From assembly GCA_028874315.1 (NCBI GenBank), contig JAPPKM010000170.1:1-61623 (forward strand): a DNA stretch of 61,623 nt, given 5' to 3'. Positions 1 through 61,623 of the stretch are shown in pieces. This stretch comes from Chloroflexota bacterium. GTDB taxonomy: Bacteria > Chloroflexota > UBA11872. The first letter of the stretch is position 1. Each line of letters begins with the position of its first letter. The notes beneath the pieces are model-generated. The model did no database searches, had not been told where the DNA came from, and saw nothing but the letters and a program-made list of their open reading frames with translations. Made by a program: the position numbers and the translations under genes.

Positions 1-406
1 TGTGTCCGGGCCGCGGGACGGCGATGATCTGCGCCGCCGCCAGGATCCGGTCGGCCTCCCGCCACGCCGGAAGTTCTGCCACGGCATCGGCCCCAAGGAT
101 GAGAAAGAGATCGGCGCGCGGGTGCTGGCCGGCCAGACGCGTCAGCGTGTCGATCATGTATGACGGTCCGGGCCGGTCGATGTCGATGGCCGAAGCCTCG
201 AAGCCCGGCATCCCGTCGATGGCTCGTCGAACCATGGCCAGCCGGTCTCGCGCCGAGGCCTGCGGCGGGTCGCGGAGCGGCGATTGGCGCGCCGGGATGA
301 AGAGGATACGGCTCAGGTCATAGGCTTCGCGTACGCTGCGCGCCACAGCCAGATGCCCGCAATGAACCGGGTCAAACGTGCCGCCGTAGACGCCGAGACG
401 ATCCAT
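1..406 (-). CDS. nadD: nicotinate-nucleotide adenylyltransferase (3' end cut by window edge)
   Basis: Own translation of the minus strand from ATG at 406: MDRLGVYGGTFDPVHCGHLAVARSV...LILGADA; GGTFDP.H.GH nucleotidyltransferase motif. Absent from the ORF track because it runs off the window. Confidence 0.85.
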   Translation of the reverse strand, partial: MDRLGVYGGTFDPVHCGHLAVARSVREAYDLSRILFIPARQSPLRDPPQASARDRLAMVRRAIDGMPGFEASAIDIDRPGPSYMIDTLTRLAGQHPRADLFLILGADAVAELPAWREADRILAAAQIIAVPRPGH

Positions 407-407
407 G

Positions 408-1433
408 TCAGGCGGCGCGCAGCGTCTGCGAACGACCTGAGGCCGCGCCAGCCAGTACCGCGCGAGTCAGCGCAACCGCCCTGGCGCCGTCAGCCGCGCC
501 GGGGACCGACACGCCGCCGGGATCGGCGTCGACAAAGGCCAGGACGAGGTCGGCAAGCGCCTGGCTATCGGGCTCGGCTCGAGCCATCCAGGCGCGGCCC
601 TCACGTTCCAGCGTGAGGCCGGATAGCCGCGGCGGATCTACTGAGCGGCCGTCAAGCGGCAGTATCTCGGCGGCGGTCCAGTCGGACCAGACCCGTATGC
701 GGGTTTTGCCATCGGTCAGATCCAGCACCACGGACCCGAACTTCGGATCGGCGCCCCCGCCGGCCGCCGTGAGCGCGGCATGTCGCTCGCGGTCGAAGTA
801 CAGCTCGGCCGCCAGCGCGTCCGCGCGCGGAGGCACCACAGCGGTCGCCGGACCCTGCGTCGGATCGGGCAGCGGCCCACCGTCGGCCACGATCTCCGCC
901 GGCTCCCCGCCGAACAGGTGCATCAGCAAGTCCAGCGCGTGGTGGGGTGTCGTCCAGGCGGTGTCGCGAACGGACAGCGGCGCTTGCGGCGGACCCGCGT
1001 CAACGGCCGTGACCAGGTGGGCAAACCGTGGCTTCGGCACAACCGCGCGCAGCAGCCGCACCAGTGGCTGAAAGCGCCACTCGAACGCCACGCCAACGCG
1101 TCCGGGTAGGCCCTCGGCGGTGCGGGCCGTGCGGCGAGCCTCCACGACGCCGCGGGCCAGCGGAGGGTCCACCAGAACGTGAATGCCCGCCTGCGTGGCG
1201 GATTGCAAGGTGGCTGCGTCCAGGCACGGGGTGGCCATGATGAGGGTGTTGAGCGCCTGATCGGCCCAACTGGCGACCGCCTGGCCGCCGAATTCGCCAG
1301 CCAAGGCCTGGGCGGCCGCCAGGTCTTCGTCAACGCAGGCGATCATCTCCGCGGCGTCAAGGGATGCCACGGCGGCGGCGAAGGCACGGCCGCGGGCGCC
1401 GCAACCCATGATCCCGATACGGTGCGCGGACAT
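408..1433 (-). CDS. Gfo/Idh/MocA-family NAD(P)-dependent oxidoreductase
   Basis: Internal start MSAHRIGIMGCGARGRAF (Rossmann GxGxxG at the N-terminus). The track ORF extends to 1571, but that extension is Arg/Ala-rich and unlike the family. Confidence 0.7.
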   Translation of the reverse strand: MSAHRIGIMGCGARGRAFAAAVASLDAAEMIACVDEDLAAAQALAGEFGGQAVASWADQALNTLIMATPCLDAATLQSATQAGIHVLVDPPLARGVVEARRTARTAEGLPGRVGVAFEWRFQPLVRLLRAVVPKPRFAHLVTAVDAGPPQAPLSVRDTAWTTPHHALDLLMHLFGGEPAEIVADGGPLPDPTQGPATAVVPPRADALAAELYFDRERHAALTAAGGGADPKFGSVVLDLTDGKTRIRVWSDWTAAEILPLDGRSVDPPRLSGLTLEREGRAWMARAEPDSQALADLVLAFVDADPGGVSVPGAADGARAVALTRAVLAGAASGRSQTLRAA

Positions 1434-1519
1434 GGAATGAATCTGCGCAGGCGCGCGCGCCGCGTCAACCCGCCTCGCGCGGGTTAGGATGCCGGCAGTC
1501 CGACACGCGGAGAGACCTG

Positions 1520-2326
1520 ATGGCAGAACTGCATCCCCACCTTGACGGCTGGGCGCTGGTGCTTGGCGCATCCAGCGGATTCGGGGCCGCGGCGGCCCGC
1601 TACCTGGCCACCTGCGGGATGAACGTGGCGGGTGTGCACTTCGACCGGCGTAATACCCAGCATCTCGCGGACGCGGTGCAACAGGACATCGAGGCTCTAG
1701 GCCGCCAGGCGCGCTTTTTCAACGTCAACGCCGGCAGCCCGGCCGCGCGAACCAAGGTGCTGGACTCGATCAGCGAGGACGTGCAGGGCGGCGAGCCGCC
1801 GATCCGCGTGCTGCTGCATTCCATCGCCTTTGGCACGACCGTGCCCTATGTGGGCAGCGACGACACGCCTGGCGTAACCCCCAAGCAGATGGACATGACG
1901 CTGGACCTGATGGCCCACACGCTCGTCTATTGGTCGCAGGACCTGGTCGAGCGCGGCCTGATGCGCACGGGCTCGCGCATCTACGCCATGACCAGCGCGG
2001 GCACCTCCACGATCTGGCCCAGTTACGGCCCCGTGGGCGCGGCCAAGGCCGGCCTGGAGCAGCACATCCGGCAACTGGCGGTGGAGCTGGCGCCGCAGGG
2101 CATTTCCGCCAACGCCATCCGCGCGGGCGTCACCGACACGCCCGCCTTACGCAAGATTCCCGGCAACCAGACCATGGTCGATCAGGCCCGGCGCATGAAT
2201 CCGGCCGGACGGATCACCACCACCGACGACGTGGCCCGCGCCATCGCGGCCCTCACCGTGGCCGATGCCGCCTGGATCACCGGCAACGTCATCGGTGTCG
2301 ACGGCGGCGAAAACCTGGTGATGTAG
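1520..2326 (+). CDS. short-chain dehydrogenase/reductase (SDR) family oxidoreductase
   Basis: 268 aa; N-terminal ALVLGASSGFGAAAA dinucleotide-binding motif, SDR length, C-terminal GNVIGVDGG. Confidence 0.75.
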   Translation: MAELHPHLDGWALVLGASSGFGAAAARYLATCGMNVAGVHFDRRNTQHLADAVQQDIEALGRQARFFNVNAGSPAARTKVLDSISEDVQGGEPPIRVLLHSIAFGTTVPYVGSDDTPGVTPKQMDMTLDLMAHTLVYWSQDLVERGLMRTGSRIYAMTSAGTSTIWPSYGPVGAAKAGLEQHIRQLAVELAPQGISANAIRAGVTDTPALRKIPGNQTMVDQARRMNPAGRITTTDDVARAIAALTVADAAWITGNVIGVDGGENLVM

Positions 2327-2390
2327 CTGCGACCGAAAGCAATCGCCCGGCAGGGCGTAGCCTAGAGGTCCGAGAGGACGCACGTCCGCT

Positions 2391-2795
2391 TCACGAAACG
2401 TCGGGCAAGGTCAGCACCTGGCACCGAAGGCCAGTCGCGCGACAGAGCTTGAGGTCCAGCGTGGCCAACGGACAGTCCAGCGCCTCCGCGAGCGCGACGT
2501 ACCAAGCGTCGTAGCTCGTTAGATTCTCCCGAAGCGCCCAGATTCGCTCGGCGAACGGGGCAAACGGAAACAACTCCATATCAAGTTCCAGCAAGTCGAC
2601 GTATGCAAAGGCAGCCTCAAAGCGCGAAAGCTGTCCCGCCTGCTCATGGCGTCGTAGAACATTGCAGGCCTCCGCCAACGCCAGTTCCGGGCCAGCCAGG
2701 GCGCCATCGGCCAGCGTCGCTTCCGCCCACTGACCAGTGCGGCCTGAGTTAATCAGGGCCGCGACAAGCACGGAGGCGTCGACGACCAGCGTCAA
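2391..2795 (-). CDS. vapC: PIN-domain type II toxin (VapC family)
   Basis: 134 aa; MTLVVDASVLVAAL with the catalytic Asp at position 6; 4-nt overlap with the upstream small antitoxin ORF. Confidence 0.8.
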   Translation of the reverse strand: MTLVVDASVLVAALINSGRTGQWAEATLADGALAGPELALAEACNVLRRHEQAGQLSRFEAAFAYVDLLELDMELFPFAPFAERIWALRENLTSYDAWYVALAEALDCPLATLDLKLCRATGLRCQVLTLPDVS

Positions 2796-3028
2796 GTGCG
2801 GTCGGCGTCACGCGCCCGCAAGATGTCCGAAGAACTCACGTGCGTTTGCGTGAGGGCTTTTCGACTCCGAACTTTCGCCAGCCACGCATCGACCGTGGGG
2901 CGCGACGCAATACGTTCCAACTCGCCGCGCAGAAACTCCTGCATGGACTGGCGTTTCAGCGCGGCGCGCGCGGCGAGTTCGTCACGCACGGCCTCTGGGA
3001 CTCCGCGGATGGTGATCTGTACGGGCAT
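2792..3028 (-). CDS. vapB: ribbon-helix-helix antitoxin (VapB/FitA-like)
   Basis: Internal ATG at 3028 gives 78 aa, MPVQITIRGVPEAVRDELAARAALKRQSMQEFLR (Arc/MetJ-like beta-strand plus helices). It overlaps the vapC start. Confidence 0.7.
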   Translation of the reverse strand: MPVQITIRGVPEAVRDELAARAALKRQSMQEFLRGELERIASRPTVDAWLAKVRSRKALTQTHVSSSDILRARDADRT

Positions 3029-3460
3029 GCCTTCATAGTGCCAGCAACACCATCGTTTTGCAATACGGCCCAGTACCAAGCGAACGTACCTGCCGCCACC
3101 CTCGTCGGTAGTACGCTCGCTCCGCCAGTGTGCCTTTCGACTTGCCTTGGAGTCGGCGGGTTCGGAGACCTCAAATTGAGGCGCCATTGGATAGCCGTTG
3201 GGCAAACGCACTTCGCCGTTCCCGCCCCGACGCGCTACGCTTGCGCAGCTTCTGGCCACGGCCAATCAAGTGAGTCCGCCTATGTAACGTCCGGAGCGCG
3301 GGGATCGAGGATGAATCCTCGCGGGGCGCGCGCCCCCAACGTGCCGCCACGGCAGGTGCGGCGCAGGCGCCCAATGATGACGCGTGGCGATGGTTGATTC
3401 CCGGCGACGACGCGCGGGCACGGAATCCAACCCTTTCTCTCTACATGGAGATACGCAACG

Positions 3461-4876
3461 ATGTCGCTTCTCTGGACGCGCGACGCGCCCCGCTGGGCGC
3501 TGACGATTCGCGCGGCGACGGCCGTGCTGCTGGCGCTCACGGCCATCATGCTCATTCGCAACATGGTCTTCGCCCAGGCCGATCCGTCGGGCGAGGCCAC
3601 GCTCGAGGCCGACCCGACCGTTGGCCTCACCTTCGTATGGACGCTGCTTTCCGGCGCCCTGGTGTTCTTCATGCAGGCCGGCTTTGCCTTCCTGGGCGCC
3701 GGCCTCATCCGCGCCAAGAACACCGTCAACTACCTGACCAAGAACATGCTGGACTTCGCAGCGGGAGGCCTCTCGTTCTGGGCCTTCGGCTATGCCTTCA
3801 TGTTCGGCGGGTCGGGCGCATTTCCGGGTCTTGACCAGGGCAACGCCTTCATCGGCTACTCGGGGTTCTTCCTGGTCAACCAGGCCTACGACGTATCGAC
3901 CGCGATGTTCTGGTTCTTCCAGATGGTGTTCGCCGCCACCACGGCCACGATCGTGGCCGGCGCCGTGGCCGAGCGCACCAAGGTCACCGCCTACCTGGCC
4001 TACAGCTTCCTGGTTACCGCGCTGGTGTACCCGATCTACGGGCACTGGATGTGGGGCGGCGGCTGGCTGGGCGGCGAGCAGCTGGAAAGCTGGATCGGCG
4101 CCGCGGCGGTGGACTTCGCCGGTTCCGGCGTGGTCCACACCATCGGCGGCATGCTGGCCCTGGCCGGCGCTTACACCGTGGGCGCCCGCATGGGCAAGTA
4201 CGGACCGAACGGCGAGGTCCGCGTGCTCAAGGGCCACAACATGGTGTACGTGGTCATTGGGACGTTCATCCTGTTCTTCGGCTGGTTCGGCTTTAACGCC
4301 GGCAGCACCGTCAACGGCAACGACCCGCGCATCGCGGTCATCATTGCCAACACCTTCCTGGCCGGCGCCACCGGCGCGGTCACGGCCGCCTACATCCGGC
4401 TGGTGCAGCGCGGCAAGATCAGCGCGGCCGACACGGCCAACGGCTCGCTGGCCGGCCTCGTCGCCGTCACCGCCCCCTGCGCCTTCATCGCGCCCTGGGC
4501 CGCGGTGGTGGTTGGCGCGGTCGGCGCGATCGTCATGCTGGCCGGTGTGTGGTTCATCGACACCAAGTTGAAGATCGACGACCCGATTGGCGCCTCGTCG
4601 GTTCACGGCGTAGCCGGGGTCTGGGGCCTGCTGGCGGTCGGCATCTTTGCCGATGGCACGTACGGCGTCAGCGGCTTCGTTGCCGGCAACGGCGTCCAGT
4701 TTGTCGCGCAGTTGATCGCCGCCGTCGTGGCGGTCCTCTGGGCGCTGGGCACCGGACTCCTGCTCTTCCACGCGCTCAAGGCCACCATGGGCCTGCGCGC
4801 GTCACCCGAGGAGGAAATGAGCGGCCTCGATATGCCGGAACACGGCGAGGAGACGTATCCGGTCGAGGCTTCGTAG
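3461..4876 (+). CDS. amt: ammonium transporter (Amt family)
   Basis: 471 aa polytopic protein with FMQAGFAFLGAGLIRAKN, AVDFAGSGVVH and DDPIGASSVHGVAGVWG signatures; GGAGA RBS before the ATG. Confidence 0.9.
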   Translation: MSLLWTRDAPRWALTIRAATAVLLALTAIMLIRNMVFAQADPSGEATLEADPTVGLTFVWTLLSGALVFFMQAGFAFLGAGLIRAKNTVNYLTKNMLDFAAGGLSFWAFGYAFMFGGSGAFPGLDQGNAFIGYSGFFLVNQAYDVSTAMFWFFQMVFAATTATIVAGAVAERTKVTAYLAYSFLVTALVYPIYGHWMWGGGWLGGEQLESWIGAAAVDFAGSGVVHTIGGMLALAGAYTVGARMGKYGPNGEVRVLKGHNMVYVVIGTFILFFGWFGFNAGSTVNGNDPRIAVIIANTFLAGATGAVTAAYIRLVQRGKISAADTANGSLAGLVAVTAPCAFIAPWAAVVVGAVGAIVMLAGVWFIDTKLKIDDPIGASSVHGVAGVWGLLAVGIFADGTYGVSGFVAGNGVQFVAQLIAAVVAVLWALGTGLLLFHALKATMGLRASPEEEMSGLDMPEHGEETYPVEAS

Positions 4877-4883
4877 AGCCAGA

Positions 4884-4936
4884 TTGCCCGCTCGCAACGG
4901 GCAACACGAGGGGCCGCGGCAGTCGCCGCGGCCCCT
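4884..4936. terminator. two tandem hairpins between convergent amt and the FAD oxidase gene (likely bidirectional terminator)
   Basis: TTGCCCG-7 nt-CGGGCAA (4884-4904), then a perfect 12-bp stem AGGGGCCGCGGC-agtc-GCCGCGGCCCCT (4909-4936) followed by tgtcgatttt. Confidence 0.6.
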
Positions 4937-4955
4937 TGTCGATTTTCGGAGTGAC

Positions 4956-6335
4956 CTACGGATGGGCTTCGAGCGGCTCCGTCGGCCACATGGCCCCGGG
5001 GTTCATGATGTTGTCGGGATCAAAGGCCTGTTTGATGCGCCGCATGGCGGCGAGCGTGGGCGGGTCGTAGGCGCGATCGATGAACGGCTGCTTCACCCGA
5101 CCTAAACCGTGCTCGCCCGAGAGAATGCCGCCGGCGGCCAGCCCGGCGTCGGCCACGATGGGCAACAGGCCCAACGCACGGTCTCGCTCCTCCGGATCCG
5201 CCGGGTCATAGAGCATGTTGGGATGCAGCGTGCCGTCGGCCGCGTGTCCGAATATCGCCACCACCACGTCGGCGTCGTCCGCGGCCTGCTTGATGGCCGT
5301 GAACGTGGGCGCCAGTTGCGAGTACGGCACGCAGATGTCCTCGCCGATCTTGGCGGGCCGAATGCGTGCCAGCGAAGCGGTGATTCCGCGACGCGCCTCC
5401 CACCAGCGCTCGGCGCGGGCGGGATCCACGCTGTCGGTCCCCCCGCCGGCGGATCTGAGCAGGTCATCCAGCGCCACGCTCTCGTCCCGAACCTCGGCTG
5501 CTTCGCCGTCCAGTTCGACCAGCAGCAGCCCGCCCGCATCGCGCGGAAATCCCCAGGGCCTGGAGCGCTCAAGCGACTCGACGGTGATGTCGTCCAGGAA
5601 CTCAAGCTTGGCCGGGGTAATCCCACTCGCCATGATGGCCGCCACCACGCGAAGCGCGGATTCGCCATCGGGAAAGCTCGCCGCTCGCACGCTGCGATGC
5701 GACGGCAGCGGGCGCAGCTGCAGCGTGACTTCAGTGACGATGCCCAGCGTGCCCTCGGACCCAATGATCAAGTCGATCACCGCATCGTCCGCGCCGCGCC
5801 AGAGCGACAGCAGACCGTGACGCGGCGTGACCACCCGCAGACCGATGACGGCGTCACGGGTAACGCCGTACTTGAAGGCGTATGGACCCCCCGCGTTGGT
5901 GGCCACGTTGCCGCCAACCGTGGCGGCCGCCTCGGACGAGGGGTCGGGCGCATAGAAAAGGCCGCGCTCGGCGGCATAGTCTCGGAAGTCACGCGTCACG
6001 ACCCCGGGTTCCAGCGTGGCGCGGCGCCGTACCGAATCGAACCTGGCAATACGGCGCATTCGGTTCGTATCGATCACCAATGCCCCGTCCGGCGGCACCG
6101 CGGACGCCGACAGGCTGGTGGCGCCGCCGCGCGCCAGGCACGCAACGCCCCGAGCCGCGGCCGTCTCCAGTGCCTCGACGACGTGGGATTCCGTCTCGGC
6201 CATCAGCACGGCGGCCGGCGCTCCCCGGTAGCCCATGGTCGCGTCATAGCCATAGGCCACGAGTTGATCGGGATCCACCAGCACCTGCGGGGCGCCCGCA
6301 AGGCGCCGCAGTTCAGCGAACAAGGCGGAAGTCAC
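4956..6335 (-). CDS. FAD-binding oxidoreductase (GlcD/FAD-linked oxidase family)
   Basis: 459 aa; N-terminal FAD_binding_4-like region (ARGGATSLSASAVP, GSEGTLGIVTEVTLQL) and C-terminal GEHGLGRVK motif. Confidence 0.85.
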   Translation of the reverse strand: MTSALFAELRRLAGAPQVLVDPDQLVAYGYDATMGYRGAPAAVLMAETESHVVEALETAAARGVACLARGGATSLSASAVPPDGALVIDTNRMRRIARFDSVRRRATLEPGVVTRDFRDYAAERGLFYAPDPSSEAAATVGGNVATNAGGPYAFKYGVTRDAVIGLRVVTPRHGLLSLWRGADDAVIDLIIGSEGTLGIVTEVTLQLRPLPSHRSVRAASFPDGESALRVVAAIMASGITPAKLEFLDDITVESLERSRPWGFPRDAGGLLLVELDGEAAEVRDESVALDDLLRSAGGGTDSVDPARAERWWEARRGITASLARIRPAKIGEDICVPYSQLAPTFTAIKQAADDADVVVAIFGHAADGTLHPNMLYDPADPEERDRALGLLPIVADAGLAAGGILSGEHGLGRVKQPFIDRAYDPPTLAAMRRIKQAFDPDNIMNPGAMWPTEPLEAHP

Positions 6336-6356
6336 AGGAGCGCTTTCGAGTCCTCG

Positions 6357-7025
6357 ATGCCATGCTCGGGTGCGGCGTTCGCCGGCATGGTAGGCGGCCC
6401 TGTGCCGACGGTCAGCGGAAAGACACGGCAGCGTGCGGCGCCGAAGGATCTGGACCGGGGTGTTCGTATTTTGTACGGTATTTCTGTGAGTCGCCGTCGC
6501 ACCGTCCGCGAAATCCAGACGGCTGCCGCGTTGCTTCGGCGAGGCGGCGGTCGAGCTCCGTCAGACCCTATTCCCGACGCGGCGAACCTGGCGCGCACGG
6601 CCACGCGGCTGCGCGTCTACGAACGGCCGCTGCCGCTGGGAATCCGGGGACTGCTGGCCAGCACGCCTCACTATCAGCCTGCACTGGTCGTGAATGCCCG
6701 CCTGCCCGCCGTGGATCGAAACGTCAGCGCCGCCCACGAGCTGGGACACTGGATGCTCCACGGAGGATTGACGCCCGCCGATGCGTCGCGCAGCGAGCGG
6801 CAACGGCAGGAGTGGGAAGCCGAGCGCTTTGCGCTGGAACTGCTGCTGCCGGACGAACTTCTCCGGCGAGTCCTGGCGGAGCGTCGGTGCTCGGGAAAAG
6901 CCGCAGCGCTGCGGTTGGGTGTGCGTGGAAGCTACCTGTTGCGTCGAATTCGTGAGTTGAGTCTCGCCGATCAGCCCTTCTTGAGGAGGGGAAGCCCGGT
7001 GCGCGGGTTTTCCGACACGACGTAG
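6357..7025 (+). CDS. ImmA/IrrE-family zinc metallopeptidase (start uncertain: ATG 6357 or GTG 6486)
   Basis: HEXXH motif AAHELGHWMLH followed by EAERFALELLLPDELL, typical of ImmA/IrrE. Only the 3' third of track ORF 5109..7025 is accepted. Confidence 0.55.
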   Translation: MPCSGAAFAGMVGGPVPTVSGKTRQRAAPKDLDRGVRILYGISVSRRRTVREIQTAAALLRRGGGRAPSDPIPDAANLARTATRLRVYERPLPLGIRGLLASTPHYQPALVVNARLPAVDRNVSAAHELGHWMLHGGLTPADASRSERQRQEWEAERFALELLLPDELLRRVLAERRCSGKAAALRLGVRGSYLLRRIRELSLADQPFLRRGSPVRGFSDTT

Positions 7026-7171
7026 CCATCCGGCATGTCGTCAACGGCCCCCTCGCCGACTGTTTTGGCGAAGTAGTAAATGCGCTGCTGACGACCACCT
7101 CGCAACGTCACCACGCGCGAGTGGAGGTGGTACGTGTGCCCGGACTTCTTACTTATCACGCTATACGCCAC
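6971..7171 (-). CDS. small conserved hypothetical protein (66 aa)
   Basis: GTG at 7171 preceded by GGAGA (7-nt spacer). VAYSVISKKSGHTYHLHSRVVTLRGGRQQRIYYFAKTVGEGAVDDMPDGYVVSENPRTGLPLLKKG looks like a small-protein family I recall from other bacteria (not verified). Confidence 0.5.
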   Translation of the reverse strand: MAYSVISKKSGHTYHLHSRVVTLRGGRQQRIYYFAKTVGEGAVDDMPDGYVVSENPRTGLPLLKKG

Positions 7172-7408
7172 AGTTTCGTCTCCCCAGCTGGCCACAAAGC
7201 AGTCTGTGACACGAATGCGAAGGATACCGTCAAACGCGCGGAGCACAAAGCAACGCTCGCTCCATCGAAAGCGGGCTGATGCCCCACGGCCGGACCAGCA
7301 GGTTTGAACGTGGCTCGGACAAATCTGTCGGCCGGCTCCGTGCCCGGTCTTTCGCACGCGCCGGGGTTCGGTGAGACTGAACGCCACACCCTGCACCAGT
7401 GATGACCG

Positions 7409-8218
7409 TTGAGGCACAGGCCAGGACCGTGGACGCCGCTGCGGGCGTCGGACATTCAGGACCGGCTGCGCGCACGTGGACTCGAGGCGCCCGTGACAGT
7501 AACGAACGAGACCGGATCAACGCAGGACGACGCTATTGTCGGTCTGCAATCCGGCGCGCCGTACGGCACGGTCTACGCGACTGAGCACCAGACGCGGGGG
7601 CGCGGGCGCCGTGGCCGCGGTTGGCTCACAACACCCGGCGGACTGCTCTTTTCCGTCATCACGCGCGCCGATGCCGCGTCGCCGGGCGCGCCCGGAAGGC
7701 TGACCATCGCGGCCGTGGTGGGCGCAGCGCGAGCAATCCAGGCGTGTACCGGGGCATCGGCGTCCATCAAGTGGCCCAACGACCTGGTATTCGGCCAGGC
7801 CAAGGCGGGGGGCGTGTTGGTCGAGACTTTCGGGGACGCCGCGGTGATTGGCGTTGGGCTGAACGCCGCCAGCGGGGCCGGCATGGCCGACGGACAGGCC
7901 ACCACGGCTCTGGCCGCCCTTGCGACGCGGGCCTTCGACCGCAACGAGCTGCTGGCGGCCTGCGTCGTCCTGATCCTGGAGTGCCTCGCGGCCGAGGGCG
8001 ACGCGCGGGACGCGGTCCATGCGGAATGGGTTCGCCGGTCGATGCTCCTTGGGCTCCAGGTCGAGGTGAGCGGGACGCTCGGCGTGCGCGGCGTGGTTGA
8101 AGGGTTCGACCCCGACGGGACGCTGCGCCTGCGCGATGCGGGCGGCAACCTTCGCCAGATCAGCAGCGGCGAAGTCTCGTTGCGGGTTCTGACGGACGCT
8201 CAGCCGCACCGTCCATGA
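7409..8218 (+). CDS. birA: biotin--[acetyl-CoA-carboxylase] ligase
   Basis: GSTQDDA and ATEHQTRGRGRRGRGW (BirA GRGRxGRxW) motifs; TTG start is uncertain; the stop overlaps the next gene's start (ATGA). Confidence 0.8.
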   Translation: MRHRPGPWTPLRASDIQDRLRARGLEAPVTVTNETGSTQDDAIVGLQSGAPYGTVYATEHQTRGRGRRGRGWLTTPGGLLFSVITRADAASPGAPGRLTIAAVVGAARAIQACTGASASIKWPNDLVFGQAKAGGVLVETFGDAAVIGVGLNAASGAGMADGQATTALAALATRAFDRNELLAACVVLILECLAAEGDARDAVHAEWVRRSMLLGLQVEVSGTLGVRGVVEGFDPDGTLRLRDAGGNLRQISSGEVSLRVLTDAQPHRP

Positions 8219-11200
8219 GCGACCGCGCCGCGCGGCGGTCGATGGCGCTTCGCTTGTTGCGACGAGGCGCGCGTCCACCAACGCCCACCTGGGCGCTCCA
8301 CGCCGTCGCGCTAGTCGCCGTGCTCGCCGTTGGCGCGGCCCTGCGATTCGTCGGCCTGGACTGGGATCAAGGCCAGCACCAGCACCCTGACGAGCGCTTC
8401 CTCAGCACCGTGCTGCTACAGATTCAGCCGGCGCCGGACCTGTGGACGTACTTCGATCCCCGCCGTTCGCCGCTCAACCCGTTCAACCACGGGATTTCGT
8501 TCTTCGTCTACGGCACATTCCCGCTCTACCTTCTCGAATCGCTGGCACGCGCGCTGGGCCGCACCGGCTACGACGAGGCCTACCTGGTCGGTCGGGCGCT
8601 CGCGGCCCTGTTCGACCTGGGAACCGTGCTGCTGGTGTACCTGCTGGGACGACGGGTGCTGGGTCCGTGGCCAGGGTTGATGGCGGCAACCCTGATGGCC
8701 CTGGCGGTGCACTCAGTTCAGATCGCGCACTTCTTCGCGGTCGACACCTTTGCCACGTTCTTCGCCACGCTCACGCTCTGGCTGCTGGTTCGCTACGGGC
8801 GGTCCCGCGACGCCCGCAGCCTGGGACTGGCCGGCATCGCCGCCGGCCTGGCCATGGCCAGCAAGCTGAGCACGGGTCTGCTGCTGGCATTCGTCGCCGG
8901 ATGGTGGGCGCTGACGTGGATACGCGAGGGGTCGCTGCGCGATACCTGGACGAGTCGCGGCGTGCGGGTGGCGCACCTGGCCGTCTTCGGCGCATTCGCC
9001 GCCCTGACCTATCGGCTCTTCCAGCCCTATGCGTTCGCCGAGGCGTGGCCCTGGGACTGGCGGCTGGGGCCCGCGTTCACCAGCGCGTTGGCCCAACAGC
9101 AGGCCATCCAGTCGGGCAGGCTGGACTGGCCGCCAGGCATTCAGTGGGCGGGTACCACCGCCTGGCGTTATCCGCTGGAGCAGATCGTGCGCTGGGGCGC
9201 GGGTCCCGCATTCGGCCTCGCGGCGCTGGTGGGACTGGTCCTGGCTGCGGTGGACTGGTGGCGTCAGCGGAAGCACGTTCTCGCGCTGGTGCTGGCCTGG
9301 GGCGGGCTGAACTTCCTGGTCTTCGGCGCGTTCGTGCTCAAAACCATGCGCTACGTCCACCCGGTGTACCCGGTGCTCGCGCTGGTGACCGCCTGGGCCT
9401 TCTCGTGGAGCTGGAGGCAGCGCGGTCGGCTGCACGGTCTGGCCGGCTGGGTCATCGCTGCGGCGCTGGCCACGGTGCTGGGCGCGACGGCGCTGTGGGC
9501 GCTGGCCTTCACGCAGATCCACGGCCGTGAACACTCGCGCGTCACGGCGTCCGCATTCATCTACGCCAACGCGCCGCCCGGGTCCACGATTGCCGTGGAG
9601 CACTGGGACGACGCGCTGCCGCTGCCGCTTGATGGGTTGCATCCAGACCGATTCAGGCGGGTGCAGGTTCGGGTGTACGATCCCGACCGCGAAGCCAAGC
9701 GGACGTACCTGATCGAGGCGCTCAACCAGGCCGACCTGGTGGTGCTGGCGAGCGATCGGGGCGCGGCCACCATTCCGCGCATGCCCCAGCGCTATCCGTT
9801 GACGGCGCGCTACTACGCGGCCCTGGACGACGGGTCGCTGGGGTTTGACCTGCTGGCGCGCTTCGAGTCCCGTCCCTCGCTGGGTACCTGGGTCATCGAC
9901 GACCGCGAGGCCGAGGAGGCGTTCAGCGTCTACGACCACCCCACGGTCTCGATCTACGGGCGCCGCGGCGACGGGACCGCCGCCGCTATCCAGCGTGAAC
10001 TCGGGTCGGTCGATTTGCGCGGCGTCATGCAGGTGCTGCCAAAGGACGCCGTCGCCCGCCGAACGGACCTGACGTCAACCGAGGCCGCGCGCGTCGCGGA
10101 GGAAGCGGGGTGGCCCGCCCAGTTTCAAGAACGACCGTTGCGCGGGGCCGGCGCGCTGCTGGCCTGGCTGGCGGCGGTATGGGTGGCCGGACTGCTGGCC
10201 TGGCCGCTGGTCTGGCTGGCGCTGCGACGAATGCCCGACCGTGGCTACGCGGCCGCTCGCGTCTTGGGGCCAACGCTGCTCGTCGTGCCGGCCTGGTGGC
10301 TTGCCAGCACCGGCGCACTGCGCTTCGACACGCCAGCGATCCTCGCCGGCGTGGGCCTTGTGGCGGTGGCTGCCGGCATCGTGGTCTGGCGACGCGGAAG
10401 CGAGCTGCGGTCTGCGATCGCGAGATCGGCCAGACCAATTCTGCTGACCGAAACGCTGACGCTGCTGGCCTTCGGCGCCATGCTGATCCTCAGGGTCCGC
10501 AACCCCGACCTCTGGCACCCGGTCTTCGGCGGCGAGAAGCCCATGGACTTCGCGCACCTCAATGCCGTGATCCGCAGCCCGGTGTTCCCGCCGCACGATC
10601 CCTGGTACTCGGGCAGCCGGCTGAACTACTACTACCTGGGCCACGTGCCCACGGCCGCGCTGGCCAAGACGCTGGGCGTGGTTCCGGCTACGGCCTACAA
10701 CCTGGCGGTGGCCAGCGCCTTCGCCGCGGCGGTGGCCGCGGTGTTTGGCGCGGCGTCGGGCCTCTGGTCGCTGCTGGGACGGCGGTGGCGCGAGGCCGCC
10801 GGCGTCGGACTGGCCGCGGTGGCGCTGGTGCTGCTGGCCGGGAACCTGCACGTGGGCCTGCAGTTGGCGGTTTTCGCGCAGCAGGCGGCCGGCGACACTG
10901 GCATCGCGGCGCTGGAGGCACCAGGGCTCCTACTCGGCGGCGGGCTCGCCGAGGCCTTCGACTTCTGGGCGGCAACCCGGGTGATCCCCAGAACCGTGAA
11001 CGAGTTTCCCTGGTTTACCTTCATGTACGGCGACCTGCACCCGCACCTGCTGAACTTCGCCAACACGGCGGCCGCCTTGATCGGCACGGCGGCAATTGTT
11101 GGTCTGGGCGAGGCGGCCAGGCGCCGGCACGCGACCGGTTGGCACTCGTGGGCGGCGGTTCTGGCGTTTCAGACGTTCGTTCTGGCGCTTCATCGGGTGG

Positions 11201-12477
11201 TCAACCCGTGGGATTACCCCACGTACGCCGTCGTCACGCTCGCCGCGTTCGGGTACGCACTCTGGCGTGGCGGCCAACTGGGGCCGCGCGCAATCGTCGC
11301 GGCCTTACTCGGGACGCTGGTGGGGTTGACCGTGGTTACCCAACTCCTGTTTCAGCCGTTCCATGCGTCCTACGTGGACTTCTACGGCGGCCTGGATCCC
11401 ACCCCTGGAACCACCCCCGCCGCGCAATGGCTGCTGATCTTCGGTCTGCCGCTGGCCGTGCTGGCCACCTACGCGGCGTTGCGCCTGCTCGAACAGTTGC
11501 GGGCCGAGCCGTCGAGGGCGGCCCTGCTGGCCGCGGGCATCGCGGCCGCGGCGTTGCTGCTGGGGCTGCTTGGGGCAGGCGCCGACTGGTCGACCCGAGC
11601 GCTCATCCTTGGCCTGCTGACCCTGGGCGCCACCGCCGCCTGGCGGGCCCGGCACGAGCCGTCCGTGTTGGCGCCCCTGGCCCTGCTACTGGCCGGCGTC
11701 GGTCTCACGGCGGCGCCGGAAGTCATCGTCGTACGCGACGACATCGGACGGCTCAACACCATCTTCAAGTCCTACCTGCAAGCCTGGACGCTGCTGGGCC
11801 TGGGCGCGGCACTGGCCGTGCCCTATCTGGTGCGGGCGCTCCGGCCTCGACGCGGGGTCCGCTTTGTGTCCGCGCGTGTCGCCTGGGCGGCCGGCCTGGC
11901 ACTGCTCGCGGCCGCGGCGCTCTCGTACCCAATCCTGGCCACGCCGCACAAGCTGAGCCTGCGCATCCAGCCGCTGCCGGCGACGCTGGACGGCGAGGCC
12001 TTTATGGACGGCGGCCGGATTTACGACCAGGGCGTACCTGTCGATCTGAGCGCCGACCGCCGGGCCATCGAATGGTTGCGCACGCAGGTCGAGGGGGCGC
12101 CGGTCGTGGCCGAGACGCCAACCACCATCTACCGATGGGGCGGACGAGTCTCGGTTTACACCGGCTTGCCCACCATCATGGCCTGGGACTGGCACGCCAA
12201 GCAGCAGCACTGGGGCTACGTGCATGAGGTGGAGGCGCGATTCGACGACGCCCGCGAGCTGTTTTCGACCAGGGACGTCAGGCGCGCGCGGGCCTTGCTC
12301 TCGACCTTCAACGTCGGTCTGATCTACGTTGGCGAACTGGAACGGAGCATCTATGCCGCGGAGTCTCTGGCCAAGTTCGACCGTATGCAGGCGCTCGGCG
12401 TACGCGAGATTTACCGGGACGGTGATACGGTGATCTATCGCGTAGATCCCAGTAGCCTGTCCGTGCCGTCCGGATAA
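8215..12477 (+). CDS. large polytopic membrane protein: N-terminal GT-C (ArnT/PMT-like) glycosyltransferase region plus DUF2298/'Chlor_Arch_YYY' domain
   Basis: 1420 aa with more than 20 hydrophobic segments. LNYYYLGHVP motif characteristic of the YYY domain family; N-terminal region resembles dolichyl-phosphate-mannose/ArnT-type transferases. Confidence 0.8.
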   Translation: MSDRAARRSMALRLLRRGARPPTPTWALHAVALVAVLAVGAALRFVGLDWDQGQHQHPDERFLSTVLLQIQPAPDLWTYFDPRRSPLNPFNHGISFFVYGTFPLYLLESLARALGRTGYDEAYLVGRALAALFDLGTVLLVYLLGRRVLGPWPGLMAATLMALAVHSVQIAHFFAVDTFATFFATLTLWLLVRYGRSRDARSLGLAGIAAGLAMASKLSTGLLLAFVAGWWALTWIREGSLRDTWTSRGVRVAHLAVFGAFAALTYRLFQPYAFAEAWPWDWRLGPAFTSALAQQQAIQSGRLDWPPGIQWAGTTAWRYPLEQIVRWGAGPAFGLAALVGLVLAAVDWWRQRKHVLALVLAWGGLNFLVFGAFVLKTMRYVHPVYPVLALVTAWAFSWSWRQRGRLHGLAGWVIAAALATVLGATALWALAFTQIHGREHSRVTASAFIYANAPPGSTIAVEHWDDALPLPLDGLHPDRFRRVQVRVYDPDREAKRTYLIEALNQADLVVLASDRGAATIPRMPQRYPLTARYYAALDDGSLGFDLLARFESRPSLGTWVIDDREAEEAFSVYDHPTVSIYGRRGDGTAAAIQRELGSVDLRGVMQVLPKDAVARRTDLTSTEAARVAEEAGWPAQFQERPLRGAGALLAWLAAVWVAGLLAWPLVWLALRRMPDRGYAAARVLGPTLLVVPAWWLASTGALRFDTPAILAGVGLVAVAAGIVVWRRGSELRSAIARSARPILLTETLTLLAFGAMLILRVRNPDLWHPVFGGEKPMDFAHLNAVIRSPVFPPHDPWYSGSRLNYYYLGHVPTAALAKTLGVVPATAYNLAVASAFAAAVAAVFGAASGLWSLLGRRWREAAGVGLAAVALVLLAGNLHVGLQLAVFAQQAAGDTGIAALEAPGLLLGGGLAEAFDFWAATRVIPRTVNEFPWFTFMYGDLHPHLLNFANTAAALIGTAAIVGLGEAARRRHATGWHSWAAVLAFQTFVLALHRVVNPWDYPTYAVVTLAAFGYALWRGGQLGPRAIVAALLGTLVGLTVVTQLLFQPFHASYVDFYGGLDPTPGTTPAAQWLLIFGLPLAVLATYAALRLLEQLRAEPSRAALLAAGIAAAALLLGLLGAGADWSTRALILGLLTLGATAAWRARHEPSVLAPLALLLAGVGLTAAPEVIVVRDDIGRLNTIFKSYLQAWTLLGLGAALAVPYLVRALRPRRGVRFVSARVAWAAGLALLAAAALSYPILATPHKLSLRIQPLPATLDGEAFMDGGRIYDQGVPVDLSADRRAIEWLRTQVEGAPVVAETPTTIYRWGGRVSVYTGLPTIMAWDWHAKQQHWGYVHEVEARFDDARELFSTRDVRRARALLSTFNVGLIYVGELERSIYAAESLAKFDRMQALGVREIYRDGDTVIYRVDPSSLSVPSG

Positions 12478-12514
12478 ACAGTGCGTCGGCGGCGATGCCG
12501 AGGGAAGGCCTGAC

Positions 12515-12883
12515 ATGGCGACCCAACTCCTGAGCCGCGTGGTCCTGCAGCAGGTCACACAACAGGTGCTGCCGCGGGTGCTCCAGCAGCTGCCCGAGCT
12601 CATGGCGCGCACGCAGCCCGGCGCACCCCAGCAGGCGCCGACATCGGACCTGTCGCGCATGAACGCCCTGGCCATCGGCGAACTCCGCGCCGAAGTCGGG
12701 CAGACCCAGGCCCGAGTCGACCGAGACGCGGCCCGCCAGCAAGCCATGGAACAACGAATGGACCGGCTGGAAGAACAGGCAAAGTGGCGCCGCACGGCGC
12801 TCACCTTTGCAACGGCCGTGGTGGCCTACGGCATCGGCTTCGGAACCGCCATCGTCCTCGCGCTGCTTGGCGCATTTGGCTAG
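12515..12883 (+). CDS. hypothetical coiled-coil protein with C-terminal membrane anchor
   Basis: 122 aa; Gln-rich helical N-terminus and a single C-terminal hydrophobic segment ALTFATAVVAYGIGFGTAIVLALLGAF. Confidence 0.45.
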   Translation: MATQLLSRVVLQQVTQQVLPRVLQQLPELMARTQPGAPQQAPTSDLSRMNALAIGELRAEVGQTQARVDRDAARQQAMEQRMDRLEEQAKWRRTALTFATAVVAYGIGFGTAIVLALLGAFG

Positions 12884-12957
12884 CGCAAGGGGTGCGATGC
12901 GCCAGCGACACGGTGGAAACGCCAGCGGACCAGCGACCCCGCTAACGGAGCAGCGCC

Positions 12958-13680
12958 GTGTCCGCTGACCTGACCGGCGCCTTCAGGCGTGTCACGGGCG
13001 TGCTGGGAGAGGACCCGAACCTGATCACCACGCTGGAGGTCGTGGACACGCTCAACGAGATGGTGGAGGGCGTGCATCCAATCCTTCGCTGCCCCAGCGG
13101 CTGCGCCCGCTGCTGTTACCAGCAGGTCTTTATCAGCGAAGAGGAGTGGGCCATCCTGCTGCCGGCCCTGCACCGCGACTCCACGGCCGACGAACGGCGC
13201 CGGATCGTGCGGCGCGCCCGCCGCCTGCTGGACCGTAAGCGCGGTCCACTGCGACGCGCGCTGCGCGCCCGCAACATCGAGGAACTCAGCCAACTGACCA
13301 TGAACGTGGACCGGCGACGCGTCCAGCGATGCGTGCTCCTGACCAACGACAACCAGTGCGCCGGCTACCACGGTCGGCCCATGATCTGCCGGGCGTTCGG
13401 ACGCGTGACCCACACGATCGACAACCCCATGCTGTGCAAGATCTTCCTGGACCGGATTTCAGACGCGGGGCGCTCACACCGGGACCTGGAGCTGCCCGAC
13501 TTTGGCCCCGTGCGCGCGGCCTATTTGCTCGGCACCGCCGAGGATCTGCGCTTCACGCTACTGCCGGTGTTCGTATTCCTGCACGCCGACGCCGACGGCG
13601 ACCTGCGGCGGGAGCCGCAGCCCTTGCCGCGCGACGGCAGCTGGCCGGTCTTGACGCGCGAGGAGATCGCCGAGTTTTGA
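12958..13680 (+). CDS. YkgJ-family cysteine-cluster (CxxCxxCC) protein
   Basis: CPSGCARCC ... CVLLTNDNQCAGYHGRPMICRAFG matches the Zn/Fe-chelating YkgJ (UPF0153) pattern. Confidence 0.65.
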   Translation: MSADLTGAFRRVTGVLGEDPNLITTLEVVDTLNEMVEGVHPILRCPSGCARCCYQQVFISEEEWAILLPALHRDSTADERRRIVRRARRLLDRKRGPLRRALRARNIEELSQLTMNVDRRRVQRCVLLTNDNQCAGYHGRPMICRAFGRVTHTIDNPMLCKIFLDRISDAGRSHRDLELPDFGPVRAAYLLGTAEDLRFTLLPVFVFLHADADGDLRREPQPLPRDGSWPVLTREEIAEF

Positions 13681-13706
13681 CCGAGTCCGCCGACACGCTG
13701 GCGCCA

Positions 13707-15587
13707 ATGACGGTAGGCACCGCGGGTCACGTGGACCACGGCAAGTCCACCCTGGTCGAAGCGCTGACCTCGATCTTTCCGGACCGATTGGCCGAGGAGC
13801 GCGAACGCGGCTTGACCATCGATCTGGGCTTCGCCTGGTTCACACTGCCCGGTGGGCGCGAGGTGTCGGTGGTCGACGTGCCGGGGCACGAGCGATTCGT
13901 CTCCAACATGCTGGCCGGCGTGGGTGGGATCGATGCGGTGCTGCTGGTCATCGCGGCCGACGAAGGGGTGATGCCGCAGACGCGCGAACACCTGGACATC
14001 ATCAACCTGTTGGAGATCGACAGCGGCGTCGTTGCCCTGACCAAGTCCGATCTGGTCGACGACGAGTGGGCGGAGCTGGTCGAGGAGGACGTGCGCGAAG
14101 CCCTGGCCGGCAGCGCGCTGGCCGCTGCGCCGATCGTGCACGTATCGGCTCAGGCTCGAACCGGGCTGGACGAACTGGTTGAGACTCTCGACCGGTTGCT
14201 GGCCCACCGTCGCCCGCGGCCGGATGGCGGGGGCGCTCGGATCCCGATTGATCGGGTGTTCACGATGCCGGGCTTCGGCACCGTCATCACCGGCACCTTG
14301 TCCGGCGGACCGCTATACGTGGGTGATCAGCCCAACCTGTATCCCGGCGGAGACAGCGTGCGGGTTCGAGGCCTGCAGTCGCACCAGACGACGATCGATT
14401 TTGCGCAGCCGGGACGCCGGGTGGCGGTGAACCTGGGTGGGACGAGTCCTTCGCAGACGCGCCGCGGCGACGTGCTGGCAGTTGCGGGCGCAGTGTTCGA
14501 GACCCGACGCATCGACGCCCGGCTGCGCATGCTGCCCTCGGCGCCACGGGCGCTTAAGCCCGGCGAAGACGTGGCGCTGCACATCGGCGCGGCGTCCCGC
14601 CTTGCGCGGCTCCGGCTGCTGGAGACCGACCCCATTCCGCCGGGAGGGTCGGGCTGGGTCCAGTGGCGCCTGGACGCCCCAATCGCCGCGCGCCGGGGCG
14701 ACCGGTATGTGATCCGGCGGCTGTCACCCGCAGCCACCATCGGCGGCGGCCGCGTGGCCCGCGCCCTGGCACGCCACGCGCCTCGCGGAGATTCGGCGAC
14801 GCTTGCCACCTTGTCACGGGCCGCGGCCGGCGATCCGCTCGCGTTGGTACGCGATGCGCTGGCCGAGGAACTGGTGACACCGGACGACCTGGCCCGGCGA
14901 ACCGAACTGGACAGGGAGACTCTCGAGCGAGCCGTGGGCGAGCTCACCGCGGCCGGTGAAGCGGGCGCGCTGCGCAGTTACCTGGGAAGTAACCAGGTCA
15001 TCGATCGGTTGACTTCGGCGTTGCTGGCGGCGCTGCGGGAGCACCACGAGTCCGATCCGGGAGCAGCCGGTCTCCGAAGCTCCGACCTCGCCCGCACGCT
15101 TGACCTGCCGGCCAACGCCGTAGCCGAACTTGCGGCAGCCGCCGCCGGCGACGGATCGGTGCGCATCGACGGGCCGCGTATCGCCCTAGCCGGTCACCGA
15201 GTCGAGCTCAGCGAAGCCGAGAAGCAGACGGCGCTTCGTCTGCTGGCCCGGCTCGATCAGGGCGGCTCGGCGCCGCCCTCGCTAACCGAGGCGCTGACGG
15301 CCAGCGGCGGAACCGCCAGGCTGGCTGCGGCGCTGGCACAGGACGGACGGCTGGTTGTGCTGGCGCCCGACATCGCGCTCTCGCGGGGAACCTATAACGC
15401 CTGGCTCCACGATGTCCGCGGCCTCTTCGAGACGGCGCCCGCGGTGACCGTTCGCGAGGTGAGGGACGCACTGGGCACCAGTCGCAAGTACGCGTTGGCG
15501 CTGCTGGAATACCTGGACAGTCGCGCCGTGACCCGCCGCGTCGGCGATGCGCGCCTCTGGCTGGGCGACGGCGCCGAACGCGGCTAA
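13707..15587 (+). CDS. selB: selenocysteine-specific translation elongation factor
   Basis: Internal ATG at 13707: MTVGTAGHVDHGKSTL..ERERGLTIDLGF..DVPGHERF..LTKSDL (G1-G4 GTPase motifs), followed by a long winged-helix-type C-terminal extension. Confidence 0.85.
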   Translation: MTVGTAGHVDHGKSTLVEALTSIFPDRLAEERERGLTIDLGFAWFTLPGGREVSVVDVPGHERFVSNMLAGVGGIDAVLLVIAADEGVMPQTREHLDIINLLEIDSGVVALTKSDLVDDEWAELVEEDVREALAGSALAAAPIVHVSAQARTGLDELVETLDRLLAHRRPRPDGGGARIPIDRVFTMPGFGTVITGTLSGGPLYVGDQPNLYPGGDSVRVRGLQSHQTTIDFAQPGRRVAVNLGGTSPSQTRRGDVLAVAGAVFETRRIDARLRMLPSAPRALKPGEDVALHIGAASRLARLRLLETDPIPPGGSGWVQWRLDAPIAARRGDRYVIRRLSPAATIGGGRVARALARHAPRGDSATLATLSRAAAGDPLALVRDALAEELVTPDDLARRTELDRETLERAVGELTAAGEAGALRSYLGSNQVIDRLTSALLAALREHHESDPGAAGLRSSDLARTLDLPANAVAELAAAAAGDGSVRIDGPRIALAGHRVELSEAEKQTALRLLARLDQGGSAPPSLTEALTASGGTARLAAALAQDGRLVVLAPDIALSRGTYNAWLHDVRGLFETAPAVTVREVRDALGTSRKYALALLEYLDSRAVTRRVGDARLWLGDGAERG

Positions 15588-15589
15588 AT

Positions 15590-16768
15590 TCAGGCGTCGG
15601 GCAGCGCGGCGAGTCCGGGCAGTTCGCGGCCTTCCAGGAATTCCAGCGTGGCGCCCCCGCCGGTGCTGAGGTGGCCCATGCGGTCCGCCACGCCGGCGGC
15701 CTGCACCGCGGCCAACGCATCGCCGCCCGCAATCACCACGAAGGCGGAGGACTCAGCCAGCCCACGCGCAACGGCCAGCGTGCCCCGGGCAAACGGCTCA
15801 TGCTCATATACGCCCAGCGGCCCGTTCCATACCACCGTGCGGGCCTTGGCCAGCACCTCCAGGAAAGCGGCTGTCGCGGTCGGACCGATGTCCAGGGCCA
15901 TCTGATCTGCGGGAACCTGATCGGCCGGGACGACGGTCGTGGCGGCGTCGGGATCGATCGTCGCGGCGGCGACCGCATCGACGGGTAGCGGGATTCGGCA
16001 GCCGGAAGCCGCTGCGGCCGCTCGCACGGCGCCCACGGTCTCGGCTTGTCCAGGTTCGACGAGCGAACGCCCCAGTGCGCCGCCCGCATTGGCCACGAAT
16101 GTGTTGGCGATGCCGCCGCCCAGCAGCAGCGCGTCCACCTGCGTCGCCAGCATTCGTAGCACGCCAATCTTGTCCGAGACCTTGGCCCCGCCCAGGACGG
16201 CCACGTAGGGACGGTCCGGACTGCGAGTCAAACGATCCAAAGCCTGAATCTCGGCATGCATCAAGGGACCGGCGGCCGCGGGCAACACCCGCGCGACGCC
16301 CACCGTGCTGGCATGTGCCCGGTGAGCCGTGCCGAAGGCGTCGTTGATGTAAAGGTCTGCCAGACTCGCCAGCGCGGCGGTATGCGCTGGATCGTTCTGC
16401 TCCTCACCCGGATGGAAGCGCAGGTTCTCCAGCAGCAACACCTCGCCGTCGGTCAGGCGCCGTGACCGGGATTCCACGGTGGGACCAACGCTATCCGGGG
16501 CAAGCGCCACGACGCAGCCCAGCAGCTCGCCCAGGCGCTCAGCCACCGGCGCCAGGGTTAGTGCCGGATCGGCCTGCCCCTTCGGTCGGCCCAGGTGCGA
16601 CGCCACGACCAGCCGCGCGCCCCTGGCGCGCAGATCCTCCAGCGTGGGAGCGATGGCGCGCAGGCGCGTGTCGTCGCGAATCCTTTCGCCATCCAGCGGC
16701 ACGTTGGCGTCCACGCGCACGAACACGCGCCGGCCGCGGACATCCAGCGCCTGGCTGCCGCGTTTCAC
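15590..16768 (-). CDS. pgk: phosphoglycerate kinase
   Basis: 392 aa; RVDANVPL, SHLGRPKG, GGAKVSDKI and STGGGATLEFLEG signatures. Confidence 0.95.
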   Translation of the reverse strand: MKRGSQALDVRGRRVFVRVDANVPLDGERIRDDTRLRAIAPTLEDLRARGARLVVASHLGRPKGQADPALTLAPVAERLGELLGCVVALAPDSVGPTVESRSRRLTDGEVLLLENLRFHPGEEQNDPAHTAALASLADLYINDAFGTAHRAHASTVGVARVLPAAAGPLMHAEIQALDRLTRSPDRPYVAVLGGAKVSDKIGVLRMLATQVDALLLGGGIANTFVANAGGALGRSLVEPGQAETVGAVRAAAAASGCRIPLPVDAVAAATIDPDAATTVVPADQVPADQMALDIGPTATAAFLEVLAKARTVVWNGPLGVYEHEPFARGTLAVARGLAESSAFVVIAGGDALAAVQAAGVADRMGHLSTGGGATLEFLEGRELPGLAALPDA

Positions 16769-16861
16769 GGGCCGCGTCCTGCCGGAGCGCCCCTACGGGG
16801 CGGTCCCAGGATCGGGTTCGCACGCCGGCCGGGCGACAGGCGAGTCGTGGGCCGCCTCTGA

Positions 16862-16877
16862 TGTTTCACGTGAAACA
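16862..16877. promoter_or_regulatory. parS (ParB/Spo0J centromere-like binding site), perfect palindrome
   Basis: TGTTTCACGTGAAACA in the gap-pgk intergenic spacer is identical to the palindromic consensus parS. It extends to the 18-bp palindrome ATGTTTCACGTGAAACAT (16861-16878). No second copy was seen in the window. Confidence 0.65.
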
Positions 16878-16896
16878 TTGGGCGCGGACAGCCGCC

Positions 16897-17937
16897 TCAG
16901 ACGTTGGCGGGCGCTCCGACGCGCTCACCGATGGCCATCGCCGCGTCGCCGATCCGGCAGGCGTAGCCCCACTCGTTGTCGTACCAGGCGGCCACCTTCA
17001 CCAAGTCTCCGCCGATCACCATGGTGGATCCGGCGTCCACGATGGACGAGCGGGTATCGCCCTTGAGGTCGATCGAGACCAGCGGCTCATCCGACACGCC
17101 CAGGATGCCGTCCAGCCGACCGGCCGCCGCGGCGCGCAGCGCGTCGGTGACCTCGCCTTCGTCGACCGGACGCTCCAGGTGCGCGACGAACTCGACGATG
17201 GAGACGGTCGAGACGGGCACCCGGTAGGCCGCGCCGTGCATGCGCCCGTCCAACTCCGGGATCGCCAGCCCGATGGCGCGAGCCGCACCGGTGCTGGCCG
17301 GCACGATGCTCATCGCGCTGGCACGCGCTTCGCGCAAGTCGCTGATGGCGGTGTCCACCAGGCTCTGCGAGGACGTATAGGCGTGAATGGTGGACATCAG
17401 CCCCTTGCGCACCCCGAACTCGCGGTGCACGACATCCAGCGGCGGCGCCAGGCCGTTGGTGGTGCAGGAGGCGTTGCTGACGACGTAATGCGTGTCGGGG
17501 TCGAACTGATCGTCGTTCACGCCCAGGACCACGGTCAGGTCGGCATCGCCGGACGGCGCGGAAATCAGGACACGTCCCGCGCCGCCGTCCAGGTGCGCCG
17601 CGGCGCGTGCGCGCTCGGTGCCCACGCCGGTCGATTCCACGACGAGATCGGCGCCCAGGTCACCCCAGGGCATCGTGGACCAGTCGCGCACGGAGTAATA
17701 CGGGATCGGCGTCCCGCCCACGACCAACCCGCCGGCCGTGGCTTCCACGCTTTGACCGAAGCGACCGTAGTTGCTGTCGTATTGCAAGAGGTGCGCGGAG
17801 GCGCGCAACTCGGCGAGGTCGTTGATACCGACGACTTCGGCCTGGGGATGGCGTTCCAGGAGCGCTCGCAAGGCCAGGCGGCCGATCCGCCCAAACCCGT
17901 TGATTCCAATTCGCACGATGGTTCTCCTCGGTGTCAC
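16897..17937 (-). CDS. gap: type I glyceraldehyde-3-phosphate dehydrogenase
   Basis: RIGINGFGRIGR N-terminus, SNASCTTN active site, WYDNEWGY C-terminal motif. Confidence 0.95.
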   Translation of the reverse strand: MTPRRTIVRIGINGFGRIGRLALRALLERHPQAEVVGINDLAELRASAHLLQYDSNYGRFGQSVEATAGGLVVGGTPIPYYSVRDWSTMPWGDLGADLVVESTGVGTERARAAAHLDGGAGRVLISAPSGDADLTVVLGVNDDQFDPDTHYVVSNASCTTNGLAPPLDVVHREFGVRKGLMSTIHAYTSSQSLVDTAISDLREARASAMSIVPASTGAARAIGLAIPELDGRMHGAAYRVPVSTVSIVEFVAHLERPVDEGEVTDALRAAAAGRLDGILGVSDEPLVSIDLKGDTRSSIVDAGSTMVIGGDLVKVAAWYDNEWGYACRIGDAAMAIGERVGAPANV

Positions 17938-18270
17938 AGCGTAGGGGTTGCATGGCCTTCATGGCCGGTCCGACGGCTTCCGATCACCTTCGACTTTGCG
18001 ACGTCGGCGGTGGCCGCAACTGGCCCTCGCCGCGCGCGGGCGGTGTGTCGGGACGACGCAGCCGGGCGCTGATATTACGCGACGGATAGCTGGAATGAGC
18101 GGCGGCACCGTCCGTCCAACCAGTTCGTGAGCATTCGTTTCAATGCGGTCAAAGCTGCGTGGCCTAAACTTCCACGAGCCTGGGTGTGCGGTGGGCAGCC
18201 GCTGAATCCGCGGACTGGAGCGTGCGACGGATGAACGCTCCGGTGGCCGCGCCCCTGCCGACGTGAGCCG

Positions 18271-19131
18271 ATGACCACCACGTCCCCGCCCAAGTCCGTA
18301 CCCTCCCTGGCCGCGGTGATGCAGCGAGCGGGTGGCGAGAACTTTCCCGTGGCGTCGCGGCTGCTGCCGGGCCAGCTGCGCCGACACCTCCACAACATCT
18401 ACGGCTTCGCCCGCCTGACCGATCAACTGGGTGACTACGCCGAAGGCGACCGGCTGGCGTTACTGGACTGGCTGGATGGCGAAGTCGATGCCGTCTACAA
18501 CGGCGGCCTGCCCAGTCACGATGTGATGCGGCGCATCGTTCCGACGGTGGCGCGCTATGCGATTCCGGACGCGCCGTTCCGGGCACTCATCAACGCAAAT
18601 CGACAGGACCAACGCGTCACGCGCTACGCGACCTATGAGGAGCTGGCCGCCTACTGCGAACTCTCAGCCAACCCCGTCGGCCACCTGGTGCTGTACGTCT
18701 TCGAATCGGCCACGCCGGAACGGTTCTGGCTCTCGGACCTGATCTGCACGGCCCTGCAACTGACCGAGCACTGGCAGGACGTGGCCGAGGACCATGAAAT
18801 GGATCGGGTGTATCTGCCGCTGGAGGACCTGGACCGCTTCAACTGCCCGGTTGACGCCATTGCCCAGCGCCAGCCCACCAGCGAGTTCCGGGCGTTGATG
18901 CAGTTCGAGGTCGACCGCGCCTGGGATTTGTTCGATCGAGGCGCAACGCTGGTGCGGACGCTGCCGGGCGTGCGCGGCATGGCCATCGCGGCCTTCATCG
19001 AAGGCGGGCGCGCCGCCCTGCAGGCGATTCGCCAGGCGGACTACGACGTCCTCACGCAGTCGCCGCGTCCTCACGCACGGGCCAAAATCGGGGCGGCGCT
19101 GCGGGTCATGCGTGTCGCGCTGGACTGGTAG
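18271..19131 (+). CDS. hpnC: hydroxysqualene synthase (squalene synthase HpnC)
   Basis: Squalene/phytoene synthase fold. GGENFPVASRLLP...YGFARLTDQLGD is HpnC-like, and the gene is first in an hpnC-D-E-shc order. Confidence 0.8.
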   Translation: MTTTSPPKSVPSLAAVMQRAGGENFPVASRLLPGQLRRHLHNIYGFARLTDQLGDYAEGDRLALLDWLDGEVDAVYNGGLPSHDVMRRIVPTVARYAIPDAPFRALINANRQDQRVTRYATYEELAAYCELSANPVGHLVLYVFESATPERFWLSDLICTALQLTEHWQDVAEDHEMDRVYLPLEDLDRFNCPVDAIAQRQPTSEFRALMQFEVDRAWDLFDRGATLVRTLPGVRGMAIAAFIEGGRAALQAIRQADYDVLTQSPRPHARAKIGAALRVMRVALDW

Positions 19132-19134
19132 CCG

Positions 19135-19971
19135 ATGGATCCGGTCGCGGCCTACGCGCACTGCGAGCAGGTCACGCGCACCGAGGCCGGCAACTTCTAC
19201 TGGGGCATCCGTCTGCTGCCGGGGCCAAAACGGCGAGCGCTGTGCGCCGTCTACGCGCTGGCCCGCGAGATTGACGACATCGGCGACGGCGACCTGCCGA
19301 CGGAGGCCAAAACGAAGGCGCTAGGCGAGGCGCGGGAACGGCTGGCGGATATCGGACCGGACGCGGACCAACCGGTGCTTGCGGCGCTGGGGCACGCCTC
19401 GCAGCGGCTGCCGCTTCCGCTGGCGGCCTTTGCGGAGTTGATTGCCGGGGTGGAGATGGACGTGCGCGGCACGGTTTACGAGACGTTTGACGATCTCGTG
19501 ATCTACTGCCGCCGGGTGGCGGGCACTATTGGCCGGCTCTCGCTGGGCGTGTTCGGCGCCGAGAACATGGATCGCGCCGCACCGCTGGCCGACGCGCTGG
19601 GCGTGGCGCTGCAGCTCACCAACATCCTGCGAGACGTTCGTGAAGATTTCGAGAACGGCCGGGTCTATCTGCCCCGGGAGGACCTGGAGCGGTTTGACTG
19701 CACGCTGGACCCGGACGCTCCGCCCAGTCCCCGGTTCGCGGAGATGATGCGCTTTCAGACCAGCCGCGCCACGGATTGGTTTGACGAGGGGCTGCGGCTG
19801 CGGCCGATGCTGGATCCGCGCAGTTCCGCCTGCGCCGGTGCGATGGCGGGCATCTACCGCCGCCTGCTCCAGCGTATCGAGCAGGATCCGGCTGCCGTCA
19901 TGCGAGGCCGGGTGGCGCTGCCGGCCTGGGAGAAGGCGCTGGTGGCGGCACAGAGCCTGGCGGGCGGGTGA
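19135..19971 (+). CDS. hpnD: presqualene diphosphate synthase HpnD
   Basis: AGNFYWGIRLLPGPKRRALCAVYALAREIDDIGD and NILRDVREDFENGRVYLP motifs; 3 nt after hpnC. Confidence 0.8.
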   Translation: MDPVAAYAHCEQVTRTEAGNFYWGIRLLPGPKRRALCAVYALAREIDDIGDGDLPTEAKTKALGEARERLADIGPDADQPVLAALGHASQRLPLPLAAFAELIAGVEMDVRGTVYETFDDLVIYCRRVAGTIGRLSLGVFGAENMDRAAPLADALGVALQLTNILRDVREDFENGRVYLPREDLERFDCTLDPDAPPSPRFAEMMRFQTSRATDWFDEGLRLRPMLDPRSSACAGAMAGIYRRLLQRIEQDPAAVMRGRVALPAWEKALVAAQSLAGG

Positions 19972-21320
19972 GCGGCACGGGGGTCGTGGTAGCCGGCGGC
20001 GGCCTGGCCGGCATCAGCGCCGCCCTGGCGCTGGCGGATGCGGGCCTGGCCGTCACCCTGCTGGAAGCGCGCGGACGTCTGGGCGGGGCCACCTACTCGT
20101 TTCAGCGCGACGGGCTCTGGCTCGACAACGGCCAGCACGTCTTCCTGCGTTGCTGCACGGCCTACCGGGCTTTCGTGGACCGAATCGGCTCCGGCGACCT
20201 GGTGACCCTCCAGCGGCGGCTGGACATTCCCGTCATCCATCCTGAGCGAGGCGTCAGCCGCCTGGCGCGTTCTGACTTGCCCGCACCCCTGCACTTGAGC
20301 CGTAGCCTGGCGGCATACCGCCATCTGGGCCGACTGGACAAGCTACGGGTCGTCCGCTCGGCGGCGGCGCTGGCGCGGCTGGACCTGGGCGACCGGAGCC
20401 TGGATGCGCAGACATTTGGCCGATGGCTACACAGCTACGGCGTTTCGTCGCGGGCGCTCGAATCGTTCTGGGACCTGATCGTTCTTCCCACGCTGAATCT
20501 GCCCTCCCACGAGGCCTCGCTCTGGCAGAGCGCCATGGTGTTCCAGGTCGGGCTGCTGACGAGCGGGCCCGCCGCCGATCTCGGTTACGCAACGGCGCCG
20601 CTCGGCGAAGCGCACGGTGCGCGCGCGCTGGCGGCCCTTGAGGCCACCGGCGTCGACGTTCGACTTCACAGCGCGATATCGGGCGTTGAGCGATCGGCGG
20701 CCGACGGTGTCCAGGTATGCGTCGGCGCGCAGCAGATCCCGGCGTCGGCCCTGATCCTGGCCGTGCCGCACGAACAGGCCGCGCGACTGATTCCGGCGGA
20801 CGTTCACGCGAACGCCGAGGGCTTTGCGGACCTTGGGCACAACCCGATCGTCAACCTGCACGTGATTTACGACCAGCGCGTGATGGATCACGCGTTTGCC
20901 GCCGGCGTGGGGACGCCGGTGCAGTGGGTGTTTGACCGCAGCGCCGCGGCGGGCTTGACTATGGGTCAGTGTCTGGCCGTTTCGCTTTCGGGCGCCACGG
21001 CATATGCCGCGCGCCCGACCGAGGAGTTGCGCGCGATGTTTCTTCCCGAACTCGCGCGGCTGTTTCCCACGGCCGCCGAGGCCAGCGTGAACGGGTTCTA
21101 CGTCACGCGAGAACACCGGGCCACTTTTCGACCGTCGCCCGGCACGCTGCGGCTGCGGCCGCGCGCGACCACCGCCGACCCGCGCATCGCGCTGGCCGGC
21201 GCCTGGACCGACACCGGCTGGCCGGCCACGATGGAGGGGGCCGTACGCAGCGGACGCCAGGCGGCCCGCAGTGTGCTGCTGGCCCTTGGCCGCGAACGTC
21301 ATCTGCCGACGGCCGCATGA
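19968..21320 (+). CDS. hpnE: hydroxysqualene dehydroxylase HpnE (FAD-dependent amine-oxidase fold)
   Basis: VVVAGGGLAGISAALALADAG dinucleotide motif; overlaps the hpnD stop (GTGA) and the shc start (ATGA). Confidence 0.8.
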   Translation: MSGTGVVVAGGGLAGISAALALADAGLAVTLLEARGRLGGATYSFQRDGLWLDNGQHVFLRCCTAYRAFVDRIGSGDLVTLQRRLDIPVIHPERGVSRLARSDLPAPLHLSRSLAAYRHLGRLDKLRVVRSAAALARLDLGDRSLDAQTFGRWLHSYGVSSRALESFWDLIVLPTLNLPSHEASLWQSAMVFQVGLLTSGPAADLGYATAPLGEAHGARALAALEATGVDVRLHSAISGVERSAADGVQVCVGAQQIPASALILAVPHEQAARLIPADVHANAEGFADLGHNPIVNLHVIYDQRVMDHAFAAGVGTPVQWVFDRSAAAGLTMGQCLAVSLSGATAYAARPTEELRAMFLPELARLFPTAAEASVNGFYVTREHRATFRPSPGTLRLRPRATTADPRIALAGAWTDTGWPATMEGAVRSGRQAARSVLLALGRERHLPTAA

Positions 21321-23212
21321 GCGTCGAGGTTTCCGCGCGTCCCAACGCGCTGGCCAACGCCATCGAGCGAGCGCGACGTCACCTGCTGGGCTTACAGCAC
21401 CCCGAGGGCTGGTGGAAGGGCGAGCTCGAAAGCAACGTCACCATCGAGGCCGAGGATCTGTTCCTGCGGCGCTACCTGGGCATCCTGGATGCCGGTACGA
21501 CTGAGCGAACCGCCCGCTGGATTCGCTCGCGCCGCCAAACGGACGGAACCTGGGCCAACTTCCACGGCGGCCCGCCCGATCTGCACACCACCACCGAGGC
21601 CTACGTCGCGCTGCGGCTGGCGGGCGATCAGCCCGACGACGCGCCCATGCGGCAGACCGCCGCCTGGGTCCGGGCGCAGGGCGGCGTGGAGGCGACCCGC
21701 ACCTTCACGCGTTTCTGGTTTGCGCTCAACGGCTGGTGGCCCTGGGACGACGTACCCGCCATGCCGCCGGAGGTCATGCTGCTCCCGCCCTGGTGGCCGC
21801 TCAACATCTACGACTTTGCCTGCTGGGCGCGCCAGACCTACGTGGCGCTGACGATCATCCGCTCCCACGAGCCCGTGTGTCCCGCGCCGTTTCCGATCGA
21901 CGAACTACGTACGCACTGCATGCCGCCGATGGACCAATCGCTTCTGACCTGGACGGGGATCTTCAACTATGTCGACCGATCGCTCCGCTGGTACCAGCAG
22001 CGTCCACTTGGCTGGTTGCGCAAGGCGGCGCTGAGCCGCGCCGAGGCCTGGATCGTGCGGCGGCAGGAACGCGACGGTTCCTGGGGCGGCATCCAGCCGG
22101 CCTGGGTTAACTCGATCATTGCGCTCACGCTGCGCGGCTATCCGCTGGACCACCCGATGATCGCGCGCGCCCTGAAGGGACTGGACAGTTTCACGATTGA
22201 CGACGGTCACACCCGCCGGCTGGAAGCCTGTCAGGGACCGGTGTGGGACACCGCGATGGCCATCGAGGCGCTCAACGACGCCGGCACGCCGGGCGACGAT
22301 GCCCGCCTCATTCAGGCGGCGGACTGGCTGCTGGACCAGGAAGTGCGCGTGAAAGGCGACTGGAGCGTCCGGCGGCCCCACCTCGCGCCCGCAGGCTGGG
22401 CCTTCGAGTTCGCCAACGACAACTATCCCGACGTCGACGACACCGCTGAAGTCGGGCTGGCGCTGCGGCGGGTCGACCATCCCGATCCCGACCGTGTCGA
22501 CGCCGCGCTGATTCGGGCGCGTGGCTGGATCGAAGGCATGCAATCGCGCAACGGCGGCTGGGGCGCCTTCGACGCCGATAACACCAACACGCTGTGCCGC
22601 CGGCCGTCGTTCCGCGACTTTGGCGAGGTCATCGACCCGCCGGCGGCGGACGTGTCCGCGCGCGCGCTGCACTTCTTGGCGCAAGAGGACGCCCTGGACA
22701 CCGAAACGGCGCAACGAGGCCTGGCCTGGGTGCGAGCCGAGCAGGAAACCGACGGCTCCTGGTTCGGGCGGTGGGGCGCCAATCACATCTACGGGCTAAG
22801 CGTCGTGGTTCCCGCCCTGGTCGCCGCGGGGACGCCGGCGAACGATCCGGCGCTCCGTCGCGCCGTCGCCTGGCTGGAAGCCCACCAAAACGCCGACGGC
22901 GGCTGGGGCGAGGACTTGCGCTCGTATAGCGACCCGGCCTGGATCGGTCGCGGCGCCAGCACCGCCTCCCAGACGGCCTGGGCCCTGCTGGCCCTGCTGG
23001 AGGCGGACGCCGAATCCCCGGCAATCCAACCCGGCGTTGAGTACCTGATTCGCACCCAACGCGAGGACGGAAACTGGAACGAAGACCTCTACACCGGCAC
23101 CGGCTTCCCGGGCGCCTTCTACATCAACTATCACCTCTATCGGCTGCTGTTTCCGTTGAAGGCACTCGGCCGGTATGCCAGGAACGTGGGGCGGGACGAG
23201 GACGGCATGTGA
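21317..23212 (+). CDS. shc: squalene-hopene cyclase
   Basis: Internal ATG at 21317. Repeated QW-type motifs (QxxDGxW/GGWG: RQTDGTW, RQERDGSWGG, QSRNGGWGAF, EQETDGSWFGRWG, QNADGGWGED, QREDGNW) and DVDDTAEV (DxDD) catalytic motif. Confidence 0.9.
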   Translation: MSVEVSARPNALANAIERARRHLLGLQHPEGWWKGELESNVTIEAEDLFLRRYLGILDAGTTERTARWIRSRRQTDGTWANFHGGPPDLHTTTEAYVALRLAGDQPDDAPMRQTAAWVRAQGGVEATRTFTRFWFALNGWWPWDDVPAMPPEVMLLPPWWPLNIYDFACWARQTYVALTIIRSHEPVCPAPFPIDELRTHCMPPMDQSLLTWTGIFNYVDRSLRWYQQRPLGWLRKAALSRAEAWIVRRQERDGSWGGIQPAWVNSIIALTLRGYPLDHPMIARALKGLDSFTIDDGHTRRLEACQGPVWDTAMAIEALNDAGTPGDDARLIQAADWLLDQEVRVKGDWSVRRPHLAPAGWAFEFANDNYPDVDDTAEVGLALRRVDHPDPDRVDAALIRARGWIEGMQSRNGGWGAFDADNTNTLCRRPSFRDFGEVIDPPAADVSARALHFLAQEDALDTETAQRGLAWVRAEQETDGSWFGRWGANHIYGLSVVVPALVAAGTPANDPALRRAVAWLEAHQNADGGWGEDLRSYSDPAWIGRGASTASQTAWALLALLEADAESPAIQPGVEYLIRTQREDGNWNEDLYTGTGFPGAFYINYHLYRLLFPLKALGRYARNVGRDEDGM

Positions 23213-23306
23213 CGGCGGGAACGCCCCGGGAACAGCTGTTGACGACACACTTGGCGCCCCTTGCGCCCGCGAAGTCTCAGCATTGCCAGGGCCAAGAGAC
23301 ATACCT

Positions 23307-23315
23307 TGGTATAAT
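23307..23315 (+). promoter_or_regulatory. extended -10 promoter element (TGGTATAAT) for a probably leaderless mazE-like mRNA
   Basis: TGnTATAAT at 23307-23315, with the ATG of the antitoxin gene at 23322, only 6 nt after the hexamer, and no RBS in between. Confidence 0.4.
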
Positions 23316-23321
23316 CAGGGT

Positions 23322-23558
23322 ATGAAAACGGCCATTTCACTGCCGGACGAACTCTTCGAGGCGGCCGACGCGCTGGCCGCGGAACTCGGCGTGTCGCGCA
23401 GCAAGCTGTATGCCACCGCCGTCGCCGAGTATCTCGATCGGCGCCGTGATGAACGCATCACGGAACTGCTGGACGAGGTCTATCGTGGGCAGCCAAGTCA
23501 GTTGGCGCCCGAACTGCGCCGCATGCAGGGGCGCAGTCTCGCGGCTGACGAGTGGTAG
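23322..23558 (+). CDS. ribbon-helix-helix (CopG/MazE-like) antitoxin
   Basis: 78 aa, MKTAISLPDELFEAADALAAELGVSRSKLYATAVAEYL (RHH); overlaps the MazF-like gene by 7 nt. Confidence 0.7.
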   Translation: MKTAISLPDELFEAADALAAELGVSRSKLYATAVAEYLDRRRDERITELLDEVYRGQPSQLAPELRRMQGRSLAADEW

Positions 23559-23896
23559 TCGAGCGGGGTGGCATCTGGTGGGCAGAACTGAACGAGCCGC
23601 GAGGATCCGAGCCTGGGTTTCGACGTCCCGTGCTCATCGTGCAGGCGGAGGCATTCAACCGTAGCCGGCTTCGAACGGTTCTGGGGCTGGCGCTGACGAC
23701 AAATCTGCGCCTCGCCGCCGCTCCCGGGAATGTCCTGCTTTCGGCGTCGGATTCCGGACTTCCTCGACCTTCCGTGGTCAACGTGACGCAACTGATGACC
23801 GTGGACCGCGCCTTTCTCTCGGAATTCGTTGGTCGGGTGCCACCCCGACTGATGGCGCGTATTGACGACGGCCTACGTCTGGTTCTTGGCCTCTAG
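23552..23896 (+). CDS. mazF: MazF/PemK-family endoribonuclease toxin
   Basis: 114 aa; RGGIWWAELNEPRGSEPGFRRPVLIVQ is the canonical MazF/PemK N-terminus. Confidence 0.85.
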   Translation: MVVERGGIWWAELNEPRGSEPGFRRPVLIVQAEAFNRSRLRTVLGLALTTNLRLAAAPGNVLLSASDSGLPRPSVVNVTQLMTVDRAFLSEFVGRVPPRLMARIDDGLRLVLGL

Positions 23897-23963
23897 GACT
23901 CTGGACGCCTGCGTACTCCCGTCGTAGGTTTGGCGGCCGCCTCTTGAAGGTGAACGGTTTTTC

Positions 23964-24974
23964 ATGGGCGTTCCGCTGCGTCAGAGCCTGGCGGTGGGGT
24001 GGTATCTCTTCCGTCAGCGCCTGCAGGGGCGGGAGAAGTTCCCGTTGATCGTGGAACTCGAGCCGCTCTATGCCTGCAACCTGGCCTGCGAGGGCTGCGG
24101 CAAGATTCAGCATCCGACCGAGACGCTGCGACGGCGCATGCCGGTGGAGCAGGCCCTGGCGGCGATCGAGGAGAGCGGCGCGCCGATGGTTTCCATCGCC
24201 GGCGGCGAGCCGCTGATCCACCCCGAGATCGACCGGATTGCCGAGGAACTGGTGCGCCGGCGCAAGTTCGTGTACCTGTGCACCAACGCGATCATGCTGG
24301 AGCAAAAGCTGCATCTGTTCACGCCGTCGCCCTACTTCGCGTTCGCCATTCACCTGGACGGCCTTCAGGAGCGGCACGACCAGTCCGTGGCTCGCGACGG
24401 CGTGTTTGACGTCGCCGTCGCCGCCATTCGGGCGGCCCAGCAGGCCGGCTTTCGCGTGACGACCAACACGACGTTCTTCACGCACGATTCCGCGAAGGAC
24501 GTGCGCGCCGTGCTGGACTTCCTGAACGACGAGTTGGAAGTCGACAGCATGATGATTTCGCCGGGCTACGCCTATGAGAAGGCGCCCGACCAGGACCACT
24601 TTCTACCCGTCGATCGCACCCGGGCCGTCTTCAGCGAGGCCTTTTCCGATGGGCGGCGCGATCGCTGGCGCCTGAACCACAGCCCGCGGTTCCTGGATTT
24701 CCTTGAGGGCAAGGTCGACTACCAGTGCACGGCCTGGGGTATCCCCAGCTACTCCATCTTCGGCTGGCAGCGGCCTTGTTACCTGATGGCCGACGGCTAC
24801 GCGGAGTCGTACGCGGAGCTGCTGGAAACCACAGACTGGGATGCCTACGGCCGCGGCAGAGATCCGCGCTGCGCCAACTGCATGGCTCACTGCGGGTATG
24901 AGCCGACGGCAGTGCTCGATACCGCGACCTCGGCCAGGGAATCGGTTCGCGCCCTGGCCGCTGCGCTGCGCTAG
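23964..24974 (+). CDS. hpnH: adenosyl-hopene transferase (radical SAM)
   Basis: 336 aa; LEPLYACNLACEGCGKIQHP radical-SAM CxxxCxxC cluster and an HpnH-like N-terminus; adjacent to shc. Confidence 0.85.
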   Translation: MGVPLRQSLAVGWYLFRQRLQGREKFPLIVELEPLYACNLACEGCGKIQHPTETLRRRMPVEQALAAIEESGAPMVSIAGGEPLIHPEIDRIAEELVRRRKFVYLCTNAIMLEQKLHLFTPSPYFAFAIHLDGLQERHDQSVARDGVFDVAVAAIRAAQQAGFRVTTNTTFFTHDSAKDVRAVLDFLNDELEVDSMMISPGYAYEKAPDQDHFLPVDRTRAVFSEAFSDGRRDRWRLNHSPRFLDFLEGKVDYQCTAWGIPSYSIFGWQRPCYLMADGYAESYAELLETTDWDAYGRGRDPRCANCMAHCGYEPTAVLDTATSARESVRALAAALR

Positions 24975-24983
24975 GGTGCCCGC

Positions 24984-25736
24984 CTAGCCAAACCAGCGCT
25001 CCAGTCGTCCGTACAGGCCGGGCAGCGTGGCCTGCAACCAGATTGGAATCCGTAGCCAGCCAGGAACCACGACGTCCGATTGCTCGCGGGCAATGGCCCG
25101 CACGATGGCCTGCGCCACACGCTCCGGCGGCATCGGTCGCGGCCATCTTCGGTCGTAGGCCGCGCCGCGCCGCTCGAAGAAGGACGTCCGCACCACGCCC
25201 GGAATGACCACCGTCACTCCAACGCCGGTGTTCGTGAGTTCGGCGTCCAGGGCACGGCTGAAGACCACGAGCGCGCCTTTGGTCGCGCTATACACCGTTT
25301 CGTTGGGCACGCCCAGACGACCCGCAATTGAGGCGACATTCACCACGCGACCTCGATCACGCTGCCGCATGCCGGGTAGCACCGCCGTCGTCAGCGCAAT
25401 AGGAGCGCGAACGTTGACGTCGATCAGCCGGTCGATTTCCTCCGCGCGGTGCTGGTCCAGCGGTCCAAAGCGCCCTGACCCGGCACAGTTGACCAGGATG
25501 TCGACCGGCGCAAGGTCGGGCAGCGAATGTTCCACGAATCGCTGAAGCGCGTCCGCTGATTTCAGGTCGACCTTCAGAACGGTGGCGCCGGTGGCCGTCG
25601 CGAGCGAGCGAAGGGCCGGCATGTCCCGGCCAAGTCCGACGACCTGTGCGCCGGCCTGGGTTAGGGCAATGGCGACGGCGCGTCCGATCCCGCTGCTGGC
25701 GCCCGAAACGAGAGCCGTGGAGTCAGCGATTTCCAT
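24984..25736 (-). CDS. SDR-family oxidoreductase
   Basis: 250 aa; ALVSGASSGIGRAVA, NCAGSG, YSATKGAL (YxxxK) motifs. Confidence 0.8.
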   Translation of the reverse strand: MEIADSTALVSGASSGIGRAVAIALTQAGAQVVGLGRDMPALRSLATATGATVLKVDLKSADALQRFVEHSLPDLAPVDILVNCAGSGRFGPLDQHRAEEIDRLIDVNVRAPIALTTAVLPGMRQRDRGRVVNVASIAGRLGVPNETVYSATKGALVVFSRALDAELTNTGVGVTVVIPGVVRTSFFERRGAAYDRRWPRPMPPERVAQAIVRAIAREQSDVVVPGWLRIPIWLQATLPGLYGRLERWFG

Positions 25737-25851
25737 GCCAGGTAGATGATTCGCTGCAGGCGGAGCGGGGGCGCAAGTATTGCGCGAATCCCGGTTCGGC
25801 GGCAGTATCGATTAGCGCCCGCGGCTCGGGTGCTTGTACAAGGAGTGCGTG

Positions 25852-27717
25852 GTGGACCGCATACTCGACCGGATTGCGGATCCAGCGGATCTGCGCGCCC
25901 TGACGGACGCGGAGCTTGACCGGCTATCCGCCGAAATCCGTCGGCTCGTCATCGACACGGTTGACGCCAACGGCGGCCACCTGGCCAGCAACCTCGGGGT
26001 CGTTGAAATCACCCTGGCGCTGCACCGTGTGCTCGAGAGTCCCAAGGACAAGATTGTCTGGGACACGAGCAACCAGACCTACCCGCACAAATTGGTGACA
26101 GGTCGTGTCGCCGACTTTCCAACGCTGCGGAAACCAGGCGGCTTGTCCGGGTTCGCCGCGCGTGAAGAGAGCCCGCACGACGTGATGGGCGCCGGGCACG
26201 CCGGCACCGGAGTTTCCGCGGGCGTGGGAATCGCGGTGGCCAGCCAGCTACGGGGCGAAACGTCGGCCACTGTCGCCGTCATCGGCGACGGCTCATTCAC
26301 GTCAGGCGTGGTGTTCGAAGCCCTCAACCAGGCCGGCGACCTCGGATTGCCGTTTGTCGTACTCCTGAACGACAACGGAATGTCCATCTCGCCAAACGTC
26401 GGCGCATTGAGCCGCAACATGGGTCGCGGACGCGACACCTGGCAGCCGGACGATCCCGAGGCCCAGGCACGCTTCACCGCGACCCAGATGGCTACGCGGC
26501 CAACCGAACCCTATGCCGACGCGGCCGACTTTTGCGCGGCATTCGGATTCGAGTACGTCGGACCTGTGGACGGCCATGACCGACCGGAACTAGAGAACGT
26601 CATTCGCGCCGCCGTGGAACGCCGGCGTCCCGTGCTGATCCACGCCTTTACGCGCAAGGGCAAGGGTCTGCCCGCGGCCGAGGCCGATCCGGTGACGCTG
26701 CATCAGCCCGGCACCGCGCAGGCGGTTGGGGCCGCCAACGCCACAAGCTACAGCAAGGTGTTGGCCCGCACGCTGACCGATCTGGCCCACGAGGATGACC
26801 GGATCGTGACCATCAGCGCGGCGATGTGCGAGGGCACCGCCCTGGCCGACATGCAGCGCGAGCTTCCGGAGCGGGTCTTCGACGTTGGTATCGCCGAGGG
26901 CCACGCCGTGGCCATGGCCGCCGGGCTGGCCACGCAGGGGCTGCGGCCCGTGGTCTGTATCTACAGCACCTTCCTGCAGCGGGCATTCGACCAGATCGTG
27001 CACGACGTAGCCATCCAGAACCTGCCGGTGATCCTGGGCGTGGATCGAGCCGGGATCGTGGGCGACGATGGTCGTACGCACCACGGGGTGCTGGACCTGG
27101 CGTACTTGCGCGCGATCCCCAACTTCGTCGTCGCGGCGCCCAGGGACGAGGACGAGCTGCGCCACCTGTTCCGCACGGCGTTGGACAGCGACCGGCCGTT
27201 TGCGATCCGCTACTCGCGCGGCTCAGGCGTCGGCGTTCCGCTCCAGGGTCCGCCCCGCGTGCTGCCGATCGGCCGCGCCGAAATGCTGCGCGACGGCTCC
27301 GATGTGGCCCTGCTGGCCGTTGGTTGGGGTGTCGCGCCCGCCATGGAAGCCGCCGAGCGGCTCGAGCGACTGGGCGTCCAGGCCGCGGTCGTCAATGCCC
27401 GCTTCGTGAAGCCGCTGGACCGAGAGTTGATCTGCGAGCTTGCCGCCCGCACCCGGTCCGTCATCACGGTCGAAGATCACAACTTGATGGGCGGCTTCGG
27501 CAGCGCCGTGGTGGAGTTGCTGGCCGACAACGATTTGGGCGACGTGCAGGTTCGCCGGATCGCCATGCCCGACATGTTCCACGAGCACGGGCCGGCCGAC
27601 AGCATTCGGGCCGCGCACGGCGTCAGTGCGTCCGGCATCGTCGACGCGGCCTGCGCCCTCACAAGTCACGCGATCGCGGTTCGGATTGACGCGGGACGCC
27701 TGATCGTCGGCTCCTGA
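25852..27717 (+). CDS. dxs: 1-deoxy-D-xylulose-5-phosphate synthase
   Basis: GGHLASNLGVVE, GDGSFTSGV, AEGHAV transketolase-like motifs. Start placed at GTG 25852, 6 nt after AAGGAG (the track ORF begins at TTG 25834). Confidence 0.9.
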   Translation: MDRILDRIADPADLRALTDAELDRLSAEIRRLVIDTVDANGGHLASNLGVVEITLALHRVLESPKDKIVWDTSNQTYPHKLVTGRVADFPTLRKPGGLSGFAAREESPHDVMGAGHAGTGVSAGVGIAVASQLRGETSATVAVIGDGSFTSGVVFEALNQAGDLGLPFVVLLNDNGMSISPNVGALSRNMGRGRDTWQPDDPEAQARFTATQMATRPTEPYADAADFCAAFGFEYVGPVDGHDRPELENVIRAAVERRRPVLIHAFTRKGKGLPAAEADPVTLHQPGTAQAVGAANATSYSKVLARTLTDLAHEDDRIVTISAAMCEGTALADMQRELPERVFDVGIAEGHAVAMAAGLATQGLRPVVCIYSTFLQRAFDQIVHDVAIQNLPVILGVDRAGIVGDDGRTHHGVLDLAYLRAIPNFVVAAPRDEDELRHLFRTALDSDRPFAIRYSRGSGVGVPLQGPPRVLPIGRAEMLRDGSDVALLAVGWGVAPAMEAAERLERLGVQAAVVNARFVKPLDRELICELAARTRSVITVEDHNLMGGFGSAVVELLADNDLGDVQVRRIAMPDMFHEHGPADSIRAAHGVSASGIVDAACALTSHAIAVRIDAGRLIVGS

Positions 27718-27766
27718 GGCGGACCCCCTGGGCTTCCTGACAGCGGGGAAGATTCCAGCCCCCGAG

Positions 27767-28774
27767 GTGCTGGGGCGCTATCTGGAGCGCATTGACGCGG
27801 AACTCGAGCGCGCCGTGCGCGGGCCCGACATTCCCCTGTACACCATGGCCCGCTACCAGCTGGGTCAGGTGGAGGCGGACGGGTCGCCGGCCAGCGCCGA
27901 TCGCGGCAAGGCCGTTCGACCCACGCTGTGTCTGCTGATGTGCGAGGCGCTGGGCGGCGATCTGGAGGCGGCGCTGCCCGCGGCCGCGGGTCTGGAACTC
28001 CTGCACAACTTCACGCTCGTGCACGACGATGTGATGGATGACGACGAGACGCGTCGTCACCGCCCCACCGTCTGGGTGGTCTGGGGACGACCTCAGGCCA
28101 TCGACGCCGGCGACCTGCTCCACGTGCTGGCGACGCTGAGCGTGCTGCGCAGCGGCCGCAATGGCGCGTCCGCGCCGCTGGCCAGGGACGCCACCGAAGT
28201 GGTTATGCAGGGTTGCCGACTGGTCACCGAAGGCCAGCACCTGGACCTCGCGTTCGAGACCGCCGCGCAGGTGGGCGTGGCCGATTACCTGGACATGATT
28301 TCGCGCAAGTCGGCGGCGCTACTGGCGGTAGCGTTCGAACTCGGCGCCATCTTCGCCGGAAACGACCCGGCCACGCGCACGGCCTGTCGAGACTACGGCC
28401 GGCACGTGGGTATCGTCTTCCAGATTCGCGACGACATGCTGGGCATCTGGGGCGATCCGGCGGTGACCGGCAAGCCGGTCGGCGCGGACATCCAGAAGCG
28501 CAAGAAGACCTTGCCCATCCTCCACGCGCTGGAGACGGCCGCGGAACCGGATCGGACCCGCCTGCGCGCCATGTTCGGGGACAACGAGACTCCGCCCGAC
28601 GTGGAGACGACCATGGCCATTCTCAAACGAGCCGGGTCTCAGAGCTTCACGCGCGATCGGATCCACGACCACGCCACCCGGGCAAGTCAGGCACTCGCAC
28701 GACTGCCCGTGAATCCGTGGGGTCGACGCAACCTCGAGGCCGTGGCGGCCTACATCGCCACCCGCGACCGCTAG
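27767..28774 (+). CDS. polyprenyl diphosphate synthase (FPP/GGPP synthase family)
   Basis: First Asp-rich motif LVHDDVMDDDETRRHRPT and second FQIRDDMLGIWGD. Confidence 0.85.
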   Translation: MLGRYLERIDAELERAVRGPDIPLYTMARYQLGQVEADGSPASADRGKAVRPTLCLLMCEALGGDLEAALPAAAGLELLHNFTLVHDDVMDDDETRRHRPTVWVVWGRPQAIDAGDLLHVLATLSVLRSGRNGASAPLARDATEVVMQGCRLVTEGQHLDLAFETAAQVGVADYLDMISRKSAALLAVAFELGAIFAGNDPATRTACRDYGRHVGIVFQIRDDMLGIWGDPAVTGKPVGADIQKRKKTLPILHALETAAEPDRTRLRAMFGDNETPPDVETTMAILKRAGSQSFTRDRIHDHATRASQALARLPVNPWGRRNLEAVAAYIATRDR

Positions 28775-28808
28775 CTCAACGTCCGTTTCGGCCGGAGTGG
28801 CCCGGGCT

Positions 28809-30128
28809 TCAGCGGGCCGCCTCAACAGCCAGCGGCGTGGGCGTCTTCTGCGAGGCCTCCTCGTACAGCTCCATCAGCGCGGCGGCCAGCGTCGCCGAGT
28901 CGTGATGACGTGGGTCGTTGTGATCGACCACGTCGGCCATCACGGCCTGTACGCCCGTATCCAGCAGCTCAACCTGGACCGCCGGGTCGCATTCGACAAT
29001 TCGCGAACCGCTGCCCGGCTGCACGCCCAGGCTGGTGTTGTTGTTGACCAGCGTGTACTGAAAAAGCCCCGGGCCGACGTTCGAGGTGAGCGATGTCACG
29101 TGGTCAGCCAGGCTGTAGCCGTCGGTTTCGCCAGGCTCGGTGGCCACGTTGCAGACGTACACCTTCACCGCGTTTGAAGCACGCACCGCGGTGGAAATGT
29201 CGCCGACGAGCAAGTTTGGCAGCACGCTGGTATGCACGCTGCCCGGGCCCAGCACGATCATGTCGGCGGCCAGCAATTCATTGACCGCCTCGTTGTTGGC
29301 CGCCACGTACCGTGGCTCGATCAGCACCCGGCGAATTGGCTTGCCGGCGGAGCGGATGCGCGATTCGCCGCGCACGATGGACCCGTCGGTCATTTGGGCG
29401 GCCAAGCGCACGTCGGTCAGAGTCGACGGCAGGATGCGACCTCGCACGCGCAAGACCTCGCTCAGGTCGTTGACCCCACGCTCGAAGTTCCCTTGATTCA
29501 AGTCGGTGATCGCCGCGATCAGCAGATTCCCAAGGCTGTGCCCCTGCAATCCCTGTCCGCGACTGAACCGGTATTCCATGACGTCCTGCATCAACGACTC
29601 GGAATCCGCCAGCGCGGCCAGGCACTGGCGAATGTCGCCGGGCGGCATCAGCCCCAGCTCCTCGCGCAAGCGCCCGGAACTGCCCCCGTCGTCGGCAACC
29701 GTGACAACGGCCGTGATGTTGTTCGTGTATTCCTTCAAGCCACGCAGGAGCACGCCCAAACCCGTGCCGCCGCCGATGGCCACGATCCGAGGCCCGCGTT
29801 GCAAGCGCCGATTCTGGTAGAGAATCTCCGCCAGGTTGTCCCGCGGATCGACCACGACGGACAACACACTGCGCCCGAGCAGGAACGCGCCGGAGGCGGC
29901 GATCAGCAGGCCCAGCACGCCCACGGTGATTTCGCGCACGGGGTGGGCCAGAAACTGCAGCGTCAGGTAGTAGACGACCGTACCCGCCGGCCCGGGAATG
30001 TCGATCGTGCGGTAGACGAAGGCCAGGAACATGGCCATGGCCAACGCCAGAACCACCGTCCCCAGGAAGATGAGCAGCAGGTACCGCTTGACGCCGATTC
30101 CTAGCGTGAGCCAACGACGGGAACGCAT
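28809..30128 (-). CDS. YvcK/CofD-family gluconeogenesis factor with N-terminal membrane anchor
   Basis: RIVAIGGGTGLGVLLRGLK...VVTVADDGGSSGRLR signature of UPF0052/YvcK; two N-terminal hydrophobic segments. Confidence 0.85.
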   Translation of the reverse strand: MRSRRWLTLGIGVKRYLLLIFLGTVVLALAMAMFLAFVYRTIDIPGPAGTVVYYLTLQFLAHPVREITVGVLGLLIAASGAFLLGRSVLSVVVDPRDNLAEILYQNRRLQRGPRIVAIGGGTGLGVLLRGLKEYTNNITAVVTVADDGGSSGRLREELGLMPPGDIRQCLAALADSESLMQDVMEYRFSRGQGLQGHSLGNLLIAAITDLNQGNFERGVNDLSEVLRVRGRILPSTLTDVRLAAQMTDGSIVRGESRIRSAGKPIRRVLIEPRYVAANNEAVNELLAADMIVLGPGSVHTSVLPNLLVGDISTAVRASNAVKVYVCNVATEPGETDGYSLADHVTSLTSNVGPGLFQYTLVNNNTSLGVQPGSGSRIVECDPAVQVELLDTGVQAVMADVVDHNDPRHHDSATLAAALMELYEEASQKTPTPLAVEAAR

Positions 30129-30273
30129 CTATGAGCCTCGAAGTGCAGTATCCGTGCCAAGATTGGCTCGCAGCGTTCGCGAGTATCGAAATGGGCCGGG
30201 CACGTGTCTAAAGCCGTTGGGCATTGGCCAAAAGTATATCGCTGCGGCTCGACGAAAACGCTGGCGGCATCCC

Positions 30274-31101
30274 TTGCCTGACGCCGCCAACATCCGCATC
30301 ATCGCGATGGACCTTGACGGCACGCTGGTCAAAGGCCCGCGGGGCGTTACACGGCGCGTACGCCAGGCAATCGGCGCCGCTCGCGACGCGGGTATCGAGG
30401 TCACCATCGCCACCGGACGGATGTTCCGATCCGCCCGCCGCTTTGCCGCCGACTTGCAGGTGACGCTGCCGATCATTTGCTACCAGGGATCGCTGGTGCG
30501 AGACCCGGTCACCGGAATCACCTACCAGCACGAGGTGCTGCCGACCGGGCCGGCACAGGCGGCCGTCAAATTCGCCCGCGAGCGCGGCCTGCACGTCAAC
30601 GCGTACATCGACGATGAGCTGTACATGGAAGCTGACACGCCGGAGGGCCGGTTCTACGCCGCCAGTTCCAACGTCCCGATCACCTTTGTCGACGATCTGG
30701 CCGCGGCTGTGAGCGCCGGCAGCACCAAGCTGGTGTTCGTGATGGACGAAGACCGCGTCCTGACGGCCATTGCCGACATGGACGGCCGATTCGGACCGGC
30801 GGTGCAAGCCACGCGCTCGCATCCCCGATTTGCCGAAGTCGTCCGGCGCGATGTCAACAAGGGACTCGCGCTGGCGCGTGTGGCCGCCGTGGCGAACGTG
30901 TCGCTGCACCAGACGATGGGCATCGGCGACAACCTCAACGACCTGGACCTCGTGCGGTCCGCCGGCATTGGCGTGGCCATGGGCGACGGTGATCCGCGCG
31001 TGCTGGCGGCTGCCGACTGGATTACCGGCAGCTACGAGGACGACGGCGTGGCCCAGGCGATCGAGCGGCTCCTCAACGGAAGGGCGAGCGGCCAGGCCTA
31101 G
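30274..31101 (+). CDS. Cof-type HAD-IIB family hydrolase (start TTG 30274 or ATG 30307)
   Basis: IAMDLDGTL (HAD motif I), ATGR, GIGDNLNDLDLV (motif IV). Confidence 0.8.
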   Translation: MPDAANIRIIAMDLDGTLVKGPRGVTRRVRQAIGAARDAGIEVTIATGRMFRSARRFAADLQVTLPIICYQGSLVRDPVTGITYQHEVLPTGPAQAAVKFARERGLHVNAYIDDELYMEADTPEGRFYAASSNVPITFVDDLAAAVSAGSTKLVFVMDEDRVLTAIADMDGRFGPAVQATRSHPRFAEVVRRDVNKGLALARVAAVANVSLHQTMGIGDNLNDLDLVRSAGIGVAMGDGDPRVLAAADWITGSYEDDGVAQAIERLLNGRASGQA

Positions 31102-31120
31102 CGGCGGGGACCAGGCGTCC

Positions 31121-33307
31121 TTACGCCGACGGCGTCAACAGCGAATCCGCTTCCTGTTCGGCGGTGTCCGACGGCGGCACCAACGGCAGATCGATGATCA
31201 TCTCCGTCCCCTCGCCTTCCTCGACCTCGACCCTGATGTTGCCGCCGTGCTGGCGGACGATGTCGCTGCACATGGCCAGCCCAAGGCCGGTCCCCTGGCC
31301 GGTGGGCTTGGTCGTGAAGAACGGGTTGAAGATCTTCTCGGCCACGTCTGGCGGCATACCCCCGCCGTTGTCTCGAATCCGGACTTCAATGTGATCTTCA
31401 TGCCGGCGTGTCGCGAGCCAGACGACTGGCATGAACGGTTCTTCCTCGCCGTTCGCCGCAAACGCTTGCCGTCGTTCGTCGGTCGCGTAGCAGGAATTGG
31501 CCACCATGTTCAGGAACACGCGGCCCAGATCCTGGGAAACCACGTTCAGTTCTCCAACCGTGTCATCGAATTCCCGCTCGATACTGAGCTGGACGTTCTG
31601 ATCGGTGCCCCGCGCGCTGTGGTACGCCAGCCGCGCGTACTCGTCCAACAGCTGGTTGATGTCGGTGGGCGACCGGTCCCCGGAGCCCCTGCCCATCGAC
31701 AACATGTCATGCACGATCCGGTTGGCGCGGTCGCCGTGTGAACGAATGCGCGCCAGGTTGTCGGTCAGGTCCTGCGACACCTCTTCGATGAGTTCTTGAT
31801 CAGATTCCGGGAGACTGTCGCCGCTCTCTTCCAAAACCTCCTGCATCTCCTCCAGCAACTCTTCCGAAGCCTCCGCAAAGTTCTTCACGAAGTTCAGCGG
31901 GTTGCGAATCTCGTGCGCCACGCCGGCGGTGAGCTCACCCAGGGCCGCCAGCTTCTCTCGCATGACGATCTGATCCTGGGCTTTCTGCAGGTCGCCCAGC
32001 ACGCTCTCCAGTTGCACGTTTTTGTCTTGCAACTCGTCGGCCAGCTTCTCGACCAGGTTCAGCCGCTGGACCTCCAGCGCGTGGCGGCGAAAGACCTCCA
32101 GGGCCGCGGCCATGTCCGCCACCTCGTCACGGCCGCTCATCTCGACTCGGGTCTCCAGATCGCCACCGGCCATGCGGCCCATCCAGTCGGACAGCATCTG
32201 CAGGCGGCGCAGGAGAAAACGGCCAACAAAGAGCCAGGCAATCAGCAGGGCGCCGCCGATGCTGATGGCGCCGATGACCAGCAGCAGGAAGCGCCCGGTA
32301 GCGATCGTGTCGGTGGAACTCTGCGTCGCCTCCTCCGCGCTGGCATTTGCCGCGCTCACCAGGCCGTCGACCTCGGCCAGCAGTTCAACAGCCTGGGCGC
32401 GGTTGCTCGCCAGCAGGTCTTGTTGGCGCTCCAGCAGCGTGAGTTCCTGTTCAAGAATGTCAAAGCCGCTGGGCTCGCCCGTGCCCACCTCGAAGAGCCG
32501 ATCGAATAGCGGGACGAGATCGGAGTGGAACGGGGAGTCTGACAGCCCATTGAGGTTGCGCTCGATCCGGCGTCCCGAGGCCTCAAATCGCTCGCGCAAG
32601 GGCTCGATCAGCGCAGGACTGGACAACGTGAAGGCACTGGCCAGCAATTGCGTCGCAATATTGACGTCCGACTGCAACTCCGCCAGGCGGCGGTAGCGGT
32701 TGAGTTCAGGCTCGGAAAAGTACACCTGGCGAATCGGCGGATCGGCCTCAAACGTGCGGTAGCCGGTCATCGTGAAGAAGAGTTGATCGTCAAGGGCCGG
32801 CACAATCACGCCTTCGAGGCTGCTGCGCAGATCCTCAAGCTCCGTCCGCAGGGCCTGTCGGCGCTCGTTGAGGTCGAAAAGTTCAAACCGCTCGCGCCGG
32901 ATCGTGTCGATGTTCGAGAGCAGCGTGTCGGCGAAACGTCGAAGCCGTTGGGTCCGCTCCGGGTCACCGCTGCTGCGATTCAGGACGACGAACAGGACCT
33001 CAAGATCCTGGCGCGAACTCTCGATGCTCTGGGCGACGACGTTTACCTCGTCGACAGTTGCGGCCGCCGCCAGTCGCGGCGCGGCCGCAACCAGCGTGCT
33101 GCTGTACTCGGCCACACCGAAGGCGGCGGCCAGTTCGGGCACGCTGCCCTCGTTGACCCGGCTTTGCGCCTCACCCACCTGCGTAAACGACGCCAGGCCA
33201 ACCACACTGGCGGCAATGGTCAGGGCAACGGCGCCGCCGATGCCGAGGTACAGCTGCGTTGACAGGCGATAACGCGCTTCCAGCAGGCGCTTCAATCGGT
33301 CCAGCAT
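31121..33307 (-). CDS. sensor histidine kinase (2 TM, large periplasmic domain, HAMP, HisKA, HATPase_c)
   Basis: 728 aa; HAMP GDLETRVEMSGRDEVADMAAAL, H-box LTAGVAHEIRNPLNFV, G-boxes DNGGGMP and GTGLGLAMC. Confidence 0.85.
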   Translation of the reverse strand: MLDRLKRLLEARYRLSTQLYLGIGGAVALTIAASVVGLASFTQVGEAQSRVNEGSVPELAAAFGVAEYSSTLVAAAPRLAAAATVDEVNVVAQSIESSRQDLEVLFVVLNRSSGDPERTQRLRRFADTLLSNIDTIRRERFELFDLNERRQALRTELEDLRSSLEGVIVPALDDQLFFTMTGYRTFEADPPIRQVYFSEPELNRYRRLAELQSDVNIATQLLASAFTLSSPALIEPLRERFEASGRRIERNLNGLSDSPFHSDLVPLFDRLFEVGTGEPSGFDILEQELTLLERQQDLLASNRAQAVELLAEVDGLVSAANASAEEATQSSTDTIATGRFLLLVIGAISIGGALLIAWLFVGRFLLRRLQMLSDWMGRMAGGDLETRVEMSGRDEVADMAAALEVFRRHALEVQRLNLVEKLADELQDKNVQLESVLGDLQKAQDQIVMREKLAALGELTAGVAHEIRNPLNFVKNFAEASEELLEEMQEVLEESGDSLPESDQELIEEVSQDLTDNLARIRSHGDRANRIVHDMLSMGRGSGDRSPTDINQLLDEYARLAYHSARGTDQNVQLSIEREFDDTVGELNVVSQDLGRVFLNMVANSCYATDERRQAFAANGEEEPFMPVVWLATRRHEDHIEVRIRDNGGGMPPDVAEKIFNPFFTTKPTGQGTGLGLAMCSDIVRQHGGNIRVEVEEGEGTEMIIDLPLVPPSDTAEQEADSLLTPSA

Positions 33308-33309
33308 GC

Positions 33310-34593
33310 TTACGTTCCCGACAGGCTGGCGACCGGGCGGTAACGACCGTCCGCGCCAATCACCGTGAGGAACACCGCGTCGGATCCCTGGTTATCGACA
33401 TCGCCGTAGCGCAGGCTGAAGCCATCGATCTCGTCGGCGCTGCGCAGGCTGTCGAGAAAGCAATCACGGCTCAGGTCGCGTCCGCACCGCTCCAGGCCCA
33501 GGATGGTCAGGCGGCCGGCCAGATAGCCTTCAAACGAGACGAAGCCCGGGACGGCGTCCGGACTGTGCGCGGCCAGCGCGCGATGGTAGGCCTCCACCAC
33601 CGGCAGCGACGTGTCCGTGGGGAAGGGCACAACCTGGGTGACGAACACGCCGGCGCCTTCCGGTCCCAGTTCCTGGGCAAGCGCATTGCTGCCGACGAAC
33701 GAGATGGTCATGAACACGGGAATGAACCCCAGGTGCCGCGACCACGCGACCAGGGCAGCCACCGGCTCATAGGCGCCGACCATGATCACGGCTTCCGGCT
33801 GTCCCTCGCGCAGGTCCAGCATCGCGGTCTTCACGGCCATGGTGTTGCGCGGGTACACGCCAACCGCGGCCAGACTCATGCCCCGCCGCTCCAGGGCGGC
33901 CTGCACGCCGTTATAGCCGGCCCGCCCGTAGGAGTCGTCCTGGTACAGCAAGGCGATTCGGGTGATGCCCAGGTCCTTGGTCAGGCGTTCCACCATCTCC
34001 TCGGTTTCCTGGTTGTAGGAGGCGCGCAAGTTAATGACCACGTGGTGAAGTTCCTCACCGCGCAGGAACGCCGCCCCGGTGAACGGCGCCAGATAGGGCG
34101 TATTGGCCTCAACGGCAACGGGCACGGCCGACCTCGAGGTCGGCGTACCCACCGCGCCGATCAGCGCGAATACGTTCTCCTGCTCGATCAACTGTTTGGT
34201 GTTGGTCACCGCCGCCTCGGGTTCATAGGCGTCGTCAAGCGTCGTCAGCTCGAGGCGACGACCGTGCACGCCCCCGTTCTCGTTCGCCTCCTCAAATGCG
34301 GTCTGGATCCCGAGTCGCATGTTCAGCCCAAGCTCGCTGGCCGGTCCGCTGAACGCGGCCGACTGGCCAAAAAGCACGCGTTCGTCCGAAACGCCGGGCG
34401 TTCCCGAGGACGTTGCGGGGCTCACGACAGCGGCTGGTGCCGCCGTTTCCGTAGCCGCGGCCCGTTGGCCGTCGGGCGTTCCGTTCTCGCCACCCAACGC
34501 GAGGACGGCCCAGAGCACAATGGCCAGGACGCCAAGCCCCCCAGCCCCAAGCGCTAGCAGCCACACCCTGCTCACGGGGGCAAACCGATTCAT
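33310..34593 (-). CDS. periplasmic substrate-binding protein (LivJ/Peripla_BP_6-like), probable co-sensor of the kinase
   Basis: 427 aa with an N-terminal hydrophobic anchor. Type-1 periplasmic binding protein-like sequence (FGQSAAFSGPASELG...); 2-nt gap to the kinase gene and ATGA overlap with the upstream gene. Confidence 0.75.
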   Translation of the reverse strand: MNRFAPVSRVWLLALGAGGLGVLAIVLWAVLALGGENGTPDGQRAAATETAAPAAVVSPATSSGTPGVSDERVLFGQSAAFSGPASELGLNMRLGIQTAFEEANENGGVHGRRLELTTLDDAYEPEAAVTNTKQLIEQENVFALIGAVGTPTSRSAVPVAVEANTPYLAPFTGAAFLRGEELHHVVINLRASYNQETEEMVERLTKDLGITRIALLYQDDSYGRAGYNGVQAALERRGMSLAAVGVYPRNTMAVKTAMLDLREGQPEAVIMVGAYEPVAALVAWSRHLGFIPVFMTISFVGSNALAQELGPEGAGVFVTQVVPFPTDTSLPVVEAYHRALAAHSPDAVPGFVSFEGYLAGRLTILGLERCGRDLSRDCFLDSLRSADEIDGFSLRYGDVDNQGSDAVFLTVIGADGRYRPVASLSGT

Positions 34594-35012
34594 TCCGCTC
34601 GATAGGCGACGAGCGTCAGGTGATTGCGGCCTTCTTCCCGCCGATAGGTCAATTCGTCCATCAACTTTCGGACCAGGAACACGCCCAACCCGCCAATGGG
34701 CCGCTCCTCCATCGGCGCATTCACGTCGGGAACGGGAGCGTCGGTCAGCGGGTCGAACGGCTTGCCGTCGTCAACCATCTCAATGGTCAAGGCGTCGTCC
34801 GTGGTGCTGAAGCTAAACGAGATTTCGTGCAGTCCGCCGTCGTGACCGTGATTGATGGTGTTGATCGCCAGCTCTTCCAGCACCAAGTTGACCTTGCCAA
34901 CCAGCCCCGGCGACCAATTGTCCTCCTCGCCCAGGTGCTCCACGGCCTCCGCCAGCCGAGTCAATTCCTCAAGCCTGGTTTCGATCGTCAGGACTCGCGT
35001 GAGACTCATCAC
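34590..35012 (-). CDS. RsbW/SpoIIAB-like anti-sigma-type serine kinase (HATPase_c_2)
   Basis: 140 aa; N-box ELAINTINHG, G-box GGLGVFLVRKLMD; ATGA overlaps on both sides. Confidence 0.8.
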   Translation of the reverse strand: MMSLTRVLTIETRLEELTRLAEAVEHLGEEDNWSPGLVGKVNLVLEELAINTINHGHDGGLHEISFSFSTTDDALTIEMVDDGKPFDPLTDAPVPDVNAPMEERPIGGLGVFLVRKLMDELTYRREEGRNHLTLVAYRAE

Positions 35013-36178
35013 CCACGCTCCGTTCGACGAAAGGTCAGGCAGGTGATGTCGTCCGACGCCGGGTTGTCGCCCACAAACTCGCTCACCGCGTCAAAAACCG
35101 CCTCGTTAGCCGCCTCTGCGTCGTCCCCGGTGTCCGCCGCCACCGCCGCGCGCAGCCGCTCCAGCCCAAACTGTTCCTCGTCGCGGGTCATGGCTTCGCT
35201 CACGCCGTCCGTGTAGAGCACGATGGTGTCGCCAGGCTCCAGAATGACGCTGTTCTGCCGGTAATCCAGGTCGGGCAACAAGCCCAGCGCAATGCCGCCG
35301 GTCAGGTCAAGCGTCGACGAACTGCCGTCGGGCTTGACCAGCAAGGGCGGGTCGTGCCCACCACTGGCATAGACAAACTCGCCGCTCACCGGGTTGTACT
35401 CCGCATACAGCACTGTCACGAACATCTCGGTCTCGTTGTCCTCGTACAGCAGGTTGTTGACCTCGCGCAGCACATCCCCCGGCCCGGCGGAACCAATCGC
35501 CGCACCCTTGATCAGGGTCCGGGTCGACATCATGAACAACGCGGCCGGCACGCCCTTATCGGACACATCCGCGACCGTCATGCCAATGCGCTCATTCTCC
35601 AGCATCACGATGTCGAAGAAGTCGCCGCCCACGCTTCGCGCCGGTTCCATGTTGGCGAAGACCTGGTAGTGGGGACTGGCCGGAAAGTGGGTGGGAAGAA
35701 TTGATTGCTGCATCTTGCTGGCGACGCTCAACTCGTTCTGCAGGGCCACCAACTGGTCACGCGAGGCTAGAGCCTCCCGCCACTCCATCAGGTGTTGCAG
35801 GGTCCGATCAATCGTCAGTCGCAAGTCCCTGAAATCGATGGGCTTCGTGACGAAGTCGAACGCGCCTCGGTTCATGGCCGTCCGAATGTTCTCCATGTCG
35901 CCATACGCGGAAACGATGATGGACCGAATGTTGGGGTCGACCTTCGGAATCTGTTGAAGCAGCGTGAGGCCGTCCATCTCCGGCATGTTGATGTCCGACA
36001 CCACCATGTCGATATCGTCTTCGTCGTGCAGCCGATCCAGGGCCTCGATCCCGTTGCGGGCAAAAACAAACGTGTACTGGCCCCTCCGGATATTGCGGCG
36101 CATGCGCTGCAACATCAGCGGCTCCAGGTCCGGCTCGTCGTCAACAACCAGGATCTTGTACGGAGGTTTAACTACCAC
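35009..36178 (-). CDS. response regulator with PP2C/SpoIIE phosphatase output (RsbU/HsbR-like)
   Basis: GTG at 36178 after AAGGA gives 389 aa. REC (KILVVDDEPD..SDINMPEMDG..KP) plus PP2C (SVGGDFFD..ADVSDKGVPAA..TDGVSEA). The longer track ORF would overlap the upstream gene. Confidence 0.85.
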   Translation of the reverse strand: MVVKPPYKILVVDDEPDLEPLMLQRMRRNIRRGQYTFVFARNGIEALDRLHDEDDIDMVVSDINMPEMDGLTLLQQIPKVDPNIRSIIVSAYGDMENIRTAMNRGAFDFVTKPIDFRDLRLTIDRTLQHLMEWREALASRDQLVALQNELSVASKMQQSILPTHFPASPHYQVFANMEPARSVGGDFFDIVMLENERIGMTVADVSDKGVPAALFMMSTRTLIKGAAIGSAGPGDVLREVNNLLYEDNETEMFVTVLYAEYNPVSGEFVYASGGHDPPLLVKPDGSSSTLDLTGGIALGLLPDLDYRQNSVILEPGDTIVLYTDGVSEAMTRDEEQFGLERLRAAVAADTGDDAEAANEAVFDAVSEFVGDNPASDDITCLTFRRTERG

Positions 36179-36245
36179 GAGTTCATCCTTGGTATGACCG
36201 CGCCGTAGCCCGGACGGAGAAGCCCCTGCGGGGGGCGAGCGGAGT

Positions 36246-37166
36246 TCAGCTTGTGCATGCGGCCAACGCCTCGGCCTGACTGTCACACACCGGGATGATC
36301 TGATCGAAGCCGCTGACGTTAAAGACCCGGTGGACGTCAGCGGTGACCGAGCAAATGCCAAGCTCGGCGCCCTGCCGGCGCAGCGCTTTGGCCTGACCCA
36401 GCACGACCCGGAGTCCCGCGCTGCTGATGTAGTCGAGCTGCCGGCAGTCCAGAATCATCGCCGTTTCGCAGGCTTTGCTCACGACCGTGAGGGCTGTTTC
36501 GAACCGCCGGATCGTCGTGGCGTCGACGCGCCCTTCCACTGCGACCACGACCACCCCGTCGGGTGTCGCACTCAGCACGGCAAGCTTGACTCGACCTGCG
36601 GAAGACGGCGCGCGTCCCTCCGCGTCGTCGGCGTACAGGCCATCGGGTTCCATGTGAATCAATACCGGCGACCCGACCGACGAGTCGGCCGACATGGCCG
36701 GATCGGACTCAGATGGCACTTCGGCGGAATCATCAACTCGCTCCTTCGTGCGCATGAGCGCCCGGTGTTCCAGGGCCCGCTCGATCGTGGCGCGCAGATC
36801 CTGAAAGTCGATGGGCTTGGTCACGAAGTCAAACGCCCCGCGGTTCATGGCCGACCGGATGTTGTCGATATCCCCGTACGCCGTAACGATCACCGATCGA
36901 ATCTCGGGGTCCACTTCTGGAATCTGCTGGAGTAGCTTCAATCCGTCCATCTCCGGCATGTTGATGTCCGAGAGGACGATGTCGATGTCGTTCTCGCGCA
37001 GTCGCTCCAACGCTTCCACGCCATTGCGGGCGAACACAAACTCAAACTGACCTCTGCGGATGCTTCGACGCATCCGTTGCCGCATCAGGACTTCAAGGTC
37101 GGCCTCGTCGTCGACAACCAGAATCTTCGAGGGGGACGCCGAGTCCACGGTCACACCCGCCGGCAC
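36246..37166 (-). CDS. response-regulator receiver fused to a STAS (anti-sigma-factor antagonist) domain
   Basis: 306 aa. The N-terminal REC looks roughly three-quarters identical by eye to the REC of the downstream REC-PP2C. The C-terminal STAS has the DYISSAGLRV phosphorylation motif. Confidence 0.8.
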   Translation of the reverse strand: MPAGVTVDSASPSKILVVDDEADLEVLMRQRMRRSIRRGQFEFVFARNGVEALERLRENDIDIVLSDINMPEMDGLKLLQQIPEVDPEIRSVIVTAYGDIDNIRSAMNRGAFDFVTKPIDFQDLRATIERALEHRALMRTKERVDDSAEVPSESDPAMSADSSVGSPVLIHMEPDGLYADDAEGRAPSSAGRVKLAVLSATPDGVVVVAVEGRVDATTIRRFETALTVVSKACETAMILDCRQLDYISSAGLRVVLGQAKALRRQGAELGICSVTADVHRVFNVSGFDQIIPVCDSQAEALAACTS

Positions 37167-37215
37167 GCTGGAGATTCACCCGCACCGGGCGCCGTGGCGC
37201 ACGCGCAGGTTCTGG

Positions 37216-37560
37216 CTAGCGCGAACATGCGGCCAGAGCTTCGGCCTGGGAATCATGCACCGGGATGATCTGGTCAAAGCCGCTGACTTCGAGGATCCTG
37301 CGCAGCGAATCCGGCACGGCGCAGACCGTGAGCGTGCCGCCCTTCCGCGCCTGAGCCTTGGTCAGGCCCAGCAGCACACGGAGCGCCGCACTGCTGATGT
37401 ATAAGAGGCTCTCCAGATCCAGAACGATTCCGTTCGTGCCGGCGTCGGCCACGGCTTTTAACACGCGCTCAAATTTCTGGGCGTTGGAGCTATCAACCCG
37501 GCCCTCAATCGCGACGACCATCACTCCGTTCTCCGTGACGTTCACCACGGTCAGATTCAC
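37216..37560 (-). CDS. STAS-domain anti-sigma-factor antagonist (SpoIIAA/RsbV-like)
   Basis: 114 aa; LLYISSAALRVLL; C-terminus VSGFDQIIPVHDSQAEALAA shared with the two paralogues. Confidence 0.85.
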   Translation of the reverse strand: MNLTVVNVTENGVMVVAIEGRVDSSNAQKFERVLKAVADAGTNGIVLDLESLLYISSAALRVLLGLTKAQARKGGTLTVCAVPDSLRRILEVSGFDQIIPVHDSQAEALAACSR

Positions 37561-37675
37561 TTGGTTTCCGGGCTCCTGCCGAGGCTAGACCGGATCCTCC
37601 GCGCAACTGTCCCGGGGTTCCCCGTCTGGCCTCTCGCGGATCGGCCACGTCGCCGTCCGCCACGCACGCCGGGGC

Positions 37676-38020
37676 TCAGCTCTTGCGGGCGGCGAGCGCT
37701 TCGGCCTGGGTGGCGTGAATAGGAATGATCTGGTCGAAGCCGCTGACGCTGAAGATCTCGCGAATCGGATCCGACAGCGAGCAGATCGCGAGCGTTGCGT
37801 CCTTGCGTTGCAGGGACTTCGCCGCCAGCAGGATGACGCGCAGGCCCGCACTACTGATATAGGTCAGCCGCTCCATATCCAGGATGACCGCCTGGTCGCT
37901 GGCCTCGATCACCGCCTCCAGGGCGCTCTGGAAGTCGCGGGCGTTGGTCCCGTCCACCCGGCCATCGGCCGTCACTACGATGGCGTTGTCGTTCCACGCC
38001 CACTCGGTGCTAACGCTCAT
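37676..38020 (-). CDS. STAS-domain anti-sigma-factor antagonist (SpoIIAA/RsbV-like)
   Basis: 114 aa; LTYISSAGLRVIL; C-terminus VSGFDQIIPIHATQAEALAA; AAGGAG RBS upstream. Confidence 0.85.
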   Translation of the reverse strand: MSVSTEWAWNDNAIVVTADGRVDGTNARDFQSALEAVIEASDQAVILDMERLTYISSAGLRVILLAAKSLQRKDATLAICSLSDPIREIFSVSGFDQIIPIHATQAEALAARKS

Positions 38021-38513
38021 GGGGTTCGTCTCCTTGCCGGCTCCGGCAGTCTCGCACGCTCGGGGGCCGAATTCACATTCTCTTCAGGCAGCGCCTTGCC
38101 GGCCCGTATCGTGGAGAGGTCGAGGCCACCACTGCCTACGGATCCGCTGACTGCCACAACGCCCACGACATCACCGCCCGAGACCAGCATCTCAGCTTTC
38201 GATATCGACATGGCAGGCAGATCGGCTTGGCCCTGTACGGAAGGCAGCGTCGCCACTTCGCGACTAAGCCCGCGTAGCCTAGCAGAAACCCGTAGCGCTG
38301 GTTGCTCGCGAATGACACCCCTGCGACATTTTAGGGACAACTGCGGTTGGAGCTTTGTGCGCGTGTCTCGGTCCAATCTGAATCAACACCGCTCGCGGCA
38401 CCCGCATCGGCGGCCCGGCGGCCTGCGACCTGAGACCAACTGCGCGGCGCGGCGCGGTATTCAGCCGCCGCGTCCCACGACGGCGCCGCTCGACCCGCGG
38501 CGCCAGGCGCCCG

Positions 38514-39149
38514 GTGGCTAACGGCATGGGGCCTGCGGCGGAAGTAGCTCGATGTGCCGGCCTCCTGGCGTCGGGTGGCATTGCCGCGATCCCAACGGAC
38601 ACGCTCTACGGCCTGGCGGCCAGTATTCGTCAGCCGGACGCTGTGGCTCGCGTGCTGCGGATCAAACGCCGCAATCCCGGTGGTGGAGTTCCCATCCTGG
38701 TCGCCAGCGCGGCCCAGGCCGGCGAGGTGGCGGATATGTCGGCGCAATCTCGCCGCCTGGCGCGGGCGTTCTGGCCTGGGGCGGTCACGCTGGTGCTGCC
38801 CGCACGGACGGACGTCGACCGGCGGCTGCTCGGCCCGAATCGAACGCTCGGCGTACGCGTACCCGCGTCCTGCATCGTGCAAGACCTGATACGCCTCGTT
38901 GGCGCCCCCCTCACGGGAACCAGCGCCAACCTTCACAACGAGCCGCCGCCCATGACCGCCCAGGCGGCGGCCGACGCGGTCGGGCGCCTGGTCGACATGG
39001 TGCTGGACGGCGGCACGGGCGGCGGCGCCCCGTCGACCGTGATCAACCTGGCCTCCGACCCGCCACGAATCCTGCGAGCCGGCGCCGTGGACGCCACAGC
39101 GATTCGCGCCGTCGTGCCGGGGATACGCCCGCCCGGCGAATCCGGCTGA
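38514..39149 (+). CDS. tsaC: L-threonylcarbamoyladenylate synthase (Sua5/YrdC/YwlC family)
   Basis: IPTDTLYGLAAS, LRIKRR, PGAVTLVL, TSANL, PSTVINL motifs. Confidence 0.85.
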   Translation: MANGMGPAAEVARCAGLLASGGIAAIPTDTLYGLAASIRQPDAVARVLRIKRRNPGGGVPILVASAAQAGEVADMSAQSRRLARAFWPGAVTLVLPARTDVDRRLLGPNRTLGVRVPASCIVQDLIRLVGAPLTGTSANLHNEPPPMTAQAAADAVGRLVDMVLDGGTGGGAPSTVINLASDPPRILRAGAVDATAIRAVVPGIRPPGESG

Positions 39150-39559
39150 TGAGCAACGCGCCGGTCCAACTCGTCGGCGACTTCGACGGCGCCGAGGCCC
39201 GCTTTCTGCGCAGCCAGTTCGACGACTGCCAAATCGAGCTCATCGCCCGCTCACTTCGCGACGGGCGCACCGCCCTACTGCGCTGGCAACCCGCCGCGGG
39301 ACTTCCCCCGCACGCCGTCGAGACCACCACGCCCCGCGTGACTGACCGCCGCCGACGGCCGCCCGTCGCCTGGTACGTCCTCGAACACGAACCCGAGATC
39401 TACCTCACCCCCATCGTCTCCGGCCCCGATCTGCGCGACCGCTTCCCGGACCATTTCCCCGCCCACGCCGTCCCGGACCAGCCGGCCCGTACGGGCTGCC
39501 TGCCATTCAGCCGGTGGTTTCTGCCCCTCGCCATAGCAATCGCCCTGGCTTCAGGGTGA
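39149..39559 (+). CDS. hypothetical protein with C-terminal membrane anchor
   Basis: 136 aa; start overlaps the tsaC stop (TGATG); C-terminal FLPLAIAIALA hydrophobic tail. No family recognised. Confidence 0.45.
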   Translation: MSNAPVQLVGDFDGAEARFLRSQFDDCQIELIARSLRDGRTALLRWQPAAGLPPHAVETTTPRVTDRRRRPPVAWYVLEHEPEIYLTPIVSGPDLRDRFPDHFPAHAVPDQPARTGCLPFSRWFLPLAIAIALASG

Positions 39560-39622
39560 AGCCAGGGCGACCACTCGCGATTGCCCGCGCGCGGCGCGGC
39601 CCACGCCTGCTCTGGATGCGCG

Positions 39623-39859
39623 CTAAGCCGCGAGACGGCCCTTGATCTGACCGAGCGAATCCGCGATCGACGCCTGGTAACGCGTCATTTCGGAGTGGTG
39701 ACTCGACAGGCCGCGGACAATGTTCTCCAGCAGCTGCAGGGCGCGCGTCTCCGAATCGGTGCCGCGCGCGCGGCTGCGCCAGCGCACCATCTCGTTGCGC
39801 ACGGCGCGCGCGATGTAGACGGTGACGGCTGAAATGATGCCGATGGTTTCAGGTTCCAT
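39623..39859 (-). CDS. small N-terminally anchored membrane protein (holin-like position after the fibre gene)
   Basis: ATG at 39859 after GAAGGAGGAG RBS; 78 aa; hydrophobic TIGIISAVTVYIA followed by a charged helical region. Confidence 0.5.
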   Translation of the reverse strand: MEPETIGIISAVTVYIARAVRNEMVRWRSRARGTDSETRALQLLENIVRGLSSHHSEMTRYQASIADSLGQIKGRLAA

Positions 39860-39963
39860 GACGGTCTCCTCCTTCGAATGATTGGCGGCGGTGCCAGGTA
39901 TCGGATCGGGCCTCTCGGTACGCCGGCCCGCGTGATTCCAACCGGGATCGTCCACGGCGCGCA

Positions 39964-41016
39964 CTACACGGCTCCAATCGCGAGCCAATAGACGAGCCCC
40001 GGATCCGTGCTGCTGAAATGGCGGCCGTCCCCCGTAGCGGCCTGCAGGGTGAATCCATCAACGCGCAGGTTGGTGCAGCGCGCCACGATCCGCCGCCCGC
40101 CGATGTCCTCTCGCGGAGTGGCCAGCGCCGCGTAGACCGTGCGGAACGAGGTCTCGAACGAGACATCGTGATCGGACCAGTTTTGCGAGAGCACGCCCGC
40201 GACCGAGGCAACGCCCACCTCCGCCCGCCACTGACCGCGGTCCACGTGGTTGGCGGGGGTGCTGTCCTGGAAGTTGGTCAGGCGCAGCGCCTGGTCCAGC
40301 GGATTGGGGGTGAAGGCCGGCGCCAAAGTGCCTTCGGCCAGTTGCAGCCCGTCGAACCAGGCCGTGGTGTCGCCCTGCTTGAGCTTGCACAGCGCCAGCA
40401 AAGTCGGCGCCGCGCTGTCCACGGCAATCGTGACCGTCAGCCACTCCCAGGCCGATCCGCCCGAGTGATAGGCCGAAATTGACGTGGTCACGCCGTCGCC
40501 CAATTCCAGCCGCGCTCGATTCGGGACCGTCGCGTAGACCCAACCGCCCAGCGTGAACGTACGTCCCCGCAGGTAGGTCAGACCGCCCAGGTCGTCGGCC
40601 AGGCCGCGGCGCAGATCGCAGTCGGCGCCCCGCCGCTTCAGGGAGGCGGCATAGCGTCCGTGCTTCACGACCGACGTCGCGCGCGCAATCTGGGCATTGG
40701 CGCCCGACAGCGACCAGCCATCCGGCGCCGCCGTTCCACCGCCGGACCACGATTCAAAGTCGCCGTTCGGCAGGGCGTTGCGAAACTGCTCGGAGTGAAA
40801 CGTGTCCAACGCCAGCTTCGCGGTGGTCACCGCGCCCGTCGCCAGGGCCGCGTCGGTGAGCTGCGGACCTTCGCCCGCCCGGCCCGAGTGGTCGTGTCCC
40901 GAGGCGCCGTTGAACCCGGCGTCAATCAGGTCGGCGTTGTTGTTGAACACGTTGATGTCGTATCGCTCGGCGCCCAGCGGCTTGGTCAGCCGCAGGTTCG
41001 CCGTGGTAGTTGCCAT
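39964..41016 (-). CDS. phage tail fibre-like protein with jelly-roll/CBM-like central domain
   Basis: ATG at 41016 after TAGGAGG. MATTTANLRLTKPLGAERYDINVFNNNADLIDA..GHDHSG resembles the conserved N-terminus of prophage tail fibre/hyaluronidase-like proteins. NGDFESW..GW is CBM-like. Confidence 0.6.
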   Translation of the reverse strand: MATTTANLRLTKPLGAERYDINVFNNNADLIDAGFNGASGHDHSGRAGEGPQLTDAALATGAVTTAKLALDTFHSEQFRNALPNGDFESWSGGGTAAPDGWSLSGANAQIARATSVVKHGRYAASLKRRGADCDLRRGLADDLGGLTYLRGRTFTLGGWVYATVPNRARLELGDGVTTSISAYHSGGSAWEWLTVTIAVDSAAPTLLALCKLKQGDTTAWFDGLQLAEGTLAPAFTPNPLDQALRLTNFQDSTPANHVDRGQWRAEVGVASVAGVLSQNWSDHDVSFETSFRTVYAALATPREDIGGRRIVARCTNLRVDGFTLQAATGDGRHFSSTDPGLVYWLAIGAV

Positions 41017-41027
41017 ATCGCGGCCTC

Positions 41028-43406
41028 CTATAGCCTGGCGAGTTGCGTGTGTAGATAGGCGGCCTGCGTCGCATGCGCGTAGGCCGCCAGACGGTTGTGC
41101 GTGCCCGTGCCGGCGGTCGGCCGGTATTCCGTGGCGGTTACGGGCATCCGCCACTCAAGGTCGCGCCCGGCTTCGCTGCGCCGCGCCTGCGCCTCCGCCC
41201 CGCGAACCAGCACCTCCACGTGCTCGCCGTCCGGGCTCACCAGCACTACCGGCTCGCGCGTGGCCGCCGCGGCGGCGATGGCGCGCTTGATCTCGCGACC
41301 CGATCGACGATCGCGGCGTCCGTCTCGCAGCGGCGCCTGGTCCGCGATCCGGACCACGAACTCGAACACCCGTTTGAAGTCCGCGCGTACGGCATAGGCC
41401 AGGGAGACCGCGTGGATCACGGGCGTTGTCCCGGAGTCGTCGGTATGCAGCGTCAGCCGCACATCAATCGCCGCCGCGGCGGCCTCCGGTCCGAATTCAA
41501 TGCGCTGCCCACTGGTGGCGAAGCGTCCGAGCGGGCGGTACGGCTCGCCATCGCCCAGCCGGTAGGACGCGTCCACCCAGGAAGACGCCGTGAGCCGCTC
41601 GCCGCTCAGCGCCAACGCCAGGAATGCCTTCGGCTGCGCCGCGAACCCCGCGTCGAAGCGGGAAAGGGCCAGATCCGCGGTGACCGCGTAACGGCAGTTG
41701 GGATCGTGCCGGGGATTGGCCGACCCGCGCGGCAGCACCATGGCCGCCAGCGAACCGCCGGTCGCGATATTGAGCCGCGGATTCGGCCCCGGACGGTCCG
41801 ACACCCACATGTGCCGGCATTCCGCCTGCCCCAGGCGCGCGATGGGGTGCCAGGAGTCCTGTTCCTGGCTTAACGCCAGCAACGTTGTTTGCCCGGACTC
41901 ATCCCGCAGGGCGGCGTACAGGTAATGGGCGTCGCCGACGCAGGCGGTCACGCGCCCCCGAATCGGCGAGGCGTTCTGACGCAGGCGTTCCGGACCGGCC
42001 GCTGTCAACTCACCGGGTCGGAACCGGTAGAGCCCCTGCGGCAGGGGCAGCCACAGGGAGCCGCGCCAGACGGCCGCGCCGCGACCATTCGGCGGGCTGG
42101 CGCTTCGCACCGGCTGGGACCACACGTGCTCCGCAACCGCGCCGGCCCCGGTCCCGGGGCGCAGCGCGTAGAGGCCGTCCGCTTTGACCAGATAGGCCGT
42201 ACGTCCCAGGCCCAGCAGTGCATTGATCCCAAACGCCCCGTCGCCCACGGGCGTGCCGTCGGTCCAGGTGGACCCCGACCCGCCGTCCTTCGAGATCGAG
42301 AGCACGGGGCTGCCGGTCTCACGGCTGACCCGCGCCAGTTGCGAGCCCAGCACCAGGAACGCGTCGGCCTTGCGGACCTCGCGAACCGCCATCGCATTGA
42401 TTCGGGTTGAGGAATCCAGCGCCGCCCCAACAGTCAAACGCAGCCAGAAGGCCTCAACGCCGTTGATCGATGTACGCCGCCAGTCGGTCGGTTCAAGGAA
42501 CGCCACGTCGCCGCCGCCGGCCAGCGTCTTGCCGTCTCGCGACGTGCCGTCGGTCAGTCCGTCCACGAGCGTCCAGCGCAGGCCGTCCCAGTACTCCGCC
42601 GTCAACTCGGCGGCGTTACCGTTGGCGGCGGAGTTCATGTCGATGCGAATCGCGGCAAACGGAGCGTCGCCACCAGCCAGCAGCCAGGCGCCATCGCTCG
42701 CCGCGCCCAGCGAGTCCAGGTGCCCGTAGGTCCCCGGGTCCCCATCGCTCAGGGCGCTTGTCAGATCGGCGTAGGTCCGGCCGCTGTCGCCGGTCCGCAA
42801 CACGGCCGCCGGATTGGCGCGCTGACCCGCGTGCTGTGTCCAGGTCGTGCCATCGAACGTCCAGAACGGCCCGTCGGCCGCCGAACCGCCCACGGCCACA
42901 AAGGCCATCGGCCGGTCCGCCCGCCCCTTGAAGACCGTGGCCGAGACAGCCGTCACGCCAGGTTCGAAGGCTTTGGCCAGCGTCCAGGTCCTGCCGCCCT
43001 GCGAACGGTAGACGGCCGAACCCGCCAACACGTACGTGTCGCCGGCCAATTCGAAGTGGTCCGTGATCACTCCGGATGACGCAATGGGCGTCGTCCGGAT
43101 TTCCGGAGGCAACGTGACCTGGTGCGGGATGCGCGTGTCGGCCAATCCGTGGGCGTAGCCGGTCGAGCCGCCGCGCGGCGCGACTCGCTGGCCGAAGCCG
43201 CCCGACAGGTCATCCACGGCCCAGGTCGTTTCGTCTTCGGGCGGGAACTGGGCATAGGACTGGTCGGTCTGGCTCACCCGCGGCGCGAAGAAGTCCAGCT
43301 TGCGCTCGCGCCAGGCCACCTCACCGCCTGGCTCGTTGCTCAGCATGAGACCCACCCCATCCACTCGGCAGTCGTAGGGATACGGCGGGCGGTTTCCGCG
43401 CGGCAT
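41028..43406 (-). CDS. large phage structural protein with Asp-box (BNR-like) beta-propeller repeats (tail nozzle/baseplate candidate)
   Basis: 792 aa. The start directly follows the stop of the upstream gene (TAG ATG, with GGAGG inside the upstream 3' end). Asp-box-like SISKDGGSGSTW and YRSQGGRTW. Confidence 0.55.
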   Translation of the reverse strand: MPRGNRPPYPYDCRVDGVGLMLSNEPGGEVAWRERKLDFFAPRVSQTDQSYAQFPPEDETTWAVDDLSGGFGQRVAPRGGSTGYAHGLADTRIPHQVTLPPEIRTTPIASSGVITDHFELAGDTYVLAGSAVYRSQGGRTWTLAKAFEPGVTAVSATVFKGRADRPMAFVAVGGSAADGPFWTFDGTTWTQHAGQRANPAAVLRTGDSGRTYADLTSALSDGDPGTYGHLDSLGAASDGAWLLAGGDAPFAAIRIDMNSAANGNAAELTAEYWDGLRWTLVDGLTDGTSRDGKTLAGGGDVAFLEPTDWRRTSINGVEAFWLRLTVGAALDSSTRINAMAVREVRKADAFLVLGSQLARVSRETGSPVLSISKDGGSGSTWTDGTPVGDGAFGINALLGLGRTAYLVKADGLYALRPGTGAGAVAEHVWSQPVRSASPPNGRGAAVWRGSLWLPLPQGLYRFRPGELTAAGPERLRQNASPIRGRVTACVGDAHYLYAALRDESGQTTLLALSQEQDSWHPIARLGQAECRHMWVSDRPGPNPRLNIATGGSLAAMVLPRGSANPRHDPNCRYAVTADLALSRFDAGFAAQPKAFLALALSGERLTASSWVDASYRLGDGEPYRPLGRFATSGQRIEFGPEAAAAAIDVRLTLHTDDSGTTPVIHAVSLAYAVRADFKRVFEFVVRIADQAPLRDGRRDRRSGREIKRAIAAAAATREPVVLVSPDGEHVEVLVRGAEAQARRSEAGRDLEWRMPVTATEYRPTAGTGTHNRLAAYAHATQAAYLHTQLARL

Positions 43407-44612
43407 CTACCAGCCTCCACTCAACATCACCCGCCGGGTGGCCCGCGGACGATAGAGGCGAGAGAGATGCTGAAACTCCAGCGCGGCATCACGCTGCAGC
43501 GCCGCATAGCGCGCCACGTCCCCCGCCGGTGCGTCTCGGTTGAGGTGTCGGTACACCTCCACCACCGCCCCTTGCGCCACCCAGTCCACCGGGGCGTCGG
43601 TGGTGGCGTCGTCGGTAGCCAGCGGGTCGTACGCGCGCAGCCCTTCGATCAGCAACGTCTCGCCGGCGCTCGGCGGTGGATCCACCTCCAGCCATAGCCC
43701 GTGACCCATCGTTCCCGGGTTGGCTGCCGTGCGCCACCAGGCCGCCGCCGACATCACGCGCTCGGGGTGGTCGGCCGCGCGCCGCCAGACTTCGACGACT
43801 TGCTGCCGGTGCGTGATCCAGCCCGGCAGCGCGGAGCGCCGTCGGTTGGCCACCTGCAGAATCACCTGCATCCAGCGCGTCACCGCGTCGGCCTCCAGGC
43901 CACCCAGGCGGACCTCGATGTCCTCGCATCCGTCAGGGATGACGAATGCCAGTCGCAGCCGTCGCCGGGTCTGGCCTGTGCCCTCGGTCGCGCCCAGGTC
44001 AACATTTCGGCTGAGATCGCGCACCGACAGTCGAGCCGTGGAGCCGCCCGGAGCCACGGATGCTTCCAGGGTGTGCGCCTGCCCCGGCAGTACGGCCAGG
44101 CTGGTCGATGCCGCAAAGCCGCCCGCTGCCGTGTTCGTCACGTCCAGGCTGGTAGCGCCACCGGCCGCAGCCTTGGCCACGGTCGCATTCCAGGCACGCC
44201 AGGCCCGGGCGTCCGGGCTCCCCATGTCGCCGTCCGCCAGCGCCGTCAGCGGCGCCAGGGTCTGAAACCAACAGCGCGTGAGCGTGGCGTCGATCGCCGC
44301 GTCGACCACCTCGGGCGCAACCAGGCGTGACAGTTCATAGGACGCGGTCTGCACCGGATGCGGAAACGCCCGGCTGACCGTGATTGACCCTGACGCCGGG
44401 TCGTAGGCGGCCACCCGCCGGGTCTCGCCGGCGTTTCGACCGTCCAACACCAGCACCCAGCTGTCCACCCACAGGTCGGCGGATGCGGTTGAATCCTGCA
44501 GCCGTGCCGCGTCGACCAGGGTCACCGTGGACCCGCCCTCCGCCGTTCCGGTCAAAAACGGCGCCAGCCGCCGCGCAACTCGATGCCGCAGCGCGCGCCG
44601 CGTGACGCTCAT
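43407..44612 (-). CDS. phage structural protein, function unknown (adaptor/tail candidate)
   Basis: 401 aa; ATGA overlap with the upstream 84-aa gene. The central segment looks like a jelly-roll insertion. No family recognised. Confidence 0.55.
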   Translation of the reverse strand: MSVTRRALRHRVARRLAPFLTGTAEGGSTVTLVDAARLQDSTASADLWVDSWVLVLDGRNAGETRRVAAYDPASGSITVSRAFPHPVQTASYELSRLVAPEVVDAAIDATLTRCWFQTLAPLTALADGDMGSPDARAWRAWNATVAKAAAGGATSLDVTNTAAGGFAASTSLAVLPGQAHTLEASVAPGGSTARLSVRDLSRNVDLGATEGTGQTRRRLRLAFVIPDGCEDIEVRLGGLEADAVTRWMQVILQVANRRRSALPGWITHRQQVVEVWRRAADHPERVMSAAAWWRTAANPGTMGHGLWLEVDPPPSAGETLLIEGLRAYDPLATDDATTDAPVDWVAQGAVVEVYRHLNRDAPAGDVARYAALQRDAALEFQHLSRLYRPRATRRVMLSGGW

Positions 44613-44863
44613 GGTCGGGCTTCCGGGCGCTGCGTCTCACCCTGGTTCCACGCCGCTCGCTGCGAATCCAGGGTCTCCGGATCGGCTGCACCGTGATCGC
44701 GCAGGCGCGTTGCCTGGCGCTCGCGCATGGCCAGCGCCGTGTCTCGTGCTTCCTGCCGGTCAGGCGTGATCACCAGGATCTGGCGCCCGCCCGGCGCTCC
44801 GGGAAAGCGGTGGATCAGGCGCCGCGCCGGGCGGCGCCTGATCCAGATGATGGGAGCGTGCAT
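44609..44863 (-). CDS. small phage-associated hypothetical protein
   Basis: 84 aa; strong AGGAGGAGG RBS 9 nt upstream of the ATG; coupled (ATGA) to the downstream gene. Confidence 0.55.
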   Translation of the reverse strand: MHAPIIWIRRRPARRLIHRFPGAPGGRQILVITPDRQEARDTALAMRERQATRLRDHGAADPETLDSQRAAWNQGETQRPEARP

Positions 44864-44895
44864 GTGCCGCTGCCTCCTCCTGGAACCGTCCGGGC

Positions 44896-45750
44896 TTAGC
44901 TGGACGGGGTGGACGCGTCGAAGTACATCTCCACGCCCCAGGCGTCCGCGTATTCGCCCAGGCCGTAGTCCGCCACGACATTCAGCTCCCAGGCCCGCAG
45001 CGAAGCGTCGCGCTGCCGTTCCACGGCCCAGTCCTTGAACATCACCAGCACCAGCGCCTCCTTGGAAAACACCGCGCCCTTGGCGTCGTCGCTGGCGTCC
45101 ACGTCCAGGTTTCCGGCCTGAAAGATGTCAACCCCGAAGGCGCGCGCCACCCAGTGGTTCTCCAGCACCGTCTGCGAGATGCCGGCCGGCACGGGGTACG
45201 TGCCCGTGGGGGAAATGTCGGCGGCCAGGTCGTGCGCCTGGTACGGATGCAGCACCGCGTGGAACGGCTGCGGCGCCGGTTCAGCCGCGCCGTGCAGGCG
45301 CGACACCGCCGCCCGCAGGTGCCCCACCGAGATGTTCTTGCCGGCCCCGCCCAGCGACGCGCTGAAGCTGTCCAGCAGTCCCAGCAGGTCGTCGTCCAAC
45401 TTGCGGGCGATCGCGTCGCCCAGCACTCGGCCGGCGGCCCGGGCCATGTCCTCCCTGGCCGTTCGCAGCGCCCGGTCGGTCAGTACGATCTGCGCCCCCA
45501 CTTCGGCCGGCGTGATCGTCACGTTGCTGGTGGTCAGGGTTTGCGGGTTGGTCATGTCCACGCCCTCGGTCAGGGCGGCCGCGGACACCGTGCCGAACTT
45601 GGGAATCTCCAGCTTGTCGCCGGCTCCGCGCGGAACGCGGTACGTCCGCACCAACGGTTCCATGACCGTCCGGTGCATCTGCGTGCGGCGGGCTTCGGCA
45701 ATCACCGTGTCCACCACGTCGCCAATTGAATCGCTCGTCGTAATCGCCAC
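44896..45750 (-). CDS. putative major capsid protein
   Basis: GTG at 45750 after GGAGGA (6-nt spacer) gives 284 aa. Assigned by position at the head of the structural operon and by overall resemblance to HK97-type capsid sequences; not verified. Confidence 0.5.
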   Translation of the reverse strand: MAITTSDSIGDVVDTVIAEARRTQMHRTVMEPLVRTYRVPRGAGDKLEIPKFGTVSAAALTEGVDMTNPQTLTTSNVTITPAEVGAQIVLTDRALRTAREDMARAAGRVLGDAIARKLDDDLLGLLDSFSASLGGAGKNISVGHLRAAVSRLHGAAEPAPQPFHAVLHPYQAHDLAADISPTGTYPVPAGISQTVLENHWVARAFGVDIFQAGNLDVDASDDAKGAVFSKEALVLVMFKDWAVERQRDASLRAWELNVVADYGLGEYADAWGVEMYFDASTPSS

Positions 45751-46014
45751 TGCGTCTCCTCCGGAGCGCCCGCCGATGCGCGGCGCTCGAATTGCCTGAT
45801 GTCGGTGTGACGCCGCTCGTGGGCGTCGGCTCGGCGAAACCGCGCTTCGCCGGCGCTCGGTCTGTCGGGGCACGTCAGGTCCGACCCTGACCATCTGGGG
45901 ACGGCGGGCGCGCACCGAACCCGAAATCCCATCGGGCGATGCGCGTATCTCCGCCGCCCCCGTGCTCCGCACAAGCGCGCTGGGTCGCTGATGACGCCGT
46001 CGTCGCGTTCCCCG

Positions 46015-46139
46015 GATCAGCTGCCGTCGGCGAGCAGCGATGAACTCGCTCCGTTCGCCCGGCAGCGGTCGGATCAGGTGACGCGGGCCGCCGCGGCCCC
46101 GCTTCGGCCGACCCCCGCTCGTCCGGCGGAATTGATCAG
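46015..46139. repeat. three GATCAG(GT) motifs spaced 57 and 62 nt in the untranslated region upstream of the capsid-like gene
   Basis: GGATCAGCT at 46014-46022, GGATCAGGT at 46071-46079, TGATCAGGT at 46133-46141. Confidence 0.5.
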
Positions 46140-46159
46140 GTCCGAAGCGCTACACGACG

Positions 46160-46188
46160 ATTGTACACAATACGATTACGACGCGCAA
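46160..46188 (-). promoter_or_regulatory. candidate sigma-70-type promoter TTGCGC-17-TACAAT reading toward the capsid block
   Basis: Minus strand: TTGCGC gtcgtaATCGTATTgtg TACAAT. It shares ATCGTATT and GTGTACAAT with the portal promoter at 56845-56873. Confidence 0.4.
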
Positions 46189-46307
46189 CCCGACGTGGCC
46201 GGCCACCCACCAGCCTTTCCTGGGCATTCCGCGCTTTTCGGGCTTCCCTTGCCCTTGGCCTACGGCTACGATGCTTATGTCTTCCGGGTAGCCAACGGAG
46301 GCGGCGG

Positions 46308-47720
46308 ATGCCGGCTTTGCACTCCTTCCTCGGCCACAGCACGTTCCGCATGATTCTCATGGGAGCGGCCCTGTCCGCAGCGCTGGCGCTGGTACTCACG
46401 GCCACGCTTGCCCGCGCTCAATGGCCCACAACCTGTGTGGAACTCAACGACGTCGTCGAGGCCCAACTGGGCAATAATCACAATGTCGGCATCTACCAGC
46501 GCGTCTTCGGCGACCGGGCCGAGCAGGCCTGCCAGAGCGACCATCGCTCCGATGTCCAGTCCGTCTTTGCCTGGGCAATTGCGACCCCGACGCCCCCAGC
46601 CGCACCGGAACCGGGGCCCGCACCTGCACCGGGGCCCGCGCCTGCGCCCGCGCCGGACCCGATGCTCACGTCGGCCCCGATCGGCGAAATCCTGACCCTC
46701 GCGGCATCACCCGCGGTCTTCCAGGACAGCACGATTTGGCTTGGCACCTCCACTGGCGGCGTCCTCCGGTCCACAAACGCTGGTGCGGGCTTCACCCAGC
46801 ACCTCGGCGGGCTACCCAGCCTGAAGGTATACGCCATCGCCCCGTCACCCACCCTGCCTGAGGACGGCATCGTGCTAGCGGCGACGGACGTCGGGATCGG
46901 GTATTCCAGCGACCGCGGAGCAACTTGGACTGCCGCTCCCGGTGCTCCCGGGGTCCGGACCGCCGGTATCGACGCATCGCCCCGATTCGCATCTGACCGC
47001 ACCTTTTACGCAATCTCCGACAACGGTGTGCTGAGTCGGTCCACGAACAGTGGCGCCAACTGGTCATCCGTCTCCGCAAATCCCGGAAATGGCCTACCCA
47101 GAGACGTGAACTTCAACGGTCTGATCGCGGTGCAGGGACGCGGCCAGAACATCCACCTCTTCACCTGGGTCTCGACCAACCTGTGGGTGAGCGACGATCT
47201 AGGGCGGAGCTTTCGGTCGGTGCTCGGCAAGGATGCGCTCCCGAAGGACTTCAGGATTACCGCGGTCGCAGTCCATCCCGACTGGCACTACGAGAGTGTC
47301 ATCTGGATCGGCTCGAGGGAGCACGGTGTATACCGGTCGGAAGATGCCGGTGAGAAGTTTGTGAACGTACTCCACAATCCGAGGCACGACAGCGACGCGG
47401 CCCTCGGTCAGATCAATGTCATTGCCCTCTCTCCCAACCTTCCTCGCGATGGAACGATCGTGGTCGGAACGGAGCGGGGCAGCGTCTTCCTGAGCAAGCG
47501 CAGTGAGCGGCAGGGAACGGTCAAAAACATCGGAGCGCCCTCAAGCTGGGATAACAAGAGCGCCAGCCTGACGGTCGGTAACGTGCGCGGGCTCGGGTTC
47601 AGTAACGGTTTCAGCGGTGACGACACCATTTACGCCGCCGGCGGGACGCAGTTCGCCTTTACTGGCAACGCCGGCAATGACTGGTACACCTATCCGCACG
47701 ATGCAGGTCCGACCAGCTAG
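46308..47720 (+). CDS. secreted Asp-box (BNR)/Ycf48-like beta-propeller protein
   Basis: ATG at 46308 after GGAGG. Signal/anchor segment MILMGAALSAALALVLTATLA, then a Pro/Ala linker, then repeated S.D.G.TW-type boxes (SSDRGATWT, STNSGANWS, SDDLGRSF, SEDAGEKF). Confidence 0.7.
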   Translation: MPALHSFLGHSTFRMILMGAALSAALALVLTATLARAQWPTTCVELNDVVEAQLGNNHNVGIYQRVFGDRAEQACQSDHRSDVQSVFAWAIATPTPPAAPEPGPAPAPGPAPAPAPDPMLTSAPIGEILTLAASPAVFQDSTIWLGTSTGGVLRSTNAGAGFTQHLGGLPSLKVYAIAPSPTLPEDGIVLAATDVGIGYSSDRGATWTAAPGAPGVRTAGIDASPRFASDRTFYAISDNGVLSRSTNSGANWSSVSANPGNGLPRDVNFNGLIAVQGRGQNIHLFTWVSTNLWVSDDLGRSFRSVLGKDALPKDFRITAVAVHPDWHYESVIWIGSREHGVYRSEDAGEKFVNVLHNPRHDSDAALGQINVIALSPNLPRDGTIVVGTERGSVFLSKRSERQGTVKNIGAPSSWDNKSASLTVGNVRGLGFSNGFSGDDTIYAAGGTQFAFTGNAGNDWYTYPHDAGPTS

Positions 47721-47842
47721 CCGGTTTTGCACGCCGAATTGCCGCGAGGAGGGCGACGGGGGGCGTCCCCGGCCCCGCCTAGGCCGGTAAGCGCGCCAGT
47801 GCCAACCCCGCCCGGTTAGCAGGTCCAATGTGGGCGGCATTA

Positions 47843-47852
47843 CCCCCCCCCC
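47843..47852. repeat. C10 homopolymer tract upstream of (or inside the 5' end of) the sulfatase gene
   Basis: cattaCCCCCCCCCCgcc, 45 nt before the GTG at 47897 and inside the alternative ATG-47828 reading frame (it would encode LPPP). Confidence 0.9.
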
Positions 47853-47896
47853 GCCGCGGCGACCTAGTCCCCCGCCGAAGTCACACCGGAGACACC

Positions 47897-49357
47897 GTGG
47901 ATCCCAAAAACCTCCTGGTTCTCATGTCCGACGAACACAATCCGCGCATGCTGGGTGCCGCCGGCCACCCGCTGGTGCAGACACCCAACCTGGACGCCCT
48001 GGCTTCCGCCGGCACCTCATTCACCTCGGCCTACTGCAACTCCCCCATCTGCGTCCCCTCGCGCGCCAGCTTCGCCACCGGCCGCTACGTCCATCAGATC
48101 GGCGCCTGGGACAACGCCGCGCCCTACACCGGCAGCGCGGCCTCCAGCTGGGGCCACCGGCTGGCCCAGCAGGGCCATGCCGTCACCACCATCGGCAAAC
48201 TCCACTACCGCAACAGCACCGACGATATCGGCTTCCCCGACCAGCGCATCCCCATGCACGTCATGCACGGCATCGGCGATGTCTACGGCTGCATTCGCGC
48301 CAACATGCCGGTCACCCGCTACCAACTCGGGCACGTGGACCAGGCAGGCGACACAGACTCCGAATACATCCGCTTCGACGCCGCCATCGCCGCCGAAGCC
48401 GTCCGTTGGCTCCACGCGGAGGCGCCAACGCACGACAAACCCTGGTGCCTGTTCGTCTCGTTCACCCTGCCCCACTTCCCGTTCGCCGCCCCCGAACACC
48501 ACCAGCGCCGCTACCGGCGGGACGACATCGACATGCCCATAGCCTGGTCGCCCGACCGATGGCCCATGCACCCGCCGCTGGCTGCGTTCCGCCACGCTCG
48601 TGTGCAAGATCCCGGGGACCTGCGTTCCGTCGACGCCATCCGCCGCGCCCGTCTCGTCTACTACGCCATGTGCTCATTCGTGGACGAGTTAATTGGGGAC
48701 GTGCTCGGCGCCCTGGGTGACGCGGACCTCGCCGACGACACTCGCATCGTCTACACCAGCGATCACGGAGAGACCCTGGGCGACTACGGCCTCTGGGGCA
48801 AGAGCGTCATGTACGACAGCGCCGCCGGCGTTCCGCTGATTCTGGCCGGACCCGAGGTGCCAGCCGGTCACTCGGTGGACTGCCCTGTGTCGCTGGTCGA
48901 CCTGGCCCCGACCATCATGGCCGGAACTGGAGCGGAGCCCACAGCGGAGGATGCGGACCTCCCCGGCACCAACCTATGGTCCATGGCCGCTGGCGATGAG
49001 CCAGTCGACCGCACCGTCTTCAGCGAATACCACGCCACCGGCTCCGCCTCCGCCGCCTACATGCTGCGCGACCGCCGCTGGAAATACGTTCACTGGGTCG
49101 GCCACGACCCCCAACTCTTCGATATGCAGGCTGATCCCCACGAGCTGACCAACCTGGCCGACCGTCCAACCCACCAGCCACGAGTTGCCGACTTTGGCCG
49201 CCGCCTGGCCGCCATCTGCGACCCCGTCGCCGTCGACGTCGCCGCCAAAGCCGATCAGCAACGTCGTATCGCAACCAACGGCGGCGAGGCCGCCGTCCTG
49301 GCCGCCGGCCAGCAAATCAACTTCACGCGAGCGCCCAAACAGTTCCGCCTGAACTGA
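47897..49357 (+). CDS. sulfatase-family hydrolase
   Basis: NLLVLMSDEHN, CNSPICVPSRASFATGR (C-x-P-x-R formylglycine motif), YTSDHGE, LWGK. GTG at 47897 after GGAGA; alternative ATG at 47828. Confidence 0.85.
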   Translation: MDPKNLLVLMSDEHNPRMLGAAGHPLVQTPNLDALASAGTSFTSAYCNSPICVPSRASFATGRYVHQIGAWDNAAPYTGSAASSWGHRLAQQGHAVTTIGKLHYRNSTDDIGFPDQRIPMHVMHGIGDVYGCIRANMPVTRYQLGHVDQAGDTDSEYIRFDAAIAAEAVRWLHAEAPTHDKPWCLFVSFTLPHFPFAAPEHHQRRYRRDDIDMPIAWSPDRWPMHPPLAAFRHARVQDPGDLRSVDAIRRARLVYYAMCSFVDELIGDVLGALGDADLADDTRIVYTSDHGETLGDYGLWGKSVMYDSAAGVPLILAGPEVPAGHSVDCPVSLVDLAPTIMAGTGAEPTAEDADLPGTNLWSMAAGDEPVDRTVFSEYHATGSASAAYMLRDRRWKYVHWVGHDPQLFDMQADPHELTNLADRPTHQPRVADFGRRLAAICDPVAVDVAAKADQQRRIATNGGEAAVLAAGQQINFTRAPKQFRLN

Positions 49358-49439
49358 GTCACAAACCGTGCGGGTGCTAAATTTTGGCTTGAGTTCAAGT
49401 AGTCAGAATCGTCACCGCTAGAAGTTTCGGAGCGTCCCA

Positions 49440-49883
49440 ATGGATCAAGTTCGCCGTGTAGTCGCGGTCGCCCTCATCGTGCTCGCGGTCGCCGTTGGAC
49501 TGAACCTCATGCTCACCCCCGTCTACCACGATGGCGGCGAAACCTATCCCATATGGCAGGTGATGAATTGGTTCATGGCCGTGGCCGTGATGATTGCGCT
49601 CCTCATCAGCTTCCACCGCGTCCGCAGCCTCAACGGCGGCCCTAACGACCCCGTCACTCGCGAATACCTGGGCGCCACCGCCCTCTTCCTCGGAGCCACG
49701 GGCCTGAGCATCATCTTCTACTGGAACTGGCTCTGGACGCTGTTCCCCGAGAGCGAAACCGGCCTTGCCGCCCAGTCCCACATCAACCACTTTCCCTGGA
49801 TGGACGTACTCTTCACCTGGGTCGCAGGCAGCGCCGGCCTGTACCTCTGGCGCGCCGCCGGCGAGAAGATGAGCCGCGGCTAG
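49440..49883 (+). CDS. hypothetical integral membrane protein (4 predicted TM segments)
   Basis: 147 aa with four hydrophobic stretches; no family recognised. Confidence 0.5.
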   Translation: MDQVRRVVAVALIVLAVAVGLNLMLTPVYHDGGETYPIWQVMNWFMAVAVMIALLISFHRVRSLNGGPNDPVTREYLGATALFLGATGLSIIFYWNWLWTLFPESETGLAAQSHINHFPWMDVLFTWVAGSAGLYLWRAAGEKMSRG

Positions 49884-49941
49884 CGCCGAACCCCCTTCGC
49901 ATCCCACGGTCCGTCGCGACGGGCATTAGGAGGATCACATC

Positions 49942-50496
49942 GTGCAATCCGACCAGGCCGGCGTAACCGGCAAGACTTTGCTCGATGCCCGGTTCGATCG
50001 CAGCGCCATCGGCTACTGGCGAGTGCTCGTCTCGCTTCTTATGGTCATCACCATCGTAGGTATCCCGTTCATTCCCTTCTGGCTCCTCTACAGCCTCTGG
50101 TTCGGCCCGAAGTACTTCAATGGCCTTTCCGCCCGCCTCACCACCCAGGCGCTCGAACTGCGCAAGGGCGTCTTCACGCGCAGCGAGTCCACCGTCCCGC
50201 TCAACCGCATCACCGACCTCAAGCTCCACCAGGGACCGATCATGCGCCGTTTTGGCCTGCACGGGCTAAAAGTGGAAACCGCCGGCCAGTCCGGGCCGAA
50301 CGCGGGGAGCGAGGGCAACCTGCTGGGCGTCGTGGACGCCGAGGCTTTCCGCAACGCCATCCTCCGCCAGCGACAAATAACCCTTGGCGCCGAACCTTCC
50401 GAAGCCGTCCCCAGGACACGAGCGGCTCCGAGCGACGCCACCGAACTCCTCACCGAAATCCGCGACATTCTTGCCCGCATCGAAGCCAGGCAGTAG
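49942..50496 (+). CDS. bacterial PH-domain (bPH_2/YdbS-like) membrane protein
   Basis: Two TM segments followed by LELRKGVFTRSESTVPLNRITDLKLHQGPIMRRFGLHGLKVETAG, the typical bPH_2 core. Confidence 0.75.
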   Translation: MQSDQAGVTGKTLLDARFDRSAIGYWRVLVSLLMVITIVGIPFIPFWLLYSLWFGPKYFNGLSARLTTQALELRKGVFTRSESTVPLNRITDLKLHQGPIMRRFGLHGLKVETAGQSGPNAGSEGNLLGVVDAEAFRNAILRQRQITLGAEPSEAVPRTRAAPSDATELLTEIRDILARIEARQ

Positions 50497-50524
50497 TCGG
50501 GCGGTCGTCCGCCGCCGGCTGGCC

Positions 50525-50983
50525 CTACCCTTCCGCCGCTCGCCGCAATCCCGCAATGTCGATCTTCGTCATCTCCAGCAGGGCCTCCATTACCGCCTTG
50601 GGCGCCGGGGCCATGATCTCGCCCAGACCCGCCGGGATGACCTGCCACGACAGGCCGAATCTGTCGACAAGCCAACCGCACGGCTGCGTCCGCCCGCCCT
50701 CGGATAGCCGTTCCCAGTAATGGTCGATCTCGTCCTGCGTCTGGCACTCCACCACAAACGAGACCGCCGGCGTAAAGCTGTACATCGGCCCGCCGTCCAC
50801 CCCGCCGAGTCGCTGCCCATCCAGCTCGAACTCCACGATCGCACCGCCCTCGGCCGGCCCCGTCGAGATCTTCTCCACGTGCACGATCCTCGAGTTCGGA
50901 AAAACCGACACGTAGAACCTCGCCGCTTCCTCGGCCTGGCTATCGAACCAGAGAAACGGGTGAATCCTGGAAATCGATGGCAT
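50525..50983 (-). CDS. VOC-superfamily protein (PhnB / 3-demethylubiquinone-9 3-methyltransferase-like domain)
   Basis: IHPFLWFDSQAEEAARFYVSVFPNS..FELDGQ..DHYWERLSEGG..CGWLVDRFGLSWQVIP. Confidence 0.85.
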   Translation of the reverse strand: MPSISRIHPFLWFDSQAEEAARFYVSVFPNSRIVHVEKISTGPAEGGAIVEFELDGQRLGGVDGGPMYSFTPAVSFVVECQTQDEIDHYWERLSEGGRTQPCGWLVDRFGLSWQVIPAGLGEIMAPAPKAVMEALLEMTKIDIAGLRRAAEG

Positions 50984-51123
50984 ATGTATTCGCCTTGCAA
51001 TTCTGGCGGCCGGATTCGCATTCCCGGCGCGGGATGAGCGTCGCGGCCAATGACCGGGGCACTGTCAATTCAGATTAGCCGTGCCGTGCAAGGTCCCGCT
51101 GCGTGCCGGGACCAGACCTAAAC

Positions 51124-51165
51124 GGAGCCACCGGCCCGGCGTTTGAACGCCAGGCCGGTGGCTCC
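51124..51165 (-). terminator. long GC hairpin immediately downstream of the scaffold-like gene
   Basis: GGAGCCACCGGCC-16 nt-GGCCGGTGGCTCC, a perfect 13-bp stem, 26 nt after the stop at 51192. Confidence 0.5.
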
Positions 51166-51191
51166 GGCCACTTCGGACAACCGGGAGCCGG

Positions 51192-51854
51192 CTACGTCAG
51201 CCCACGTCGCCGGCGGGCCGTCTCGTAGGTTTCAAGGTCAACCTCGCCACGGGCGAACCCGGCCTCGATCTGCTGAAATGCGTCGGCGGGCGCGCCGCGA
51301 CTGGGGAAAAGGTCGGGTGAAGGATCCTGGCGTCGCCGCTCGGCCAGTCGGTCTTGCGCCTCGGCCTCGCGCTCCAGGTCAACCGGCGGCGGCGCGGCCT
51401 CCACCGGTTCAGCGTCGTCCTGATCGTCGTGCTGCGTCTCGGCGCCGGACGCTGGTTCATCGGACGCGGGTTGGCCCGCTGTCTCGTCGCTCGATTCCGG
51501 TCGCCGGGTATCCGCCTGGTTCGGCGCCAGGCCCTCTGTCAGTCCCGTCTTCAGCCACTGGCCCACCGCCTGCGGATCCGCCTCGGCGATCCAGGCCAAC
51601 AGCTCGGGGTCGATCGATTGGCCGGCCTCCGACTCCCAGCGTCGCCTGGCGCGGTTCAGTTCGCGATCCTTGCGCGACTGCCAGCGGCGCTCCACGGCGT
51701 CGATACGCCGGGCCACTTCCGCTTCCAGCGCCGCCTGAAAGTCATCCGTCGAATCCGCCTCGTCCGCCCGCGCCGTGGCTGCGGCGGCATCCGTTCCAGT
51801 GGCGCCGTCGGTCGATCGGCTCGTCACGGCGGTATCCCTCGATTCTCCGGTCAT
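51192..51854 (-). CDS. acidic coiled-coil protein (scaffolding-protein candidate)
   Basis: 220 aa, very Asp/Glu- and Ala-rich with helical Arg/Glu segments; ATGA-coupled to the upstream gene. The call rests on position and composition only. Confidence 0.45.
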   Translation of the reverse strand: MTGESRDTAVTSRSTDGATGTDAAAATARADEADSTDDFQAALEAEVARRIDAVERRWQSRKDRELNRARRRWESEAGQSIDPELLAWIAEADPQAVGQWLKTGLTEGLAPNQADTRRPESSDETAGQPASDEPASGAETQHDDQDDAEPVEAAPPPVDLEREAEAQDRLAERRRQDPSPDLFPSRGAPADAFQQIEAGFARGEVDLETYETARRRRGLT

Positions 51855-52603
51855 GCCTGCTCCTTTTCTTGCGCGCCTACCGGCTCTGCCTGGGCGCTGG
51901 CCAGGGCGGCTGTCAGATCCGCCTCTGGTATTGAGTCGGGCCCGGCCTGAATCCGGGCGCCCAGCCGGGCCGCGAGGTCCAACATCTCCGTCGCGCGGAC
52001 GGCATGGACTTCGTCGGCTTCATGTGCCCAACGCGTCAATCGACGCTCCAGCGTCGGTCGGCAGTCGCGTAGCAGCGCGGTCAGGTCGAACCGAAGTCGG
52101 CGCAGCCGCGCCGCGTGGGCTGATGCGCCAATCCGCGCATAGCCTTCGCTCACCATCAGCGTCAGCAACTCGTCGGCCGAGGCCACGCGGCACAGGTCCC
52201 AGTGGGCCAGCTGCTTCGGCGCGGGCTCGTCGCAGTCGATCCGCAAACAGCCGGGCGACCATTGGCTGCCGGGCGCGCCGCACTGCGGGCAGTGCCAGTG
52301 CGCTCGCAGCAACAGCCCGCGCCGCACACACGCCTCGTCCAATCGCTGGCTTACGTAGCGACGGACGGCCGGTGAAGCGTCATTCCCGCGTGCCGCGCTA
52401 CTTACGGCCGCTATGCAGGCGCGTTCAAACGGCGTCGGCTCGGACTCGCTCAGCGTTCGATCCACCAGGCGCCGGGCGGACTGGTGATCGTCGGACGTGA
52501 GGGCATAGGCCGCGGCGTCATCGTGGCCCGGAGTCCGGGCTCGCAGAATCAAGCGCCCGTCCTGGCGCTGGATTGTCAACACGTCAACCTTCCAATTCGT
52601 CAC
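51851..52603 (-). CDS. hypothetical phage-associated protein with CxxC pair
   Basis: 250 aa, GTG start, HWHCPQCGAPGSQWSPGC motif; first gene of the leftward operon under the XRE-adjacent promoter. Confidence 0.5.
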   Translation of the reverse strand: MTNWKVDVLTIQRQDGRLILRARTPGHDDAAAYALTSDDHQSARRLVDRTLSESEPTPFERACIAAVSSAARGNDASPAVRRYVSQRLDEACVRRGLLLRAHWHCPQCGAPGSQWSPGCLRIDCDEPAPKQLAHWDLCRVASADELLTLMVSEGYARIGASAHAARLRRLRFDLTALLRDCRPTLERRLTRWAHEADEVHAVRATEMLDLAARLGARIQAGPDSIPEADLTAALASAQAEPVGAQEKEQA

Positions 52604-52676
52604 GGCGTCGACGCCGGGGGGTCCGCCCAGGCCAGCGATGTCGGAATCACAAACCCCCGGCGTCGCGCCTAATCAA

Positions 52677-52714
52677 TACTCTAGTAGAGTACAGACCCGC
52701 TGGCGGGCTGTCAA
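52677..52714 (-). promoter_or_regulatory. leftward promoter TTGACA-17-TACTCT with a 7-1-7 palindromic operator over the -10
   Basis: Minus strand: TTGACA (52709-52714), 17-nt spacer, TACTCT (52686-52691). Palindrome TACTCTA-n-TAGAGTA at 52677-52691. Confidence 0.5.
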
Positions 52715-52738
52715 CCCCGTGGGTACAATGGGCGCAGC

Positions 52739-53266
52739 ATGAGCGAAACGCCGCCGGGAATGCGCTTCGCGGCCGTGCTGAACAGCACCCGCCGCGCCGC
52801 CGGCCTTTCATATCGCCAGCTGGCGCAGGCCAGCGGGATCTCCCACTCCTTCCTCAGCCACGTCGAAAAGGGGGAACGCCGTGCGCCGCCGGCCAAGGCC
52901 ATCCTCGCCCTGGCGGACGCGCTCGAAGCCGACCGCACGACCTTCGCCCTGGCCGCCATCGCCGACCGGGCCGGCAACGACGTCGCCGCCACCATGGTCG
53001 CGGCCCTTCAGCGTGGTCCGGTGGGACGGGACGTTGATCCCACGGCCGGCGGCGTCCTCATCGAGTCCGGACCTGACGATGCCGAGTCGAACTTGTCTGA
53101 CCTGACGAACCGCGACGACGCCATCGCCGAGGTCGAGCGACGCCTCGCCTTCGTGGACCTGCAACTGGACGCCGGCTTCATGCGTCTGGCCATCAGTTCC
53201 GCTTCCGGCGCCGATCCCATCGTCATGCTCGTCAGCGCCGGCGCCGACGATCCGGCAGGCGATTAG
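52739..53266 (+). CDS. XRE-family helix-turn-helix transcriptional regulator
   Basis: LSYRQLAQASGISHSFLSHVEKGERR (HTH_3). TACAAT -10 lies 9 nt before the ATG with no RBS, so the mRNA is probably near-leaderless. Confidence 0.8.
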   Translation: MSETPPGMRFAAVLNSTRRAAGLSYRQLAQASGISHSFLSHVEKGERRAPPAKAILALADALEADRTTFALAAIADRAGNDVAATMVAALQRGPVGRDVDPTAGGVLIESGPDDAESNLSDLTNRDDAIAEVERRLAFVDLQLDAGFMRLAISSASGADPIVMLVSAGADDPAGD

Positions 53267-53299
53267 AGCCGCTCGCCGACGCAGCGCTGGGCGTCCCCG

Positions 53300-54601
53300 C
53301 TACCACGTGATTCGAAACGGAATACTCTGGCGCGGTGGCCGCTCGATGGCCCCAAAGCGATCGAACAGCCAGTAGGTCAACGCCTTGATGGCGTGATTGT
53401 CGCGGTCGATCGGGATCTCAGAGATTGGCTCCAGGTCGGATGCCTCGTGGTAGCGGTAGAGCCCGAACTCCTCGATCAAGTTCTGACACTCGGGAGCAAC
53501 CGTCAGGCGCGCCTTGCCGCTGGCCGGATCGCGTAAGAACGTGCGCAGGCGGTCGATGCCGCTCCGCAGCGGAACGCGGTGTGAGCGCAGTCGCACCCCC
53601 GCCAGTGAGGCCCAGATCTCGATCTGACTTGGTGCCGCGTGGTGCTGCCGACCGGCTACGTCGATCACCCCGCCCCGCACTCGCGGCCACCAAGCACGCT
53701 GCCGGCAGGCCGCAATAACGTCCCCCGCCACTCGCCGGCGCACGTATACCTCGTCGACCACGGCCACGTCCGCCCCACGCTGCTCGAGGGCCAGCACGGC
53801 ATACGCACCGGCGTATCCGGGATCGATGGCCAACTCAACCGGTCCGCCGCTGGCGCGTGCCTCCGGCTGGACGTGCACGCGTGGCTCGAATTCTCGAAAA
53901 ACCAGCGTCGACGGCGGGCACGGCACCCCGCCAAACCGCTCCATGAACAGATCAGGCGGGAATAGGGCCTCCAGGTCAGCGATCTCCGGATCGTCGCGGC
54001 CGCCCGGATAGAGCGACCGGTTCTCCCACGACGGGATCGAAAAGGCCCGAGCATCCGATCTCCCCTTGTGCTGCCAGGCGCGAAACTTATCCGCGTACCA
54101 GCCACGCGAGCCTTCAAAGGTCCCGCTCAGCCACAGCCAGCCGCGCCGCTCCGCAATTCGCCCTCGTAGCCGCAGAAACACCGATGGCGGCAGCTGCGCC
54201 GCTTCGCACCCCAGAATCCCGTCCGGCGCCTCACCCGCCAGCCGCTCCGGCTCGCGCGCGCTGCGCGTCACGATCCGCGCGCCTGTTCGCGTGACAAGCT
54301 CGCAACGGCTGCTCCCGGGATACCGCACCGACGCCACGGCGTCGATCCGCCGGCAGGCGTCCAGGACATACTCGAATTCCGGACGGCACAGGTCGTACTC
54401 CGGGCCCACCAGCCAGTACAGCCCGCCCTCCAGCAAGCGTCCAAACAGCTCCATGGCCGCGCTGCGGCTCTTGCCGGCCCGCTCGCCGCCCGCAATCAGG
54501 CGGACTCGGGCCGGGCAGTCGTGGGCGGCGCGCTGCGCGGGCGACGGATCGTATCCCGCTCGCGCCCACAGCGCGTCACGCGCCTCGTGCGGCACGCTCA
54601 C
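53300..54601 (-). CDS. phage terminase large subunit
   Basis: Walker A LIAGGERAGKS. C-terminal RNase-H-like nuclease motifs AIDPGYAGAYAV and DRDNHAIKALTYW. GTG at 54601 after GGAAGAGG; 433 aa. Confidence 0.8.
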   Translation of the reverse strand: MSVPHEARDALWARAGYDPSPAQRAAHDCPARVRLIAGGERAGKSRSAAMELFGRLLEGGLYWLVGPEYDLCRPEFEYVLDACRRIDAVASVRYPGSSRCELVTRTGARIVTRSAREPERLAGEAPDGILGCEAAQLPPSVFLRLRGRIAERRGWLWLSGTFEGSRGWYADKFRAWQHKGRSDARAFSIPSWENRSLYPGGRDDPEIADLEALFPPDLFMERFGGVPCPPSTLVFREFEPRVHVQPEARASGGPVELAIDPGYAGAYAVLALEQRGADVAVVDEVYVRRRVAGDVIAACRQRAWWPRVRGGVIDVAGRQHHAAPSQIEIWASLAGVRLRSHRVPLRSGIDRLRTFLRDPASGKARLTVAPECQNLIEEFGLYRYHEASDLEPISEIPIDRDNHAIKALTYWLFDRFGAIERPPRQSIPFRITW

Positions 54602-54851
54602 GTACCTCTTCCAGCAGCGTTCGCAGGCCGTCCTCACCCTCGGCATCGCGCGCAAACACGTACCGAACCACCAGTTCCACCGCCCAGCGCTCGCCGTCCA
54701 GCGCCTTGGCCATGATCGTCTGGCAGAGCGCCTCATACTCCGCGTTCGCGATGGTGGTCAGGCGCTTGGCGAAGGCGCTGCTGGCGTCGCCGCTACCGGC
54801 GGCCACGGACTCGGGACCCTGCGCCGGTACCGCCGATCGGCGCTCGCCCAT
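54576..54851 (-). CDS. small protein overlapping the TerL start (terminase small-subunit candidate)
   Basis: 91 aa from ATG 54851. The 26-nt out-of-frame overlap with TerL suggests coupling. The function is assigned from position only. Confidence 0.35.
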   Translation of the reverse strand: MGERRSAVPAQGPESVAAGSGDASSAFAKRLTTIANAEYEALCQTIMAKALDGERWAVELVVRYVFARDAEGEDGLRTLLEEVRERAARGA

Positions 54852-55075
54852 CGGCCAGTAGCTGGCACAAGAGCGCGCGCTGCCCTGACGAGCGAGATTG
54901 GACGGCAGTCGGTATCTCCGAACGCACCGGCCCGCCAACCATCTCGTCGCTCGACGTTGCCGCGGCTGTTTCGCGCGTTCCAGCACCCGGCAACCAGCCC
55001 GCCCGGATGCGCCAGGCCAACTGCTGAATCAATCGCTGCACGCGCACCTGCGTCACATCCGGTGCCCGGCTCGGC

Positions 55076-56794
55076 TCACGTCCGGTCATTGGCTGTCTCC
55101 TCGGCACGCTGTGGCGCCATGCCGGCCTGGCCGAGGGCTTCGCGGACAATGGCGGAGCGGACTTCGGGGGTGTCGATGAGTTCGTCGAGGAGGATTTCGT
55201 CTTCGACGGTTTCGGCGTCTTCGATGCCGAGCTTTTCGCGCATGGCCCAGCGGCGGGAGGCGAGGCGGGCGCCGACGAGGCTGGCGGCGAGGGTGCCCTG
55301 GGCGACGTCATCGGCGGGGCCGAGCGGATCGAGGCGTACGCGGACGGCGTGGTAGCCGTCGATGTCGTGCGGGCCGAGGCCGATCCAGCCCTGTTCGTCT
55401 TCGGCCTCGAACACGAAGACGGTTTCGGCGATACGGGTTTCCACCAGCCGCCACATGAGCTGGACGATCCGCTCCAAGGCCTGCTCGGCGTGGCGGGCGA
55501 TCTGCTGGAACGAGACGCGCGCGGTGTTGATGAGCTGGTTGAGCAGGTAGCCGCTGGTGTTGCCACCGGGCGGGACGCCGAAGAGCACGCTGGGGGCGCC
55601 GGCCTGGTCGATCATGGCGCGGGTCTGGGCGATGAGTTCGTCCAGGTCGGGGGGCGTGCCCTTCCACTCCAGGAAGCTGAGGTCCTCGCCCTGGTAGAGG
55701 GGAACGACTTCGCCGGGCCGAAAGTCGAGCGCGCGGGGGCGGCCGTCGTTGGTCAGGTTGGGGTCGATGGGCGAGAAGTTGGTGATCTTGGGCGTGGGGT
55801 AGGCGTAGAGGAAGAGGGCGTTCTGCTTCATGGTCAGCAGCTGATCCAGGAGCGGGACCAGGTATTCCATGGAGGCCAGCATGGATACCCCCGCCTTGGC
55901 CGGGTCGCGGCTGGGCGTCTGGTCGCCGTAGGCGTGGACGTAGGGAATGGCCCCGTAGCCGTGCCGCCCCCGGCGCACGAGGTGACCGTCCACCAGGTAG
56001 GCGAAGTACTCGTCGTCCCAGTATTCGACGACGCGGGACGTCGGACGGGCACCCACAAGGGGCGCCCCTACGGGACCGGATTCGGATTGGGCGTCGCCGC
56101 CGGGCGGAACCAGTCGTCCGCTGCGCTTGTCGGTGATGAGCCCGTAGCGGCATTGCACGAGGTGACGCGGGCGCTCGGAGATCTCCAGGCAGGCTTCCAG
56201 CCCGTCCTCGCCTTCCAGCGGGTAGAAGGTGGTGACGTCGACGTCCCGCCAGGCGAGTGGGAAGCGGGCGGATTTCTTGAAGCGCTCGGCGCGCTGCAGG
56301 AAGTCCTGGGCCGGTTCGCCGTCGTTGGCCGACCGCCGCGGGTAGCCGGCCCAGCGGTCCGGCGCGTAGAGCAGCTTCAGAACGCCGGCGCCGTCGGCCA
56401 CCATGGCGTCGATCAGCATGCCGAACACGTCGCGGGCGGCTTCGCTGTCCATGCGGCGCAGGGCGGCGTTGGTCCACCGGGCCCTCTGGTCGGCGCCGGC
56501 GCGGGCGGCCTCGGTTGGTTCGGCCGGCGGCACGTGCACCAGCGGGCGGTTGGCGGTGAGGCTGCCGATGACTCGCTTCAATTGCTCGCGGGCGAGCGGC
56601 GTGCGTACCTCGCGGGCGCTGGTGCGGTAGGCCGGCGGGATGTCCACCGGCGTTTCCATGTGACGCAGCCGCCGCAGGCGTGCGATGCGGGCGTTGCGTT
56701 CACTGAATTCGGCGAGGAGTTGCTCCTCAAGCTCGCGCAGATACGGCTCGCCGGGCGGCGGACGCTGCGCGTCTGAATCTGGCATAGGTCCCAT
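55076..56794 (-). CDS. putative phage portal protein
   Basis: 572 aa from ATG 56794 (or 56785). Size, adjacency to the terminase genes and general portal-like sequence character support the call. The promoter at 56845-56873 argues against the longer track start at 56878. Confidence 0.55.
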   Translation of the reverse strand: MGPMPDSDAQRPPPGEPYLRELEEQLLAEFSERNARIARLRRLRHMETPVDIPPAYRTSAREVRTPLAREQLKRVIGSLTANRPLVHVPPAEPTEAARAGADQRARWTNAALRRMDSEAARDVFGMLIDAMVADGAGVLKLLYAPDRWAGYPRRSANDGEPAQDFLQRAERFKKSARFPLAWRDVDVTTFYPLEGEDGLEACLEISERPRHLVQCRYGLITDKRSGRLVPPGGDAQSESGPVGAPLVGARPTSRVVEYWDDEYFAYLVDGHLVRRGRHGYGAIPYVHAYGDQTPSRDPAKAGVSMLASMEYLVPLLDQLLTMKQNALFLYAYPTPKITNFSPIDPNLTNDGRPRALDFRPGEVVPLYQGEDLSFLEWKGTPPDLDELIAQTRAMIDQAGAPSVLFGVPPGGNTSGYLLNQLINTARVSFQQIARHAEQALERIVQLMWRLVETRIAETVFVFEAEDEQGWIGLGPHDIDGYHAVRVRLDPLGPADDVAQGTLAASLVGARLASRRWAMREKLGIEDAETVEDEILLDELIDTPEVRSAIVREALGQAGMAPQRAEETANDRT

Positions 56795-56844
56795 TCCAGG
56801 TCCGGCATCGCGGACCAGTGGGACATCGCTGGCAAGCTGGGGCC

Positions 56845-56873
56845 ATTGTACACGAGCCGAATACGATAGGCAA
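56845..56873 (-). promoter_or_regulatory. candidate promoter TTGCCT-17-TACAAT upstream of the portal-like gene
   Basis: Minus strand: TTGCCT ATCGTATTcggctcgtg TACAAT, about 44 nt before the ATG at 56794. Confidence 0.45.
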
Positions 56874-56960
56874 GCCAAGCGGGAGCCGGGAAAAGAGGGT
56901 CAGCCGCAGAACCGAGGATGGCTCATTGGCCTGGAGATTCGTTCTAGCGGCTGCTTCGGC

Positions 56961-57602
56961 CTAGTCGTCCCACATCTTCGGCCTGGTAATCACGCCGGCA
57001 CGGTCCGTGAACCGGGCTGGGAACTGGCACTCGGGCAGCAAATGCCGCTGCAGCAGCCGGTAGCTCGTCGATACGCTTCGCAGCCGGCGACTGGACGACC
57101 TCCTGGGGTCGATCACGTGTACCGGGAAGTTGAACTCCCGCCGCACCATCCGGATGACGCCGGTGAAGTCTGAATCGCCGGTGATCACGAATGCGGCCGA
57201 GCAATCACGCTTTGCGGCATCCCGCGTCAGCCACGCCGCCAGGTTTGCGTCCGAGCCTTTCTCTTCGGTGCGAATCACCGTCACTAGCGGGGGTTGGCCA
57301 GGACGAGTGTTCGCCAGCGGCATACGAACCGAGTTTGACAGAAAGTAGCCAAGATGAATTGACAAGTTCGGGATTGACCTGAGTGCCCGAAGATAGAGGT
57401 GCTGCCGCCGACGCTTCTCGGGGTCAACCTGCCGAATCCTGATCGGCGCTGTGAAGTAGCGAATGCGATGAGGTGCAAAGTCAGGGTCGAGCAGTCGAAC
57501 GGCGAGAGCCTGAAGATCCAGCCATCGATGCGGAGTGTCCCTGAGCGCGCTGTAGTAGAGGTTGAATCCGTCCACGTAGACGTTGGCGTCAATACGGGAC
57601 AT
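56961..57602 (-). CDS. NYN-domain (PIN-like) protein
   Basis: From the internal ATG at 57602: MSRIDANVYVDGFNLYYSAL..., then EEKGSDANLA and ITGDSDF acidic motifs typical of NYN/LabA-like nucleases. Confidence 0.75.
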   Translation of the reverse strand: MSRIDANVYVDGFNLYYSALRDTPHRWLDLQALAVRLLDPDFAPHRIRYFTAPIRIRQVDPEKRRRQHLYLRALRSIPNLSIHLGYFLSNSVRMPLANTRPGQPPLVTVIRTEEKGSDANLAAWLTRDAAKRDCSAAFVITGDSDFTGVIRMVRREFNFPVHVIDPRRSSSRRLRSVSTSYRLLQRHLLPECQFPARFTDRAGVITRPKMWDD

Positions 57603-57960
57603 CGGATCTCGCGTATCGACGGCCAGGATCAGCTTCGTGACAAGGCTCAATACATCTGCGGGTGGCGAATGTCACCGGCCGCAGACGGCGGAAAACGAAT
57701 CCGGGGTTCCCGCCCGCTCCCGGAATCTTGGATCGACTAACTCCGCAGATTCCGGTATTGCCCTAGACATGGCAGAGACCGCCCTCAGGCGGTCTCTATC
57801 CCAGCCAACGAAGTGACTTGGGGGGGTCACGGAGCACGTGCCAGGTGCTCTCCGCAAATCCAACTGTCCCATTGACCCTCGCTGGCGTCAAGACCAGGTG
57901 TCGGCAAGCCCTGCCAACTATGCTTGCGCCCGTCGCCCACATCCAAACTTCCTTGCGGAG

Positions 57961-58638
57961 ATGCCGAGCATGACCGAAGTCACCGACCGTTGGATCACCC
58001 CCGGCCCGCAGCCCAACGGCCTGCAGGCGGCCGACGACGGACTCTGGGTCATCGACCAGAACAATAACGACCTGTACAAGCTCGACTACTCGGACGGTTC
58101 GATCCTGGCTCGCATGCCCACCGAGTCAGACCATTCCAGCGGCGTCACCATTGGCGGCGGGCATCTCTGGGTCTCGTCCACCTTCGGATCCCGCATCTTC
58201 AAGCTGAACGGCGACGGAACGACGGTTGACCACTACGACACCCCCGGCAAGGGCGTCGTGGCTTCCGTCGACCCGGCCCACGCCCTGGTCACCGGCGCGC
58301 ACGGCCTGCAGTGGGTGGACGAGCGTCACATGTGGATGGCCGTGCCGCCGGCCCAGCAGCTGTTCCTGGTCGACCCACGCGACATGTCGGTGCACCACTC
58401 AATCCCCACGCCCAGCCACCGCCCGCACGGCGTGTTTGTCACCGACGGCCACGTCTGGTGCTCCGACGTGGGCCTGCGGCAGATCCATAAGCTGGACCCG
58501 GCCACCGGCGAAATCCGGGCCGCGATCGATGTCCCCGACCCCGAAGTCCACGGCATGACGCTGCACAACGACCAAATCTGGTTCTGCTGCGCCCACACCC
58601 GGCGCGTCTGCACGGTCCCGCTGTCCGAAGCCGGCTAG
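57961..58638 (+). CDS. beta-propeller fold protein (Vgb/glutaminyl-cyclase-like)
   Basis: 225 aa from ATG 57961, with repeated blades (GLWVIDQNNNDLYKLD, GHLWVSSTFGSRIFKL, GHVWCSDVGLRQIHKLD, DQIWFC). The family assignment is tentative. Confidence 0.55.
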   Translation: MPSMTEVTDRWITPGPQPNGLQAADDGLWVIDQNNNDLYKLDYSDGSILARMPTESDHSSGVTIGGGHLWVSSTFGSRIFKLNGDGTTVDHYDTPGKGVVASVDPAHALVTGAHGLQWVDERHMWMAVPPAQQLFLVDPRDMSVHHSIPTPSHRPHGVFVTDGHVWCSDVGLRQIHKLDPATGEIRAAIDVPDPEVHGMTLHNDQIWFCCAHTRRVCTVPLSEAG

Positions 58639-58666
58639 GCGTCGAGCGCGACAGCGGGACTGGGGG

Positions 58667-60574
58667 CTAAGAGCCGCCGGTGAAAAACACCTCCACGGAG
58701 GTGCTGCCAATCAGGGCGCCGTCGACCACGCTTTCGTCTCGGACTTCGATGCGGAGGAGGCCGGGGGCGGTGGCGGACGGGACTTCGATCGACTTCGTAA
58801 ACGTGCCCGGGCCGCCGTAGTCGCCGTCGACCAAGATCCAGCTCTGGTCGATGACGGTTCCGGCCTGGGTGTAGATGCGGTAGGTCAGGTTCTTCTCGAA
58901 GGGCATGGCGCTGATGCGGCCGCGCAGTTCCACGGTCGTGCCGACAGTCGAGCCGGAGAGGGGTGATTCTAGGACGAGCTCAGGCGTGGGTTCGCGGCTG
59001 GTGCGACCGTCCGTAATGGGAGCGGCCTGCAGGCTGACGGGCACGGCGGTGCGGGCCAGTGCCGAACCGTTGACCGGGTCGATGTCGAGGATCTCGATAC
59101 GTCCGGGTCCATCCGCACCCGCGATGAACTCGACCGGCGCGGCGAAGGTTCCCGGTTGATCTCCATAGCCGTCAACGGGAAGGCTTCCCATGCCGATCAC
59201 GCCGCCGCGGGCGTCATAGACGAGGTAGGCGAGGCTCTCGGCGGATGGGTAGGTGCTGGCTGTGCCCCGAACCTCGACGCCGCTGGCCACCGTTTCGCCG
59301 GGCAGGGGCGACTCGATGACCAGCGCCTGGCGGGGGACCAATTGGTCCGCTTCGAGCCCAAATGTGCGCGTAACTTCCAGGGTCGGGCAGCAGAGGCCGT
59401 CGCTGGGGCGGTGGGTGACCGTGCGCGCGACGATCCGGCCGCCAGTGACGGCCAGGTTCCGCACCGGAACGCGGTCGCCCAGGAACGCCCAGGCCGCCTG
59501 CTCCGGCGCGCCGTCACGATCCAGCACGGCGACCAGGTGGATGAACGTGCCGCTACCGCCGCCGGAGATGAAGACGACAACGGCGGCGTCGGCGATGCCG
59601 TCACCGTCAAGATCGCCGAAGGCGACGGTGTCGTCGACGATGCCCGCGTGGACCCGTTCCGTCGCGCCCTCGCCAAAGGCGATCTGTCCCTCGCCGTCGG
59701 TGAACTGAATGGGTGTGTCCTCGTCACCGACGAGCGGCAGGCGGTATTCGGCGTTGCGCAACTGATTCAAGGTCAGGCGCTTTTGCAAGAGCCCGCCCTC
59801 GCGCAGCGCGAACGTGCTGGTGGTGCGCAGGGACGGGCAGCAGAGCCCATCCCCAGGGCCGTGCGCGAGGATCTGCGCGCGGATCTGGCCGTCCGAAATG
59901 CTCAGGCTCTCCACCCGCACCCGGTCGCCCAGGTACGCGCGCGCCGCCTGCGAGGGCGCGCCGTCGCGATTCAGCGCAGCCACGAGGTAGATGAAGGCGC
60001 CGCTGCCACCCCCGGAGGTGTAGACGGCAACGGCCGCATCGGCATTGCCATCGCCGTCCAGGTCGCCGAAGGCAACGGCGTCGTCGATAAGGCTTACGGT
60101 TTCCCGTTCGGTCGCGCCCTCGCCATAGACGAGCGTGCCCATGCCATCGACGAGTCGAATTGGGGTGTCCTGGTCGCCGAGGAGCGGCAGGCGGTATTCG
60201 GCGTTACGCAGCTGTTCCAGCGTCAGGCGTTGCGCGGCCGTGGGTGACGGCAGCGCGGGTTCCCAGGGAAAGCGCTCGCTGTTCAGGCGTTGCTGCAAGC
60301 CTTCCGGACCGTTGATCCAGGTGCGCTGACCGTCGGTGAATCCGGTCCAGTTGTCGGCTTTGCGCCACGTGAGCTGGCCGTTGGCGGTGTGCTGCTGGGT
60401 TATTCCAGTTGCCGGGTTGTGCTGCTCGTCGTCCACGCACTCGCCAACGACGTCCGGGATGAGGTCGTACAGGGCCTTGAATCCCAACTGGAAGGAGCAG
60501 TCCTGGGCAAGCAGGGGCTGGAAGGAAAAGAAAAGGCCGACCATCGCAGCTAGGAGCGCGAGCCTTGTCTTCAT
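58667..60574 (-). CDS. secreted protein with two FG-GAP/VCBS-like modules and two Gmad2-type Ig-like domains
   Basis: Signal peptide MKTRLALLAAMVGLFFSFQPLLAQ; two 150-aa repeats containing FGDLDGDG..GGGSG; C-terminal pair L(V/E)SPL.G.TV...VE(V/L)RG. Confidence 0.75.
   Translation of the reverse strand: MKTRLALLAAMVGLFFSFQPLLAQDCSFQLGFKALYDLIPDVVGECVDDEQHNPATGITQQHTANGQLTWRKADNWTGFTDGQRTWINGPEGLQQRLNSERFPWEPALPSPTAAQRLTLEQLRNAEYRLPLLGDQDTPIRLVDGMGTLVYGEGATERETVSLIDDAVAFGDLDGDGNADAAVAVYTSGGGSGAFIYLVAALNRDGAPSQAARAYLGDRVRVESLSISDGQIRAQILAHGPGDGLCCPSLRTTSTFALREGGLLQKRLTLNQLRNAEYRLPLVGDEDTPIQFTDGEGQIAFGEGATERVHAGIVDDTVAFGDLDGDGIADAAVVVFISGGGSGTFIHLVAVLDRDGAPEQAAWAFLGDRVPVRNLAVTGGRIVARTVTHRPSDGLCCPTLEVTRTFGLEADQLVPRQALVIESPLPGETVASGVEVRGTASTYPSAESLAYLVYDARGGVIGMGSLPVDGYGDQPGTFAAPVEFIAGADGPGRIEILDIDPVNGSALARTAVPVSLQAAPITDGRTSREPTPELVLESPLSGSTVGTTVELRGRISAMPFEKNLTYRIYTQAGTVIDQSWILVDGDYGGPGTFTKSIEVPSATAPGLLRIEVRDESVVDGALIGSTSVEVFFTGGS
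59330..60229 (-). repeat. intragenic tandem duplication (2 x 450 nt) encoding the two FG-GAP-like modules
   Basis: Protein residues 116-265 and 266-415 align end to end, e.g. RLTLEQLRNAEYRLPLLGDQDTPI versus RLTLNQLRNAEYRLPLVGDEDTPI. The matching DNA (cggcaggcggtattcggcgtt.cgca) recurs about 450 nt apart. Confidence 0.85.
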
Positions 60575-60745
60575 CGAGCAACCCTCCCGTGCGGACCCGA
60601 GTCATCTAAGCATAGAGATGTTGTGAAGTCTTGAAAGCGGGTGCAGTCCGGATCTCGAGGGATGTCCCGCGGCCCGGCTTAAGACCGCTTCACAGTTCAC
60701 AGGCGCGGTTGGCGCATGCCTGACCGACGACCTGGAATGTGACGG

Positions 60746-61623
60746 CTAGCCGACGACGAGGTTGATGAGGCGGCCCTGGCGGTAGATGACCTTGCGGACC
60801 TGTTTACCGTCGGTGTGGGCCTGGACGCGGGGGCTGGCCAGGGCCAGGGATTGGGCGGCGGCTTCATCGGTGGTGACGGAGGCTTCGATGCGGTCGCGGA
60901 CGCGGCCGTTGACCTGGACGACCAGGGTGAAGGTCTCGTCGGCGGCCAGGGCTTCGTCCCAGGCGGGCCAGGACTGGAGGTGGATGCTCTCCGAGTGGCC
61001 GATGCGCTCCCAGAGTTCCTCGGACATGAAGACGGCGCAGGGAGCCAGCAGCACCAGGAAGGTATCGATGGTTTCCTTCCAGGCCGGGGTGGCGCGCAGG
61101 TCGTCGTCGCCGACTTCGATCAGGAAGTTGGTGAACTCCATCAGGGCGGCGATCATGGTGTTGAACTTGAGCGCGTCGATGTCGTTGCTGACGCGGCGGA
61201 TGGTCTGGTGCAGTTGGCGCTGCAACTCGACCTGGACATCGGCGTAGTCGGCTCTGCGCCGGCGGGTGCCGCCCGTCTCGAGGTCCAGGACCAGGTTCCA
61301 CACGCGGTTCAGCCAGCGGGAGACGCCGGCCAGGCCCTGATCGCTCCAGGGCAGGGTGCGGTCAAACGGTCCCATGAACAGGATGTAGCAGCGCAGGGCA
61401 TCGCCGCCGGCGGTGGCGGCCACTTCGTCCGGCGTCACGACGTTGCGCCAGGACTTGGACATCCCGGTGGCGCGGAACTCGACCAGCGCGTCGCCGTTGC
61501 GCTGGGCGCGCTGGCCGGTGAGCTCGAAGCGGGCTTCCAGGGGATAGCGGCGGAAGGGCTGGGCGGCCTCGGGGCTGTCGTAGGCATCGGCGCCGTCGGG
61601 CGCATCCACCCGGGCGCGGCCCT
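60746..61623 (-). CDS. leuS: leucine--tRNA ligase (C-terminal part; 5' end outside window)
   Basis: VSRWLNRVWNLV, KFNTMIAALMEFTN and the C-terminal VVQVNGRVRDRIE anticodon/tRNA-binding domain. The reading frame stays open to the window edge. Confidence 0.9.
   Translation of the reverse strand, partial: GRARVDAPDGADAYDSPEAAQPFRRYPLEARFELTGQRAQRNGDALVEFRATGMSKSWRNVVTPDEVAATAGGDALRCYILFMGPFDRTLPWSDQGLAGVSRWLNRVWNLVLDLETGGTRRRRADYADVQVELQRQLHQTIRRVSNDIDALKFNTMIAALMEFTNFLIEVGDDDLRATPAWKETIDTFLVLLAPCAVFMSEELWERIGHSESIHLQSWPAWDEALAADETFTLVVQVNGRVRDRIEASVTTDEAAAQSLALASPRVQAHTDGKQVRKVIYRQGRLINLVVG

What the first reader, a model, noticed from the sequence alone, without database searches (positions are those of the whole stretch)
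39623..57602. Stripped-down, roughly T7-ordered podovirus-like gene set with intact coupling but no autonomy genes: candidate domesticated particle locus (GTA-like) or cryptic prophage
Reading the minus strand from 57.6 to 39.6 kb, the genes run as follows. First an NYN protein, a portal-like protein (572 aa), a 91-aa TerS-position protein and TerL (Walker A GGERAGKS plus nuclease motifs). Then comes a divergent XRE regulator, followed by a 250-aa CxxC protein that is ATGA-coupled to an acidic scaffold-like protein. About 5 kb of cargo follows. The second block is a capsid-like protein (284 aa), then 84-aa, 401-aa and 792-aa proteins, a fibre, and a 78-aa membrane protein. The capsid-to-fibre block is tightly packed (ATGA, TAG-ATG, 11-nt gaps, GGAGG sites), so it looks functional rather than decayed. 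The order portal ... scaffold, capsid, about 800-aa protein, fibre, small membrane protein resembles T7-like podoviruses. T7 gp12 is about 800 aa, its holin follows the fibre gene, and its TerS is about 90 aa. Here, however, TerS/TerL sit between portal and scaffold. The roughly 12.5 kb of viral-type genes contain no recognisable polymerase, primase, integrase, internal-core/ejection proteins, tube/sheath/tape measure or endolysin. Both flanks are ordinary cellular genes. Intact structural genes without replication or integration functions is the pattern expected of gene-transfer-agent-like domestication.
Basis: partly seen in the sequence, partly recalled or inferred. Interest (0 to 1): 0.8.

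Follow-up and report, generated by a model that had tools for sequence, protein, structure and literature searches.

The report
Inherited podovirus-derived particle genes in Chloroflexota
A set of phage head, DNA-packaging and short-tail genes with no genes for copying or inserting itself sits at the same chromosomal spot in about 30 related Chloroflexota species and is kept intact by selection, which is the signature of a phage tamed by its host, possibly a new kind of gene transfer agent.

Summary
TerL, the HK97-fold capsid protein, the NYN protein and the XRE regulator hit their families. The portal is supported weakly and transitively. The 792-aa protein folds like podovirus nozzle/hub proteins (Pa223, P22 gp10, Sf6 gp8, T7 gp12). 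No integrase, replication gene or att repeat was found.

In 32 species-level Chloroflexota genomes the order is portal, TerS-position gene, TerL, variable cellular genes, capsid, p84, p401, nozzle, fibre. The flanks are conserved (GH127 upstream; Sua5, then CofD, IspA and Dxs downstream). Core genes are almost always intact: TerL 33/33, portal 25/26, capsid 23/24, nozzle 9/9. Their dN/dS (0.06-0.3) equals that of neighbouring host genes, and their divergence tracks host divergence (r 0.93-0.99).

The "cargo" is host DNA that has long split the element. The "scaffold" assignment is unverified.

Best reading: a vertically inherited, selectively maintained podovirus-derived particle system, probably GTA-like. 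Particle production and DNA content are untested. I also found a conserved structured RNA leader upstream of the capsid gene, and lone conserved terminase paralogues elsewhere in these genomes.

The parts
56961..57650 (-). NYN-domain protein (229 aa ORF), an accessory gene that stays near the portal in most lineages
   Evidence: PF01936 4e-7 and phrog_7929 1e-43. It lies adjacent to, or within 4 kb of, the portal in many related loci. dN/dS 0.14-0.17. It is frameshifted in L005/L006.
55076..56794 (-). Portal protein candidate (572 aa)
   Evidence: phrog_156 1e-4. It is 31-35% identical to IMG/VR proteins encoded next to a TerL, and the L082 homologue matches portal phrog_64 at 1.4e-11. Intact in 25 of 26 orthologous loci. 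dN/dS 0.10-0.17. No hit in 50,697 phage genomes or in PDB sequences.
54576..54851 (-). Small TerS-position protein (91 aa here; conserved core of about 77-80 aa with the motif GERWAxEL)
   Evidence: It precedes every TerL of this family, in both type A and type B loci, and overlaps the TerL start by 26 nt. No Pfam or PHROG match. The function is inferred from position only.
53300..54601 (-). Large terminase subunit (433 aa)
   Evidence: phrog_2 9e-22 and Terminase_3C. At most 28% identical to terminases of cultured phages. Intact in 33 of 33 loci. dN/dS 0.06-0.08.
52739..53266 (+). XRE-family HTH regulator, divergent from p250
   Evidence: HTH_31 7e-14. It moves together with p250 and p220: downstream of TerL in the window group, upstream of the portal and inverted in L045/L050, and absent within 10 kb in other lineages. 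dN/dS 0.10-0.19.
51851..52603 (-). 250-aa CxxC protein of unknown function, overlapping p220 by 4 nt
   Evidence: No family match. Conserved with XRE and p220 in 13 loci. dN/dS 0.18-0.24.
51192..51854 (-). 220-aa acidic protein; scaffold candidate, unverified
   Evidence: No family match. No similarity to the acidic coiled-coil ORF that precedes the capsid gene in viral contig L091. dN/dS 0.23-0.31.
46161..50983 (.). Cellular genes that split the packaging module from the head-tail module: sortilin/BNR protein, sulfatase, membrane protein, bPH_2 protein, 3-dmu-9_3-mt family protein
   Evidence: Pfam. The sulfatase lies between TerL and the capsid gene in nearly all orthologous loci. Its companions vary: MR_MLE, toxin-antitoxin pairs, Fic, membrane proteins.
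45879..45995 (-). Conserved structured element (about 115 nt, 4 helices) in the leader of the capsid gene
   Evidence: A covariance model finds it once in each of the 25 distinct loci that cover this region, at 68-100 bits, and nowhere else in 1.2 Mb. 97.6% of cells are paired against 39-48% when the partners are slid, and 9 pairs show compensatory changes. No Rfam family.
44896..45750 (-). HK97-fold major capsid protein (284 aa)
   Evidence: PF25209 1e-9; phrog_544 3e-11. 83-95% identical across the whole clade. dN/dS 0.06-0.11. 32% identical to the capsid protein of viral contigs L091/L092.
44609..44863 (-). 84-aa Arg-rich protein of unknown role, overlapping p401 by 4 nt
   Evidence: Conserved in every locus that covers it. 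No family match. dN/dS 0.17-0.31.
43407..44612 (-). 401-aa tail protein: a conserved N- and C-terminal core with an inserted carbohydrate-binding-module-like jelly roll (about residues 134-255). Adaptor candidate by position.
   Evidence: AlphaFold pLDDT 90.6. PDB matches cover only the CBM/jelly-roll part. One full-length viral match, A0A1B1ITR8, at 1.8e-22. The insert is absent in L026/L028/L032/L051 and in 253-273-aa database forms. A homologue (4e-15) sits just before the nozzle homologue in viral contig L091.
41028..43406 (-). 792-aa tail nozzle/hub protein
   Evidence: Foldseek against the PDB: Pa223 tail 7.5e-11, P22 gp10 2.6e-9, E1004, Sf6 gp8, P-SCSP1u, GP4, SU10, T7 gp12 1.5e-6. 45 homologues at 51-99% identity lie on Chloroflexota chromosomes. 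The profile finds 5,648 cluster representatives, most about 650-690 aa. Intact in 9 of 9 loci.
39964..41016 (-). Tail fibre (350 aa): conserved N-terminal 80 aa, variable distal part
   Evidence: Only the first ~80 residues are conserved in L005/L026/L028/L032. The L005 orthologue matches tail-fibre phrog_892 at 1.4e-9. dN/dS 0.15 against L003.
39623..39859 (-). 78-aa protein with a hydrophobic N-terminus, unknown role (holin-position)
   Evidence: The 78-aa core is about 90% conserved in L003. It is also conserved in L088 and L090, while the upstream part of the ORF is not. No family match.

Best explanation
The locus is the remnant of a short-tailed (podovirus-type) phage that became fixed in the chromosome of an ancestor of a clade of Chloroflexota, which I judge to be of roughly family depth. 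It has been inherited vertically ever since, and selection maintains it as a particle-building gene set.

What is shown: it encodes a DNA-packaging motor (TerS-position protein and TerL), a portal candidate, an HK97-fold capsid protein, a nozzle/hub and a fibre, plus a tail protein (p401) whose role as adaptor I infer from position only. It has no means of replicating, integrating or excising.

What I infer about the mechanism: under control of host signals, possibly through the linked XRE regulator and the structured RNA leader of the capsid gene, a subpopulation assembles heads. The terminase, with a very small TerS-position protein, fills them headful with whatever chromosomal DNA is at hand. 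The nozzle and fibre are then added, and the particles deliver that DNA to sister cells. That would make it a gene-transfer-agent-like system of independent, podovirus origin. Vertical descent, intactness and purifying selection are shown here. Particle formation, DNA content and transfer are inferred.
For: (a) Viral structural identity.
- TerL, capsid and NYN hit their families.
- The portal is supported transitively.
- The 792-aa protein has a nozzle fold.
- The fibre orthologue matches tail-fibre families.
- A viral contig of unrelated GC content (44.5%) has the same order of capsid, p401-like and nozzle-like genes.

(b) No autonomy genes.
- No integrase, replication or lysogeny Pfam hits appear in the window or in nine annotated related loci.
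- No flanking direct repeats.

(c) Fixed locus.
- The same gene order is found in 32 species-level genomes.
- The Sua5 flank is kept in most annotated loci (L003, L004, L005, L088, L090). L004, whose Dxs is only 71% identical to the window's, also keeps the CofD, IspA and Dxs genes beyond Sua5 in the same order.
- GH127 lies upstream of the portal across the deep split.

(d) Co-divergence.
- Pairwise identities of portal and TerL correlate with those of GH127 (r 0.98-0.99).
- TerL and portal correlate with the sulfatase (r 0.93-0.99); the capsid correlates less tightly (r 0.80).

(e) Selection.
- Intact copies: TerL 33/33, portal 25/26, capsid 23/24, nozzle 9/9.
- dN/dS is 0.06-0.31 for all element genes against 0.10-0.22 for neighbouring host genes.

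(f) The genes stay intact although host DNA has split the element. Sulfatase and other genes lie between TerL and the capsid gene, and a Type ISP restriction enzyme lies between TerS and TerL in L015-L019. Known GTAs likewise have a core cluster plus genes at several loci (PMC11841831).

(g) The TerS-position protein is only about 77-91 aa. Known GTA small terminases lack a DNA-binding domain (PMC11841831). This is a lead, not a test.
Against: - No experiment or read data show particles or packaged host DNA.
- No recognisable scaffold lies next to the capsid gene.
- No endolysin or holin is recognisable in the window. Its subclade has lost the M23+SLT hydrolase and other small genes that more distant relatives keep after the fibre. 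Release and delivery functions would therefore have to be encoded elsewhere.
- The portal assignment is weak at the sequence level.
- Capsid capacity is unknown, so 'too small to carry itself' is untested.
- The dN/dS values are simple pairwise NG86 estimates in a genome with strong GC3 bias.
- Part of the correlation in (d) comes from one deep split between two subclades.
- All genomes are MAGs, and a few apparent frameshifts may be assembly errors or real decay.
Confidence: 0.6

Rival explanations
1. The element is domesticated for a purpose other than gene transfer. Selection keeps the particle, or parts of it, for something else. Examples are a killer or decoy particle, release of DNA for the matrix, or anti-phage interference in which host capsids or terminase hijack or abort packaging by an incoming phage.
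For: - Purifying selection and vertical descent say the genes are useful, not what for.
- Lone TerS-TerL paralogues sit among purely cellular genes, are conserved and are under selection. This holds in the same genomes (type B) and, for TerL, in Dehalococcoidia (type C). A terminase can therefore be kept without adjacent capsid genes.
- The space between the modules collects defence-type genes: toxin-antitoxin pairs, Fic and a Type ISP restriction enzyme.
Against: - A complete head, packaging motor and tail with fibre is kept, which is more than a nuclease-based defence would need.
- The fibre has the conserved-base, variable-tip pattern of a receptor-binding protein that is in use.
Confidence: 0.2
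2. The element is still a selfish mobile element. It could be a helper-dependent satellite, or a temperate phage whose integrase and replication genes lie elsewhere, that targets the same site next to Sua5 in many species.
For: - Site-specific integration can mimic a conserved position.
- The XRE regulator and the NYN protein are common in mobile elements.
- One small contig (L006) has a MobA/MobL relaxase a few kb upstream.
Against: - No integrase or att repeats.
- Different host genes lie inside the element in different lineages, while both outer flanks are conserved.
- Element divergence tracks host divergence, with r up to 0.99.
- IMG/VR held no close relative of the nozzle or p401 in pattern scans; the only relatives found there, on L091/L092, are distant (HMM E 5e-13 and 4e-15).
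- The portal is at most 35% identical to any IMG/VR sequence.
Confidence: 0.1
3. The element is an old defective prophage that is simply decaying slowly and has no function.
For: - The window subclade has lost several genes that relatives keep.
- There are occasional frameshifts: portal in L034, NYN in L005/L006, possibly the capsid gene in L026.
- Host genes have been inserted.
Against: - dS of 0.3-1 between orthologues with dN/dS of 0.06-0.3, and nearly universal intactness over 32 species, are incompatible with neutrality.
- The capsid protein is 83-95% identical where Sua5 is 48-53% identical.
Confidence: 0.05

Closest known systems
Gene transfer agents: RcGTA/CcGTA of Alphaproteobacteria, BaGTA of Bartonella, VSH-1 of Brachyspira, Dd1 of Desulfovibrio, VTA of Methanococcus
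   Same: - Phage-derived head, packaging and tail genes reside in the chromosome without replication or integration functions.
- They are inherited vertically and are under purifying selection.
- The genes can be spread over more than one locus (PMC11841831).
- The small terminase candidate is very small.
   Different: - There is no sequence relationship to RcGTA-type clusters in gene content. This locus has no tube, tape-measure or head-completion set, and has a podovirus nozzle instead.
- The host phylum is different (Chloroflexota), and no paper on a GTA there was found.
- Particle production, DNA content and transfer are untested here.
Tail machines of T7-like and P22-like podoviruses (T7 gp8/gp10/gp11/gp12/gp17; P22 gp1/gp5/gp4/gp10/gp9)
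   Same: - HK97-fold capsid protein.
- A nozzle/hub of about 790 aa with the same fold (T7 gp12 1.5e-6; P22 gp10 2.6e-9).
- A protein in the adaptor position just before the nozzle, a fibre after it, and no prohead protease.
   Different: - No RNA or DNA polymerase.
- No internal core proteins in the window. Only relatives carry an M23+SLT protein, which matches phrog_342 'internal virion protein with endolysin domain'.
- The portal lies upstream of TerS/TerL, and no scaffold gene lies next to the capsid gene.
- Nozzle-to-PDB sequence identity in the fold alignments is about 10%, and neither the nozzle nor the p401 profile matches a phage tail protein in PDB sequences.
- p401 carries an inserted CBM-like domain, and its adaptor fold is not demonstrated.
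Uncultured viral contigs IMGVR_UViG_3300032087_002127 and IMGVR_UViG_3300031977_002133 (L091/L092), and the portal/TerL relatives L077-L087
   Same: - L091 has an acidic coiled-coil ORF, a capsid gene (32% identical), three small genes, a p401-like gene and a nozzle-like gene in the same order.
- L077-L086 have TerL and portal relatives (31-35% identical) side by side.
   Different: - The GC content is very different (44.5% in L091/L092 and 59-66% in the portal/TerL contigs, against 68-70% here).
- In those contigs TerL precedes the portal.
- Their nozzle lacks the inserted domain of about 140 aa (638 aa against 792 aa).
- None is a close relative.
Capsid-forming phage satellites (cf-PICI and related) and defective-prophage particles such as PBSX
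   Same: A chromosomal element encoding capsid and packaging proteins without a full phage genome.
   Different: - Satellites carry an integrase, regulators of helper sensing and replication genes, rely on helper tails, and are patchily distributed.
- This locus has its own nozzle and fibre, no integrase, and a fixed, co-diverging position.

Membership tests
Gene transfer agent (functional class) | Phage-derived structural and packaging genes in the chromosome, without replication, integration or lysogeny-switch modules of their own | tested here: met
   Pfam, PHROG and fold assignments. No integrase or replication families in the window or in nine annotated related loci. No att-like repeats.
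Gene transfer agent (functional class) | Vertical inheritance at a fixed locus across a host lineage, with purifying selection | tested here: met
   32 species-level genomes share the order and flanks. Element and host identities correlate at 0.93-0.99 for portal and TerL (capsid 0.80). dN/dS is 0.06-0.31. Core genes are intact in nearly all loci.
Gene transfer agent (functional class) | Particles carry essentially random host DNA, in pieces too short to encode the element | not testable with these tools
   This needs sequencing of DNase-protected particle DNA. Capsid size cannot be read from the sequence.
Gene transfer agent (functional class) | Particles are released and transfer DNA to recipient cells | not testable with these tools
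   The organisms are uncultured and known only as MAGs.
Gene transfer agent (functional class) | Small terminase without a sequence-specific DNA-binding domain (PMC11841831) | tested here: inconclusive
   The TerS-position protein has a conserved core of only about 77-80 aa and matches no family. Its length is suggestive, but its fold and function are unknown.
RcGTA-like cluster (Alphaproteobacteria) | Siphovirus-type head-tail cluster: head completion proteins, tail tube, tape measure, distal tail and hub proteins | tested here: not met
   No tube or tape-measure families were hit. The large tail protein has a podovirus nozzle fold.
T7/P22-type podovirus virion module | Nozzle/hub protein with the gp12/gp10 fold | tested here: met
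   The top Foldseek PDB hits are podovirus tail nozzles or hubs, E 7.5e-11 to 1.5e-6 and TM to target about 0.5 for P22 gp10.
T7/P22-type podovirus virion module | Adaptor (gp11/gp4 type) between portal and nozzle | tested here: inconclusive
   p401 is in the right position and its homologue precedes the nozzle in viral contig L091. However, structure matches are dominated by its inserted CBM-like domain.
T7/P22-type podovirus virion module | Scaffolding gene next to the capsid gene | tested here: not met
   The region upstream of the capsid gene is non-coding and holds a structured RNA element. The acidic p220 lies 5.4 kb away, has no family match, and is missing from many orthologous loci.
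T7/P22-type podovirus virion module | Internal core or ejection proteins | tested here: not met
   None in the window. The relatives L005 and L089 carry a 325-335-aa M23+SLT protein, which in L005 matches phrog_342 at 2e-17.
Integrated temperate prophage (intact or recently inactivated) | Integrase and att sites, patchy distribution, and decay once inactivated | tested here: not met
   No integrase or att repeats. The position is conserved and the genes are intact across 32 species.

The most novel reading that the evidence does not exclude
This is an independently evolved, podovirus-derived gene transfer agent fixed in a clade of Chloroflexota. Many of the MAGs carry isolate names of sponge-microbiome bin series, but that is my reading of the names and I did not test it.

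Its two gene modules have been pulled apart by host DNA yet stay functional. Capsid expression is governed by a dedicated, previously undescribed structured RNA leader. Related lone terminase genes in the same phylum hint that parts of such systems have been co-opted more than once.
Probability: 0.4. Interest if true: 0.8.

Novelty: new variant of a known kind. Interest (0 to 1): 0.68.

Why it matters
Gene transfer agents with known gene sets come from very few lineages, and the best understood are siphovirus-like elements of Alphaproteobacteria. The field's own reviews ask whether other GTAs are isolated oddities or widespread (PMC11841831).

A short-tailed, independently domesticated particle system conserved across about 30 Chloroflexota species would add a new origin and a new morphotype. 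It would also point to a route of gene exchange within these communities.

The case is directly testable with existing data types, because it predicts host-wide read coverage in particle fractions of the source communities. It also provides two further handles:
- a conserved RNA leader that may be the switch for capsid production;
- orphan terminases under selection, which raise the question of what a packaging ATPase-nuclease does on its own.

Tried and rejected
- **Att sites.** Direct repeats over 38.0-59.0 kb gave only short GC-rich chance matches, none bracketing the element.
- **tRNA genes as integration targets.** There are none in the window.
- **Sequence-level links to solved structures.** Neither the portal alone nor its profile gave a hit. 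The p401 and nozzle profiles gave only domain-level hits.
- **Cultured phages.** The portal has no tblastn hit in 50,697 phage records, and TerL is at most 28% identical.
- **IMG/VR pattern scans.** The nozzle and p401 alignments found nothing. The capsid alignment did find L091/L092.
- **PHROG and Pfam searches.** Searches for TerS, p250, p220, p84, p78 and the extra small genes of relatives, including divergent copies, gave no hits.
- **p220 against the scaffold-position ORF of L091.** No similarity.
- **Second TerL group (63-65% identity).** I tested whether it marks a second complete element. It does not: only a TerS-like gene accompanies it.
- **Dehalococcoidia TerL group (40-43% identity).** I tested whether it sits in a phage cluster. 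Its conserved neighbours are AlaX-like, DUF4389, methylase and ABC-transporter genes.
- **Capsid leader structure elsewhere.** I tested whether it also occurs upstream of the portal or of the lone terminases, which would have indicated a regulon. It does not.
- **Rfam.** No family matches the leader, and nothing in the window reaches a gathering score.
- **Longer capsid ORF (358 aa) as an N-terminal delta domain.** I rejected this. The upstream part is conserved as RNA structure, not as protein, and public gene calls start at 284 aa.
- **Literature.** Four full-text searches found no description of a GTA or conserved prophage-like locus in Chloroflexota.

Full report
**1. What is in the window**

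The window has about 68% GC. Strong GC3 periodicity separates real genes from the many spurious ORFs. They coincide with the gene calls of the public record, a Chloroflexota MAG (GCA_034663515.1, contig DAOUIH010000217.1).

Family searches give:
- NYN: PF01936 at 4e-7 and phrog_7929 at 1e-43.
- Large terminase: phrog_2 at 9e-22.
- XRE regulator: HTH_31 at 7e-14.
- HK97-fold capsid protein: PF25209 at 1e-9 and phrog_544 at 3e-11.

The portal candidate has only a weak direct hit (phrog_156, 1e-4). It is, however, 31-35% identical over its full length to IMG/VR proteins encoded next to a TerL relative. One of those proteins matches portal phrog_64 at 1.4e-11.

The TerS-position, 250-aa, 220-aa, 84-aa and 78-aa proteins match nothing.

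The 46.2-51.0 kb stretch holds ordinary cellular genes: a sortilin/BNR protein, a sulfatase, a membrane protein, a bPH_2 protein and a 3-dmu-9_3-mt family protein. The rest of the window is housekeeping: PGK, GAPDH, SelB, squalene-hopene cyclase, Amt, Dxs, IspA, CofD, a STAS partner-switching cluster and Sua5. There is no tRNA gene.

**2. The two large unknown tail proteins**

An AlphaFold model of the 792-aa protein (32-sequence alignment, pLDDT 74) was searched against the PDB. The best matches are podovirus tail nozzle or hub proteins:
- Pa223 tail, 7.5e-11
- P22 gp10, 2.6e-9 (TM to target about 0.5)
- E1004, Sf6 gp8, P-SCSP1u, GP4 and SU10
- T7 gp12, 1.5e-6

Generic beta-propellers rank below these.

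An exhaustive profile search finds 5,648 cluster representatives of this family. Most are 640-690 aa, so the 792-aa form carries an extra inserted domain.

The 401-aa protein models very well (pLDDT 90.6). Its structural matches are dominated by a carbohydrate-binding-module-like jelly roll at about residues 134-255. That domain is simply absent in some orthologues (L026, L028, L032, L051; database forms of 253-273 aa). It is therefore an insertion into a conserved core made of the N- and C-terminal parts.

One unnamed viral protein matches the whole 401-aa chain (1.8e-22). A viral contig of unrelated composition (L091, 44.5% GC) carries, in this order:
- an acidic coiled-coil ORF;
- a capsid gene (32% identical);
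- three small genes;
- a p401-like gene (4e-15);
- a nozzle-like gene (5e-13).

The capsid-to-nozzle block is thus a viral module. I infer from position that p401 is the adaptor. This is not shown.

The fibre keeps only its first ~80 residues across the clade. The L005 orthologue matches tail-fibre PHROGs.

**3. Comparison across genomes**

Homologues of the nozzle (51-99% identical, all about 776-793 aa) lie on Chloroflexota chromosomes of 2.7-3.6 Mb. A TerL alignment scanned against one genome per GTDB species returned 70 loci.

Thirty-two species-level genomes carry an orthologous "type A" element, with TerL 66-90% identical. The order is portal, TerS-position gene, TerL, cellular genes, capsid, p84, p401, nozzle, fibre.

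The flanks are conserved:
- On the fibre side is Sua5/YrdC in most annotated loci (L003, L004, L005, L088, L090). In L004, whose Dxs is only 71% identical to the window's, the CofD, IspA and Dxs genes follow beyond Sua5 in the same order.
- L089 is an exception on this side: its fibre-side flank has been rearranged and Sua5 is not there.
- On the portal side a GH127 glycosidase recurs across the deepest split.

The cellular DNA between TerL and the capsid gene is old. A sulfatase is there in nearly every lineage, and an MR_MLE enzyme in many. The rest varies and includes toxin-antitoxin pairs, a Fic protein and membrane proteins.

In L015-L019 a Type ISP restriction enzyme sits between TerS and TerL. 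In L050 an IS481 transposase sits before the portal. Even the most compact form (L045) has MR_MLE between TerL and the capsid gene.

No integrase or replication family appears in any of the nine loci for which precomputed Pfam annotation was returned, nor among the portal-side neighbours I scanned. No direct repeats bracket the element.

**4. Selection and descent**

Core genes are intact almost everywhere: TerL 33/33, portal 25/26, capsid 23/24, nozzle 9/9, and p401 in every locus that covers it.

Pairwise NG86 estimates against the closer relatives (dS about 0.3-1) give these dN/dS values:

| Gene | dN/dS |
|---|---|
| Capsid | 0.06-0.11 |
| TerL | 0.06-0.08 |
| Portal | 0.10-0.17 |
| p401 | 0.18-0.19 |
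| Nozzle | 0.20 |
| Fibre | 0.15 |
| p78 | 0.10 |
| NYN | 0.14-0.17 |
| XRE | 0.10-0.19 |
| p250 | 0.18-0.24 |
| p220 | 0.23-0.31 |
| Neighbouring host genes (sulfatase, dmu, bPH_2, mem147, Sua5) | 0.10-0.22 |

The element genes fall in the same range as the host genes.

Element divergence also follows host divergence:
- Against L003: Sua5 78%, sulfatase 85%, nozzle 79%, capsid 95% identity.
- Against L004: Sua5 48%, sulfatase 56%, nozzle 57%, capsid 85% identity.

Over all pairs of loci, portal and TerL identities correlate with those of GH127 at r = 0.98-0.99 (12-13 species). TerL and portal correlate with the sulfatase at 0.93-0.99, and the capsid at 0.80.

Caveats: the estimates are simple, GC3 bias compresses dS, and one deep split contributes much of the correlation.

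Taken together these results rule out a recently acquired or neutrally decaying prophage. They make repeated site-specific integration very unlikely.

**5.

(i) The order is only partly T7-like. Here the portal precedes TerS and TerL, whereas related viral contigs have TerL then portal.

(ii) XRE, p250 and p220 form a trio that moves as a unit. It lies downstream of TerL in the window's group, and upstream of the portal and inverted in L045 and L050. It is not seen within 10 kb in other lineages. The scaffold label for p220 remains a guess. It shows no similarity to the scaffold-position ORF of L091.

(iii) More distant relatives keep extra genes after the fibre: a 110-aa gene, a 313-335-aa protein, small membrane proteins, and a 325-335-aa M23+SLT peptidoglycan hydrolase. 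In L005 the hydrolase matches "internal virion protein with endolysin domain" (phrog_342, 2e-17). The window's subclade (window, L003, L088, L090) has only the fibre and p78 before Sua5. From memory, the phi29 tail enzyme gp13 also combines a muramidase-type domain with an M23 domain. That is a lead for a wall-penetration role, not a test.

**6. How it most likely works**

*Shown:* a vertically inherited, selectively maintained set of head, packaging and short-tail genes without autonomy functions.

*Inferred:* host-controlled expression in some cells; assembly of capsids on the portal; headful filling by TerL with a very small TerS-position protein (about 77-91 aa, no family match); attachment of p401, nozzle and fibres; release, and delivery of chromosomal DNA to sister cells. 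That is a gene-transfer-agent-like system.

The GTA review PMC11841831 states three things that fit this locus. GTAs have a core head-tail cluster plus accessory genes at other loci. They carry 4-14 kb of DNA. Their small terminases lack a DNA-binding domain. None of these was tested functionally here.

I put 0.6 on this reading. The rivals are:
- 0.2 on domestication for another purpose (defence, killing, DNA release);
- 0.1 on a still-selfish satellite or phage;
- 0.05 on functionless decay.

**7. Relation to what is known**

The locus works like a GTA by the two criteria that can be tested in silico: it has no autonomy genes, and it shows vertical descent under selection. It is not an RcGTA-type cluster, because it lacks a tube, tape measure and head-completion set and has a podovirus nozzle instead.

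It is a distant member of a large, mostly uncultured podovirus structural-gene family. No close relative was found among cultured phages or in IMG/VR.

Four full-text searches found no description of a GTA or conserved phage-like locus in Chloroflexota. I therefore rate it a new variant of a known kind: an independent, podovirus-derived candidate GTA in a new phylum.

**8. Side findings**

A 115-nt structured element lies in the capsid gene's leader (window 45879-45995, minus strand).
- It occurs exactly once in each of the 25 distinct loci that cover that region, and nowhere else in 1.2 Mb.
- 97.6% of cells are paired, against 39-48% in slid controls.
- Nine of its 23 pairs show compensatory changes.
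- No Rfam family matches it.

Many of the same genomes carry a second, lone pair of TerS and TerL genes (63-65% identical to the window's TerL). These lie among cellular genes. All 14 copies are intact, with median dN/dS of 0.22.

Dehalococcoidia carry a lone TerL (40-43% identical) at a conserved position between AlaX-like, DUF4389, methylase and ABC-transporter genes. All 11 copies are intact, with median dN/dS of 0.17.

Both findings deserve follow-up in their own right.

Noticed in passing
window 45879-45995 (minus strand); e.g. L003:7363-7474, L005:7303-7418, L045:12809-12923: A conserved structured RNA-like element of about 115 nt lies in the leader of the capsid gene and ends about 129 nt before the start codon. 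It has four helices, 9 of 23 pairs with compensatory changes, and invariant GCUU and GGA loop residues. It occurs once in each of the 25 distinct loci that cover the region, nowhere else in 1.2 Mb, and matches no Rfam family.
   Followed up: partly
L031, L035-L037, L039-L044, L046-L049, L053, L063 (TerL at about 10001-11300 in most of these loci): A second, lone pair of TerS-like and TerL genes (63-65% identical to the window's TerL) occurs elsewhere in many of the genomes that carry the element, surrounded only by cellular genes. All 14 full-length copies examined are intact, with median dN/dS of 0.22.
   Followed up: partly
L056-L074 (Dehalococcoidia MAG chromosomes), TerL at about 10001-11340: A lone TerL (40-43% identical) sits at a conserved position between an AlaX-like editing protein and DUF4389, DNA methylase and ABC-transporter genes. 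All 11 copies are intact, with median dN/dS of 0.17. No capsid or portal gene lies within 10 kb.
   Followed up: partly
L015-L019, between TerS and TerL (e.g. L016:6057-9452, minus strand): A 1,100-aa Type ISP restriction-modification enzyme lies between the TerS-position gene and TerL, separating them by 6-7 kb, yet both stay intact.
   Followed up: partly
L004:13455-15268; L005:13015-15972; L089:13438-15552; L045:19131-20955: More distant relatives keep genes after the fibre that the window's subclade lacks: a 110-aa protein, a 313-335-aa protein with no family match, small membrane proteins, and a 325-335-aa M23+SLT peptidoglycan hydrolase (phrog_342, 2e-17).
   Followed up: partly
window 43847-44213 (residues about 134-255 of the 401-aa protein): A carbohydrate-binding-module-like jelly-roll domain is present in some orthologues and cleanly absent in others (L026, L028, L032, L051; database forms of 253-273 aa). 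This is a domain-level presence/absence polymorphism in a tail protein.
   Followed up: partly
L034:8205-9736 (portal); L005:16008-16635 and L006:16009-16637 (NYN); L026:9103-9935 (capsid): These are apparent frameshifts in single genomes. They may be real decay or assembly errors in MAGs.
   Followed up: no
between TerL and the capsid gene in related loci (e.g. L005:887-1510, L032:11725-15140, L003:1833-2225): The host DNA that splits the element collects toxin-antitoxin pairs (PIN/PhdYeFM, VapBC-like, HicB) and a Fic protein, so it resembles a small defence or addiction-module hotspot.
   Followed up: no
window 52609-52620 and 52654-52665: A perfect 12-nt inverted repeat (CGACGCCGGGGG / CCCCCGGCGTCG, arms 33 nt apart) lies in the divergent intergenic region between the XRE gene and p250. 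It could be an operator or a hairpin.
   Followed up: no
window 5109-7025 (+): A 638-aa protein with a C-terminal Peptidase_M78/IrrE domain, a family often paired with XRE regulators of mobile elements, lies 45 kb from the element among housekeeping genes.
   Followed up: no
window 30000-38400 versus L004:15812-18275: Relative to L004, the window has about 7 kb inserted between the HAD hydrolase and Sua5: a sensor kinase, a solute-binding protein, an anti-sigma-type kinase, PP2C response regulators and STAS proteins. This is a partner-switching signalling cluster directly beside the element.
   Followed up: no
window 53300-54601 versus neighbours: The apparent synonymous divergence of TerL (dS 0.8-1.9) is about twice that of the portal and capsid genes (0.3-0.75) in the same genome pairs, although dN is similar. 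This may reflect weaker GC3 bias or exchange with the lone paralogue.
   Followed up: no
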